Positions 1 through 64,000 of a stretch of DNA of 64,000 nucleotides are shown in pieces; the stretch's first letter is position 1; each line of letters opens with the position of its first letter. The stretch lies in NCBI RefSeq assembly GCF_020745735.1, contig NW_026867526.1, positions 62,001 to 126,000 of the forward strand, given 5' to 3'. A program made the position numbers and the translations under genes. The notes beneath the pieces were generated by a model. It was not told the DNA's origin. It did not search any database and worked only from the letters and a program-made list of their open reading frames with translations. This DNA comes from Hemiscyllium ocellatum (taxonomy: Eukaryota).

Positions 1-1400
1 CAGTCTTCAAGTGCCGTCTGGTCTTGCCATGTTCAGAAAGGATTCCATTCTGGTAATGATCACCCTTTGGTTTTGAAGACATCAGTTGTATCTGCAGTGT
101 GATATTGTCAGAGATGACTAGATGGGTGTACAGGAATTCTAAAATCAGAACGGATTCTTCCTTTGGTCGAACTCACCATGGTGTACCCACCGTAGGGAGT
201 TGGCTGCAGGCATTAACCACTTGATTGCACGTATGCTGTTCCAACTTGTAATCCCATGCACTCAGAATAAAAGCTCACGTCTGATTTAGACATGAAGCAA
301 AAAGTGGGATGGTCCTGTCTTCATCGGGTAGCCTTAGTAGAGGTTTGTGGTGCATTACTACATCAAACGTATGTAAATGAATGTCTTGGTTGGATGTATT
401 TTCTCACACAAAAGATTATCACCAACCTTTCCTTCTCACTCTGGATGAATTTTCATTTGGCATCAGCCAAAGCCTGGTCAGCATATACCACTGGGCAGTT
501 CTCTCTGCTGACTGTCGGTGAGCCAGCAGTAACTGGAAACTGTGTGGGGAGACTTCACATGTCAGCACCACATCTCACTGGGGAGTAGTCTGTGCAAAAA
601 TTTTAAATGCCGATAGCTGCTTTTTCAATTCCTGAAAGGCTACTTCTTGGTGACTCGGCTACTTGCAAAGTTGGCTCTTTCTCAATAGCAAATCTAAGCT
701 GCCAGTATGAATGCGAGCTCATGACAGAATTTTCCGTAATAATTCACTAAGCCAAGGAAAGTCTAAAGCACTGATACAGATGTGGGAACTGAGGAACCCT
801 TGGATACCCTCATGTTATTGTTGGATGTGCATAGCCCACTGTTGTTGATGCTGACGCTCAATGAGTTCAGTTGGGATGCCTTGGAACCCACCTGCTTTTT
901 TACCTTTCTAAGGATTTGGAGAAACATTAAACACATTTTTATTGATCATCACTGTATCTAGCACATCATTGAGATAAATATCGACCTGCAGTAGACCTTG
1001 TAAAATGTTCTCCCTCATTCCCTGGAACTGTTCACCGCCTGATGATACCCTAAAAGACAGGCAGTCAAGTATATTGTTTCCATCCCTCATGGGTATTAAT
1101 TGGTACATGTTTATGGGAATCCTCACTGAATCACAATGGCACATTCACACAGCTCATTTCCAGCGTCATGACAAACAGTTCCCATGCACTTTTGCGTAAA
1201 ACTCCTCAATGCAATTTACTGGTTATTTATCTGGCTTCAAAAACTGGCTCAACATTTCTTTCAAATTGCCACTAATGCGACTCAACCAATAATGGGTATC
1301 AACAGTACTTTCCTATGGCAAACTACGGTAGTTTGATGATCCCTCAGATCTCCAGGCACATGCCTCTACGTTTGCACACAAGGTGAATGGCACTGGTGGT
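1..1400 (-). mobile_element. Ty3/gypsy (K02A2.6-like) pol remnant: RT, RNase H, start of integrase; frameshifted
   Basis: ORF 908-1144 includes the YLNDVL and QFQGMRENILQGL RT-like motifs. It is collinear with the other pol copies in the array. Confidence 0.8.
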
Positions 1401-1994
1401 GTGGACCTATTCTGTCAAATGGCCTGCCTCCACACTGTAGAAGTTCTGTCAACCCCTGGGACTCTCGGTTCAACAACAATCCACAGGCCCTGCCACTACC
1501 TGTGTAGGTCTCACACTGCAACATTTACCAATATGCAACAATTTGCATTTATCAAAATTAAACTCCAGCTGCCAATCCTCACCAACCATGCATCCCATAT
1601 TCTCACCCAAATCCTTTACATAACTGACAAACGGCATTCGACCCAGCACCGATTCCTGCAGTCATCACAGGCTTCCAATCTGATAAACAACCATCACTGC
1701 CTGCATCAGACACTCCCAGAACAGGCACAAGACCGTGACATATGCTCTGCTCTTTCAAAAAGAACCTAAAGCGACTAGTTGGACAAAAAAGACACTATTA
1801 TTCTGTAGAAAGACATAATCAAAACCTGGTTCTGCTGGACTCTGTACCCACCAATCACTCAGGGGCAGGGTCTACAAGGGGTAACATAAAAACAAACTCA
1901 AACATATCATAGAAAACAAACAATAAATAAACAGCTCTGATGAGAAGTCATCAAGATTCAAAATCTTAGCTTGCTCTCTCTCATGGATGTTGTG

Positions 1995-2650
1995 AGGTAG
2001 ATTCAGAGCAGTTTTGTGGTGAAGACACAGCAACGCTCGACACCGAGTTAAAGGGGGAATGGATGGATGTTGAGGCCGCTTGTTATTACGGTGATTTGCA
2101 CGTTGTTGTGGATCAGGTGACATATGGTTACAAACTTCATGCTGCATCGAAAGTGGAGAGGAATGCTGTACAAGTGCTTTCTGACTGATGGTGTCAAAGG
2201 CCTTTGTAAGGTTGAAGAAGGCCCTACACAGTCATGCTTAATGTGCCCATCTGAGGCCGAAAGTCACACTGAAACTGCAGAGGGAGTTCATCAGCCATAA
2301 GGAAGAGACAGTTGAAAAGTACCTTGGTGATGAATTGCCCAGTGGTCAACATCAGGGACATTGTCCTGAATGTACCACAGTCTGACATGTTCCATTATTT
2401 GAAAATACTCCTGACTTTGGCATCTGGGAGCTCTCCTGGGATGCTCTCCTCCTTCCAGAGAAGGCAGACAAGGATATTCAGCTGCACTGGAAGCTCGGTG
2501 CCTCCGCAGTTCGAGGCTTGAGAGGGAATACCATTTGCAACTGCAGCCCTGTTCTCGAGCTGGAGGACCACTTTCTCTATTTGATCCAAGGCTTAGATAT
2601 TGCTGAACTCCATGCATGTAACATGTTATGGCATGCACTCCAAAATTCTC
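1995..2650 (-). mobile_element. RTE-clade LINE reverse-transcriptase fragment (array component)
   Basis: LLWKEESIPGELPDAKVRSIFK (ORF 2395-2589) matches the RTE pre-RT motif W..E.IP.EL.DA.I..IFK. Confidence 0.75.
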
Positions 2651-2829
2651 CATGGGCAAAGTACATGACACTGACCTAGCCTTCATAGAGACAGCTCCTC
2701 AAGTGAGCAGATCGCCGACACATCTGCCAGTCAGGTCTCCCTGATTAGACCAGGTGAACAGCCTCAACCTGGAAATATATATTCAATGAGGTCCACTCAT
2801 TGACTGGGTCCCAGTCATTACTTCCATCC

Positions 2830-5350
2830 CCATCTAATTCCTGGGACAAAGGCCCATTCTCTTTCCTGCAACATATCATGAAACATTTTCCCATGAGGTC
2901 CACTTCTTCGGACTCGGGGGTGCATTCCGCCGCCTTGGGCTGGACTGTGGCCCACTTCTTGCATCTCAGAAGAAATGTATCTTCTTCTACAGGTGGTAAT
3001 GGCGTCAATGCTGCAACATCTGCCACGTCCATCTCACTCTCAGAGGAATCTTCCACACTGAGTGGAGGAGGGGGAGAACCCACAGGTACGGACATCCTTG
3101 CTGAATGTTGTGAGGGGCTGGGATGTTGTGCTCCTGACCACGTCTTGAGGTTGCAGCAATCATGTGATCCTCAAAATTGTTCAGGACTTCTTGTGTGACA
3201 TAAGCATTGTACATCTTGTGACCTGACTTCATTTTGAACACATTCAGGGCCATTCCCACCGATTCAACAGCACATTTTGTGCCATGAAATAAACTGCCTC
3301 ACACAAAGAGGGGTTTTGTGACTGGCATTGGCCTTCCTGGTGCCGTGTCACTCTCCCCACAACATCCGAGAAGATCCAATTTAACTTGGAGGCTTCTTCA
3401 CATTAGCAATTCTGGTGGCGTTGTCACTGCAGTTGTGTGAGCGGTGTTTCTATAATTAGAGAGAAAGTGGGACAGTTTGACATCCAGTGAAGTTGTCGGC
3501 TGTTTACTTAACTTTGCCCTCAATGTTTGGACTGTACTTTCCACCATACAATCAGACAACACATGCAGTTGTCACTACATGCGAATGCCATTCGATTTTA
3601 GGCAATACACTAAACTACCTGCTGGCAAACGAATACCCTTTATCTGTGACCGACATCCTTAAAGTACAGATCCCACAAAATGGACTGGCACATTCGACGT
3701 GTAACTGAGCTAAGGTTCTACCTGGTCAGTGCCATGAAAATGAGGCACTGCTGGTGACAATTTCTGTCCTTCTTGGCATTGTGGATACTGCCCCACCAAC
3801 ATGGCTGCATCGGCATCCAATTCTGGCTATCAGACATAACCTCTCACCAACATCTTCATTTTGGAAATCATAGAATGAGTCTGGTGGAGTTTAGCTGGTA
3901 TCTGACAATGACCTTTGTCTGTAACAAACACGTTTGCTCCCCACATAAGCGTGCCATCTTCAACAGTCATCTGGTCTTGCCAGCTCCAGAAAGAATTCCA
4001 TCCTGGTTGTGATGATCGTCATCAGTTTCGAACACCACCAGTGGTTCTTGTTTCATTAGGACAGGAAATTCTTGTATCTACAGTGTGATATTGTCAGAGG
4101 TGAGCAGAAAGAATGCAGAACGGTTAAAACTAAAATGAACTCTTCCTTTGGTGGCACGCGCCATGGTGACTTCAGGCATTAACCAGGTGACTGCAGATAT
4201 GGGGTTCCTAGTTGTAAATCCATGCACTCAGAATAAGAGCTCACTTCTGAACTTAACCTCAAGCTGGAAGTGGGATAGCCCTGCCTTCTTCAGGTAGCTC
4301 GAGCAGGGTTTTGTGATGCATTACTACATCAAAGATATGTGCGGGAACCTATTGGTTGAACTTTATCACTCAAAAGGTTACTGCCAAACATTCCATCTCC
4401 ATCTGGATGCATTTTCATTCAGCATCAGCCAAACTCTGGGAAGCAAGTACGACCAGGCAATCCCTTCTGTCGGTGAGCTAGCAGTAACTGGATACCAGAT
4501 GGTGATGCTTTGTACGTCAGTGCCACATCTGACTGGAGATCATTCGCTGCCAAGGCATTAAATGATGATAGCTGCTTTTTCAATTCCCATACGGGTTCTT
4601 CTTGGCGATGTGAATATTTGCAAAGCAGGCCCTTCTCAATAGCAAATCTCAGCTGCCAAAATGGAGGCCAGGTGATTACACAATTTTCTCCGTAATAATT
4701 CACCAACCCAAGGAAAGACTGAAGCTCCAATGCAGACGGAGGAGCCGATGAACCCTTGGTTGCCCTTGCTTTATCTTTCAATCTGTCTTACCCACTTGTC
4801 CATGCAGTAGCTCAATTACGTCACTTCGGGTGCCTTGGAACACATTTTCTTCCTTCCTAAAGGTCTTGGATAAACATAAAATGATCTTTATTGATCTTCC
4901 CTGTGATTAGCAATTCTTCATAGAAATAGGGACCATGGGTAGACCTTGTAAACAGTTCTTGGCCATTCACTGGAACGATTCATTGGCTGATGATATCCTT
5001 AAGCAAATGCAGTCAAATACAATGGTTACACCCTTTATGGGTATGAGCTGTAGCATATTTATGGGAATCCTCATTGAAGCATAATGCTACATTCATATGA
5101 CACATATCCAGCTTTGTAAAGGACAAGGCATCTGCGGGTTTCCAGACAAGTCCTCAATGTGATGCATCAGTTATATACCTGGCTTCAAAAATTCCCTCAT
5201 CAAATCTTTAAAATCTCCACATAGGCAAATTGACACATAATGGGTTCGAACAGCACTGCACATAGGGCACACTGCAGTGGTTTGATCATCGTTAGCTTTC
5301 CAGGCTCTTGATGTGTGCCTCTACTTTTGCACGTAAGGGAAATGAGACTG
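2830..5350 (-). mobile_element. Ty3/gypsy pol remnant (RT-RNH-integrase), degenerate
   Basis: Minus-strand fragments include LQSFLGLVNYYG (RT/RNH connection, ORF 4425-4781) and YVKILKI/ANLPM near the RT N-terminus. No gag, protease or LTR was recognised. Confidence 0.8.
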
Positions 5351-6219
5351 ATAGTGTGGGTCTGTTGTGCCAAATGGCCTACTTCCACACTGTAGAGGTT
5401 TTGTCAACCCTCGGGTTCTCTTTTCGACAACACTCTACAGGCCATTCCAAATGTGGTCTTGGCTTGTTCCTCGTACCAAAATGCACCATTTTGCATGTAT
5501 CAAAATTATACTCTGCCTAACACTCCTTACAAACCATGCGCCCTATTTTCTCAACCAAATCCTTTACATAAATGACAAACGGCATTGGACACATCACCAA
5601 TTCATATATTCATCACAAGCCTCCAGTCTGATAACCAACACCCAGTCTGTGCAACACACTCATCCAAATAGGCATAGTACTCTACTCTTCCAAAACAGAA
5701 ACACAAGCTGCTCTCACTTTATAAAACAAAAAACACACTTTTCCTTGAGGGAAAAGCAGAAGGATATAAACAATTAAAAATTGGCTCTCCCTGTGTCCAC
5801 CAACCACTCCTGGGCATGGGTCACACAGTGTCAAAATAAAATAAAGTCAAGGTTGTCAAATAAAACAAACAACAAATGAACAGCTCAAATGCACGGTCAT
5901 CTTAACACAAAATCTTAGCTTGCTCTCTCTCATGGATTTTCTCTGACCTGCTGTAATCTCCAGCATTTGTTCATTTCAACAAAGATTATGTTAAAAATCA
6001 CATTATGTTAAAATTATGTTATGTTAAAAATTATGTTAAAAATGCTCTGTCGATGTTGAACATTCCTACGGAGGATATCTGGGAATGGTTAAAAATCCAG
6101 AGGAAGGACACCTGCTCATTTCAACTAAAAACAATGTACTGCTTACACTGACTACCATCAACGGTTTCTGGTTAGCGACATTGCAGGACTTCAATACAAG
6201 CCCCCTCGGTCTAAAAGTG

Positions 6220-6800
6220 GGCAGCTTATCTGAGGTGAGGTCCTGCAGTGAGGTAGATTCAGAGCTGTTTTGTGGTGATGACATCACCCTACTCCACACT
6301 GGGTCAGAGGCAGAATGGGTCAGTGTTGAAACCATTTATCTTTAAAATGACTCACACATCGTTCTGGACCAGGTGAGGGATGGTGACAAGTTTCATGATG
6401 CAACTAAATCAGAGAAGAATGCTCCACATATGCTTCCTGTTTGATGATGTCAAAGGTCTTTGAAAGTTCTAAGAGCACCGTATATAACAGTAAAAATCAT
6501 GTCCTTTGTTCCCGTCTGGCGCTGAAGAACACAGAAATTCCAGGATGGGTTCCTAAGGCACAGGCAGGAGAGAGTTGGCAAGGACCTTGGTGATACGTTT
6601 TCCAATGGACGACATCAGGGAGATTTTGCTGTAGTTAGCACAGTCTCACACGTTCTGTTGTGAAGACACTCTCAACTGTGGCATCTGGGAGCTCTCCAGG
6701 GATGCTCTCCTCCTTCCAGGTAAGGCAGACAAGGGCATGCAGCTGCATTGGGAGCTCAGTGCCCATCCACCTCAATGCCTCAGGGGGAATACCTATTGCA
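6220..6800 (-). mobile_element. RTE-clade LINE fragment (array component)
   Basis: Homologous by eye to 1995-2520 and 13650-14230. Confidence 0.65.
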
Positions 6801-7149
6801 CCTGTAGCCTCATAAAAAGAAACTCAAATCAATTAAGGAAAACAAACAATAAATGAACAGCTCTGATGAGGAGTCATCTCAACTCTATATCCTAGCTTGC
6901 TCTCTCTCATGGATGCTGTCTGACCTGTAGTAATATCTAGCATTTGGTTTTTTCAAAGAATAAACCCTCTCTGTTATGTCGCTATTGAACACTCCTGGGA
7001 AAAGAACAACAATGGGTTGCAATCCAGAGGAAGTACACCTGCTCATTTCAACTGAAAATAATTTATCACTCACACTGAACCCCATCAAGTGTTTTTGGGA
7101 CAACAACAGTGCAGGACTAAAACAAAAGCCCCCTTGGAGTAAATGTGGG

Positions 7150-7810
7150 CAGCTTGTCGGTGGAGTGGTCCTGCAGCAACTTAGGTTCAGGAGTGTTGTG
7201 GTGATGACACAGCCCTGCTCGCCACCAGTTCAAAGGGGCAAAGGGCAGGGGTTGAAGCCATTTGTCACAATGATGACATCTGTCATTGTGGACCAGGAGA
7301 AGGGTGGTGACAAATGTCATGCTGTAACTAAAGTGGTGAAGAACACTTCAAAAATGCTTCCTGATTGATGGTGTCAAATGCCTTTGTAAGGTCGAAGAAT
7401 GCAATATGCTGCAGTGAAAATCATGTCCCTTCTGGTCCTCTGTGACAGAAAGCCAGACTGAGTCTCCAGGAGGAGGTCCTCAGGCACTAGAATGAGAGAG
7501 TTGTACAGGACCTGGGCGATGAGTTTTCCAATGCTCGACATTGAGGATATTCTCCTGGAGTTACCACACTCTGACGTGTTCCGTTTTTTGATAACACTCA
7601 CAACTGTGGCATCTGGGAACACTCCTGGGATATTCTCCTCCTTCCAGGTAAGGCAGACAAGGGCATGCAGCTACACGGGGAGCTCAGTATCTCCGCACTC
7701 AGGGGGAGTACCACTTGCACCCGCAGTCTCATTCTTAAGATGGAGGACAGTCTTCTTTGTCTCTTCTAAGGCTTGGTTACTGCTGAGGTCCTTGCATGCA
7801 ACATGCTGCG
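7150..7810 (-). mobile_element. RTE-clade LINE fragment (array component)
   Basis: ECGNSRRISSMSSIGKLIAQVLYNSL...LLLETQSGFLSQRTRRDMIFTAA (ORF 7374-7622) matches the RTE consensus CGNYRGISLLS.GK..AR.LLNRL...LPE.QCGFR..RGT.DMIF. Confidence 0.8.
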
Positions 7811-8366
7811 GGATGCACGTCAACAATTTACATGTACATAGGACATGACACTGACCTAGCCTTCGCACAGATGTCTCCTCGAGTGAGCAGAACCCCTGAC
7901 ACACCTGCCAGTCAGGTCTCCCTGCTTGGACCAGGTGAAGTGCCCCAACCAGGGGAATTATATTTACTGAGGTTCACTGGGTGACTACGTTCCAATCACT
8001 ACCTCCATCCACCTCTCAGCCCTGGGACATGGTCCCATTCTCTTTCCTGTCACTTTCCTGAGTCATTTTCCCACTCGGTCCACTTCCTTGGACTCTGGCT
8101 TGACCAATGGTGCCATGTGCTGTACTGTAGCCAACTTCTTGGGTCTCAGAAAAGATTTACCTTCTTCTGCTGGTGGGTAAAGGTATCAAGGCTGAGACAT
8201 CTGCCATCTGTCCATCTCGCCCTCAGAAGTTTCTTCCACGCAGGGCGGACTGGGAGAACCCACAGGTTCGGACAGCCGTGCCAGATGCTCTGAGGGGCTG
8301 GGTATGTTTTGAGACTGGCTACTTGAGAATTTGCAGCTGTCATGTTATCTGCACGTTTGTTCAGGA

Positions 8367-9290
8367 CATAGAACAGAGACCATTAGAGCGCAGCACAGGT
8401 CCTTCAACCCTCGATGTTGCGATGACTTGTGGAACCAATCGGAAACCCATCTATCCTGCACAATTTCGTTTTCATCCATAGTTTATCCAATGATCATTTA
8501 AATTCCCATAAATTTGGTGAGTCTACAACAGTTGCAGGCAGGGCATTCCATACCCATACACCTCTCTGAGTAAAGAAACTACCTCTGACAACTGTCCTGT
8601 ATCAATCACTCCTCGATTTAAAGTTGTGTCTCCTCATGCGAGCCATCACCATCCGTTGAAAAAGACTCTCACTCTCCACCCTGAATCCTCTGATTACCTC
8701 AGATATTTCAATTAAGTCACCTCTCAACCTTCTTCTCTCGAATGAAAACAGCCTCAAGTCCCTCAGCCTTTCTTCAAAAGAACTTCCCTTCATACCAGAC
8801 AACATCCTAATAAATCGCCTCTGAACCCTTTCCAAACAGTCTGCATCCTTCCTATAATGCAGTGATCAGAAAAGCACACAATACTCGAAGAGTGGCCACA
8901 CCAGAGTTTTCTACAGCTGCAACATGACCTCATGGCTCAGAAACTCAATACCTCTACCAAGAAAAGCTAACATCGTATGCTTTCTTGACAGGCCTACCAA
9001 CCTGGGTGGGAAATTTCAGGGATCGATGTACTTGGTCACCAAGACATTCTACCAACTCCGAGGTCTCTCTGTTTGACAACACTCCACAAGCCCTACTATG
9101 AACTGTGTAAGTCTTGTCCTGTCCCTTTTACCTGAATGCACCACATTGCATTTATTAAAATTAAACTCTACCTGCCACTTCTCACAAACCATGCACCCTA
9201 TATTCTCATCCAAATCCTTCACATATATGACAAACGGCATTGGACACATCACCGATTCCTGTATTTATCACAAGCCTCCAGTCTGAAAAA
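8367..9290 (-). mobile_element. CR1 LINE 3' fragment. It is the long form of the internally deleted CR1 piece that recurs in most array units (about 1540, 5470, 12950, 17155, 18725, 23700)
   Basis: ERVQRRFIRMLSGMKGSSFEERLRDLRLFSFERRRLRGDLIE (ORF 8602-8835). FVIYVKDLDENIGCMVCEKWQVEFNFNKC shows a deletion spanning the FADD motif that the other copies share. Confidence 0.85.
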
Positions 9291-10319
9291 CAACATCCAT
9301 TATGTGCAACAGATTCTGTCCAAATACGCATCGTACCAGCACATACACTCTGCTCTTCCAAAACAGAAACAAAAGCTGCTTTCACTTTGTAAAACAAAAA
9401 AAAAGACACTGTTCCTCTCGGGAAAGACAGAAGGAAATAAACAATCGAAAATTGGCTCTCGCTGTGCCAACCAATCACTCGTGGGCATGGGCCAAACAGC
9501 ACCAAAATAAAAACAAAGTCAAGGTCATCAAATAAAAGACAACAAAAGAACAGCTCGGATGCGTGGTCTTCTCGTCACAAAATCTTAGTTTGCTCTCTCT
9601 CATGGATTATGTCTGACCCACTATGATCTCCAGCATTTGTTCATTTCAATGAAAATTTTTTTAAAAATCTGCTCTGCTTTGTTGAGATTGAACACTCCTG
9701 AGAAAGGAATCTGGGAATGGTTAAAAATCCCGAAGAAGGATTCCTGTTCATTTCAACCAAAAACAACTTACCGCTCACACTGATCCCCATCAAGGGTTTC
9801 TGGGATAGTGACATTGCAGGACTTCAATACGAGCCCCCTTGGCCTACAATTGGGCAGCTTCTCTGCGGTGAGGTCCTGCAGTGAGGTAGATTCAGAGCGG
9901 TTTTGTTGTAATGACATAGCCCCGCTCGACACGAGTTCAGAGGCAGAATGGGTCAGTGTTCAAGCTGTTTGTCATTAAGATGATCTACACATCGTTCCAG
10001 ATCTGGTGAGGGATGGCGGTGCACCTCTTGCATCTCAGAAAATGGTTACCTTTCTATAATCAAAGAGAAAGCGGGACAGTTTGGTATCCAGTGAAGTTGT
10101 CAGCTCTTTTCTTAACTTTGCCCTCAATATTTGGACTGTTCTTTCCGCCAGATAATTGGACAACGCATGCAGAGACTGCTCCTCAAATGAGCAGAACCCC
10201 TGACACAACTGCCAGTCAGATCTCCCTGCTTAGACCAGGTGAACAGCCTCAACCTGGAAAATTATGTTCAATGAGGTTCACTCGCTGACTACGTTCCAGT
10301 CATCAATTCCGTCTCGAAC

Positions 10320-12830
10320 TAATTCCTCCTTCTTGCACCATCTCTTAAGCCATTTTCCAACTAGTTCCACTTCCTCGGACTCCGGGCTGCATTCTGTCAC
10401 CATGTGCTGGACTGTGGCCCACCTCTTGTGTGTCAGAAGAAACTCATCTTCTTCTGTAGGTGGTCATGGTGTCAATGCTGCCACATCTGCCATGTCCATC
10501 TCACCCTCAGATGTTTCTTCCACACTGGGTGAAGGAGGAGAACCATCGGGTTCAGAGACCCTTGCTGAATGCTGTGAGGGGCTGGGTATGTTTTGCTCGT
10601 GACCACATCTTGAGGGTGCAGCAAACATGTGATCCTCACATTTATTCAGAACTTCTTGTGCGACCAAAACATTGTACATTTTGCGACCTGTCCTCACTTT
10701 GAACATATTTTTTACTCATTCAGTGTCATTCCCACAGTTTCAACAGCACGTTTTGTCCCATGAAGCAAACTTCTCACTCACAAAGAGGGGTTTTGTGGCC
10801 AGCATTGGCCTTCCTGATGGCGTTTCACCCTCCCCACAACGTCCGAGAAGATCCGATTTAGTCTGGAGTCTTCTTCGCATCAGCAATTCTGGTGGCGTTG
10901 TCACTGTAGTTGTGTGAGCGGTGTTTCTATGATCAAAGATAAAGAGGGACAGTTTGGTATCCAGTGAAGTTGTCAGCTGTTTTCTTTCCTTTGCCTTCAA
11001 TGTTTGGACTGTTCTTTTTGCCAGACAATTGGACAACAGATGCAGCTGTCACTACATGCCCAATGTCATTCGATTTTAGCCAATACTCAAAACTGCCTGC
11101 TGGCAAATGAATGCCCTTTACCTGTGCCCAACATCGTTACAAGTACAGATCCCACAAAACAGACTGACACAGTCAACGTGTAACTGAGCTAAGGTTCTAC
11201 CTGGTCAGTGCCATGAAAATGAGGCACTGCTGGTGACAATTTCTGTCTTTCTTGGCATTGTGGATACTGCCCCACCAACATGGCTGCATCGGCATCCAAT
11301 TCTGGCTATCAGACATAACGTCTCACCACCATCTTCATTTTGGAAATCATAGGATGAGCCTGGTGGAGTTTAGCTGGTATCTGACAATGACCTTTGTTTG
11401 TGACAAACACGTTTGCTCCCCATATTAGTCTGCCATCTTCAATGGTCATCTGCTCTTGCCATCTCCAGAAAGAATTCCATCCTGCTTGTGATGACCCTTT
11501 CGTTTTGAACACCACCTGTGATTTTTGCTCAGCAAGGATGGGAAATTCTTATATCTACAGTGTGACATTGTCAGAAATGACTAGAAGGGAAGCAGAAAGT
11601 TTAAAACTAAAATCGACTCTTCCTTTGGTGGAAAACGTCATGGTGACTTCAGGCATTAACCAGGTGACTGCAGGGATGGTGTTCCAATTTGTAAATCCAT
11701 GCACTCACAATAAGAGCTCACTTCTGAACTTAACCTGAATCTGCAAGTGGGATAGCCTTGCCTTCTTCAGGAAGCTCTAGCAGGGTTTTGTGGTCCATTA
11801 CTACATTAAAAATTTGTGTAGAAACTTTTGATTGAACTTGGTCACACAAAAGCTTACTGCCAAACATTCCATCTCCATCTGGACGCATTTTCATTCGGCA
11901 TCAGCTGAGAAGCACATACAGTGAGGCGGTTGTATTTGTTGGTGAGTCAGCAGTAACCATACACCAGATGGTGAGGCTTCCCATGTCAGTGCCACATCTC
12001 ACTGGAGATCACTCTGTGCCAAGACATTAAACAATGATAGCTACTTTTTCAATACCAATAAGAGTTCTTCTTGGGGACACGAGTATTTGCAAAGCTGGCC
12101 CTTTCTGAATATCACATCCTAGCTGCCAAAATGGAGGCCTGTTGATGACAGAATATTCCATAATAATTCACCAACCCAAGGAAAGACTGAATCTGCGATG
12201 CAGACATGGGAGCCAGTGAACCCTTGGTTGCACTTGCTTTCCCTTTCAATGTGTGTAACCCACACGTCCATGCTGAAGCTCAAGAAGGTCACTTGGGGGT
12301 GCCTTGGAACATATTTCTTTCCTTCCTAAGTTCTTGTTCAAACATTAAATAATATTTATTGATCTTCCTAGTGATGAGCAAACTTTCAGATAGATAGGGA
12401 CCATGGGTAGACCTTGTAACTGATCTCCGCCATTCACTCGAACGATTTACCGGCTGATGATATCCCCAAAGAAAGGCAGTCAAGTACAGTGGTTCCACCC
12501 TTTATAGGTATTGATTGTAGCATATTTGTGGGAATCCTTACTGAAGCTCAATGCCACGTTCATCTGGCCCATATCCAGTTTGGTCAAGGACAGGGCACCT
12601 GCAGTTTTGCAGACAAGTCCTCAATGTGATGGATTGGTGATATACCGGGCTTCAAAAATTAGCTCATCAATTCTTTAAATCTCCACGCAGGCGAACTGAC
12701 ACATAATGGATTCGAGTAGCACTGTACATAGGGCACACTGTAGTGGTTTGGTCATCGCTTAGCTTTCTAGGCTATTGATTTGTGCCTCTACTTTTGCACA
12801 TAAGGGAAATGGGACTGATACTCTGGGCCT
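10320..12830 (-). mobile_element. Ty3/gypsy pol remnant (RT-RNH-integrase), degenerate
   Basis: SNCLAKRTVQTLK...YRNTAHTTT...PPELLMRRRLQTK is the integrase core end (ORF 10740-11036). LHQAHPMISKMKMVVRRYV is the integrase H2C2 zinc-finger region (ORF 11309-11515). Confidence 0.85.
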
Positions 12831-13649
12831 GTTGTGCAAAATAGCCTACTTCCGCACTGTAGAGGTTCTGTCAACTCCTAGGACTCTCTGTTTGTCATCA
12901 CTCCACGGGCCCTTCCAAAAGTGGTCTTGCCCTGTTACTCTTACCAAAATGCAACATTTTGCAAGTATCTCTCCCGGCCAATCCTAACAAACCATGCATC
13001 CTAAATTCTCATTCAAATCCTTTACATATATGACAAATGGCATGGACACATCACCAATTGCTATATTCATCATGATCCTCCAGTCTGAAAAACAACACCA
13101 GACAGATACTGCCCGAACAGGCATCACACCAGGACATACACTCTACTCTCCCAAAACATAAGCAAACTCCGCTTTCACTTTGTAAAACAAAAAAGACTGT
13201 TTTTGTCTCTCTATTCTGTTCCTCCAGAGAAAGACAGAAGGAAATAAACAATCAAACATTGCCTCTCCTGGATTCAGTGCCCAACAACCACTCGTGGGCA
13301 TGGGCCACACGGCGCCAAAATAAAAATAAACTCAAGGAAGAAAAAGAAAACAAACAACAAATGAACAGCTCAGATGCGGTGCCATCTCGACACAAAGTCT
13401 TAATTTGCTCTCTTTCATGGATCATGTCTGACCCACTGTGATCTCCAGAATTTGTTCCTTTCTACTAGGTAAATCAATTCGCTCTGCTCTGTCATGATTG
13501 AACACTCCTGGAAAGAAACAACAATGGTTTGAAATCCAGAGAAAGTACACATGCTCATTTCAATTGAAAATAACTTACCACTCACAATGACACCCATCAA
13601 GGGTTTCTGGGACAGCGACATTGCAGGACTTCAATACACCCGCCTTGAC

Positions 13650-14350
13650 TCAAGTGGGCAGCTTATCTGTGATGAGGTCATGCTGCGAGGCAGCTTCTTA
13701 GCAGTTTGTGGTGATGACACAGCCCTGCTGGGCACTGGGTAAAAGCGGGAATGGACGGGTACTGAGGCTGTTTGTTATTACAGTGACTTGCATGTTGTTG
13801 TGGATCAGGTGACGGATGGTGACAAACTTCATCATGCATCGAAAGCAGAGAAGAATGCATCCCAAGTGCTTTCTGATTGATGGTACCAAAGGCCTTTGTA
13901 AGGTCCAAGAAGGCCATTTACAATCGTGAAAATTATGCACAATGTGCACCTCTGTGGCTGAAGGTCACACTCAAACTTCGGACGTAGTTCATCAGCCATA
14001 AGGAGGAGACAGTTGAAAAGGACCTTGGTGATGAATTGTCCAGGGGTCAACATCAGGGACACTCCCCTGTCCGTACCACAGTTTGACATGTTCCATTGTT
14101 TGAAAATTTTCCTGACTTTGGCATATGGCAGCTCTCCTGGGATGCTCTCCTCCTTCCAGAGAAGGCAGACAAGGATATTCAGCTGCACTGGAAGCACAGT
14201 GCCTCTGCAGTTCTATGCTTGAGGGGGACTACCATTTGCAACTGCAGCCTTGTTCTTCAGCTGAAGGACCGCATCCTCTGTTTCGACCAAGGTTTAAGTA
14301 TTCCTAAACTCAGTGCATGTAATATGCTGTGGCATGCACTCCAACATTTT
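13650..14350 (-). mobile_element. RTE-clade LINE fragment (array component)
   Basis: MAFLDLTKAFGTI (ORF 13678-13917), AQQGCVI, and WKEESIPGELPYAKV (ORF 13832-14197). Confidence 0.8.
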
Positions 14351-14539
14351 CCACGTGGATAGTACGTGACACTGACCTAGCCTTCATAGAGACTGCTCCT
14401 CGAATGAGCAGAACCCCTGACACATCTGTCAGTCAGATCTCTCTGATTAGCCGAGCTGAACAGCCTCAACCTGGAAAATTATATTCAATGAGGTTCACTT
14501 GCTGACTGCGTTCCAATCATCAATTCCGTCCACATCTAA

Positions 14540-17040
14540 TTCCTCTTTCTTGCACCATCTCTTGAGTCACTTTCCCACTCGGTCCACTTCCTCGGACTCC
14601 GCGCTGCAATCTGCCACCATGTGCTGGACTGTGGCCTTCCTCTTGCGTCTCAAAAAGAAATTATCTTCCTCTGCAGGTGGCAATGGTGCCACTGCTGCAA
14701 CATCTGCCATGTCCATCGCACCCTCAGAGGATTCTTCCACACTGGGTGAAGGACAGGTTTGGACAGCCTTGCTGAATGTTGTGAGGGGTTGGGTATGTTT
14801 TGCCCCTGACCATGTCCTGAGGTTGCAGCAATCATATGATCCTCACAATTGTTCAGGACCTCTTGTGTGACCTAAGCATTGTACATCTTGCGACCTGTCC
14901 TCACTTTGAACATATCCTTTACCTATTCGGGGCCATTCCCACAGTTTCAACAGCACATTTTGTCCCATGAAGTAAACAGCCTCACGCACAAAGAGGGGTT
15001 TTGTGGCCGGCATTGGCCTTCCTGATGGCGTTTCACTCTCCCCACAGCATCCAAAAAGATCACATTTACCTTGGAGTCTTCTTCGCATCAGCAAATCTGG
15101 TGGAGTTGTCACTGCAGTTGTGTGAGCGGTGTTTCTATAATCAACAGAAAGTGGGACAGTTTGGTATTCAGCGATGTTGTCAGCTGTTTTCTTAACTTTG
15201 TCCTCAATATTTGGACCGTTCTTTCCACCAGACAATCGGACAATGGATACAGCTGTCACTACATGCCCAATGTCATTCGATTTTAGCCAATACTCAAAAC
15301 TGCCTGCTGGCAAATGAATGCCCTTTACCTGTGCCCAACATCGTTACAAGTACAGATCCCACAAAACAGACTGACACAGTCAACGTGTAACTGAGCTAAG
15401 GTTCTACCTGGTCAGTGCCATGAAAATGAGGCACTGCTGGTGACAATTTCTGTCTTTCTTGGCATTGTGGATACTGCCCCACCAACATGGCTGCATCGGC
15501 ATCCAATTCTGGCTATCAGACATAACGTCTCACCACCATCTTCATTTTGGAAATCATAGGATGAGCCTGGTGGAGTTTAGCTGGTATCTGACAATGACCT
15601 TTGTTTGTGACAAACACGTTTGCTCCCCATATTAGTCTGCCATCTTCAATGGTCATCTGCTCTTGCCATCTCCAGAAAGAATTCCATCCTGCTTGTGATG
15701 ACCCTTTCGTTTTGAACACCACCTGTGATTTTTGCTCAGCAAGGATGGGAAATTCTTATATCTACAGTGTGACATTGTCAGAAATGACTAGAAGGGAAGC
15801 AGAAAGTTTAAAACTAAAATCGACTCTTCCTTTGGTGGAAAACGTCATGGTGACTTCAGGCATTAACCAGGTGACTGCAGGGATGGTGTTCCAATTTGTA
15901 AATCCATGCACTCACAATAAGAGCTCACTTCTGAACTTAACCTGAATCTGCAAGTGGGATAGCCTTGCCTTCTTCAGGAAGCTCTAGCAGGGTTTTGTGG
16001 TCCATTACTACATTAAAAATTTGTGTAGAAACTTTTGATTGAACTTGGTCACACAAAAGCTTACTGCCAAACATTCCATCTCCATCTGGACGCATTTTCA
16101 TTCGGCATCAGCTGAGAAGCACATACAGTGAGGCGGTTGTATTTGTTGGTGAGTCAGCAGTAACCATACACCAGATGGTGAGGCTTCCCATGTCAGTGCC
16201 ACATCTCACTGGAGATCACTCTGTGCCAAGACATTAAACAATGATAGCTACTTTTTCAATACCAATAAGAGTTCTTCTTGGGGACACGAGTATTTGCAAA
16301 GCTGGCCCTTTCTGAATATCACATCCTAGCTGCCAAAATGGAGGCCTGTTGATGACAGAATATTCCATAATAATTCACCAACCCAAGGAAAGACTGAATC
16401 TGCGATGCAGACATGGGAGCCAGTGAACCCTTGGTTGCACTTGCTTTCCCTTTCAATGTGTGTAACCCACACGTCCATGCTGAAGCTCAAGAAGGTCACT
16501 TGGGGGTGCCTTGGAACATATTTCTTTCCTTCCTAAGTTCTTGTTCAAACATTAAATAATATTTATTGATCTTCCTAGTGATGAGCAAACTTTCAGATAG
16601 ATAGGGACCATGGGTAGACCTTGTAACTGATCTCCGCCATTCACTCGAACGATTTACCGGCTGATGATATCCCCAAAGAAAGGCAGTCAAGTACAGTGGT
16701 TCCACCCTTTATAGGTATTGATTGTAGCATATTTGTGGGAATCCTTACTGAAGCTCAATGCCACGTTCATCTGGCCCATATCCAGTTTGGTCAAGGACAG
16801 GGCACCTGCAGTTTTGCAGACAAGTCCTCAATGTGATGGATTGGTGATATACCGGGCTTCAAAAATTAGCCCATCAATTCTTTAAATCTCCACGCAGGCG
16901 AACTGACACATAATGGATTCGAGTAGCACTGTACATAGGGCACACTGTAGTGGTTTGGTCATCGCTTAGCTTTCTAGGCTATTGATTTGTGCCTCTACTT
17001 TTGCACATAAGGGAAATGGGACTGATACTCTGGGCCTGTT
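14540..17040 (-). mobile_element. Ty3/gypsy pol remnant; 15250 onward is a near-identical copy of 11043 onward
   Basis: Identical translated ORFs occur at a constant offset of 4207 bp (11309/15516, 12289/16496, 12775/16982). Confidence 0.85.
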
Positions 17041-19340
17041 GTGCAAAATAGCCTACTTCCGCACTGTAGAGGTTCTGTCAACTCCTAGGACTCTCTGTTT
17101 GTCATCACTCCACGGGCCCTTCCAAAAGTGGTCTTGCCCTGTTACTCTTACCAAAATGCAACATTTTGCAAGTATCTCTCCCGGCCAATCCTAACAAACC
17201 ATGCATCCTAAATTCTCATTCAAATCCTTTACATATATGACAAATGGCATGGACACATCACCAATTGCTATATTCATCATGATCCTCCAGTCTGAAAAAC
17301 AACACCAGACAGATACTGCCCGAACAGGCATCACACCAGGACATACACTCTACTCTCCCAAAACATAAGCAAACTCCGCTTTCACTTTGTAAAACAAAAA
17401 AGACTGTTTTTGTCTCTCTATTCTGTTCCTCCAGAGAAAGACAGAAGGAAATAAACAATCAAACATTGCCTCTCCTGGATTCAGTGCCCAACAACCACTC
17501 GTGGGCATGGGCCACACGGCGCCAAAATAAAAATAAACTCAAGGAAGAAAAAGAAAACAAACAACAAATGAACAGCTCAGATGCGGTGCCATCTCGACAC
17601 AAAGTCTTAATTTGCTCTCTTTCATGGATCATGTCTGACCCACTGTGATCTCCAGAATTTGTTCCTTTCTACTAGGTAAATCAATTCGCTCTGCTCTGTC
17701 ATGATTGAACACTCCTGGAAAGAAACAACAATGGTTTGAAATCCAGAGAAAGTACACATGCTCATTTCAACTGAAAATAATTTATCACTCACACTGAACC
17801 CCATCAAGTGTTTTTGGGACAACAACAGTGCAGGACTAAAACAAAAGCCCCCTTGGAGTAAATGTGGGCAGCTTGTCGGTGGAGTGGTCCTGCAGCAACT
17901 TAGGTTCAGGAGTGTTGTGGTGATGACACAGCCCTGCTCGCCACCAGTTCAAAGGGGCAAAGGGCAGGTGTTGAAGCCATGTCATGATGATGACATCTGT
18001 CATTGTGGACCAGGAGAAGGTTGGTGACAAAGTTCATGCTGTAACTAAAATGGTGAAGAACACTTCAAAAATGCTTCCTGATTGATGGTGTCAAACGCCT
18101 TTGTAAGGTCGAAGAATGCGATATGCAGCAGTGAAAATCATGTCCATTGTGCTCCTCTGTGACAGAAAGCGATACTGAGTCTCCGGGAGGAGTTCCTCAG
18201 GCACTGGGATGAGAGAGTTGAACATGAGAGTTATATTTACTGAGGTTCACTGGGTGACTACGTTCCAATCACTACCTCCATCCTCCTCTAAGCCCTGGGA
18301 CATGGGCCCATTCTCTTTCCTGTCACTTTCCTGAGTCATCTTCCCACTCGGTCCACTTCCTCAGACTCTGGCTTGACCAATGGTGCCATGTGGCCCACTT
18401 CTTGCGTCTCAGAAAAGATTTATCTTCTTCTGCTGGTGGGTGAAGGTGTCAAGGCCGAGACATCTGCCATCTGTCCATCTCGCCCTCAGAAGTTTCTTCC
18501 ACACTGGGCAGACTGGGAGAACCCACAGGTTCGGACAGCCCGTGCCAGATGTTCTGAGGGGCTGGGTATGCTTTCTTGACAGGCCTACCAACCTGGATGG
18601 GAAATTTCAGGGATCAATGTTCATGGCCACCAAGATATTCTGCCAACCCCTAGGTCTCTCTGTTCGACAACACTCCACACGCCCTACTATGAACTGTGAA
18701 AGTCTTGTCCTGTCCCTTTAACCAAAGTGCAACATATTGCATTTATTAAAATTAAACTTGACCTGCCATTTCTCACAAACCATGCATCCTATATTCTCAT
18801 TGAAATCTTTTACATAAATGAAAAATGGCATTGGACCCGCATCCATTCCTGTATTCACCACAGGCCTCCAGCCTGAAAAACATCCCTCACTGCCTGCAAC
18901 AGACGTTCCCAGATCAGGCACCACATTGCGGCATACACACTGCTTTTAAAACAGAAACTAAACCTGCTTTCAATTTCTAAAATAAAACAAAACATACTAT
19001 TCCTCTGGGCAAAGTCAGAAGGAAATAAACAATCTCAAACTGGCTCTCCCTGGCCTCAGTCCCCACCAAGCACTCGTGGGCAGGGGCCACAAGGGGCCAA
19101 TATAAAACTAACCTCAAGCAAATCACAGAAAGCAAACAATAAATGAACAGCTCTGATGAGGAGACATCTCGACACTAAAACTTAGCTTGCTCTCTCTCAT
19201 GGATGCTGTCTGACCCACTGTGATCTCCAGCATTTGCTCTTTTCAATGAAATAAAAAATGCTCTCTGCTTTGTTGCTATGGAACACTCCTGGGAAAGGAA
19301 CAATACTTGTTAAAACCCAGAGGTCCTGCAACTGCTCACA

Positions 19341-19642
19341 GACTAGATTACTTACAGTGTAGAAATAGGCACTTCGGCCCAACAAGCCCACACCGACCCT
19401 CCAAAGAGCAACCCGCCCATAACCATTCCTCGACATTTACCTCCTCAACAAATACGACTGGCAATTTAGAATGGCCACTTCACCTAACCTGCACATTTTT
19501 GGTCTGTGGGAGGAAACTGGAACACACAGAGGAAACCCATGCAGGGAGAATGTGCAAACTCCACACAGACAGTTGCCTGAGGCAGGAATAGAACCCAGGT
19601 CTCTGGCGCTGTGAGGCAGCATTGCTAACCACTGTGCCGCCC
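19341..19642 (-). mobile_element. tRNA-derived V-SINE, HE1-like elasmobranch SINE
   Basis: The minus strand reads gggcggcacagtggttagcaatgctgcctcacagcgccagagacctgggttctattcc (pol III A/B boxes), followed by the V-domain core tgtgtggagtttgcacattctcc and a CR1-type tail. Confidence 0.85.
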
Positions 19643-19739
19643 ACTTCAAAGAAAAGTATCTAAACCCTCATACTGAAGTCCAACAAGAGCTTCTGGGACA
19701 GCGAAAATGCAGGACGACAATAAAAACCATCTGGGCTCA

Positions 19740-20400
19740 AACTGGGCAGATTGTCGGCAATGACACCCTGCAGCGAGGTCGATTCAGGACAGTGTTGAGT
19801 TGATGACACAGCCCTGCTCAACTGGGTAGGTGTTGGAGCCGTTTGTCATTACGATTACATGCATCCATTTGCGGAAGTGTCGAAGGATGGTTACAAACTT
19901 CAAGCTGCAACTAAGTGGAGAAGAATGTTCCACAAATGCTTCCCAACTGATGGTGTCAAAGGCCTTTATTAGGTTCAAGAGGGACATATACAGCAGTGAA
20001 AACCATGTCCATTGTGCTCGATTATGGTTGACTGACGCTGAGACTCTGGGAGGAGTTCCTCAGCCACAGGGAAGAGACAGTTGGTGATGAGTTTCCAGTG
20101 GTCAGCATCAGGGATGTTCCCCTGTGGTTACAACAGTCTGACATGTTGCCATTTTTGAAAGCACTAATGACATTGTCACCTGGGAGCTCTCCTGGGGTGC
20201 CCTCCTCCTTCCAGATCATTCAGGCAAGGGAATTCAACTGCATTGGGAGCTCAATACCTCACACATCAATGCCTCACGGGAAGGGCCATTTGCAGCTGTC
20301 GTCTTCTTCATCTGGTGGATGGCCATCTCTGTTCCATCCAAGACATGGTAAAGCTGAGCTCCTTGCGTGTAATATGCTGGGCGAAGCAAGTCAACAATGT
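19740..20400 (-). mobile_element. RTE-clade LINE fragment (array component)
   Basis: SLLNLIKAFDTISWEA...VEQGCVINSTL (ORF 19784-19987) and IWKEEGTPGELPGD (ORF 20022-20219). Confidence 0.75.
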
Positions 20401-20599
20401 TCACATGCACACTGCGTGATACTTCAGCGAGACTTTACAGAGCTGGAAACTCGAGTGAGCAGAACTCCTAATACATCTGTCTGCCTGGACTGCCCTGATT
20501 GGGGCAGTTAACCTGTTCCAGTCTGGGAAATCATATTCAGTGAGGTCCACCTCACTGACCTCATTTCAATCACTACCTTTCTCCCCATCACAGTCCTGA

Positions 20600-23210
20600 G
20601 AAAAAGGCCCATTCTGTTTGATGTTGCCTCTCCTGGGGCATCCTTACACCAGATTTGGTTCCACGGAGTCTGGCGCAGATACTGCTGGCATGTACGGTAC
20701 TGCGGCCTACCTCTTACCCATTGAGCATCTCAGCAGGAATTCATCTTTTTCTGCTGGTGGTAATGGCATCAAGGCTGCGACATCTGCCATGTCCATCTTG
20801 CCCTCAGAGGTTTCTTGGACACAGGGAGGACAGGGAGAACCCACAGTTTCTGGCAGCCTGTTGGATGTTTCGAGTGGCTGGGTATGTTTTCTTCCTGCCC
20901 CACTTTTGATGTTGTAGCTATCAGTTGACACAAATACTGATTCAGGATTACCTCTCTGCCTTGAGAAGTGTACATCATTCGACCATGCCTCTTACGCATG
21001 CATGGTAATTCCAATTGTTGTAACAGCAAATTGTGTCTCCTGGACTAAATTGCCTCTCTCGTATAGAAATGTCTTCCGGCCAGCATTGGTGTTCATGACA
21101 CCTTTTCACACACTCCACAAGGTGGAAGAACATCAGATTTAATCTGGAGTGGAGTCTTCTCTGCAATACCAGTGCTTCTGTTCCGGTATTTGTGTGAGTG
21201 CTGGTTCTATAATCAATCACAAATTGGGACACTTGTGAATTGACTAAAGTTGCAGGCTGTATCTTTAAACTTTCCTTCAATGTTTGAACTGCTCTTTCCC
21301 CCAGACTATCAGACAACAGATGCAGCTGTCCTTACATGCTGAATATCATTCCACTTTAGGAAAGACACAAGACTCCCTCCTGCTAAATGATGGCCTGCTA
21401 GCTTGGACCAGCATGTCCAGTTTCTGTGTACTGTAAAAGATCCTCACAACTTTTCAATTGTCATCTCCAGATTTGACAAATGCACGACATGCACATCCAA
21501 CCACATTGTGTGTACACAATGATTAAATGGATAACCACCATGAAAGCACTGGCACAGTTGACATGCAAATGAGTCCAGGTGTTACCTGACCAATTCTATG
21601 GATGTGGTGCAGCTGCTGGTGGCAATCTTTGTCTTTGTTGGTACTCTAGCCATTGACCCACAAACATGGCTGCATCGGCATCTGATCCCGGCCACCAGAC
21701 AAAACATCTTGTCAACACCTTCATTTTGGAAATCACAGGATGACCCTGGTGGAGTTCAGCCAGTATCTGACAGTGACCTTTGCTTGGGACAAACACACTT
21801 GCTCCCCGTATTACTATGCCATTCTCAATGGACATCTAGTCTCACCAAGTCCAGAAAGGATTTAATTCTGGTTGTGATGCCCCTTTCATTTCCAACACCA
21901 CCAGCTGTTTGTGATTCACCAGGAAGGGATCTTTTTGTACCCACAGTCTGATATGGTCAGAGATGATGGGAAGCATGCCCACAATGTTTAAAAACAGAAC
22001 AGACTTTTTCACTGCTGGCACCCACCATCGTGTATCCACCAGAGGGAGTAGGCTTCACACAACTGCATTTAACACATGATTGCTCACTCAGGTTTCTGAG
22101 GGTTTATGCACTCAGCATGACAGCTCACTGAATCTGACCTGAAGCTTGAGGTGTGACGGCCCTGACATCATCAGGTCTCCCTGGCAGCAGTTTGTGGTCC
22201 ATTTATGTTTCAAATTGATGTACTCAAAGGTATTGGTGGAACTTTCTCACACAAAGGATTACCACCAAACCTTCCTTCTCTATCTGGACATGTCTTCATT
22301 TGACATTAGTCAAAGTTTGAGAAACATATACCATGTCTGCCAAGACATCAGTGAGCCAGCAGTCACCTCAAACTGTATTGGGAGGCATCACATGACAGCA
22401 CTACAACTCACTGGGGACTATTGTGTGCCAACACCATCTACAATACCTGCTTTTTCACTTCCCTAAAGATTACTTCTGGGCGATGATATCATTTGCAATG
22501 CTGATCATTTCTGAATAGCAAATCCAAGCTGCCAAGATGGAAGCCAGGCCATTACAGAAGCATCCATGATATTTCACCAAACCAAGGTAAGATCGAAGCT
22601 CTGCTGGATACCAGGGCACCCTTGATTGACCTCACTTAATTTTCCAATGTGTTTAACCTGGTCTTGATAATGCTATAGCTCAAGGAGGTCACTTGGGATG
22701 CCTTGGAATACACATTTTTCCTCCTAAGACCCTGGTGAACCATTTAATTGCTGTGCACAATCTCTCAAAATCCTCTTCCCAGTTATTCGTACATCATTGA
22801 TGACGACCGTATCCTGGAATACACTTTGTGAAATGTTCTCCATTGTTCACTGGACAATTTCACAGGCTGATGATATCCCAACACAAAAAGCAGTATTGGA
22901 TATTGGTAATTGTAGCATATTTATGGGAATCTTCATCAAATCACAATGGCAGTTTCACATGGCTCATATCCAGCTTCATGAAGTACAAAGCCAATAAAGC
23001 TTTGCATTTAAGTCCTCAATGTGATGGATCGGTTATTTATCTGGCTGCAAAATACAGATCACTGTATCATCACTGTTTCATCAAAATCTCCACAAAGGCA
23101 AACTGACCCACAATGGCGATGACCATGACAGTGGATACAGTAAATATAATGGTTTTATTATTGTTTCACTTTCCAGCCTCATGAATGCTGCCTCTACATT
23201 TGCACGCACA
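20600..23210 (-). mobile_element. Ty3/gypsy pol remnant, most diverged copy
   Basis: SDSLGERAVQTLKESLK...YRTSTHTNTG (ORF 20975-21316), ILAELHQGHPVISKMKVLTRCFVWWPGSDAD (ORF 21596-21835), and VEAAFMRLESETIIKP (ORF 23081-23302). Confidence 0.85.
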
Positions 23211-24589
23211 TCATGTGGTACTGGTTGTGTGGACTCAACAGGCCAAATGGCCGGCTTCCGCATTATAGAGGTTCTATCAAACCTTAGGTTGCTCTTCGGC
23301 AATTCTCCAGATGCCTTACCATTAACTGTGAAAGTCTTGCCTTGTCCAGCTAAGCAAAATGGAACATCTCACATTTATTAAAACTAAACTCCATCTGGCC
23401 CACTTGATCAGGATACATTTGGAATCTTTGATCACCTACTTCACTGTCCACTATACGGCAAACTTGGTGACATCTGCAAAATCACTAAACACAGAGTTAC
23501 AGAGATGTATTACATGGAAACAGGCTCTTCAGCCCAACTCAATATGCCAACCACATATTCTAAATGTATCCAGTCCCACTTGCCAGCACTTGGCTCATAT
23601 CCATCAAAACTCTTGCTGTTCGTATTTCCATCCTGATGCCTTTTAAATATTGCAGTTGTACCAGCCTCCACCACATCCTCTGGCAGCTTGTTTCATACGT
23701 GCAACCATGTTTCCTATATTCTCAATGCTAATCCATTTACAAAAATGACAAATGGCAATGGACCCAGTGCCAGTTCTCTTATTCATCACAGGTCTCCAGT
23801 TTGATCAACAATCCTCCACTCTTCTAAAACCAAAGATGTAAAAGGAAAGAAACCAAGAACACCTGATATTTCCTGCATCAGATAATCCCAAGACAGGCAC
23901 AGCACCGGGTGAAACACTCTGCTCTTTCAAGACTAGGTGGGGCCCAATGTTGGAGTGGGGTCAACAAAGCTAAAAATCGCTCAACACATTATCATCCACC
24001 ATGTTCATTTGGAAGAACTACCAGCAGCGTTCCAAAAAAATAGAATTTCCAAACAAACATTTGGATGAACCTGGTGATTTTTTTAAACTCTGCTACTTCA
24101 AAACAAGAATTAAAGCAACTATCAGTGTGTCAACCAAAAATGAAGACACAATGACTCTAGGGAACGGCAAAAACAAACACACACACAAAAATTGGCTCAC
24201 TGTTGACAATGTCTGCAACAACCAGTTTTAGGCAGTGGCCAAACGGGGGCCAAAATAAAAATAAACTCAAGCAAATATAAGAAAACAAACGATAAATGAA
24301 CAGCTCTGATGAGGAGTCAGCTAGACTCAAAGTCTTAGCTTGCTCTCTCTCTCATGGATGCTGTCTGACCTGTTGCAACCTCCAGCATTTATTCTTTTCA
24401 ACTGAATAAATGAGTCCTCTCTGCGCTGTCATGATTGAACACTCCATGGAAAGGAACACTGATGCATAAAATCGAGAGGAAGTACAGCTGTACATAACTT
24501 ACAGCTCACACTGATCCCCATCAAGAGCTTCTGGGACAGCGACAATGTAGGACTACAATTAAACTCCCCTTGGGTCAACAGTTGTCAGC

Positions 24590-25050
24590 TTGTCGGCATT
24601 GAGATCCTGCAGCAATAGTTTCAGAACAGTGTTCAGGTGATGACTTGGCCCTGTTCGACACTGGTTCAGAGGGGGAAATGGGCAGGTGGTGACCCTGTTT
24701 GCCATTATAATGATTTACACTTTGTTGTGGTTCAGACCAAAGACCGCAACTAAATTGGAGAAGAACACTTCACAAATGCTTCTCAATTAATTGTGTCAAA
24801 GGGCTTTGTAAGCTCCATGAGGGTCCAAGACAGCAGTGAAAAACATGTCCATTGTAACTTTCTGGGGCCAAAGCCACACTGAGACTCCAGAGAGGAGTTC
24901 CTCAAACGCAGGGAGGAGCCACTTGAAAAGGACCTTGGCGATGAGTTTTTCCAATGGTCGACATCAGGGATTTTACCTTGCAGTTACCACAATTTGACAT
25001 GTTCACTTTGTTGACAAAGCTAATAACTTTGGCATTTGCGACCGACCCCC
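24590..25050 (-). mobile_element. RTE-clade LINE fragment (array component)
   Basis: NMSNCGNCKVKSLMSTIGK (ORF 24902-25090); collinear with the other copies. Confidence 0.65.
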
Positions 25051-25067
25051 CTCCCCCGCCACCCACC

Positions 25068-25193
25068 CCCGATGAAGGGCTTATGCCCAAAACGTTGAAT
25101 TTCCTGTTCCTTGGACGCTGCCTGACCTGCTGCGCTTTTCCACTAACACATTTTCAGCTCTGATCCCCAGCATCTGCAGACCTCATTTTTTTC
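25068..25193 (+). mobile_element. Short Penelope-derived (pseudo-LTR) element with a degenerate hammerhead core
   Basis: gatgaagggcttatgcccaaaacgttga...ggacgctgcctgacctgctgcgcttttcc...ccagcatctgcag; GAAA is mutated to AAAA. Confidence 0.7.
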
Positions 25194-25494
25194 TCAGACT
25201 CTAGCTTGGTTACTGTCGCCACGTGCTGGACTGTCAACCACCATTTGCATCTCAGCAGAAATGTGTCTTCTTCTGAGGTTGGTAATGACATCAAGGCTGC
25301 CACATTTGCCCTCAAATCTTCTACACTGGCAGGATGAGGAGAACCCACAGGCAAGAACATCCTTGCCACATGTTCTGAGGAGCTGGTTATGCCGTGCTCT
25401 TGGCCACTTGCGGGTTACAGCTATCATGAGATCCTCACATTTGTTCAGGACCGCCTCTCCAACATCATGGGACCTGCCCTTAACTTCGACCATG

Positions 25495-25724
25495 AGCTGA
25501 AAAATGTGTTGCTGGAAAAGCGCAGCAGGTCAGGCAGCATCCAAGAAGCAGGAGAATTGACGTTTCGGGCATAAGCCCTTCTTCATTACTGATTCCTGAA
25601 GAAGGATTATGTCCGAAACGTCAATTCTCCTGCTCCTTGGATGCTGCCTGACCTGCTGCGCTTTTCCAGCAACACATTTTTCAGCTCTGATCTCCAGCAT
25701 CTGCAGTCCTCACTTTCTCCTTTT
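25495..25724 (+). mobile_element. 230-bp Penelope-derived mini-element with an inverted 5' copy and a 12-bp target-site duplication
   Basis: ACTTCGACCATG occurs at 25483-25494 and 25725-25736. The arms 25495-25585 and 25597-25686 are about 95% reverse-complementary. Confidence 0.85.
25591..25627 (+). ncRNA. Minimal type I hammerhead ribozyme motif (Penelope type)
   Basis: CUGAAGA 25596-25602, stem II GGA(U)/(G)UCC, GAAA 25615-25618, then C-GUC cleavage triplet with an ACGU palindrome; stem I is imperfect. Confidence 0.6.
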
Positions 25725-27039
25725 ACTTCGACCATGCCCCTTCCCCATGCATGCCATTCCAATGGTTTAAACAGCACATTTTGTCCAATGTAGTAAACTG
25801 CCTCACGCGCAAAGAGGGGTTTTGTGGCCGGCATTGAATTTCCTGATGCAGTTGAACATTCACATTCATATTCACATTCCAATCCATTACCGAAATGAAA
25901 AATGGCATTACACCCAGCATCAATCCCTGCATTTGTCACAGTCCTCCAGTCTGCAAAACAACCCTCCATTCTTTTCAAACCAAAGATGCAAATGAAAAAA
26001 TAAAACCAAGATCCCCTGATACTGCCTGCGTCAGACATTCCTGGAACAGACACATCACCAGGAAAAATGGTGTGCTCATTCAAAACAGAAATTAAACTGC
26101 TTTCACTTTGTTTATTTCTTTCTGGCTTTCCACAGAGCAATAGTGCCTTTTTTGTTTAACAAGCAAAAATTGGCTTCCCCTGCCCCACCAACCACTTGTG
26201 GGCAGGGGCTACAGGGGGCCAAAATAAAAATATACTCAAGCAAATTAAACAACACATGAACAGCTCTTATGAGGAGTCATTTGGTCTTGGAATACTAGCT
26301 ACCCTCTCTCGTGGATGTTCTCTGACCTGCTGTGATCTCCAGCATTTGTTCTTTTCAACCAAATAAAAAACTAAACAATTAAACGTTCTGCTCTGTCGTA
26401 AATTGAAAACTCCTGGGAAATGAAGAATAACGGTTTAAAATTCAGAGAAAGTACACCTGCACATTTCAACTAAAAATAAGATATCACTCACACTGATCCC
26501 CACTAAGAGCATCTGGGACAGCAATGGTTCAGAACCACAACTAAAGCCCCCTTGGATCAAACATGGGCAGCTTGTCGGAAGTGAAGTTGTGCAGCGAGGT
26601 AGATTCAGAAGTGTTGCGGTGATGACATACCCTGCTCGACATCGGTTCAGAGGGCGAGTGGGTAGGTGTTGAAGCTGTTTGTCATTTTGATGAATTATAC
26701 GTCATTGTGGAGCAGGTGAAGGATGGTGACAAACATCATGGTGCAACGAAAGCAACGAAGAACGCTCCAGAAATGCTTCCCGATTGATGATGTTAAAGGC
26801 CTTTTTAAAGATCCCAGAAGGCCATATACTGCAGTGAAAATCATATTCAATGGATCACTCTCTGGCCGAAAACCGCATTGGGATCCTGGGGGGGCTCAGC
26901 CGAGGGGAGGGGAGGTGAGGGGAGGGCGATGCGATACGTGACGTGACGTGACGCGATGTGCAGAGACGCGAGGCGAGGCGATGCGATGGCATAGTCAAAA
27001 TATAACTGAATCCAGGTTATATCTGGCCAGTCAATTCTT

Positions 27040-27912
27040 GTCGGTGGAGTTGTGGATAGTGAGGAAGGAAGTGGTAGGTTACAGCAGGATATAGATAAGT
27101 TGCAGAGCTGGGCGGAAATGTGGCAAATGGAATTCAATGTAGCTAAGTGCGAAGTCGTTCACTTTGGTAGGAATAACAAGATGATGGATTACTGGGCTAA
27201 TGGTAGGCTACTTGGTAGTGTGGATGAGCAGAGGGATCTTGGTGTCCATGTACACAGATCTCTGAAAGTTGCCACCCAGGTAAATAGTGCTGTGAGGAAG
27301 GCATATGGTGTACTGGGCTTTATTGGCAGAGGAATTGAGTTCCGGAGTCCTGAGGTCATGTTGCAGTTGTATAAGACTCTGGTGAGGCCTCATCTGGAGT
27401 ATTGTGTGCAGTTTTGGTCGCCATACTATAGGAAGGATGTGGAAGCTTTAGAACGAGTGCAGAGGAGGTTTACCAGGATGTTGCCTGGAATGGTAGGAAA
27501 ATCTTATGAGGAAAGGCTGAGGCACTTGGGGCTGTTCTCATTGGAGAAGAGAAGGTTTAGGGGAGATCTGATAGAAGTGTATAAGATGATTAGGGGTTTA
27601 GATAGGGTAGATACTAAGAACCTTTTACCGCTAATGGAGTCAGGTGTTACTAGGGGACATAGCTTTAAATTAAGGGGTGGTAGGTATAGGACAGATGTTA
27701 GGGGTAGATTCTTCACACAGCGGGTTGTGAGTTCATGGAATGCCCTGCCCGTATCAGTGGTGAACTCTCCTTCTTTGTGGTCATTTAAGCGGGCATTAGA
27801 TAGGCATTTGGAAGTTATTGGGCTAGTATAGGTTAGGTAGGATTCGGTCGGCGCAACATCGAGGGCCGAAGGGCCTGTACTGCGCTGTATCCTTCTATGT
27901 TCTATGTTCTAT
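27040..27912 (+). mobile_element. Young 5'-truncated CR1 LINE (ORF2 C-terminus open for 259 aa, (TTCTATG)n tail)
   Basis: ORF 27052-27831 WQMEFNVAKCEVVHFG...RPHLEYCVQFWSP; very similar to 58385-59255. Confidence 0.95.
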
Positions 27913-27914
27913 GT

Positions 27915-28930
27915 CCCTATTGGCACTCAGGAGACTGCCCCACCAACATGGCTATCACAGCATCCAATCCTGGCCACCAAACATAAATTCTTATCAACAT
28001 CCTAATTTTGGAAATCACAGGACGACCCTGCTGGAGCTGAAGAAGGGCTTATGCCTGAAACGTCGATTCTCCTGCTCCTTTGATGCTGTCTGACCTGCTG
28101 CGCTTTTCCAGCAACACATTTTTCAGCCTTGCTCCCCATATTAGTATGCAGTTTTCATTGGCCATCTGATCTCACCAGATCCACAAACGATTCAATCCTG
28201 CTTATGATGATCTTTTCGTTTCTAACACTGCAGTTGTTTCTTTTTTCTCACCAGTACGGGACCTTGTTCTAATCGGAGATTGTCAGAGATGACTGGAAGG
28301 GTGTGCAGAAAGTTTAAAACCAGAACAGACTTTTCCAGTGTATCCATCATTGGGAGTTGGCTTCAGGCATTAACCACTTGACCGCCTGCTTGGTGTTCCA
28401 ACTTGTAATTGTATGCAGTTAATAACAGCTAACGGCTGAATTTGACCAGAACCTAGAAGTGGGATGGCCCTGTCCTCTTCAGCTCATCTTAACAAGTGTT
28501 TGGGTCCATTACTCTTTCAAATGTATGCATAGAAAGGTATTGACTGAACTTTCTCACACAAAGATTCCTGCCAAACTTTGTTTCTCTATGCGATGCATCT
28601 TCATTTGGCATCAGCTGAAGTCTGGGAAACGTACACTAATCGGACAGTCCTCCCTGTTGAGCCATCGGTGAGCCAGACACTGGTACAGTATCGGAACGCT
28701 GCACATGTCAGCGACACATCTCACTGGGGATTATTCTTTGCCAAGACTTTAAACAATGAAATCCGTGTTTTCACTTGCCAAAAGGCTACTTCTTGGCAAC
28801 GTCACTATTTGTAAGGCTATCCCTTTCTGAATAGCATACCTAAGCTGCCAAAATGGAGGCTCGGTCATTTTCCGTAACAATTCACTAACCCAAGGAAAGA
28901 TCAAAGCTCAGATGCTGACATGGGAACAGA
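27915..28930 (-). mobile_element. Partial gypsy integrase/RNase H remnant interrupted by a Penelope-derived mini-element
   Basis: Collinear by eye with 11250-12200 (for example 'gactgccccaccaacatggct' and 'ggcattaaccacttgac'). Confidence 0.7.
28037..28127 (+). mobile_element. Penelope-derived mini-element with an intact hammerhead catalytic core but no stem I
   Basis: CUGAAGA-A-GGGC-UUAU-GCCU-GAAA-C-GUC at 28037-28064. It replaces about 45 bp of the gypsy integrase sequence. Confidence 0.7.
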
Positions 28931-29699
28931 GGAACCACAGGGAGGAGACAGTTGAGAAGGATTTTGGCAATGATTGACGTAAGGGATATTCCCCAGTAGT
29001 TACCACAGTCAGACATGTTCCATTTCTTTGAAAATATTCATGGTTGTGGCATCTGGGAGCTCCCCTAGGATATTCTACTCTGTCCAGACAGTCTTGTCAA
29101 TTTCGTCCAAGGCTTGGGTATTGCTTATAAGTTTTGGTCTGCAGACTGCTATGTGGACAGTAGATGACAATGACCTAGTTTTCACAGAGTCAGCTGCTTG
29201 AATGAGCAGTCAGGACTCCCTGATTGGACCAGATTCATAGCCCCAACTTGGGAAATTCTGTTCAATGATGTTCAGCTGGCTGACCTCGCTCCAATAATTA
29301 CTTTCCTCCACCTCGAAGTCCTAAGATTTATGCCTATTCTTCTTCCTGTGGCATCTCCTGGGATGTTTTCCCAACAGGTCGGGTTCCTCAAACTCTGGCT
29401 TGGATAGTGCTGGCGCATACCAGACTGTGACTGCCTCTTGCCCCTGGAGCATCTGACCAGACATTCATCATCGTCTGCCAGCAATGTTGTGACAGCTGCT
29501 GTGTCCATCTTTCCCCTCAGAGGTTTCTTCGACACTGGGAGGATGGGGAGAATTAACAGGTTTTGACAGCCTTGCCAGATATTCGGAGTGACCGGGTACA
29601 GTTTGCTCTTGGCCATTTGGAGAGGATGTGGTACTCTCTACATTGGTGGGACCAAACAAAGTAAAATAAGGGTCAGCCTGGCCCCTACTCACCATCCAT

Positions 29700-31160
29700 T
29701 TCAATTCCGCCTCCCACTCCCTCCCTTACACGTTAATTCTCGACCTCCATTGTCGCAGTGAATCAGGAGGAACACCGCATCTTCCACCTGGGCAGCCGAC
29801 AGCCTGGAGAACTCAACACAGTTCTCCAATTTCAAATAACCTGCCCACCCATGCCCCAAATCCCCTTTCACATTTATCCTTTTTGGTTGCAGGGTCCCAA
29901 GGCAGAATATGAGGCGTTTCTCCACCAGGTTTCGGCTGGTAATGGTTTAGCAGTGGAGAAGGCCCAGGACCTGCATGCCCTTGATGGAGTGGGCGAGGGA
30001 GTTGAAGTGTACAGCCACGGGACGATGAGGTTGGTGCATGCAGGTGTCCCAGAGATGTTCTCTGAAACGATCCGCAAGAAAACATCCTGTCTCCCTGATG
30101 TAGAGGAGACCACACCAGGTGCAACGGATGCAGTAGATGTTGCTGGTAGAGGTACAGTTAAATTTTTGACAGATGTGGAAGAATCCCTCGGGGCCTTGGA
30201 TGGAGGTGAGGGGAGTGGTGCGGCCATAGGTTTTGCACTTCCTGTGGTGGCAAGAAACAGTGCCAGGAGTGGGGTGTAGGCTAGTAGGGGACGTGGACCT
30301 GACGAGGGAGTCACGGAAGGAATGGTCTTTTTGGAAAGCTGATAGGGGTGGGGCGGGAAATATATTTCTGATTGTGGGGTCCATTTGGAGGTCCATTAGT
30401 TCAGTGGGACAAGTGCAGGTTGAGACAATGGGTCGACCAGTGCAGTCAGGTTTGAGTGTCTTAGGAAGGAGGTGGAATCAGGCAGTGCAGGGTTCATGGA
30501 CGTTTAGGTTAGAGTCTGTGGATGGGTGATCCCCAGAGATGATGAGATTGTGGATGGTCCGGGGGATAATGGCTTGGTGATGGAAAGTGAGGTCGTGAGC
30601 AAGGGGGCGGTCGGAGGCGGAGTCTGCAAGTTGGTGCCTGGCTTCAGTAGTGTAGAGGTCAGTGCACCACACGACTACTACGAACCCCACCACCCCCCCA
30701 CCCGCACGTTTGATGGTGAGGTTGGGGTTGGAGTGGAGGGAGTGGAGGACTGCATGTTGAGAGGGAAAGAGGTTGGAGTGAGTGAGGTGGTTGGACAAGT
30801 TGAGGCAGTCAATGTCATGGTAGCAGTTTGAAATGAAGAGGTCAAGCATAGATAACAGGCCAGCATGGGGTGTCCATGGATGTGGTGTGTTGAAGGCGGG
30901 ACAAGGGGGTTCCCCGTGGATGTGCAGGTGTCTCGGTTAAAAAAAAGTCAATACAGAGGCAGAGGAAGAAACACTCAAGATTGCAGCTTGTGTCGAACTC
31001 ATTAAACTGGGACCGTAGAGGGATAAAGGTGAGGCCTTTAGTGACGACGACACATTCGTCCCTAGTGAGGGGAAGGTCTGGAGGAATGGTGAAGACACCG
31101 CAAGGATGGGAGCTAGGACCCCAACTACCTCCCTCTCTATCTGTAGCACCCCTTACCCCC
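29700..31160 (-). mobile_element. Penelope-like element (GIY-YIG) with the RT core deleted; tail-to-tail with a small plus-strand PLE 3' fragment (29720-29850)
   Basis: NCTSTSNIYCIRCTWCGLLYIRETG...DRFREHL...PVAVHFNS is the GIY-YIG domain (ORF 29947-30396). Other pieces are EKRLIFCLGTLQP and the N-terminal VFTIPPDLPL...KGLTFIPLR. The motif LLPKTLKPDCTGRPIVS is joined directly to the endonuclease linker. Confidence 0.9.
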
Positions 31161-31164
31161 ACCC

Positions 31165-31201
31165 AGGTCCTGAAGAAGGGTTATACCTGAAACATTGACT
31201 T
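31165..31201 (+). ncRNA. Hammerhead ribozyme motif in the inverted pseudo-LTR of the Penelope element
   Basis: Stem I AGGUC/GACUU (5 bp), CUGAAGA 31170-31176, stem II GGGU/ACCU, GAAA 31189-31192, then C-AUU (probable CpG decay of C-GUU). Confidence 0.65.
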
Positions 31202-31789
31202 CTGCACCTCCCGATGCTGCCTGGTTTGCTGTGTTCTTCCAGCCTCCTGTTTGTCTACTTTGGATTCCAACATCTACAGGGTTTGTTTTATATAAAAGTC
31301 TCTCGCTAGTCACTGAAGCAGTATAAATTGTAATTGCACGGTGGGGTCTATGGAATTTTTGGAGATGTGGCTGAAGCCAAGGGAATTTCCTGAAAAATTG
31401 AAAATTCTGTCAGGGTAATCTCTGTGCAACTGGAAACTTTAACTTTCAGAGGATTCTAACTTACTCAAGCTTAATAATTACACAACAAAAAGTTCCGAGT
31501 TGAAAAACGTACTCCAACTGTTTGGTAATCGCGAAATCCACTTTATCTCTGGGCTCCAGAGCAACATTCCCATCCCACTCCCCCATTCCAACTCACACCC
31601 CCCACCCCATCCAGACTCCTCCACAACCCTCATCTGATCTGAACCCAACTCAACATCTTCCTCAGAGCCCACACTGACCCTGACCTTCTCTCCCTCACAC
31701 CCCACCGACTACACAATATTGTGCTGGTTGGAGTGGAAACCAGCCTCCCCCTTGCCCCCTCCTCAGGAGCTCACCCTGACATCTCACTG

Positions 31790-32020
31790 ACTGGAGCAGA
31801 CACGTTTCCCTCGCGACCACACCCAGCCCTGATGACGTCACTCACCACGTTCCAGAACTTTCCGTTAAACCGTGTAACCTTCCCGCTCTTGGCCAGAGCA
31901 TGCGCAGTAGGTGGTGGCCTGGGAGGGAACATGCGCAGTAAATGCCTTCCCCCGCCTGCCGTTCCTTGCCGAGAGCCGGCAGTGGCAGCGGTTGTTGAGC
32001 GGCGCTGGGTTTAGGATTAA
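31790..32020. promoter_or_regulatory. CpG-rich promoter-like island
   Basis: Full CRE TGACGTCA 31833-31840, CACCC box near 31818, two (G)CATGCGCAGTA NRF1-like sites at 31898-31908 and 31930-31940, MYB-like TAACGG (minus strand, 31862-31867), and many unmutated CpGs. Confidence 0.45.
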
Positions 32021-32139
32021 GTCGGTCAGTTATCAGGAGAACTCTGGTAATAAGGGAGGTAATGGATTTAAAGAGTGGAGATCCCCGGGATTTGCTCGTT
32101 ACCATCCGAGTGTGTTAAAGGAAATTCCCTCATTATAAT

Positions 32140-34330
32140 CATTGCAGAGTATTCTCGATCGGAAAATAACACCACTCCGAGGAAAACCAGGGACACACTG
32201 AGCAGTTAGTCTAAGTGTTGGAGTTTATCATCAGGGATGGGGTCACTGAATATCTTGTACATTTTTAAGTTAATCAATGAGCGTCATGACACGTAGGTCA
32301 TGCCTGACAAACTTCTGAATTGTTTGACGAGATGACTGAGGTCGGACATGGCAATGTCAACAGAGGCAGTGCTCACATGGACTACCAGGAGGCATTTGAT
32401 GAATCCCACATAATAGTCTTAGTCAGAAACCTATGAAATTGAAGGCAAATTACTGACATGGATGGATAATGGATAGGAACTCAGATTTGGCAGGATGTGA
32501 CCAGTGGTGTCCTGTTGGGATCTGTGTTTGGCTTCAGTTATTCACATTATTTATTGATTAATCGGACAATGACACAATGGCCATATATCCAAATTTGCTG
32601 ATGACACAATGTTAGGTATTCAAGGTTTGTGTAAAGATTTGTAGCTCAGGTGCCTTTTGCCATGGTTGTGGGTATGATCACTGAGCTGGGAAGTTGATTT
32701 GCAGACATTTTTGTCTCCTATCTAGGTGACAGCTTCAATGCATATTAGATGGCACTATAGACATGTACATCAGCGTTTCTCAACCTTTCCCTATTCAAAG
32801 CCCCCTTCTTATCCTTGAAATCATGCAACGCCTCCCAAAAGTAAAGCTTGAGTTCACATATAGTACTTGCATCAATTTGTACGGCAGTTTCTTTCAATAT
32901 CAAAAGGGAACATAATTTATCCTCAAGATTTGAGGCCATTTCATCGATGTACCTTCTCACGGAAGGTGGAAGAAGAATATGCTTGATAGTCGTTGATAGT
33001 TCCTGATGTAGCACAGTTGATAATATTTTGGCAATAGCTGGAAGCACCAACAATTCACGCACGGAATGAGGTTTACCACATTTTGCAATAAGCTTCGTTA
33101 TGTTGTATGATGCCACAAGGCCATCCACATTTGTGGCTCTGTCTTTGAAAAAGCAATGGAAATCGTTGGTTGTTGATTGAATTTATTCTTAATGCTTGAA
33201 AATATGCCAAATCTTCGTCCTTTTTGTCACTATTTCTTTTCCAAATGTTTAATAAGATAGGAGGGCTTCATGGCCTCATTGGAAAAACTTTGTTCACAGA
33301 CAGAGCAAGCACAGTGGTAATTGCTTATTAGATAGAGATTGAATAAAGCCATATCACAAATAGTCCATACTATACTGCATGCTATACTCCACTTTTTCTT
33401 ACTCAATGAGGCCATTTTTACACTGTCGCTCGAATACCCTAATGGAATCATGGGTATTACCTTATCACAATTATTTTAAGACGCTCAGACAAGTGGCAAA
33501 ATTTGATTGACTAATTAGCTGTAATGTGCATTCATTCTGCCACCCGAGCAGAATGCCATCTTAGAAACGACACGAGTTAGGTGATATTGATCTCAGCAGT
33601 AGAATCAGTGCCAACTGCGAACGAGTTCAAATGGTTTGCTATTCACGGAAAAGACTATCAATAATAGCTCAGGAACCAATCAGAGCGCACTCCTCCATGG
33701 GTGCAGGGAAAATAACAGACTCGTGTTATGCGACTGTCCATCTGCACCCAGCAATGTCCTTCAAGGACATGGCAGTCTTCCAAGTGATTGGTAAGTGCTC
33801 TACAAAGTCGTTCAGTGACCCCTTGCCGTCCCCTTTGACTTCAACGCCGACCGAAGGAAGGGAAACGCCCCTCAGGAGGCACTTCCACCCCCGTTGAGAA
33901 ACACTGGTGTACATGATGGCATAAAATTACAAGGGGATATTCATAGACTAGGTGGACGGGCAAAACTGTGATAGAGAGAGTTCAGTGTGAGTGTGAGGTA
34001 TCAATTTTGGACTGAAGGAGGATAGATCATGATGTTTTTCAAGATGGTATGAAGTTAAGTATAGTGGAAGTCCAAAGAGACTTTGGTTTTAGGTGAATAG
34101 ATCTTTAAAATGCCATGAATAGATGCAGAAAAAATTATAATCAAACACATGCCAGCTTTTATAACGAGAGGAAGACAGTACAAGGATGCAGAAGTTACGC
34201 TGTGAGTATTCAAAACTGTTCGAACCTTACCTGGAGTACTGAGAACAGATTTGGGCATCAGGTCTTAGGAAGGATACATTGGCTTGTAGTGAGTACAAAA
34301 TATGTTTACAAGAATGAGACTTGTAGTTTA
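32140..34330 (+). mobile_element. Old CR1 LINE fragment interrupted by a Penelope-derived end (about 32615-32745) and a hAT element
   Basis: 'ccaaatttgctgatgacacaatg' (SKFADDT) lies before the inserts and 'ttacaaggggatattcatagac' (LQGDI.R) resumes after 33914. Confidence 0.6.
32771..33906 (-). mobile_element. 1136-bp non-autonomous hAT (Buster/Charlie-type) DNA transposon
   Basis: TIRs CAGCGTTTCTCAAC (32771-32784) and GTTGAGAAACACTG (33893-33906); 8-bp TSD ATGTACAT/GTGTACAT with a central TA. Transposase remnants CSVCEQSFSNEAMKPSYLIKHL and ASYNITKLIAKCGKPHSVRELLVLPAI. Confidence 0.92.
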
Positions 34331-35950
34331 TTCACTCATGGGATGTGAGCTTTGTCGACTGGTGAGCACTTATTATCCCACCCGGGATGCCTTTGTGAAG
34401 ACGGTGGTAGTATGCCTTCTTGAATTGCTGCAGTTGATGTTGCTGGTTCATCCATCATAAGGTCAGAAGTGGGGATGTTCACTGATGATTGTAGAGTGTT
34501 TGGAATTGGCGACTCCTCAGATACTGAATAGTCCATGTTCAAATGCAACAAGATCTGTTCAATTTCCAGAATCAGGCTGACAAGTGACAAGTAATATTTA
34601 CACTAAACAAATGCAGGGCTATAACCATTACCAATAAAGACAATCTGACCATCATCCCCTGGTATTCAATTGTATTATCATCACCAAATCCCCAACTATC
34701 AACATCCTAGGCGTTACCATTGACCAGGAACTCAACTGGACTTGTCACACAAACACAGTGGCTATCGGAGCAGATCAGAGATTAGGAATCGTGTGGCAAG
34801 TAACTCAGGTTGTGACTCCCAAAGCCTGATCATTATCAATATGGCACAAGTCCGGAGTCGGTTGGAGGGCAACTTGCCTGGATGAGTGCAGCTCCCACAA
34901 TGCTGAGAAAGCTTGACATCATCCAGGACAGAACAGCCTGCTTCATTGGCTTTACATCCACTCCCTCTGCCACTTATGCTCAATAGCAGTAGTGTGTGCT
35001 GTCAACAAGATGCACTGCAGAAATTCACCAGAGATCCTCAGACATCACCTTCCAAAATCATGACCACTTGTATCTCAAAGGAGAAGAGCAGCACCATCAC
35101 CTTCAAGTTCCCTTCTTAACGTCCACTTAACAGTCTGACTTGGAAATACATTGCCTTTTCTTCCTTGTCATTGGGTTAAAATCATGGAATTCCCTTCCTC
35201 ATGTCAGTGTAGGTCAACCTACAACAGGTGAACTGCAGCGGTTCAAGAAGGCAACTCACCACCACCTCATCAACGACAACTAGGGACAGGCATAAAATGC
35301 TGGCCAGCCAGTGATGCCCACATACTACAAATGAATAAAAGGTCCATAAGCTGTTGGTGAATCCACAATGCACTTAGGGAAGAAATTCCAGGGTTTTGAT
35401 CCAGTGACTGAACAAATAGTAATATTTTTCCAATCCTGGATGGCAAGTCGTTTGGAGGGGAACTTGCTGGTGTTGGTGTTCCCATGAATCTGCTGCCCTT
35501 GTCATTCTCGAAGAAAGTGGTTTTACATGATGAATCATGTTAGGCACATATGAATTTGATTGTGATTGTTGGAGGCCAGTCACCTCAGCTCCAGGACGTG
35601 TCTTCAGGAGTTCCTCAGTGTAGTGTCTGAAGCCTAACCATCTTCAGCTGCACCATTAATGATGTTCCCTCGATTATAAGTGCAACTAAGGATCTTTGGT
35701 GAATTTGTGCAGTTCATGTTGTTGCAGTGTATCCTGGGTGCCTGGTATGACTTTACCCAGCAGAGAATTTGCCATCCACCCCTCATATTCCAGTTTTCCT
35801 ACAGCTCCTTGATGCCACACACAATTGAACATGGTCTTGATGTCAAGGGCTATCACTTTGGCTTCACCTCCATGTTTGAACCAAGGTTGTAATGAGGTCA
35901 GGGACCTATGTGGCCCTAGTGAAACCCAAACTGGGCTTCATTGAGCGGAT
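34330..35950. mobile_element. L2/Crack-like LINE fragments in mixed orientation
   Basis: Plus-strand translation-like motifs: GVPQ.SV..PTIFSC.INDVP near 35600, FTDDC near 34470, and SPTINILGVTIDQELNW near 34690. Inverted 3'-end pieces at about 34330-34445 and 35385-35520. Confidence 0.55.
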
Positions 35951-36392
35951 TATTACTTGACATTTTCTTGAGAATTTAGAAGGTTAAAGGATGATCTGAT
36001 TAAGGTCTTTATGATATTACCAGGAAAAGACAGAGTAAATTAAGATAAACTATTTCTACTGATTGGGGATTCTAGAATTAGGGTACATCGTCTGAGAATT
36101 AGGGCCTGACCACTCAGGAGAGATGTTCAAAAGCACTTCTACATACAAGGTGGGAGATATTTAGAACTTTTTTCTCAAATGGCAGTGAATGTTAGATTAG
36201 TTGATTTTCAATCTGTGATAGGTAACATTTTGTTATGAAGGGAGCTTTGGCACTTAGGTGTAGATAGGCTATGGCTTATAACAATTAATACGATATTAAC
36301 AAAATGCAAACTAACAATTTACACTATAAATCTAATGAACTGTCTTGTGCTTTAGCTTAACTCTAATTAACCTTAGGATGCTGACGTCAGCG

Positions 36393-36670
36393 TGTACAAG
36401 GGGGCATAACTACAAATTGAGGGTGATAGATTTAAAACAAATGTCAGAGGCAGGTTCTTTACGCAGAGAGTGGTAAGGGTGTAGAATGCCCTACCTGCTA
36501 ATGTAGTCAACTCAGCCACATTAGGGATTTAAACAATCCTTCGATAAGCACATGGATGATTTTGGGATAGTGGAACAAGCTGAGAGTAGTTCACAGGTCG
36601 GCGCAACATCGAGGGCCGAAAAGCCTGTTCTGCGCTGTATTGTTCTATGTTCTATGTTCTCTATGTTCTA
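36393..36670 (+). mobile_element. CR1 LINE 3' end
   Basis: gggggcataactacaaattgagg...tttacgcagagagtggtaagg...(ttctatg)n tail. Confidence 0.85.
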
Positions 36671-37190
36671 TAATCTACATGATGATGATCATCTAGTCAT
36701 CTTCTCCTGCTAGTTTCAGGCGTGTCTTCACGTGGTTGGTCTCAGGTTACCGCTCCTGAGGATGGTCTTGCAATGATCCTTACACTTTGAGGATTCTCCC
36801 AAAAGGGTATAAAGACTTCAGCATCCACCAATACATTGATCAGGAAGCCATCTCTAAGTAAGGGCTAAGGCACCCCTGCGTATAGTTAACAGCTTAATTT
36901 TTCCAGTTGTCCTGGGGATGATATTCAGGTAAATTCAACTCAATTGAAATTCAAGTGTATATTGTATTGTCTACAGCTGCTGAGTCAATTGTATACTGTC
37001 TGTCTGTAGCTGCAGTCTCCCTAGATTCTGCACTTTTGGTTAAAGTTTGTCTCAATTTCCCAGCATGCCTCACTTATTGTCCATTTCTCATAAGTCCACC
37101 ATTTTGAGTGGCCTGCCTGGCCACAAGGCCCTTCAGCTCTCCAAGTCTGCGCCAACTCATTTCGCCCTTCTATACTAAAACCGTCCTCAC

Positions 37191-39362
37191 AGAACATAGA
37201 ACATAGAACAATACAGCACAGAACAGGCCCTTCGGCCCACGATGTTGTGCCGAACATCTGTCCTAGTTTAAGCACCCATGCATGTACCTATCCAATTGCC
37301 GCTTAAAGGTCGCCAATGATTCTGACTCTACCACTCCTACGGGCAGCGCATTCCATGCCCCCACCACTCTCTGGGTAAAGAACCCACCCCTGACAACTCC
37401 CCTATACCTTCCACCCTTCACCTTAAATTTATGTCCCCTTGTAACACTCTGTTGTACCCGGGGGAAAAGTTTCTGACTGTCTACTCTATCTATTCCTCTG
37501 ATCATCTTATAAACCTCTATCAAGTCACCCCTCATCCTTCGCCGTTCCAATAAGAAAAGGCCGAGAACTCTCAACCTATCCTCGTACGACCTATTCTCCA
37601 TTCCAGGCAACATCCTGGTAAATCTTCTCTGCACCCTCTCCAAAGCTTCCACATCTTTCCTAAAGTGAGGCGACCAGAACTGCACACAGTACTCCAAATG
37701 TGGCCTAACCAAAGTCCTGTACAGCTGCAACATCACTTCACGACTCTTGAATTCAATCCCTCTGCTAATGAACGCTAATACACCATATGCCTTCTTACAA
37801 GCTCTATCCACCTGAGTGGCAACTTTCAAAGATCTATGTACATAGACCCCAAGATCCCTCTGTTCCTTCACCTGACTAAGAACCCTACCGTTAACCCTGT
37901 ATTCCGCATTCTTATTTGTTCTTCCAAAATGGACAACCTCACACTTGGCAGGGTTGAACTCCACCTGCCACTCCTCAGCCCAGCTCTGCATCATATCTAA
38001 GTCCCTTTGCAGCCGACAACAGCCCTCCTCACTGTCCACAACTCCACCATCCTCACTGTCCACAACTCCACCAATCTTCATATCATCTGCAAATTTACTG
38101 ATTCCCTCATCCAAGTCATTAATAAAAATTACAAACAGCAGAGGACCCAGAACTGATCCCTGAAAAACTCCACTTGTAACTGGGCTCCAGGCTGAATATT
38201 TACCATCTACCACCACTCTCTGACTTCGACCGGGTTAGCCAGTTTTCTATCCAATTGGCCAAATTTCCCTCTATCCCATGCCTCCTGACTTTCCGCATAA
38301 GCCTACCATGGGGAAACTTATCAAATGCCTTACTAAAATCCATGTACACTACATTCACTGCTCTACCCTCATCCACATGCTTGGTCACCTCCTCAAAGAA
38401 TTCAATAAGACTTGTAAGGCAAGACCTACCCTTCACAAATCCATGCTGGCTGTCCCTAATCAAGCAGTGTCTTTCCAGATACTCATAAATCCTATCCCTC
38501 AGTACCCTTTCCATTACTTTGCCTACCACAGAAGTAAGACTAACTGGCCTGTAATTCCCGGGGTTATCCCTATTCCCTTTTTTGAACCGGGGCACAACAT
38601 TCGCTACTCTCCAGTCCCCTGGTACCACCCCTGTTGACAGTGAAGACGAAAAGATCATTGCCAACGGTACTGCAATTTCCTCTCTTGCTTGCTACATAAT
38701 CCTAGGATATATCTTGTCAGGCCCAGGGGACTTGTCTATCCTCAAGTTGTTCAAAATGTCCAACACATCTTCCTTCCTAACAAGTATCTCTTCTAGCTTA
38801 CCAATCCATTTCACACTCTCCTCTTCAACAATACGGTCCCTCTCATTCGTAAATACTGAAGAAAAGTACTCATTCAAGACCTCTCCTATCTCTTCCGACT
38901 CAATACACAATCTCCCACTACTGTCCTTGATCGGACCTACCCTCGTTCTCGTCATTCTTATGTTTCTCACATACGTATAAAATGCCTTGGGGTTATCCTT
39001 GATCCTATCCGCCAAGGATTTTTCATGCCCTCTCTTAGCTCTCCTAATCCCTTTCTTCAGGTCCCTTCTGGCTATCCTGTATCCCTCCACTGCTCTGTCT
39101 GAACCCTGTTTCCTCAACCTTATGTAAGCCTCCTTCTTCCTCTTTACTAGACGTTCAACCTCCCTTGTCAATCAAGGCTCCCTCACACGACCATTTCTTT
39201 CCTGCCTGATAGGTACATACATATCAAGGACACGTCGTATCTGCTCCTTGAAAAAGTTCCACATTTCCACCACATCCTTCCCTGACAGCCTATGCTCCCA
39301 ACTTATGCTCCTCAAATCCTGTCTTACAGCATCGTAATTTCCCTTCCCCCAATTGTATTCCC
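37191..39362 (-). mobile_element. 5'-truncated CR1 LINE (about 2.2 kb, ORF2 frameshifted)
   Basis: Consecutive ORFs 39172-39375, 38692-39171, 38200-38664 and 37263-38216 (NYRPVSLTS, QHGFVKGRSCLT, YMDFSKAFDK, SKFADD); (agaacat)n tail at 37191. Confidence 0.95.
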
Positions 39363-39384
39363 CCACAGGATCCATATCCCTCTA

Positions 39385-40125
39385 CAGTGGAACCTCGATT
39401 ATCCAAAGTCCTTGGGCAAGCAGGTTTTCATTCAGGTAATTGATCATTTGGTAAATTGATTTGACGTTAAACAATTGAAGCTGCATTGCCCATAATTGCA
39501 TTAAAAAGCATGCTAACAGTGTGTTTATTTCATTTGATCGCTAAAATCTTCACAAACACTGCATATTGCTTAAAAATTCATGACATTTTACAACTCAGAT
39601 CACTTTTTATGTACTTGTACAATTAAAAAAAATCATTGAGGTGGAGGCTATTTATTATTTCCAAAGAAATTATCCAGCGGCTGTTGTTTGAGGAAGTGCT
39701 GTCTCTTTTTTGTTTCCAAACAATAACATGTGACGAAGATGCATCAATTTAACAGCATCAACTTCATCTTGTGTTTCATACCACTCCATGAAAAGTCGCA
39801 AACTGTCAATAGCTTCATTAACTGGAGGTGGTGCCGGTATCAGAATTTCCTTACTATTCACACCATTCATACAGTCCTGCTGTTCCTCTGTGACTACGTT
39901 GACTATTTGATCATCGGAGAATGTCTCTGTTTCAATTTCGTTGTCAGAGTTCACCAAAGCATCAATCTCTGTCTCCTAAACCCAGGTGTCTGCAGTTTTC
40001 AGTGATTTCAGTGGTTATGCTTTGTTCTGAACGGGTGTCCACTTCACTGGCACAGCTCCCAATACACAAGCTATTGTACCAACAGTCTGCAATTGTTGAT
40101 GGCTTGATGCGGTCCCATCAATACT
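39385..40125 (-). mobile_element. Tigger/pogo-like DNA transposon end with a transposase C-terminal remnant
   Basis: TA followed by the TIR-like CAGTGGAACCTCGATTATCC at 39383. Minus-strand WDRIKPSTIADCW (about 40080-40117) and an acidic C-terminus (ORF 39670-39957). The second TIR was not found. Confidence 0.7.
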
Positions 40126-40732
40126 CTCCTGATGTTCTCTCTCTGTCTCCTCTCTTCTGAACCTTGCTCTTTTGTCTTTTAGTTAGAGGAGGAAGGGAGT
40201 TGACCATTCCTTAACACCAGGTTGGTCCACGATGCTCTGCAAAGTCCACTCCCAAAATAGTTTTTTTAATTTCAAAAATAAATTTATTCATAAGAAATCT
40301 CATAATGTCTTTATAAATACATTGGCACAAGTGCGGTTCAGTTCTATACAGTTGCATATCAAATAAGCAAACACAACATTGGACTTTGACCTGTCCAAAT
40401 ACCCAAAGACTTCTCTTATATATGCAATACTAATAGTTACATAAATGAGGCAGTTTCTCAAATATATCTACCTATTAGTATTTGCACACAAGAGTGGATT
40501 TTGCTTCCGTTTTTTGGCAGAATCCAAGTCTAATGTTTTGTTTGTTTATTTGATGTGACACCGTACAGTCCACTTCCAGAATGCAAATGAGAAATGTCTC
40601 AGCTCCTCCAGTTAGATGCACTTCCTCCTGCTGGTCACCTGGGGTGGTCTTCCACGATGCTGTCCACATCCATGCTGATTGTGAAGTCCACTCTCAGAAT
40701 GCAAATAAGTGATGTCTCCACACACTTAGATT

Positions 40733-43300
40733 GAACATAGAACATTATGGTGCAGTACTGGCCCTTCGGCCCTTGATGTTGCACTGACCTGTGGAACTAA
40801 TCTGAAGTCCATCTATCCTGCACTATTCCACTTTCATCCAGATGGTTATCCAATGCCCATTCTAATGCCCTAAAGGTTGGCAAGTCTACTCCTATTGCAA
40901 GCAGTGTGTTTTACACCCCTACTCCTCTCTGAGTAAAGAAACTATCTCAGACATCTGTCCTATATCTATCACCCCCAATTTAAAGCTATTTCCCCTTGTG
41001 CCAGCCATCACTATCTGAGAAGAAAAACTCTCACTGTACACTCTATCTAACCCTCTGATTATCTTGTATGTCTCAATTAAGTCACCTCTCAACCTTCTCT
41101 CTAATGAAAACAGCTCAAGTACTTCAGCCTTTCCTCTTAAGACCTTCCCTCCATAACAAGCAACATCCTAGCAAAGTTTCTCTGCATCCTTTCCAAAATT
41201 CCCACATCCTTCCTATAATGCGGTGACCAGAACTGTAAGTAATACTCGAAGTGCAGCCGCACTAGAGTTTTGTACCGCTGCAGCACAACCTCATGACTCT
41301 GAAACTCCATCCCTCTACCAATTAAAGCTAACACACTGAGTGCCAACTTAACAACCCTATCAACCTGGGTGCCAACTTTCAGGGATCCATGTACATGGAC
41401 ACCGAGATCTATCTGCTCAGCTACACTACCAAGAATCTTACCATTAGCCCAGTACTCTGTTTTCCTGTTGTTCCTTCCAAAGTGAATCACCTCACGTTTT
41501 TGCATTAAGCTCAATATGCCACCTCAGCCCAGCTCTGCAGCTTACGTATGTCCCTCTGTAACCTGCAACATCCTTTGGCACTGTCCACAACTCCATTGAC
41601 CTTAGTGTCATCCATAAATTTACTAACCTATCCTTCTACACCTTCATCTAGGTCATTTATAAAAGCGACAAACAGCAGTGGCGGCAAAACAGATCCTTGC
41701 ATTATAACACTGGTAATTGAACTCCAGGATGAACCTTTCCCATCAAACAACACCTTTCAGCTAGTCAATTTTCAGTCTTTCAGCTAGCCAATTTCTGATA
41801 CAAACCATTAAATTTCCCTCGATTCCGTGCCTCGCTATTTTCTGCAATAGCATACCATGAGGATCCGTATCAAACGCCTTACTGAAAACCACATCAACCA
41901 CCTTACCCTGATCCATCTGTTTGGTCACCATCTTAAAGCACTCAAGAAGATTTGTGAGCACAATCTCCCCTTCACAAACCGTGTTGACTACCCCTAATCA
42001 ACTTATATCTCTAGGTAATTATAAATCCTTTCTCTTCTGACTTTTTCCGACACTTTACCCACAACTGAAGTAAGGCTGACTGATCTATAATTACCGGGGT
42101 TGACTCTATTCCCCTTCTTGAACAAGAGGGAGTTGTCCTCCAGTCTTCTGGCACTATTCCTGTAGACAATGACAACACAAAGATCAAAGCCAAAGGCTCT
42201 GCAATCTCCTCTCTGCCTTCCCAGAGAATCCTGGAATAAATCCCATCTGACCGAGGTGACTTATCTATTTTCACACTTTCCAAAATTGCTCACACCTCCT
42301 CTTTGTGAACTGAATTCCATCTCGTAGCCTGTTTCTCAGTATTCTCCTTGACAATATTGTCTTTTTCCAGTGTGAATACTGATGAGAAATATTCATTTAG
42401 CAATTCCCCTACCTCTTCAAACTCCACCCACAACTTCCAACTCCGGTTCTTGATTGGCCTTAATCTTTCTCCAGTCATTCTTTTATTCCTGATATACCCA
42501 GAGAACGCTTTAGAGGACACTGGTGGTTCTTAGCCTTCTCTTTAGGTCTTTTCTGGCTGACTTGTAAATCTAAAGTGCCCTAAAGTGTCTCATCCTAATA
42601 GAAGCCTTTTTCTTCTTCTTGACAAGAGATTCAACCTTTTTAGAAAACTATAGCTCTATCGCTCGACAATTTCCTCCCTGCCTGACAGGCACATGCTTAT
42701 CAAGGACACGCAGTAGCTGTTCCTTGAAATAGCTTCACATTTCAACTGTGCCCAACCCCTGCAGTTTCCTTCCCTATCCGATGCATCCTAAATCTTGCCT
42801 AGTCGCATCATAATTGCCTGTCCTCCAGCAATAACTCTTACACTGCCGCATATACCTATCCCTTTCCATCACTAAAGTAAACATAACTCGAATTGTGGTC
42901 ACTGTCACCAAAGTGCTCACCTACCTCCAAATCTAATACCTGGCTGGGTTCCTTACCCAGTACCAAATCCAATGTGGTCTCGCCCCTTGTTGGCTTGCCT
43001 ACATACTGTGTCAGGAAACAATCCTGTATACATTGGACAAAAACTGACCCATCTAAAGTACTCGAGCTATTGTATTTCCAGTCAATATTTGGAAAGTTAA
43101 AATCCCCCGTAACAACTATCTTGTTACTCTTGCTGCTATCCAGAATTATCGTTGGTATCCTTTCCTCTACATCACTGGAACTATTCGGAGGCCGAGAGAA
43201 AACTCCCAACAGAGTGTCTTCTCCTTTACTGTTGCTTACCTCAGCTCGTGCTCCCTCAGTAGTTGAGTCCTCAAATGTCCTTTCTGCCACCATCCTTGAC
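40733..43300 (-). mobile_element. Older CR1 LINE copy (endonuclease to 3' end, degenerate)
   Basis: ORF 42856-43293 VVTGDFNFPNIDW...TLDLVL...FGDSDHNS (APE domain) and ORF 41137-41514 RT C-terminus; tail at 40733. Confidence 0.9.
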
Positions 43301-43329
43301 TAAGTGCATATCTCTCCCTCTTTTAGCAT

Positions 43330-43850
43330 CTTCACAGTTGCATGTGAGTAGTTTTGGACCCAATATTTAAGGAAAGCTATTATTTCATTGGAGGCAGTTC
43401 CAGAACATTGATGTGGGTGATCCCTGATCAAGAGGAAAAGGCTAAACAGGCTGAGAATTTAGAAGAATGCGATATGATCTCATTGCAACATATAGGGTTC
43501 TTAAGGGACTTGACAGGGTAAATGCTGAGAGGATATTATCCCTCACGGGAGAGTCGAGGACCAGAGGGGATGGTCTCATAATGAAGGGTTGACAATTTAA
43601 GACTGAGATGCAGAGGAATTCGTTCCTAGTTTTGAGAGTCTTTGGAACTCCTCATTACATAGAGCTGTGGGAGTAACGTCCCTGTCTATATTTAAAGCTG
43701 AGATCAATTCTTGAGCAGCAGGAGAATTGAGGTAATAAGAAAATACAGAAAAGTAAATAGTGTGGAATGTCGTGTCAGCAATGATCCTAATGAACGATGG
43801 AGCAGACTTAATGAGCCAAATGGTCTGTTCCTATTCCTATTTCTTATGGT
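43330..43850 (+). mobile_element. CR1 LINE 3' fragment (different subfamily)
   Basis: ttttggacccaatatttaaggaa...gagatgcagaggaatt...ttcctatttcttatg. Confidence 0.7.
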
Positions 43851-46800
43851 TTAGGACCTTGAGCTATAATTAACCTATATCATGTTCTCCTTTCCCACAA
43901 CATCACTCACATTTTCCATTGCTGTGACCTCAGGCACATTAGTCGAAAGTGGATGCAAGTAGAACATCTACAGAAGTCTGTGCCTGGCATTAGGAACCTA
44001 TTGGAAGTAGATTGTTCCTATTGGACACTGGCCTATGTTATATCTCAGCAGGGGCCAAGTAGCTGGTGTCATGGAAGTTAAATTGACTCGACTCAAATGC
44101 TAGCAAGAGCATAGACAAAGCTTTATTGTAACCTCTACAGGGGGCTAATAGATTTGGCAAAAATGTCTTATATAAGGGCCCTGAACAAGTTTCGCATATT
44201 CTCTTTATACTATTTTTTGCTTATTCTTATCACAAGCTCAAGCACAAGGGTTGAGAACATTCAAGCTTCTTCCCGCCCACCCCCCATTCTTCACTCCCTC
44301 CAAAATCATTGCCATGGGTCTCCAGAGTCTGGTGACATTTGATGAAATATGCCTACATATTTGAAGAAATATGGTTACGGATTAGGACCGGCTCCTGGTC
44401 TCCTTGCCTTGGTCTATCTCCCATACAATGTCGCTATTGAATGCTTTGCACTTTTTATAATTTAAGTTGGCCAGAGGTCATGTGTATCCACGGAGTCAGG
44501 CACATTCCCTAGTAATAGGTATTTGTTTGAATCAAGCTTATAAAGTGTTTTCATGGCAAATTCAATACAGGCAGCATCACATCCACACCGTTTCACTGAT
44601 GTCATCAATTAACAGAAGTCTAAATACTGAAGTGATTACACTGCTCTGGGTCAGAGACCTGTAATTATTCCTGGGTTTATTATGGTCAGATCTTTCAGTA
44701 AACTGCAAATGGATGAAGGAGCAGGAAAGGAAAAGGAATAAAATTCTCTTTTCAACAAAACAGCCAATACTGACTAATATGACATGAACCTTCAGTAAAT
44801 TTGAATAATGAGAAATTACTATGTTCGGATTCTGAATCAAACATTGAGTTACAAATTGTGCTTGTAAGGGTTAAATTAGCAATCGTGTATAAAGACCTTG
44901 AGTTTCTTGTTCCGAGATAAGGAAGTTAAACTTGAATCCTTGCATTTGCGATGTTTTCCCTCTGTCCCAGTGCAGACAAGTCTTTATTTGACCTATTTAC
45001 TCCCCACCCACCAGCTCCTGCCCTCACAGCCAAACCTCTCGATGTTGATAAGAAGTGCCAAATATTAACTTTGTGATCATGCACATATTTAAAATGATTT
45101 AACTGGTACTTTATGACCAGTTGCGGCTGTGAAAATGTTGACACCTCACACTGTGAATTAAGTGGAAATCTAAGTTTGTCAGAAACTAAAGGGAACACAT
45201 TGGCAAGTAAGTTTGGTCTAATATCAGATTAAATCTGCTATATTAGGGATCCAATAATGAGAAAGGGAAGTGCTGGCAGTTGTTGTAAGATTATGTCAGG
45301 ATTGCCTCACCAAGGCATCCCACGGCAGCGTGGTGAACACAAACACAGATGAGAACAATTACAGAAAACAACTGCTTGACTGGTTCAGAAATGCTTGGCT
45401 TATTTTGAGAGACCAATCTTAAATCAGCATAAACATCCAAAGTTTTTCAATGGTCCGTTGAATTTTGCCTGTCTTTCAGTATAAAGGTCTTGCATAGCCC
45501 AGAAATGGCTTTAAACAAGGATGACGTACTGTGACATACTGAAGAAATGGTTTTCTCTTTCTTTCGCTCTGTGCTGTCTCTTCCATACCCCAACCCCTGC
45601 ATTCCCTCATTGTGGTGTACTGTAGACATCCTGTGGAAGTCAAAAGAATCCCATACCAACACGACCAAGATGGTTCATGATGCATCTTGAAAACAAATAA
45701 AATCCCAGCAGCATTTTTTAGATCATAGGACAGCATTGTCAACACACTCCAGGGGGATGGGTGGTGAAGACAGCAATAACTAGTTACATTAGCAAGATTA
45801 CAAGACTGGGATACAAGGTATACTGCTTTGTCATTACCCCCTCATTAACTACACCATTGCAAGGCTAAAATCGGGAGCATTGGAATCCTCACTGCTCACC
45901 TGGTAATTTGTTTAATTGCAACAATAGTCAAGAAACTCAATATGATCAAAGAGAGAGCAGTTTGATTGACTGGCAAAAGAACTAACGTACCTAATTTCCA
46001 CTCCCTTCACCATCACTGAGCTACAATGTTGGGCTACCTAGCACTTACACTGTACGGAATGAACTGCAGCAACTCATTAGACTTACACTGAAAGGACCTT
46101 TCCTGTCTATAATCTCTATTTCTGAACAGAACAATAATCAGCTAAAGGTCTATTCCACCTGATTCTGACTTTGCATGGATATCTCTGTTCTTTTATTATC
46201 ACTATGGCAAAATAATGCGATTTATTAAAATTGCAGTCATTGACTAACTTAGGAAAACTAGTCGACCAGGCTTGGAATATTGAATCTCAAGTCTGTGATT
46301 TCTTTTTTTGTTAAATTGCTTTGGACTTAATTCTGAATAAGTTTACTGATGTTAAATGAGTTAATTTGTGCTCTTTGATGAATTGCAGTTCTGGAAACAT
46401 TGTCAGTGCAAACAGTGAGGAAAATGGGAATGCAGATTCTCCTGGATCAAGTGAAGTAATTGCAAAGTAAGCTTAGTTGCATGCATGACTAAGTTAGTCA
46501 TTATATCAGAATATGACAAACCATTAGGAAATAACTGGTGAGCTGGTAGTTTATGCAATGTTATACAACGATCAATGGTAACAACTCGGAGGCAATGATT
46601 TGATCAGCTCTCAAAGAGGAACTTGCCTACGTTCACTCCCAAGTCCTTTTACCATGTGATACTGCAAAACCTCTCCTTATGAAAATTGTAGATTCCTTTT
46701 GAAGACCTCAGTTGAAGCTGCCTCCACCACTAAACTATCAGGCAGAACATTCCAGTTTCCGAGCAATGCTGTTTTTAAGAACAGTTTTCCTTGTAACCGT

Positions 46801-47917
46801 TGTTTTCTTTTTTTTTGCTGATCAAGTTAAATCCACTGATCCTTTTCTTCTCAAGCCTTTTTAAAATATAATGCGCACAGTATGGAAACAGGCCACTTGG
46901 CCCAACAAATCCACACCAACCCTCCAATCCAAATGCATTCTCCTACTCTTTTACGCTGCTCTATCCAAATCCCTCATGATTTTGAATACTCTTAAAATGA
47001 ATTCTTCATCTTCTGTTCTCAAACTATTCACATAGTTCTCCAGTTGCTCATCTCTGGTACCATTTTTGTGTACCTTTTGTGCACCTTCTCAAATCCCTTC
47101 CTGAAGCGTGCTGCATAAATACTAGACATGAGGGAAAAGCATGTTTATAACTATTTATCATAATTTCCTTCTTTTGCATGCCACTGTCTTATTTATAATG
47201 TTCAGAATCCTAATGATATCTTCAATCTGCAATCTGAGGAAGTTGACAATTTAAGTTCACGAGAAAAGAAAGTGACAGTCGAAAAGTAAGTTTGATCCAA
47301 TGTATGAACATGTTATGCTTCAAAATGTGTTCAGTCTCTTTCTGAACCTGTGCCACCCTTCAAAGGTTAAGTCCATAGGATGTTGCTTGATTGGAACAGC
47401 ATTTCCTCAATCAATATTATGTGCAGTGAGATTAGTAATTCCCAGGTTATTCCCACATATCTCCCTATGTTAATTGTTATTAGGTCAATTAATAGGGATA
47501 ACTATATGCTGTTCTATGAGCCTCATAGAAATCCCATTTAATGCTGGCCTGGACAAGACTGGTAAACTTAAACTTGTGCTTATAGAGAAAGGACTGAGAT
47601 CTTAACTGGCTCATTATCATCTAATGTATTGAGTTTAAACTTATGTCTATATCTAAATTCTTCAAGGCCTTGATCCATGCTGTCTCTTGTACCCCTTATA
47701 TACACACTCTGTTCTTTGGTTCTCCGATTGCTTTTGTCTATGAGTATGGTCAAGCCCCCTTAATTAGCTGTACTTTACTGTTAAACTTCCTTACATGCCC
47801 TCTGGTACTCATTCTCACTTTGAAAGCTTGCTTAAAAGCCGGTTTCATGTCATTGGTCCTAACTCTTCTGATACATGCCAACAACCTTCTCCTGTTTGGC
47901 GTTCGGTGCATCCTTTT

Positions 47918-48690
47918 CCAGTTTGGAAGGTCAAACCCGAATGCTGAATATAGGGTTAAAGGCAGGATTCTTGGCAGTGTGGAGGAACAGAGGGATCTGG
48001 GTGTGCAAGTACATAGATCCCTCAAAGTTGCCACCCAAGTAGATAGGGTTGTTAAGAAAGCAGATGGTGTTTAGACTTTCATTTACAAGGGAATCGAGTT
48101 TGAGAGCAGCGAGGTTTTGCTACAGCTCTACAAGTCCCCGGTGAGACCACACCTGAAATTTTGTGTCCAGTTCTGGTCAACCTGCTATAAGAAATAGATG
48201 GAGGCTTTGGAGAGGGTGCAAAGAAGGTTTACCAGGATGCTGCCTGAACTGGAGGGCTTGCCTTATGAAGAAAGGTTGAATAAGCTCAGACTTTTCTCTC
48301 TGGAGAGAAGGAGGAAGAGAGGAGACCTGATCGAGGTATACAAAATAATGAGAGGAATAGATAAAATCAAAAGCTAGAGAATTTTCCCCAGGGCAGGATT
48401 GACTGTTACGAGGGGGTCATAGTTTTAAGATATTAGGAGAAAGGTATAGAGGAGACGTTAGAGGTGGGTTCTTTATGCAGAGTGTTGTGAATGCATGGAA
48501 GGCTTTCCCAGCAGTGGTGGTGGAAGCAGAGTCATTAGGGACATTTAAGTGACTGCTGGACATGCAAATGTTTAGCAGTGAGTTGAGAGGTGTGTGGGTT
48601 GTTATTATATTTTACATTAGGATTAGACCTCGGCACACTGTCGTGGGCCAAAGGGCCTGTTCTGTGCTGTGTTTTTCTATGTTCTATGTT
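47918..48690 (+). mobile_element. CR1 LINE 3' fragment
   Basis: FGRSNPNAEYRVKGRILGSVEEQRDLGVQVHRSLKVATQVDRVVKKA; (ttctatg) tail at about 48676-48690. Confidence 0.9.
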
Positions 48691-51024
48691 AAAGCATCTC
48701 ATAAATGTGAGTATTAATATCCACATTGGTAGATTTAACTGATTCTCATCGGAATGTATCTGCCAAACCTTTAGCAAAACCGAATCAGCAAACAGCTTCA
48801 GACTGTGCACACGTCCAACACAAAACATTGCTGCTCCTCATTCACTTTTCAAATGCACTGCTCCATTCCAAATAGTGGACCACCCGTTCCCATTCATAGA
48901 CATTTGTTTCTGATGGATGGATGTGGTTGTTTCTGTACTTCTGCCATTTTTATTGAACTCATCTCAAGTTACACTTTAGAATTTGACGGTCAGGCCAAGA
49001 CTGTTTGTGTTAAGCTTTATCAATTTTGACCAGGTTGACAGCTCTTCATGTTCTTGAATATTGGAATGGGACTGGGTTCTATCAGCCCTCTAGGGACAGG
49101 CTGCAAGGTCATTAGGTGGATAATAGGGTGGAAGATGATAAGGGAAGGAAGGAGTTTCCACCTCCGTAGTATTTTATTGATCCCAAATTCGGGAAAGGAT
49201 GACCACTCAGGTGGCCAATGCAGAGTCTGTTCCTGACAATGCTGGCAGTTTCTTAGCAGTAAGGTCCTCCATTGTGTGGGAGACCTCCTCCTGCATCCTA
49301 GTGACACACCTGGAGGATGTCCCTCCTAATGTAGTACCTTATGGCTCACAACAGGGTATCCCATCTGCACACTGGAACAGTCCCCTGTCCGTGGTGGCGA
49401 TCACTACGGGAACTGGAAATCAGAGTTAGTGAGTGAAAGAAGCCGTGAGGGCTAGAGTGTTCACAACATTCCCAGGACCAGGTTGGCAGCTCCTACTGAG
49501 GCCATTAATAAGTCATTGAGATCCCCCAATTGGTGCATGGACGATGGGTTACTCCTACTCCTAGTAAGAGTACTGTGATTACTGCTTTTTCAGTGCTATC
49601 AAGTAAATAGTGAAGTGGGGCCATGTGATAAAATCATTTACATTCAGTGCTGGATACTTGAGACTCTTTTGTGAGAAACTTTATAATTCTTCTAAATGTT
49701 CTTCATGCACTTTTTGTTTCATACAATGGTGATGTTCTACATAGGATTACAGAGGAAAAACAGACCATTTTGCGCAATCAGTTTATGCCAGTGTGTATGT
49801 TCTACTCAAGGTGTTTCACATCTTTCCTCATCTAAATCGCTCGTTGTAATTCTCTATTCCCATCCCTTCCAAGTGCTCCCCTAGTTTCCTTGAAATACAT
49901 CTAAACTATTGATTTCAACTATTCCGTCTGGCCACATATTCCCATTCTCATCATTTCTTCTGAATTCCCTTTTGGACTTCTTGAGGTACCGTCTTATCTT
50001 GACAGCCTCGAGTTATATTCTATCCCATAGTGAAATGTTTTCTCTGTACCTTCTCTTTTCAAAACCTTTCTTAATTTTAGAACTGTCATCCTTCTTTTCA
50101 AGAGAGAAGTGAACAGCACAACAATTCTTCCTTGATATGCACAGCCAGAAACTTGTGTAGCATTCTCATAAATCATCTCTTCACTCTCTCTCATACATTC
50201 TATAATATGTCAACTCGAACTGCAGGCAATACTCTGAATTATAGTCAACCAAATTTTTATAGTGACCCTACTTTCAAATCTATCCCTTTAGAGATAAAAC
50301 TTAGAGCTTTGTTTGCATTTTTATGGCCTTTGGAACCTGTGGTGAAATTGTTAGTGATTGATGTAATTGTCTGAAATCCCTTTGTTTGTCTCCCTCACTT
50401 AGACGTGCATCTTTGAATAAGTGACCTGCACATTATTCCTACCAAGATGTAACACCTTACGTTTATCTGTGTGGATCTTCATTTGCTAATTATTTGAACA
50501 TACCATCAATTAATTAATGATCTCTTGCAACTTCTTGTAGTCCTCAGAATTGGCTACATTTCAACATTCCTTTCCAATCTGGTGTCATTGAATTGCTAAT
50601 TTTTTTGTCGTAATTAGACGCAACATTTAATTTGCAGTTTTACTTTATTTTGTTTTGAATATTTAGAGAGGTGCAGTAATCCACACGTTAACTATAACAA
50701 CTAAATATAGAATGACAGATAGATGAAAATTATTACAAACACAGGACTAATTAATAGACTCTATTAACTTCACGGTCAAAACAGGGAATTATTTTTTACA
50801 CGAATGATATGGTGAGATGATCCGTAGTGCAATAACTTTTTGACCTTTTTTTGTTGCAGTTTATTTCCCCAGGTCTTTCTGTGCTACTGATTTAAAATTG
50901 TAAAGGCACCCATCCTCCATTTTAAACTAAATGATAATTAAAAAAAAACAACATTTATATTAAATGCAACATGATTTATGAAGCCAATCCTCGAGGCTTA
51001 CACATATTCACAGCCATGTATAGT

Positions 51025-51460
51025 TATATAGGGAGAGGCTGAATAGGTTGGGGTTGATTTCTCTGGAGGGTTGGAGGCTGAGGGGTGACTTTATAAAGGT
51101 TTACAAAATCATCAGAGGCATGGATATGGTGAATAGACAAGGTCTTTTCCCTGAGGTGGGTGGAGTCTCATCTAAACTGTGAGTATAGGTTTAGAGTGAG
51201 AGGGGAAAAAGTTGAAAGTACCTACGGAGTAACTTTTTCATGCTGAGGATGGTGTATATGGAATGAACTGCCAGAGGAAGCGGTGGAGGCTGGTGCAATT
51301 TCAACATTTAAAAGGCATCTGAGTGTGTATAAGAATAGGAAGGGTTTAGAGGGATATGGACCAAGTGCTGCCAAATGGGACTAGATTAGTTTAGGATAAC
51401 ATGGGCAAGTGTGATTGAAAGATCTGTTTCCAAGTTGTACATCTCTATGACTCTATGATC
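51025..51460 (+). mobile_element. CR1 LINE 3' fragment
   Basis: gagaggctgaataggttggg...ggaatgaactgccagaggaagcggtggaggc...ctctatgactctatga tail. Confidence 0.75.
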
Positions 51461-54169
51461 TACCCCTTTGCTCTTAATGTACTAGTCGAATCTCTTTGGA
51501 TTATCTTTAACATTATCTCCCAAGGCTATCTCATTTTCCTTTCTTGCCCTCCTCATTTCCCTCTTTCGAATGTCCCTGCACCTCTTGTACTCTTCGAGAT
51601 TCACTTGATCTCATTTATCTATATCTAATATATGATTCATTCTTACTCTGAACTAGAACCTCAATATCTTTATTCCTCCAGTGTTCCCTCTTCTTACCAG
51701 CCTTACCTTCACACTAACAGGAACATCACGCCTCCGAACTCTCGTTATCTCACTTCTGAAAGCTTCACTCTTGCCGGCCGTCCCTTGAGCTGCAAACAGT
51801 CTACTCTAATCAACTCTTGAAATATTTTGTCTCATACTATCAAAATTTGCCCTAGTTCAATTAAGAACTTTAACTTATATATAATGCCAATCCTTTCCAT
51901 AGATATTTTAAACTAATCGAATTATGACCCCAGCCCCAAAAAGCTCCGCTACTAACCATTCAGTCACTTGCTCTGCCTTTTATCACAAGAGTAGGTCAGG
52001 TTTGCTCCTTCTGTGAGAGTTACATCTGTATATTAATGAAGAAAATTGACTTTAGCACTTACCAAATTCCTCTCCATCCAAGCTCTTAAGACCATGGCTG
52101 TCCCACTTTATGTTTGGAAGGTTAAAATTTGTGATTATTACAATCCTATTATTCTTACGTATAAATAAGATCTCTCCACATATTTGTTACTCAATTTCAC
52201 TCTGACTACTGGGGGGACTATTACAATTGCATCAAAATAATCATGCCCTTCTTATTTATGAGTTCCATCCACACAGCTTCACTGGACCATCCCTCAGAAA
52301 TACCTTGTGGTAGAACAGCAGTAATGTTTCACCACAAGAAAAATTGACTCCAATCTCCTTCTAGCTCTTCCTACTTCTGCCGTACCTTTGATGGTGGGAG
52401 GGGCTTTGAACATAAATTATTCAATTCACTGGTGATAGTTAGTAGCTGAAAATAAAGATACTATGGGGGACTTGGGTGATGGGAAATAAAAGGTTACATT
52501 GTGTGGAAGGAAAATTCTGGATATAAACAAGAATTTTAAAAAACGAACTCCATTCCCAGGTCTTGCCTACACCGCTGTACCTCCAGAGTACTTTCCTTTT
52601 ATTTTGATGAGTTCAAGTTAATCTCACCCACTGTTTTGTACTTGCCAACCATTTGTTAACGGGTGTTTGCTGTTTCAGAATGTAGGTTGCCTTATTGTGT
52701 ATGATCTCAGAGTTCAGTGTTTGGAGTCCTTGTTGTTCCAACCTGTGCTTTGGTCTCTAATGCAAAATAACAGAAAAATATTAATAGCAATTTAAGGTAA
52801 AATGTTAGGATATTGGAAGAACAGCATAGAGCATCAAGTTTGACAGACGGGTTGTGGGAAAGGACGTGGAAAGCAGCAGGGTTTCCAGAACTTCTGATCT
52901 CTGCCTTCTCTGATCGAAATCAACCTGTGATTGATCATTTTTGAGGATTGTTATTCATTAATATCGGTGTGTCAGATAGATCTCCATCTCAGGGAGGGGT
53001 GATGTACTTCTTTGTTTTGTGATGAATTCAGGGAACATACAACAGTAAGGGGGTAAACCCAAAGGGAGTGAAGGAGCAGAGGATCCTCCGTGTGTATGTG
53101 CACAAATCAGGGAATGTACCATGACACATGGACAGAAGAGCAAATAAACCCGACTTCATCAATAACACCGCAGAGAACAAACACAAAGCAATTATGTTAC
53201 ACTGAAATCAAACAGTCTCTTGTCTCACCTGGAATATTGCATCTAGTTTCAGGTGCCACATTTTTGACAAAATGCGAAGATATGAGATTGGGTGCGTGAC
53301 TGATTCACAACACTATTCCCGGGATGATACACCTCACCAACTCTGAGAAATTGAGAATGTTCTCCTCTGCTGATAGTTCCCAGACTCTGTGAACAGTTGC
53401 TATGATTGGTTCTCAATTCCATCTTGCGTCATATAGATCCCAATGGCTGAATATTTCAGGGACTCATGATCTCTGCCTTGCCTGATCAACATCGACCTCT
53501 GATTTAATATTTTTGAGGGTTGCTGTTCAGTAATATCCCTGTATCAGATAGATCTTAGTCTCATTTCCTGGGATTTGACAGGTGTGGTGTGTCAAATAGA
53601 TCCCAGGAATTCTGCTCCATGAGATTTATGTGTGAGAAAATCTCCAGTTCTGAGAATCCGCCCTTGGAGTGTGCACGTGTTGTTGTCTGACTACCTGACT
53701 GAACGTTGACATTTTTGGCTGATGAATGTTTTGTTAGGCGTTTTAGGTGGTGAGTTATGCATTACTAACCCAGGCTGTCCGGACATTGGGAGTACATGTA
53801 GTTTAGACGGTGTAGAGTAAACTTTCAAACTCCTTTGCCTGCCTTTCATAGGCTTCTGGTGGAGCAAAGCTCCTAATTTGTATCATTACGTGACCCGAGG
53901 CCGTGACCCTTGGTGCATAAGAGGAAATGTTCTCTAATCATTCTGCCTCTGGAGTGTTCCATCAGGCATATCGTGTGAAAGATGTATTTACATTAGTGGG
54001 CGGCATGGCAGCGCAACATTAAACTAAATGACTGGATGAAACACAACCAAACAGAACAAGTGAAAGTATTTGGCTGGGAAAGGAGTAGGATGTGGGAAAA
54101 TGTATGATTACTGACTGGCCTTGAAGAAAGAATGAAGCAAACTCAAGGTTAGTGCATATTCATTCGAGA

Positions 54170-54175
54170 TTTATT
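54170..54175 (-). terminator. Poly(A) signal of the membrane-form (mu-m) mRNA
   Basis: AATAAA on the minus strand about 430 nt after the TM2 stop, followed by a U-rich tract. Confidence 0.65.
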
Positions 54176-54604
54176 AACCATTTCAGAAAGCATTTTTATC
54201 CAAAAAGTTGATGTAAAAGCTAACAGAAGTGAATATAATGGCTGGTTGCCACATTGAGACGAGAACACATGCGCTGTGAGGTGGGAATTTTCTGTACATC
54301 AGTAACAGTCACAAGAAAGGGAATACAAAGGCTCATCAGAAAGGGTAGGCAACCATTCTGAGTAAGGAACAAATAAAAACAAAACAAATGGGCTTCAAAC
54401 AACAGGGAAGCTACAAATTCTTCCAACCACAACCATCTCAAAGATATCAAAGTAAAAACAAAAATCCATCAATAATTGTCTCAGTTACACACTGGTAAAC
54501 TGAAGTGATCTCACTGTTAGAGTCAGCAACAGGACAGATTGTAGATTGGGAATTCAGAGACCTTGATAAGCAGATCAGGAAAATCAAAGGAGTCCACAAT
54601 TCAT

Positions 54605-54613
54605 TCACTTAAC
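54605..54613 (-). CDS. IGHM: IgM heavy chain TM2 exon coding part (Val-Lys-stop)
   Basis: Minus strand ttatctctcttttccag|GTT AAG TGA; 139-bp intron from TM1. Confidence 0.9.
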   Translation of the reverse strand, partial: VK

Positions 54614-54752
54614 CTGGAAAAGAGAGATAAAGCAATGACGCAGATATTTATGATCAGGGACTTTCAGATTTAATGTTTATTCAATGGCACACTTAGAGAT
54701 TTCACAAAACATATTGGGCTGCTTGGCGTGAGAAAGATGTGATTATTCTCAC

Positions 54753-54877
54753 CTTCACCAGAGTGACGGCAGCGCTGTAGAAAATACTCAGGAAGAACAA
54801 GGTGATGAACGTGGAAGCAGTTGTCCAGATGTTGCTGTTATTGTCATAGTCTTCAATCCAAGTGCGATTTATTGAAT
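54753..54877 (-). CDS. IGHM: IgM heavy chain TM1 exon
   Basis: catag|AT TCA...GTG AAG|gtgaga gives (D)SINRTWIEDYDNNSNIWTTASTFITLFFLSIFYSAAVTLVK, carrying the antigen-receptor CART motif. Its phase matches the CH4 internal donor at 60192. Confidence 0.96.
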
Positions 54878-55399
54878 CTATGAATATAAAGACGAGAGAA
54901 CGCATTTAGATCATTTATTGATCCAGATCGATCTATGTGCATCCAAGTCATGTAATTAGAGACCATTACATCTTCATAAAGCAGTCAGGTATTTCTCAAG
55001 TGTGACTCTTATCTGTATCCATCAGTGCATTATTGACTCTCAGCAAGAAATTACAAATACTAACTGCACATGTTCTTTCGTCATTGTCCATGTCAGAACG
55101 TTTTAAATTATTTTTCTTTTAATCTATTATTTAAGGATATTATTATTTGAGGAATGCTTATTACGAATGATTATTTTAATTATATCATTATATTTTAAAT
55201 GTAGGCTGTGACAGCACTTTAGTTGAAAATTGTGGCCATCACTGAATAAAAGTTCAAATGTGATTCTCACCTTTATGTATTGGTGACCAATTGCTTGGCA
55301 AATCGTGAATATAAGTGACATCACAGTCAGGACATTGTTTCATATTTTTGTTTGTAGGATCTGTATATTTAGGAATAAGTTTTTGTACATGTGTCCCTT

Positions 55400-56450
55400 A
55401 ATTTATTTGACCTACTGCTTGGTGTGTTTGGTTTCCCTTTAATGTTAGTGTATGTGGTTATGAGAGTCTCTTACTTCACTCTTGCCCATGTTGGAGTCTG
55501 TGCATGAATAAACATATTCCTGTTCCTTTACTGCTGGTGTGCTCATGTGTTTGTGCTCCGAAATTTTGGTCTTTTCACATTGTGTAAGCATCATCATGCT
55601 AATATGCCATTTTGTTGCTGCCTATGCTTATCTTGTAATGTCTTTGTGAGTGTTCACTTTTCATGAGTGCTATCTAAAATGTGCACTTATGTGTCTGTTT
55701 CAGGTCCTTAATGTTTATGCTTAATAAATGTTAGCATGCAATGTTATGTTTTGATGGATGTTTATATTTATATGATGATGTTTGCTTGTGTGGCAATCTT
55801 TCCCAAACCATCTCCTGAGAAGCTTGTTTGTGTTACTGTGTGTGGATGCTTGCTGATGCTTGTGCCCATTATCCTTATTTAATAAACGCCCCTCTATTTG
55901 TTGATCTATGCACTTATGTGTCTGCATGTGAGACTCTGAATTTGTGTGTACGTGTGACATTGTATACATGCTGATCAATGTGGTTTAAAAATAACTAATT
56001 AAGCTGCCTCTGTCATTGTATGTTTGTGATTCTGAAAATGGGAAAATAATGATATTAATATTTATCTCTGTGCACTTACGTGCCTGTATGAGTTGACATG
56101 TGGGAGGACATTTTTCGGAATTTGTATCTGTGTGTTCATGCGTGTATGTCTGTACGCATTGTGCTGTATGAATGTATATGTATTCATGCCCATTTGTGTG
56201 TTACCGTGTGTCTATATTTCTCATGGTTATGTGTGAGTACCCCTGTTCATTTGTGCAAATAATTTTCTTTCTGTGTATGTGAGTTTTTGTATGAGCTTAG
56301 GTGGGTGTTCAAGTACCACTTGCATGTGTGGCTCTGTGCGAGTATGCGTGTGTGACATCTTATCTATATGCACATTTGAGTGTGCACATAAATATGTGTC
56401 TTTAGGTGAGAGCCCATATATGTGTCATTACGTGTGAATTTGCGATCATC
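55400..56450. repeat. About 1-kb degenerate TG/TGTA-rich low-complexity tract (CA-rich on the IgM transcript)
   Basis: Dense tgtg/atgt/gtgt content without a fixed period. Confidence 0.7.
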
Positions 56451-56756
56451 TCTCTGTATCTGTTCTTATACCAGACTGCAATTTTTATTATTCTAATTTA
56501 TTGTTCTAACTTTAATGGATTGCCCATAATTAGATTTGACCTTGGTGTTGTAGGAAACATTTCCCATCGTCGTGGAGAGATAAGCGTTTTATGAGCAACT
56601 CTTCTGTTGCAGTGATAGAATTTCTGTCTCTGAGAGAAAAGGCGTGAGTTCAAATCCCCACTGCCCCAGAGATAACATTTCTGAATATGTTTATTAGAAA
56701 ATGTCTACTTGTGTTCTGTATGTGAAACAAAATGATATCAGGTATTCGAATAACAG

Positions 56757-59255
56757 TAGAGGAAAGTATTGCGAGGATGATTCAGGAGAAGAGTGAAAGT
56801 AGCAGGGTGGTTGTTATGGGGGACTTTAACATCCCAGATATTGACTGGGAAAGCTATAGCTCGAGTTCGTTAGATGGGTCGGTGTTTGTCCAATGTGTGG
56901 AGGAGGGTTTCCTGACACAATATGTAGACGGGCCAACAAGAGGTGAGGCCATACTGGATTTGGTTCTAGGTAATGAACCAGGCCAGGTGTTAGACTTGGA
57001 CGTAGGTGAGCACTTCGGGGACAGTGACCACAACTCGGTGACTTTTACTTTAGTGATGGAGACGGATAAGTGTGCACTGCAGGGCAAGAGTTATAGCTGG
57101 GGGCAGGGAAATTATGATGAGGTGAGGCATGACTTAGGATGCGTGGATTGGAAAAATAGGCTTCAAGAGAAGAACACAAATGATATGTGGAGATTGTTCA
57201 AAGAACAGCTATTGGGTGTCCTGGGTAAGTATGTACCAGTCCGGCAGGGAGTAAAGGGTCTTGTGAGGGAGCCGTGGTTTAATAAGGAATTGGAATCCCT
57301 TGTGAAAGGGAAGAGGGCGGCCTATGTAAAGATGAGGCGTGAAGGTTCAGTTGGGGCGATAGAGAGTTATAAGGTAGCCAGGAAGGATCTAAAGAGAGAG
57401 CTAAGAGCAGCGAGAAGGGGACATGAAAAGTCCTTAGTTGGTAGGATTAGGGAAAACCCAAAGGCTTTCTATAGGTATGTCATGAATAAAAGGATGACTA
57501 GGGTAGGTATCGGTCCAGTCAAGGATAGTAGTGGGAAGTTGTGCGTGGAGGCGGAGGAGATTGGAGAGACACTAAATCAATACTTTTCGTCAGTATTCAC
57601 TCAGGAACAGGACACTATTGCTGATGTGAATACTGAGTCACAAGTGATTAGAATGGATGGCCTTGAGGTATGTAGGGAAGAGGTCTGGGGAATACTGGAA
57701 AGGATGAAAATAGATAAGTCCCTTGGGCCTGATGGCATTTATCCTAGTATCCTCTGGGAAGCTACGGAGGAGATAGCAGAGCCATTGGCCTTGATTTTTA
57801 TGTCGTCATTGTCTACGGGAATAGTGCCAGAAGACTGGAGGATAGCGAATGTGGTCCCCTTGTTCAAGAAGGGGAGTAGGGATAGCCCGAGTAACTATAG
57901 GCCAGTGAGTCTCACTTCTGTTGTGGGCAAAGTCTTAGAGAGAATTGTAAGTGATAGGATTTATGAACATCTGGATAGGAATAACGTGATCAAGGATAGT
58001 CAGCATGGTTTTGTGAAGGGCAGGTCGTGCCTCACAAACCTTATTGAGTTCTTTGAGAAGGTGACTAAGGAGGTGGACGAGGGTAAAGCAGTAGATGTGG
58101 TGTATATGGATTTTAGCAAGGCGTTCGATAAGGTACCCCATGGTAGGCTACTGCAAAAACTACGGAGGTATGGCATTGAGGGTGCATTAGAGGTTTGGAT
58201 TAGGAATTGGCTGGCTGGAAGGAGACAGAGGGTAGTAGTTGATGGTATAGGTTCATCTTGGAGTGCAGTTACTAGCGGTGTTCCACAAGGATCTGTTTTG
58301 GGACCATTGCTGTTTGTCATCTTTATAAATGATCTAGAGGAGGGGCTTGAAAGCTGGGTGAGCAAGTTTGCGGATGACACGAAAGTCGGTGGAGTTGTGG
58401 ACAGCAAAGAAGGATGTGGCAGGTTACAGCGGGATATAGATAAGTTGCAGAGCTGGGCAGAAAGGTGGCAAATGGAGTTCAATGTAGCTAAATGTGAAGT
58501 CATTCACTTTGGTAGGAGTAACAAGAAGATGGATTACTGGGCTAATGGTAGGCTACTTGGTAGTGTGGATGAGCAGAGGGATCTTGGTGTCCATATACAC
58601 AGATCTCTGAAAGTTGCCACCCAGGTAAATAGAGCTGTGAAGAAGGCATATGGTGTACTGGGCTTTATTGGTAGAGGAATTGAGTTCCAGAGTCCTGAGG
58701 TCATGTTGCAGTTGTATAAGACTCTGGTGAGGCCTCATCTGGAGTATTGTGTGCAGTTTTGGTCGCCATACTGTAGGAAGGATGTGGAGGCATTGGAACG
58801 AGTGCAGAGGAGGTTTACCAGGATGTTGCCTGGCATGGTAGGAAGATCTTATGAGGAAAGGCTGAGGCACTTGAGGCTGTTCTCATTGGAGAAAAGAAGG
58901 TTTAGGGGAGATTTGATAGAGGTGTACAAGATGATTAGGGGTTTAGATAGGGTAGACACTGAGAACCTTTTTCTGTTAATGGAGTCAGCTGTCACTAGGG
59001 GACACAGTTTTAAATTAAGGGGTGGTAGGTATAGGACAGATGTTAGGGGTAGATACTTTACTCAGCGGATTGTGAGTTCATGGAATGCCCTGCCAGTAGC
59101 AGTGGTGAACTCTCCCTCTTTATGGTCATTTAAGAGGGCATTGGATAAGCATATGGAGGTTATTGGGCTAATGTAGGTTAGGTAGGCTTTGGTTGGCGCA
59201 ACATCGAGGGCCGAAGGGCCTGTACTGCGCTGTATTTTTCTATGTTCTATGTTCT
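56757..59255 (+). mobile_element. Young 5'-truncated CR1 LINE with an uninterrupted 814-aa ORF2 remnant, antisense in the IgM CH4-TM1 intron
   Basis: ORF 56732-59176 contains the C-terminal half of the APE domain (MGDFNIPDIDW, LDLVL, GDSDHNSV) and a complete RT (NYRPVSLTS, DFSKAFDKV, GVPQGSVLGP, SKFADD). (TTCTATG)n tail; the ATG comes from flanking DNA. Confidence 0.97.
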
Positions 59256-60087
59256 AATTGATCCCATGTGCTCCAGAAAACTGAGACAAAACTATGGAAT
59301 TCAAACCGGGACGATGCAAACACCAGTTTTGGATTATGGGAATCGATGTTAATCATTTGTTAACAGAGCCAAGCGTGTCCAACATGTTTCAAAGGTATTA
59401 TTTTGCATGGAAATGTTCAATCTTTGGACAGTAAGCAAGAAGCTGACTGTTCCTGTTAGTAACTAGGTTACATTACTGAGGACATCTACCATGAAAACTC
59501 TGCACAGGGAGCAAGAGGACAGACCATTCATCGTTCCCCTCCCCTCTGCTCCACGGCAACTTATCTGTCGATTCTCTTTGGTGTGAAAGTGAAGATACAT
59601 TCTGTCAACTCATGCACTGGCGCAAGATCCCTGGCAGTCCCCCACAAACAAAGGTTACATTCAAACTGTTCTGCACTCTTTACTATTGGTATGTTCCAAT
59701 CAAATTTAATTTCAAATTGTATTAAATTTACATTTCCAATTGGTGCAATGTGGCAGTTGAAAACTGACATGAATTTTGTAAGAATGTCCAATGGGGGGAA
59801 TCAAGAACACCAAGTTCAAACCTCGTGCTCTACCCTTGACATAAAATGGACAGTGTCAGATTTTGTCACAGAGGGACTAAAGATGGATAAGGGACTTGGC
59901 GGAATCCTGCAATGAGTGAGCTTTACTCTGTCTCTGACCCAGGGTGTATCTGAGCAGAGAACATTAACTGCACAAGACACTTGTCCTAGACCTGTTAATA
60001 ACCCACTTTAACTACACCGATGTAATGTAAGTCAGAGTGAGAAACAACTAATTCAGTATTTACCTCACAACTGGAGGGAAAAGAAAT

Positions 60088-60093
60088 TTTATT
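60088..60093 (-). terminator. Poly(A) signal of the secreted-form (mu-s) mRNA
   Basis: AATAAA 36 nt after the tail stop codon. A second AATAAA (60129-60134) overlaps the stop. Confidence 0.7.
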
Positions 60094-60129
60094 ACTTCTG
60101 TTAAATTATTAAATGCAACTTTGAGATTT

Positions 60130-60521
60130 TTATTGACATGAATTAACAGTGTCCATCAGTGCAAGTGAAATGTTTACGAAACTCGGTTTACCGCTGGATT
60201 TATCGACTGTTCTGTTGATGATCTTCAATGGAATCGCTTCATGTCCCACCACACAGGAGTAAGAAGCACCGCTGGCCCACTCCTCCGCTGTAATGGATAA
60301 CAGGCTGTAGATGAAGAAGGAGGTGTTGTCACTCTCCGCCATCACCTCGGTGTTCTTGTAGTTACTGGGATTCACCGGCTTGTCATTGTTTGTCCACTTG
60401 ACGAAGATCTCTCGGGGGGAGAAACCTCTCACTAAACAGGTGAGGGAGAGAAACCTCTGAGCGGAGATTTCTTCTGTTGGTGGCAGGAGGACCGACACTG
60501 ATGGCTCCAGCGGATTAATCA
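60130..60521 (-). CDS. IGHM: IgM heavy chain CH4 exon plus secretory tailpiece
   Basis: ctgcag|TG ATT AAT..., [17 protein letters not shown]...[43 protein letters not shown], with the penultimate Cys and NIS sequon. Internal donor G|gtaaac at 60192. Confidence 0.98.
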
Positions 60522-60975
60522 CTGCAGAATATTTGAGACAAATATAAATCAACCAAAAACATCCTGAACCAATATCACAATTACACTAAATATTAAAATA
60601 CGCCATTTTAAATTTGGGATTTATTCACTTTCATTTTCTAAAGGAGCAGTATGGGACACATTCTGTTCAGTAAAAAAAGTAAAGTTTAATGTGAAAGTTG
60701 CCTCCATGTTTCCAGCCCACAACAAGGGCATTCTGTCCAACTGTCATTGCTGATGGTGACATCACAACCCAGGTTTCTTCCCACCTTATCTGACTTAATC
60801 AGAATACAATATCCTTTGGTCCATCTTTTTCTTAATCAGCTACTTAGCTATCCTGCCTTCAGATGCATCATTAATGCTCCCAACGGTGTTTGTTCATTAC
60901 CAATCAAAGCCTGCCATTGATGTAACTGGATCTGGATTACACATGGGATGTTTGTGTTTTAATCTCACCGCTCAC

Positions 60976-61284
60976 CTTTCTCCTTGTGGATGGAGTCTCT
61001 CAGCGGAGTCGGGAGATTCTGATGGTACACCACACATTCAAAAGTAACGCCACTCAGCCAGGCTTCAGTAGAAATGTCTAATTTGCTGATCACGCTGTCG
61101 GGATTCTGTCCAGGCTGGTCAGCAATCTCGGATTTCAGAGGCTTCTTTTCTTGTTTCCAGGTCACGTTGACTCCAGAAGGAAGATTGGACACAACGCAGG
61201 TTAACGTCACCGTCGCCTCCAGTAAGACTTGTTCTACTGGTGGTGGGAGGATTTTAACGGTGTTAGGGTGGCACTCGGTATCTT
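60976..61284 (-). CDS. IGHM: IgM heavy chain CH3 exon
   Basis: catag|AA GAT ACC...AAA G|gtgagc; [34 protein letters not shown]...[22 protein letters not shown]. Confidence 0.97.
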
Positions 61285-62504
61285 CTATGAAACAAAAATC
61301 AAAGTCAATGAAAAATGCCCCTTTATGATACAAACACCCAATCTTCAGATTACTTCTTCACAGGGTGAAGACACCACCTTCAAAATGGCAACTCCAACCA
61401 TTGCTGAAACGATGCTTACTATTGTTGATGTATTTTGATTTGTGAAAGCATTTGTGATTACCTATGACATACCCTGTGTCATTATTCCTAAAGAACACTG
61501 GCTTTGTAACAAGTGACACCTGTGAAAAAAGGTAAAATCATCGAAGATACCATTATGTAACCCATGGAATTACCTTTCTTTCAGAGTTTGTCTCTCACTT
61601 AAGACCATCTATTGATACTTGGGACAAGAATAATCTGAATATAATGAGTTCAATTCCATGTTCATAACCCTTAGGTGCAAGTGCTGCTGGTCACGCTGAC
61701 TGCCAAATCACAGCTCAAATTTCGGACAAATTATAATAAATAATAATTATTCTCTTTGCAGAGTTCTAAAGTGTTACAGGAGCGGTGAATATCCATGGAA
61801 ATTCTGTTCATTATATTTAACGTGATCAAAAATACTTTGCGTTATTGGTGTGATGTCATTCTCTAATGTATGTCATTGTTCCTCGTGGGCTGAGTTTGGA
61901 GTAGATCTGAAAACAAGGCACTGAGTACAGCATTGGATATTGAGAAGGACACCCATCTCCTTAAGTCTTTCCCTCCATTCAGTTCGTTCATGACTGGTTT
62001 GTACTTTCACTTTATTTACCTAGCTGCATTTTTTAATTTCTTCATAGAGCAGGGGAGAAAAAAAACAAACAAAAGCATCTTAAATTAATCTACAAACGTG
62101 ATGGAAATGTACACTAATTTTATAGACATCCACTACCCACTGTGTAAACATCACCACCCCAAACCAGGCTAAATCAGCCTGACTCGAGTTCCTCGTTCAT
62201 TCATCCCTATTGTAGCATTCTTACCAGAATTTATTCTCCTCCCTCATCCACTACTTACAGAGAGCATCTTAAAGAAGCTCAGTGAGACCACGTTTATCCC
62301 AGTTCATCAAATGTGATACCCACTTGGTCTGTGGTCTGATCCCATAAATGAAGTTAAAGAGCTCAGTACCAGATAAAAATCGATGTCGTACAATGTCCAA
62401 GGCCAACAGGTCATTCCTGATCAGGAAATGAAGCATTGAACGCATTCTGATTTATTTTCAAGTAAGGGTCCCTGCTTATTTTAACCACGTCATTTTGAGA
62501 CCAC

Positions 62505-63000
62505 ATCATCATGAGATAGAGGATCAGAATAAGGCTGTTCGGCCAATCCAGAGTTTAGATCAGAATGATGCTGGAAAAGCACAGCAGGTCAGGCAGCATC
62601 CAACAAGCAGGAAAACCGACGTTTCGGGCTAAAGCCATTCTACTGTCTTCTCCCCACACTAAACAAGAGCCAAACTATCTCTGGCTTGAATATACACAAT
62701 GGCCTGGTCTCCACAGCCCTCTGCAGCAACAAGTTCCACAGATTCATCACCCTCTGGCTGAAGAAATTCCTCCCCATCTCAGTTCTAAACGATGCCCCTT
62801 TGACCCTGAGACTGTGCCCTTGGGTCCTAGTCTCGCCTACCAGTCAAAACATCTATTCCACGTTCACTCGACCTCAGTCTCTCAGTATTTTTTATGTTTC
62901 AATGAGATATCTCTCCAATATCGCCCCTCCACCCCCAAACTTATCCTTGAAGCCACTACCAGGCAAGGATTCAGCACTCTGAATGCCTCTCCCAGCAAGG
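62505..63000 (-). mobile_element. CR1-type 3' fragment containing a reverse Penelope-derived mini-element (about 62560-62640)
   Basis: ccacagccctctg...ttccacagattcatcaccctctggctgaagaaattcctcc; insert gctggaaaagcacagcaggtcaggcagcatcc...gacgtttcgggc. Confidence 0.65.
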
Positions 63001-63254
63001 TCAGGCAACAAACTATTTAACAAAGCTCACTGTCTATATATCTATCTTCAACAGAGAGGAAACATGCTTTTCTGACTTGCCAAAATGTTGAATTATGAGC
63101 AATGCTAATGTAACAATCAAACTGAAATGAGATACGTGACATGTTGGGAAACGAGAAGCTGGACCTTGCTGTTTACTACGCCTGATAAATTAGTGTGTTT
63201 GATTCACATCAGAGTTCAGAGTGATTTGTAGCTCTCTCAGTATGTGTCTCTTAC

Positions 63255-63566
63255 CCTGGAGTGCGGTGATGTTTTTACTTTGAACGTTCTCTTCATGAGT
63301 GACCTGGCAGGTATAGACTGCGCTGTTGTACCATTCACCATAAGGGACCATCAGCCGACTCGTCACCGAGAAGTTCCCGTTCGCCTCACACACGGGAGAC
63401 GTGAAGAAGCCAGAATCCAAGAGTCGGCCATTTTTCAACCAACTCACGGAGATTGACTTCGGATGGAAATCGATGATTGAACAGACGACGGTTGCAAACT
63501 TGCTGCTTGCGATTTCTTCACTGGAGCTCACAGTTAGGAGAAGGGTTGGTGGGAGAGGACCTGTAC
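63255..63566 (-). CDS. IGHM: IgM heavy chain CH2 exon
   Basis: cctaaag|GT ACA GGT...CAG G|gtaaga; [34 protein letters not shown]...YTCQVTHE. An alternative in-phase acceptor lies 6 nt downstream. Confidence 0.96.
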
Positions 63567-63799
63567 CTTTAGGAAACACATCGCATAAATTATCTGATGA
63601 ATTTCATAACAAATACAATCAGTTCTCATATATCAAGGTTTCTTGTGGTTAATGGACACAAGAACCATAATTGTGCAGAGTGCTGGAGAAGCTGGGATCC
63701 ACACAGAAAGATCAGCAGGACAATGTGAAAGGCTAAAATTATAGGGCACAGCAAGGGAGTCAAGGAGGCATAAAAACGATAGGCCGGTAACATCAGAAG

Positions 63800-64000
63800 G
63801 GAGATAGCAACGTTGGATGGTATTCGTTTTAATGACAGAGTCTGATGAACAAGGCAGATGAAATACTGCCATAAATGAGGAAATGATGCGGTTGCTATCA
63901 CGGAGACATATTGAGAGCCGGGCAGGAGTGGCTATTCAATATTCCAGGATTTAATGCCTTCAGGCGAGACAGGGAAAGATGGAAAAGGATGGAGGCGGGG
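63800..64000 (+). mobile_element. CR1 LINE endonuclease-region fragment in the presumed CH1-CH2 intron (runs off the window)
   Basis: DAVAITET.....GQEWLFNIPGFNAFRRDR.....GG matches the CR1 APE N-terminus. Confidence 0.7.

What the first reader, a model, noticed from the sequence alone, without database searches (positions are those of the whole stretch)
1..29620. 30-kb head-to-tail macrosatellite built from a fixed mosaic of four retroelement families, downstream of a shark IgM cluster
Seen in sequence: about 9 units repeat the order gypsy integrase-RNH-RT, SINE/CR1 tail, CR1 piece, spacer X, Penelope end, spacer Y, RTE piece. Anchor spacings are about 3.9, 1.0, 2.7, 3.8, 4.2, 1.6, 5.2 and 2.0 kb. 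The copies share the same inter-family junctions and the same internal CR1 deletion (DLDENIG.MV joined to WQ.EFN). They therefore descend from one composite ancestor and are not independent insertions. Most copies look roughly 75-85% identical (estimated by eye), so the array is old yet persistent. Established: shark IgH genes occur as many duplicated miniclusters. Inference: this unit may be an inter-cluster spacer and a recombination substrate that drives cluster birth and death. I do not recognise it as a described repeat.
Basis: partly seen in the sequence, partly recalled or inferred. Interest (0 to 1): 0.75.

Follow-up and report, generated by a model that had tools for sequence, protein, structure and literature searches.

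The report
Old tandem array of dead-retroelement mosaic
The first 29.6 kb of this shark window really is a head-to-tail array of about eleven whole or partial copies of a 4.2-kb unit stitched from dead retroelement pieces, an already described kind of repeat, and nothing I could test ties it to the antibody gene 30 kb away.

Summary
Window 1-29619 is a same-strand tandem array with a period of about 4217 bp. It has 11 whole or partial units, and 90% of its bases have a direct paralogue inside the array.

The unit is a mosaic, all on the minus strand:
- a Ty3/gypsy pol fragment running RT-RNase H-integrase (significant);
- the RT part of a CR1-like LINE (significant);
- a second reverse-transcriptase piece (weak evidence, clade unknown).

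The "Penelope end" was not confirmed.

The inter-fragment junctions are shared between copies, so one composite was amplified as DNA. Three refinements:
- Unit H lacks the "shared" CR1 deletion.
- Units D and G are a derived variant in which a later CR1-like insertion replaced 2.2 kb of gypsy.
- Units E and F share a 2521-bp tract with one mismatch, which points to recent gene conversion.

The Ig link is not supported. The array holds no Ig sequence and lies 30 kb from Cmu4. Its parts are high-copy dispersed repeats in this species and a related one.

Composite satellite monomers from "transposon graveyards" are described in the literature. The scan also noted a look-alike array 633 kb away in this genome. 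Verdict: real, old, ordinary.

The parts
1..29619 (+). Tandem array of 11 whole or partial units with a period of about 4217 bp. It runs off the window start, and its right end falls at unit position about 450.
10171..14387 (+). Reference unit E (4217 bp)
10281..12840 (-). Ty3/gypsy pol fragment in unit E, running RT, RNase H, integrase and C-terminal tail. It is 5'-truncated inside or just before RT. The same fragment is present in A, B, F, H, I (remnant) and J.
   Evidence: Representative search: 31 hits at E<=1e-3, best 4e-10. Those hits carry RVT_1, RT_RNaseH_2, Integrase_H2C2 and rve. tblastn of P0030 gives E 1.8e-19 in E/F and 7e-25 in H over aa 177-902.
12841..13150 (-). Piece of a CR1-like LINE RT in unit E, matching about aa 506-598 of the window's own 816-aa LINE ORF. 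The internal deletion of about aa 541-579 is shared by A, B, D, E, F and G.
13680..14212 (-). Second reverse-transcriptase N-terminal piece, not alignable to the CR1-like ORF.
   Evidence: Pfam RVT_1 E 0.057 on the unit C copy 7377-7670. Atlas score 0.95 to RVT_1 clusters. No significant match to the CR1-like ORF.
8363..9044 (-). 3' half of a CR1-like LINE in unit D, in frame with the resident CR1 piece. It replaces gypsy u483-2695, and its (TTCTATG)n tail abuts u482.
18567..18636 (-). 70-bp remnant of the same LINE segment in unit G (D-type variant). It has the same junction to u2696.
11043..13563 (+). 2521-bp tract of unit E matching unit F (15250-17770) with one mismatch. The flanks are only 72-90% alike.
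   Evidence: Contig depth is 25.8 inside the tract and about 10 in the flank (table 8).
15250..17770 (+). Partner tract in unit F
23353..23770 (-). Unit H's CR1 piece. It keeps the FADD-containing segment (about aa 546-596) that is deleted in the other units. It is interrupted by a 235-bp insert at 23467-23701 that resembles 51257-51457.
27040..27911 (+). Young 5'-truncated CR1-like LINE inserted between units I and J. It is 93% identical in DNA to 58385-59256.
10051..10172 (+). Stray 122-bp copy of the integrase region (u754-875, 89% identical) between units D and E
60133..63603 (-). Context only: IgM constant exons. CH4 with the secretory tail is at 60133-60585, CH3 at 60968-61357 and CH2 at 63193-63603.
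   Evidence: Pfam C1-set, E 3e-22, 6e-11 and 5e-18

Best explanation
A stretch of nested, already truncated retroelements was duplicated in tandem as DNA. It held a gypsy pol fragment, a CR1-like LINE RT piece and a second RT piece, all on the same strand. Duplication was most likely by unequal crossing-over or replication slippage. The resulting array of 4.2-kb units has since decayed neutrally.

Later events are recorded in the units:
1. An internal deletion in the CR1 piece arose after unit H's lineage split off. It then spread to A, B, D, E, F and G.
2. A new CR1-like LINE inserted by target-primed reverse transcription at unit position 482. Its cDNA joined the resident CR1 piece 2.2 kb upstream and removed the gypsy part. 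This created the D-type unit, which was then copied to give G.
3. Patches were exchanged between units: C-D to F-G at 88-95% identity, and E-F at 99.96%.
4. Further deletions occurred, and a young LINE inserted at 27040-27911.

Shown: the array, its make-up, the shared junctions, the variants and the near-identical tract. Inferred: the mechanisms and the lack of function.
For: - Array and phase.
- Gypsy pol on the minus strand of six units, always with the same 5' truncation next to the CR1 piece.
- CR1 piece with one shared deletion junction.
- H keeps the undeleted segment and also has gypsy. By parsimony the gypsy-bearing form is therefore ancestral and D/G is derived.
- In D the LINE reads in frame from the resident piece to its own 3' end (294 aa, E 2e-62). 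Its microsatellite tail meets the target at a GTTCT microhomology.
- D's u3110-3650 is sister to gypsy-bearing unit B (support 100/99).
- The 2521-bp E/F tract has sharp edges.
- Summed contig depth varies about 70-fold along the unit in both species, so the parts belong to dispersed families of very different abundance.
- No tRNA or Rfam family, and no long ORF.
- The kind is described in PMC12628747.
Against: - The mechanism of the first duplication leaves no readable trace. The left end of the array lies outside the window.
- Identity of D's LINE to the young family steps only from 63% (resident part, 97 nt) to about 73% (new part). That is weak support for a chimeric origin.
- Absence of function is assumed, not tested. 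No RNA or small-RNA data were examined.
- All three coding fragments share one orientation, which a piRNA-source reading would also predict.
Confidence: 0.8

Rival explanations
1. One reading: the array is the spacer between shark IgH miniclusters and acts as a recombination substrate that drives cluster birth and death.
For:
- The units do exchange sequence.
- Earlier unchecked notes mention a look-alike array 633 kb away (s1-228460) and another decayed array downstream of an IgM cluster on another piece (s1-240091).
Against: - There is no Ig-like sequence in the array.
- About 30 kb of unrelated LINE and Penelope-like DNA separates it from Cmu4.
- The second array is not known to sit beside an Ig cluster.
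- TE-derived arrays occur elsewhere in this genome away from Ig genes (s1-147051, unchecked).
- Units are mostly 65-78% alike, which makes them poor substrates for homologous recombination.
Confidence: 0.07
2. The array is a uni-strand source of small RNAs (a piRNA-type cluster). The retroelement fragments all lie antisense to a plus-strand transcript.
For: Gypsy, the CR1-like piece and the second RT piece are all on the minus strand in every unit.
Against: - Three fragments sharing a strand is expected one time in four by chance.
- Later LINE insertions lie on both strands (8363-9044 minus, 27040-27911 plus).
- The fragments are 20-35% diverged from each other and old, so they are poor guides against active elements.
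- No expression data were examined.
Confidence: 0.05
3. Assembly artefact: dispersed repeats were wrongly chained into a tandem array, or unit F is a false duplicate of unit E.
For: The 2521-bp tract shared by E and F at 99.96% identity is the kind of feature mis-assembly can produce.
Against: - Units differ by 5-35% and carry unit-specific indels and inserts, which collapse or expansion would not create.
- Runs from three studies hold about half of the sampled words.
- A contig from a different study crosses a head-to-tail boundary at 14176-14496 (record 32).
- Contig depth inside the E/F tract is about 2.5 times that of the flank in run X1, as expected for two real copies.
Confidence: 0.03
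4. The composite is itself a mobile unit, for example a chimeric retrocopy or a non-autonomous element, that inserted repeatedly at one site.
For: The parts are abundant genome-wide in two species.
Against: - Units abut head to tail without target-site duplications or tails.
- Partial units stay in register.
- Depth along the unit is very uneven, so most genomic copies of the parts are not in composite form.
Confidence: 0.03

Closest known systems
Composite satellite DNA monomers derived from 'transposon graveyards' (review PMC12628747, DNA Res 2025)
   Same: The monomer consists of successive stretches similar to different, degraded TEs. A nested-TE locus was tandemised and propagated as DNA.
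   Different: Here the monomer is long (4.2 kb) and only about 11 copies are seen. The array sits in a gene-bearing region rather than in demonstrated heterochromatin. The TE pieces are still long enough to identify by protein homology.
Macrosatellites and other large tandem repeats of vertebrates (own knowledge: D4Z4, DXZ4 and similar)
   Same: Kilobase-scale units, head-to-tail order, and sequence exchange between units.
   Different: Classic macrosatellites are homogenised (more than 95% alike) and vary in copy number. This array is mostly 65-78% alike, and its copy-number variation was not tested.
LTR-retrotransposon tandem arrays of the form (LTR-internal)n, made by LTR-LTR unequal exchange (own knowledge).
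   Same: A gypsy-derived sequence is repeated in tandem.
   Different: The unit holds only RT-RNase H-integrase, without gag, protease or a recognisable LTR. It also holds two non-LTR RT fragments, so it is not one element plus one LTR.
LINE-1 insertion-mediated deletions and chimeric L1 insertions (own knowledge: Gilbert et al. 2002, Symer et al. 2002, Han et al. 2005)
   Same: The D/G variant has a LINE 3' end with its tail at the target. Its 5' side joins a resident homologous LINE fragment upstream, and the 2.2 kb in between is lost.
   Different: The element is CR1-like and in a shark. The event is inferred from old, decayed copies, and the identity step at the join is weak.

Membership tests
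TE-derived composite tandem repeat (satellite or macrosatellite) | Head-to-tail copies in one orientation | tested here: met
   All paralogous matches of the unit within 1-29619 are on the same strand and in register.
TE-derived composite tandem repeat (satellite or macrosatellite) | The monomer holds segments from two or more unrelated TE families | tested here: met
   Gypsy pol at E 7e-25. CR1-like LINE RT at E 2e-62 in D and 0.005 in A. A third RT piece is only weakly supported.
TE-derived composite tandem repeat (satellite or macrosatellite) | The same inter-fragment junctions recur in the monomers, showing a single origin | tested here: met
   The gypsy|CR1 junction is shared by A, B, E, F and H. 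The D-type junction is shared by D and G. The CR1 deletion junction is shared by six units.
TE-derived composite tandem repeat (satellite or macrosatellite) | Long arrays, high copy number or a heterochromatic location (classical satellite DNA) | tested here: inconclusive
   About 11 units are visible and the array continues beyond the window start. Contig data cannot give copy number. An unchecked note reports a second 27-kb array 633 kb away.
Macrosatellite (VNTR sense) | Copy number varies between individuals | not tested
LTR-retrotransposon (LTR-internal)n array | The unit equals one internal region plus one LTR of a single element | tested here: not met
   The gypsy homology covers only pol aa 177-902 of a 1072-aa reference. 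The rest of the unit holds non-LTR RT pieces.
Shark IgH minicluster or its duplication unit | Contains Ig gene segments, or is co-duplicated with the clusters | tested here: inconclusive
   No C-domain similarity in 1-30 kb, all E above 0.4. Co-duplication with other clusters cannot be tested without the rest of the genome.
   ORFs of the neighbouring Penelope-like copy (29950-31180) find nothing in the array by tblastn at E<=1. No unit tile matches it in DNA. This is a weak test because it used only one reference element.

The most novel reading that the evidence does not exclude
Arrays of this composite unit recur beside IgM miniclusters of hemiscylliid sharks and supply the homology at which clusters are duplicated or lost. 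If so, the array family would mark the breakpoints of IgH cluster turnover.
Probability: 0.07. Interest if true: 0.6.

Novelty: new member of a known kind. Interest (0 to 1): 0.25.

Why it matters
The array is a clean, readable example of how a nested-transposon locus becomes a large tandem repeat and then evolves. The order of events can be read from shared and unshared characters: an internal deletion, a LINE insertion that deleted 2.2 kb, patchwise exchange between units, and a very recent 2.5-kb conversion tract. That makes it useful as an illustration and for repeat annotation of shark genomes. It does not bear on an open question unless the Ig link were shown. Annotators of shark IgH regions should expect such arrays to confuse assembly and synteny.

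Tried and rejected
- Tandem Repeats Finder found nothing because its longest period is 500. Self-BLAST was needed.
- Pfam on 20 stop-free pieces of the units gave no significant hit. Best were RVT_1 at 0.057 and RT_RNaseH_2 at 0.047.
- PDB sequence searches on three pieces gave only Ty3 RT/RNase H at E 0.23.
- The word-based protein search on the second RT piece found no candidate. Because of its length window and word index, this blank says little.
- BLASTP of the second RT piece against the window's CR1-like ORF was not significant.
- The exact-sequence look-up of ten array ORFs found none in the collection. I therefore could not reach other genomic copies through protein tools.
- Penelope ORFs against the array: nothing.
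- tRNA and Rfam scans: nothing.
- A motif I recalled for a shark SINE/LINE tail gave one chance-level match, so I dropped it.
- One findings look-up failed on coordinates beyond the window and one returned nothing.
- No paper on repeats flanking shark IgH clusters turned up. A search for L1 insertion-mediated deletion papers gave no citable hit, so that comparison rests on my own knowledge.
I used only stop-free pieces by reference.
- Depth figures from contigs are used only as a rough indication, as the tool warns.
Full report
**What is there**

Self-BLAST of the window and mapping of a reference unit (10171-14387, 4217 bp) back onto it show that window 1 to about 29619 is one same-strand tandem array. 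Every match of the unit inside this stretch is direct and in register. No tile of the unit matches anything in 29.7-64 kb.

In all, 26,716 of 29,620 bases have at least one direct paralogue inside the array. The uncovered stretches are two LINE inserts and a few short unique segments. Tandem Repeats Finder reports nothing only because its longest period is 500.

The units, with u = position in the reference unit:

| Unit | Window | Content |
|---|---|---|
| A | 4-2686 | cut by the window edge; lacks u3253-3509 |
| B | 2687-6810 | u1-4080 |
| C | 6812-7864 | u3150-4215 only |
| D | 7875-10172 | variant, see below |
| E | 10171-14387 | reference unit |
| F | 14388-18222 | u1-3847 |
| G | 18231-20423 | variant |
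| H | 20450-25038 | oldest-looking |
| I | 25190-26870 | heavily deleted |
| J | 27912-29088 | heavily deleted |
| K | 29151-29619 | u4185 to about u450 |

**What the unit is made of**

Pfam and PDB sequence searches on stop-free pieces were too weak to name anything. I therefore ran the exhaustive representative search with one 120-aa piece (4428-4787, minus strand). It gave 31 hits at E<=1e-3, the best at 4e-10.

The long hits are Ty3/gypsy-type pol proteins with protease, RVT_1, RT_RNaseH_2, Integrase_H2C2 and rve domains. Used as tblastn queries, they align on the minus strand of units A, B, E, F, H and J. The best alignment is in H, covering pol aa 177-902 at E 7e-25. The gypsy part is therefore a 5'-truncated RT-RNase H-integrase fragment of about 2.5 kb.

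The window's own intact 816-aa LINE ORF (56726-59173) has an endonuclease plus RVT_1. Its 3' end carries a (TTCTATG)n tail. I call it CR1-like on the strength of that tail, from my own knowledge. This ORF detects a short RT piece (about aa 506-598) next to the gypsy RT, again on the minus strand.

A third piece at u3530-4050, also on the minus strand, carries motifs typical of the N-terminal part of a reverse transcriptase. Its support is weak: Pfam RVT_1 at E 0.057 and an Atlas feature score of 0.95 to RVT_1 clusters. It does not align to the CR1-like ORF. It is probably a second non-LTR element, but the RTE label is untested.

The "Penelope end" was not confirmed. The ORFs of the Penelope-like copy that lies just past the array (29950-31180) find nothing in the array. 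There are no tRNA genes, no Rfam families and no long ORFs.

**One origin, then a readable history**

The gypsy|CR1 junction is the same in A, B, E, F and H. The CR1 piece carries one deletion junction, removing about aa 541-579 including the FADD motif. That junction sits at the same base in A, B, D, E and G, and in F, which is identical to E there.

Three details refine it.

*Unit H.* H keeps the segment that the others lack. Residues matching aa 546-596 are present at 23466-23353. They are interrupted by a 235-bp insert that resembles 51257-51457. The deletion therefore arose inside an array that already existed.

*Units D and G.* These share another structure:
- The gypsy part u483-2695 is absent.
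- In its place the CR1-like LINE continues in frame from the resident piece to its own 3' end (294 aa, E 2e-62).
- The microsatellite tail meets unit position 482 at a GTTCT microhomology.
- G keeps only 70 bp of this segment, with the same junction.

H has gypsy and lacks the deletion, while D and G carry the deletion. D's u3110-3650 is also sister to gypsy-bearing unit B. The D-type is therefore derived.

The simplest account is a new LINE insertion at u482 whose cDNA joined the resident homologous fragment 2.2 kb upstream and deleted what lay between. This mechanism is known for human L1 (my own knowledge). The identity step at the join is only 63% against about 73%, so this remains an inference.

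*Exchange between units.* Units exchange patches:
- C-D and the end of F plus G share a 2.9-kb block at 88-95% identity.
- E and F share 2521 bp (11043-13563 and 15250-17770) with a single mismatch. The flanks are 72-90% alike.
- In run X1 the contig inside that tract has depth 25.8, against about 10 for contigs in the flank. That fits two real copies rather than a false duplicate.

**Genome context**

IgM CH2-CH4 exons (C1-set, E down to 3e-22) lie at 60133-63603 on the minus strand. The array is thus downstream of this gene, but about 30 kb from CH4. The gap holds younger CR1-like LINE copies and a Penelope-like element. The array itself has no Ig-like sequence.

Runs from three studies of the source species hold about half of the sampled words of unit E. 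A related species holds about a twentieth. Laying contigs at 80% likeness put 2,400-4,000 pieces per run on 5.9 kb in both species. Summed depth differed about 70-fold between parts of the unit.

The parts therefore belong to dispersed repeat families of very different abundance. Most genomic copies of the parts are not in composite form. The contig data cannot count composite copies, and the tool warns against reading depth as copy number.

**The Ig idea**

I could not reach other loci of this genome. Exact look-ups of array ORFs and the word search were blank, and the collection scans do not cover sharks.

The scan's earlier notes (unchecked leads) report:
- a 27-kb array of a roughly 4.3-kb four-retroelement mosaic 633 kb beyond this window;
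- another decayed array downstream of an IgM cluster on another piece;
- an unrelated retroelement-derived array between ordinary genes.

So the scan found this kind of thing before in this genome. Whether arrays of this unit accompany IgM clusters is open. With units mostly 65-78% alike, the array is a poor substrate for homologous exchange outside its few young tracts.

**Comparison with what is known**

A 2025 review describes exactly this class. It covers satellite monomers with successive stretches of similarity to several TEs, and proposes that they arise by tandemisation of degraded nested insertions in "TE graveyards" (PMC12628747).

This array is a long-unit, low-copy, well-preserved member of that class. 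It is not an (LTR-internal)n array, because the unit holds only part of pol plus non-LTR pieces.

**Verdict**

Single composite origin is supported. The four-family make-up is partly supported. The Ig role is not supported, though it is not excluded. This is a new member of a known kind, of modest interest.

Noticed in passing
window 56726-59256 (+): CR1-like LINE copy with an uninterrupted 816-aa ORF (partial endonuclease plus RVT_1) and a (TTCTATG)n 3' tail. It lies just downstream of IgM CH4. Related decayed copies are at 37191-39351 (-), 40730-43170 (-) and 47914-48690.
   Followed up: partly
window 29737-31180 (-): Directly after the array there are ORFs with Penelope-like motifs: an RPIVS-type RT motif and a Cys-rich GIY-YIG-like block. 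GC is raised to 0.52. Pfam gave no hit, so the label rests on motifs read by eye.
   Followed up: partly
window 25496-25585 and 28038-28127: A 90-bp inverted pair at 94% identity inside units I and J. There is a direct relative at 25073-25189 / 25597-25716 (86%). This is probably a small young element inserted twice.
   Followed up: no
window 26871-27911: The young LINE insert at 27040-27911 is flanked by unit positions that are not contiguous (about u3792 on the left, u1074 on the right). This insertion also coincides with a loss of about 1.3 kb of array sequence.
   Followed up: no
window 2748-3195, 10243-10599, 14460-14867: The gypsy C-terminal tail region (u~75-430) stays open in both strands for 119-146 codons in units B, E and F. 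Pfam finds nothing. This is probably a composition effect of a stop-poor stretch rather than a gene.
   Followed up: partly
window 32748-33182 (-): A 145-aa open stretch resembling a transposase-derived or hAT-like protein by eye. It has no Pfam hit.
   Followed up: no
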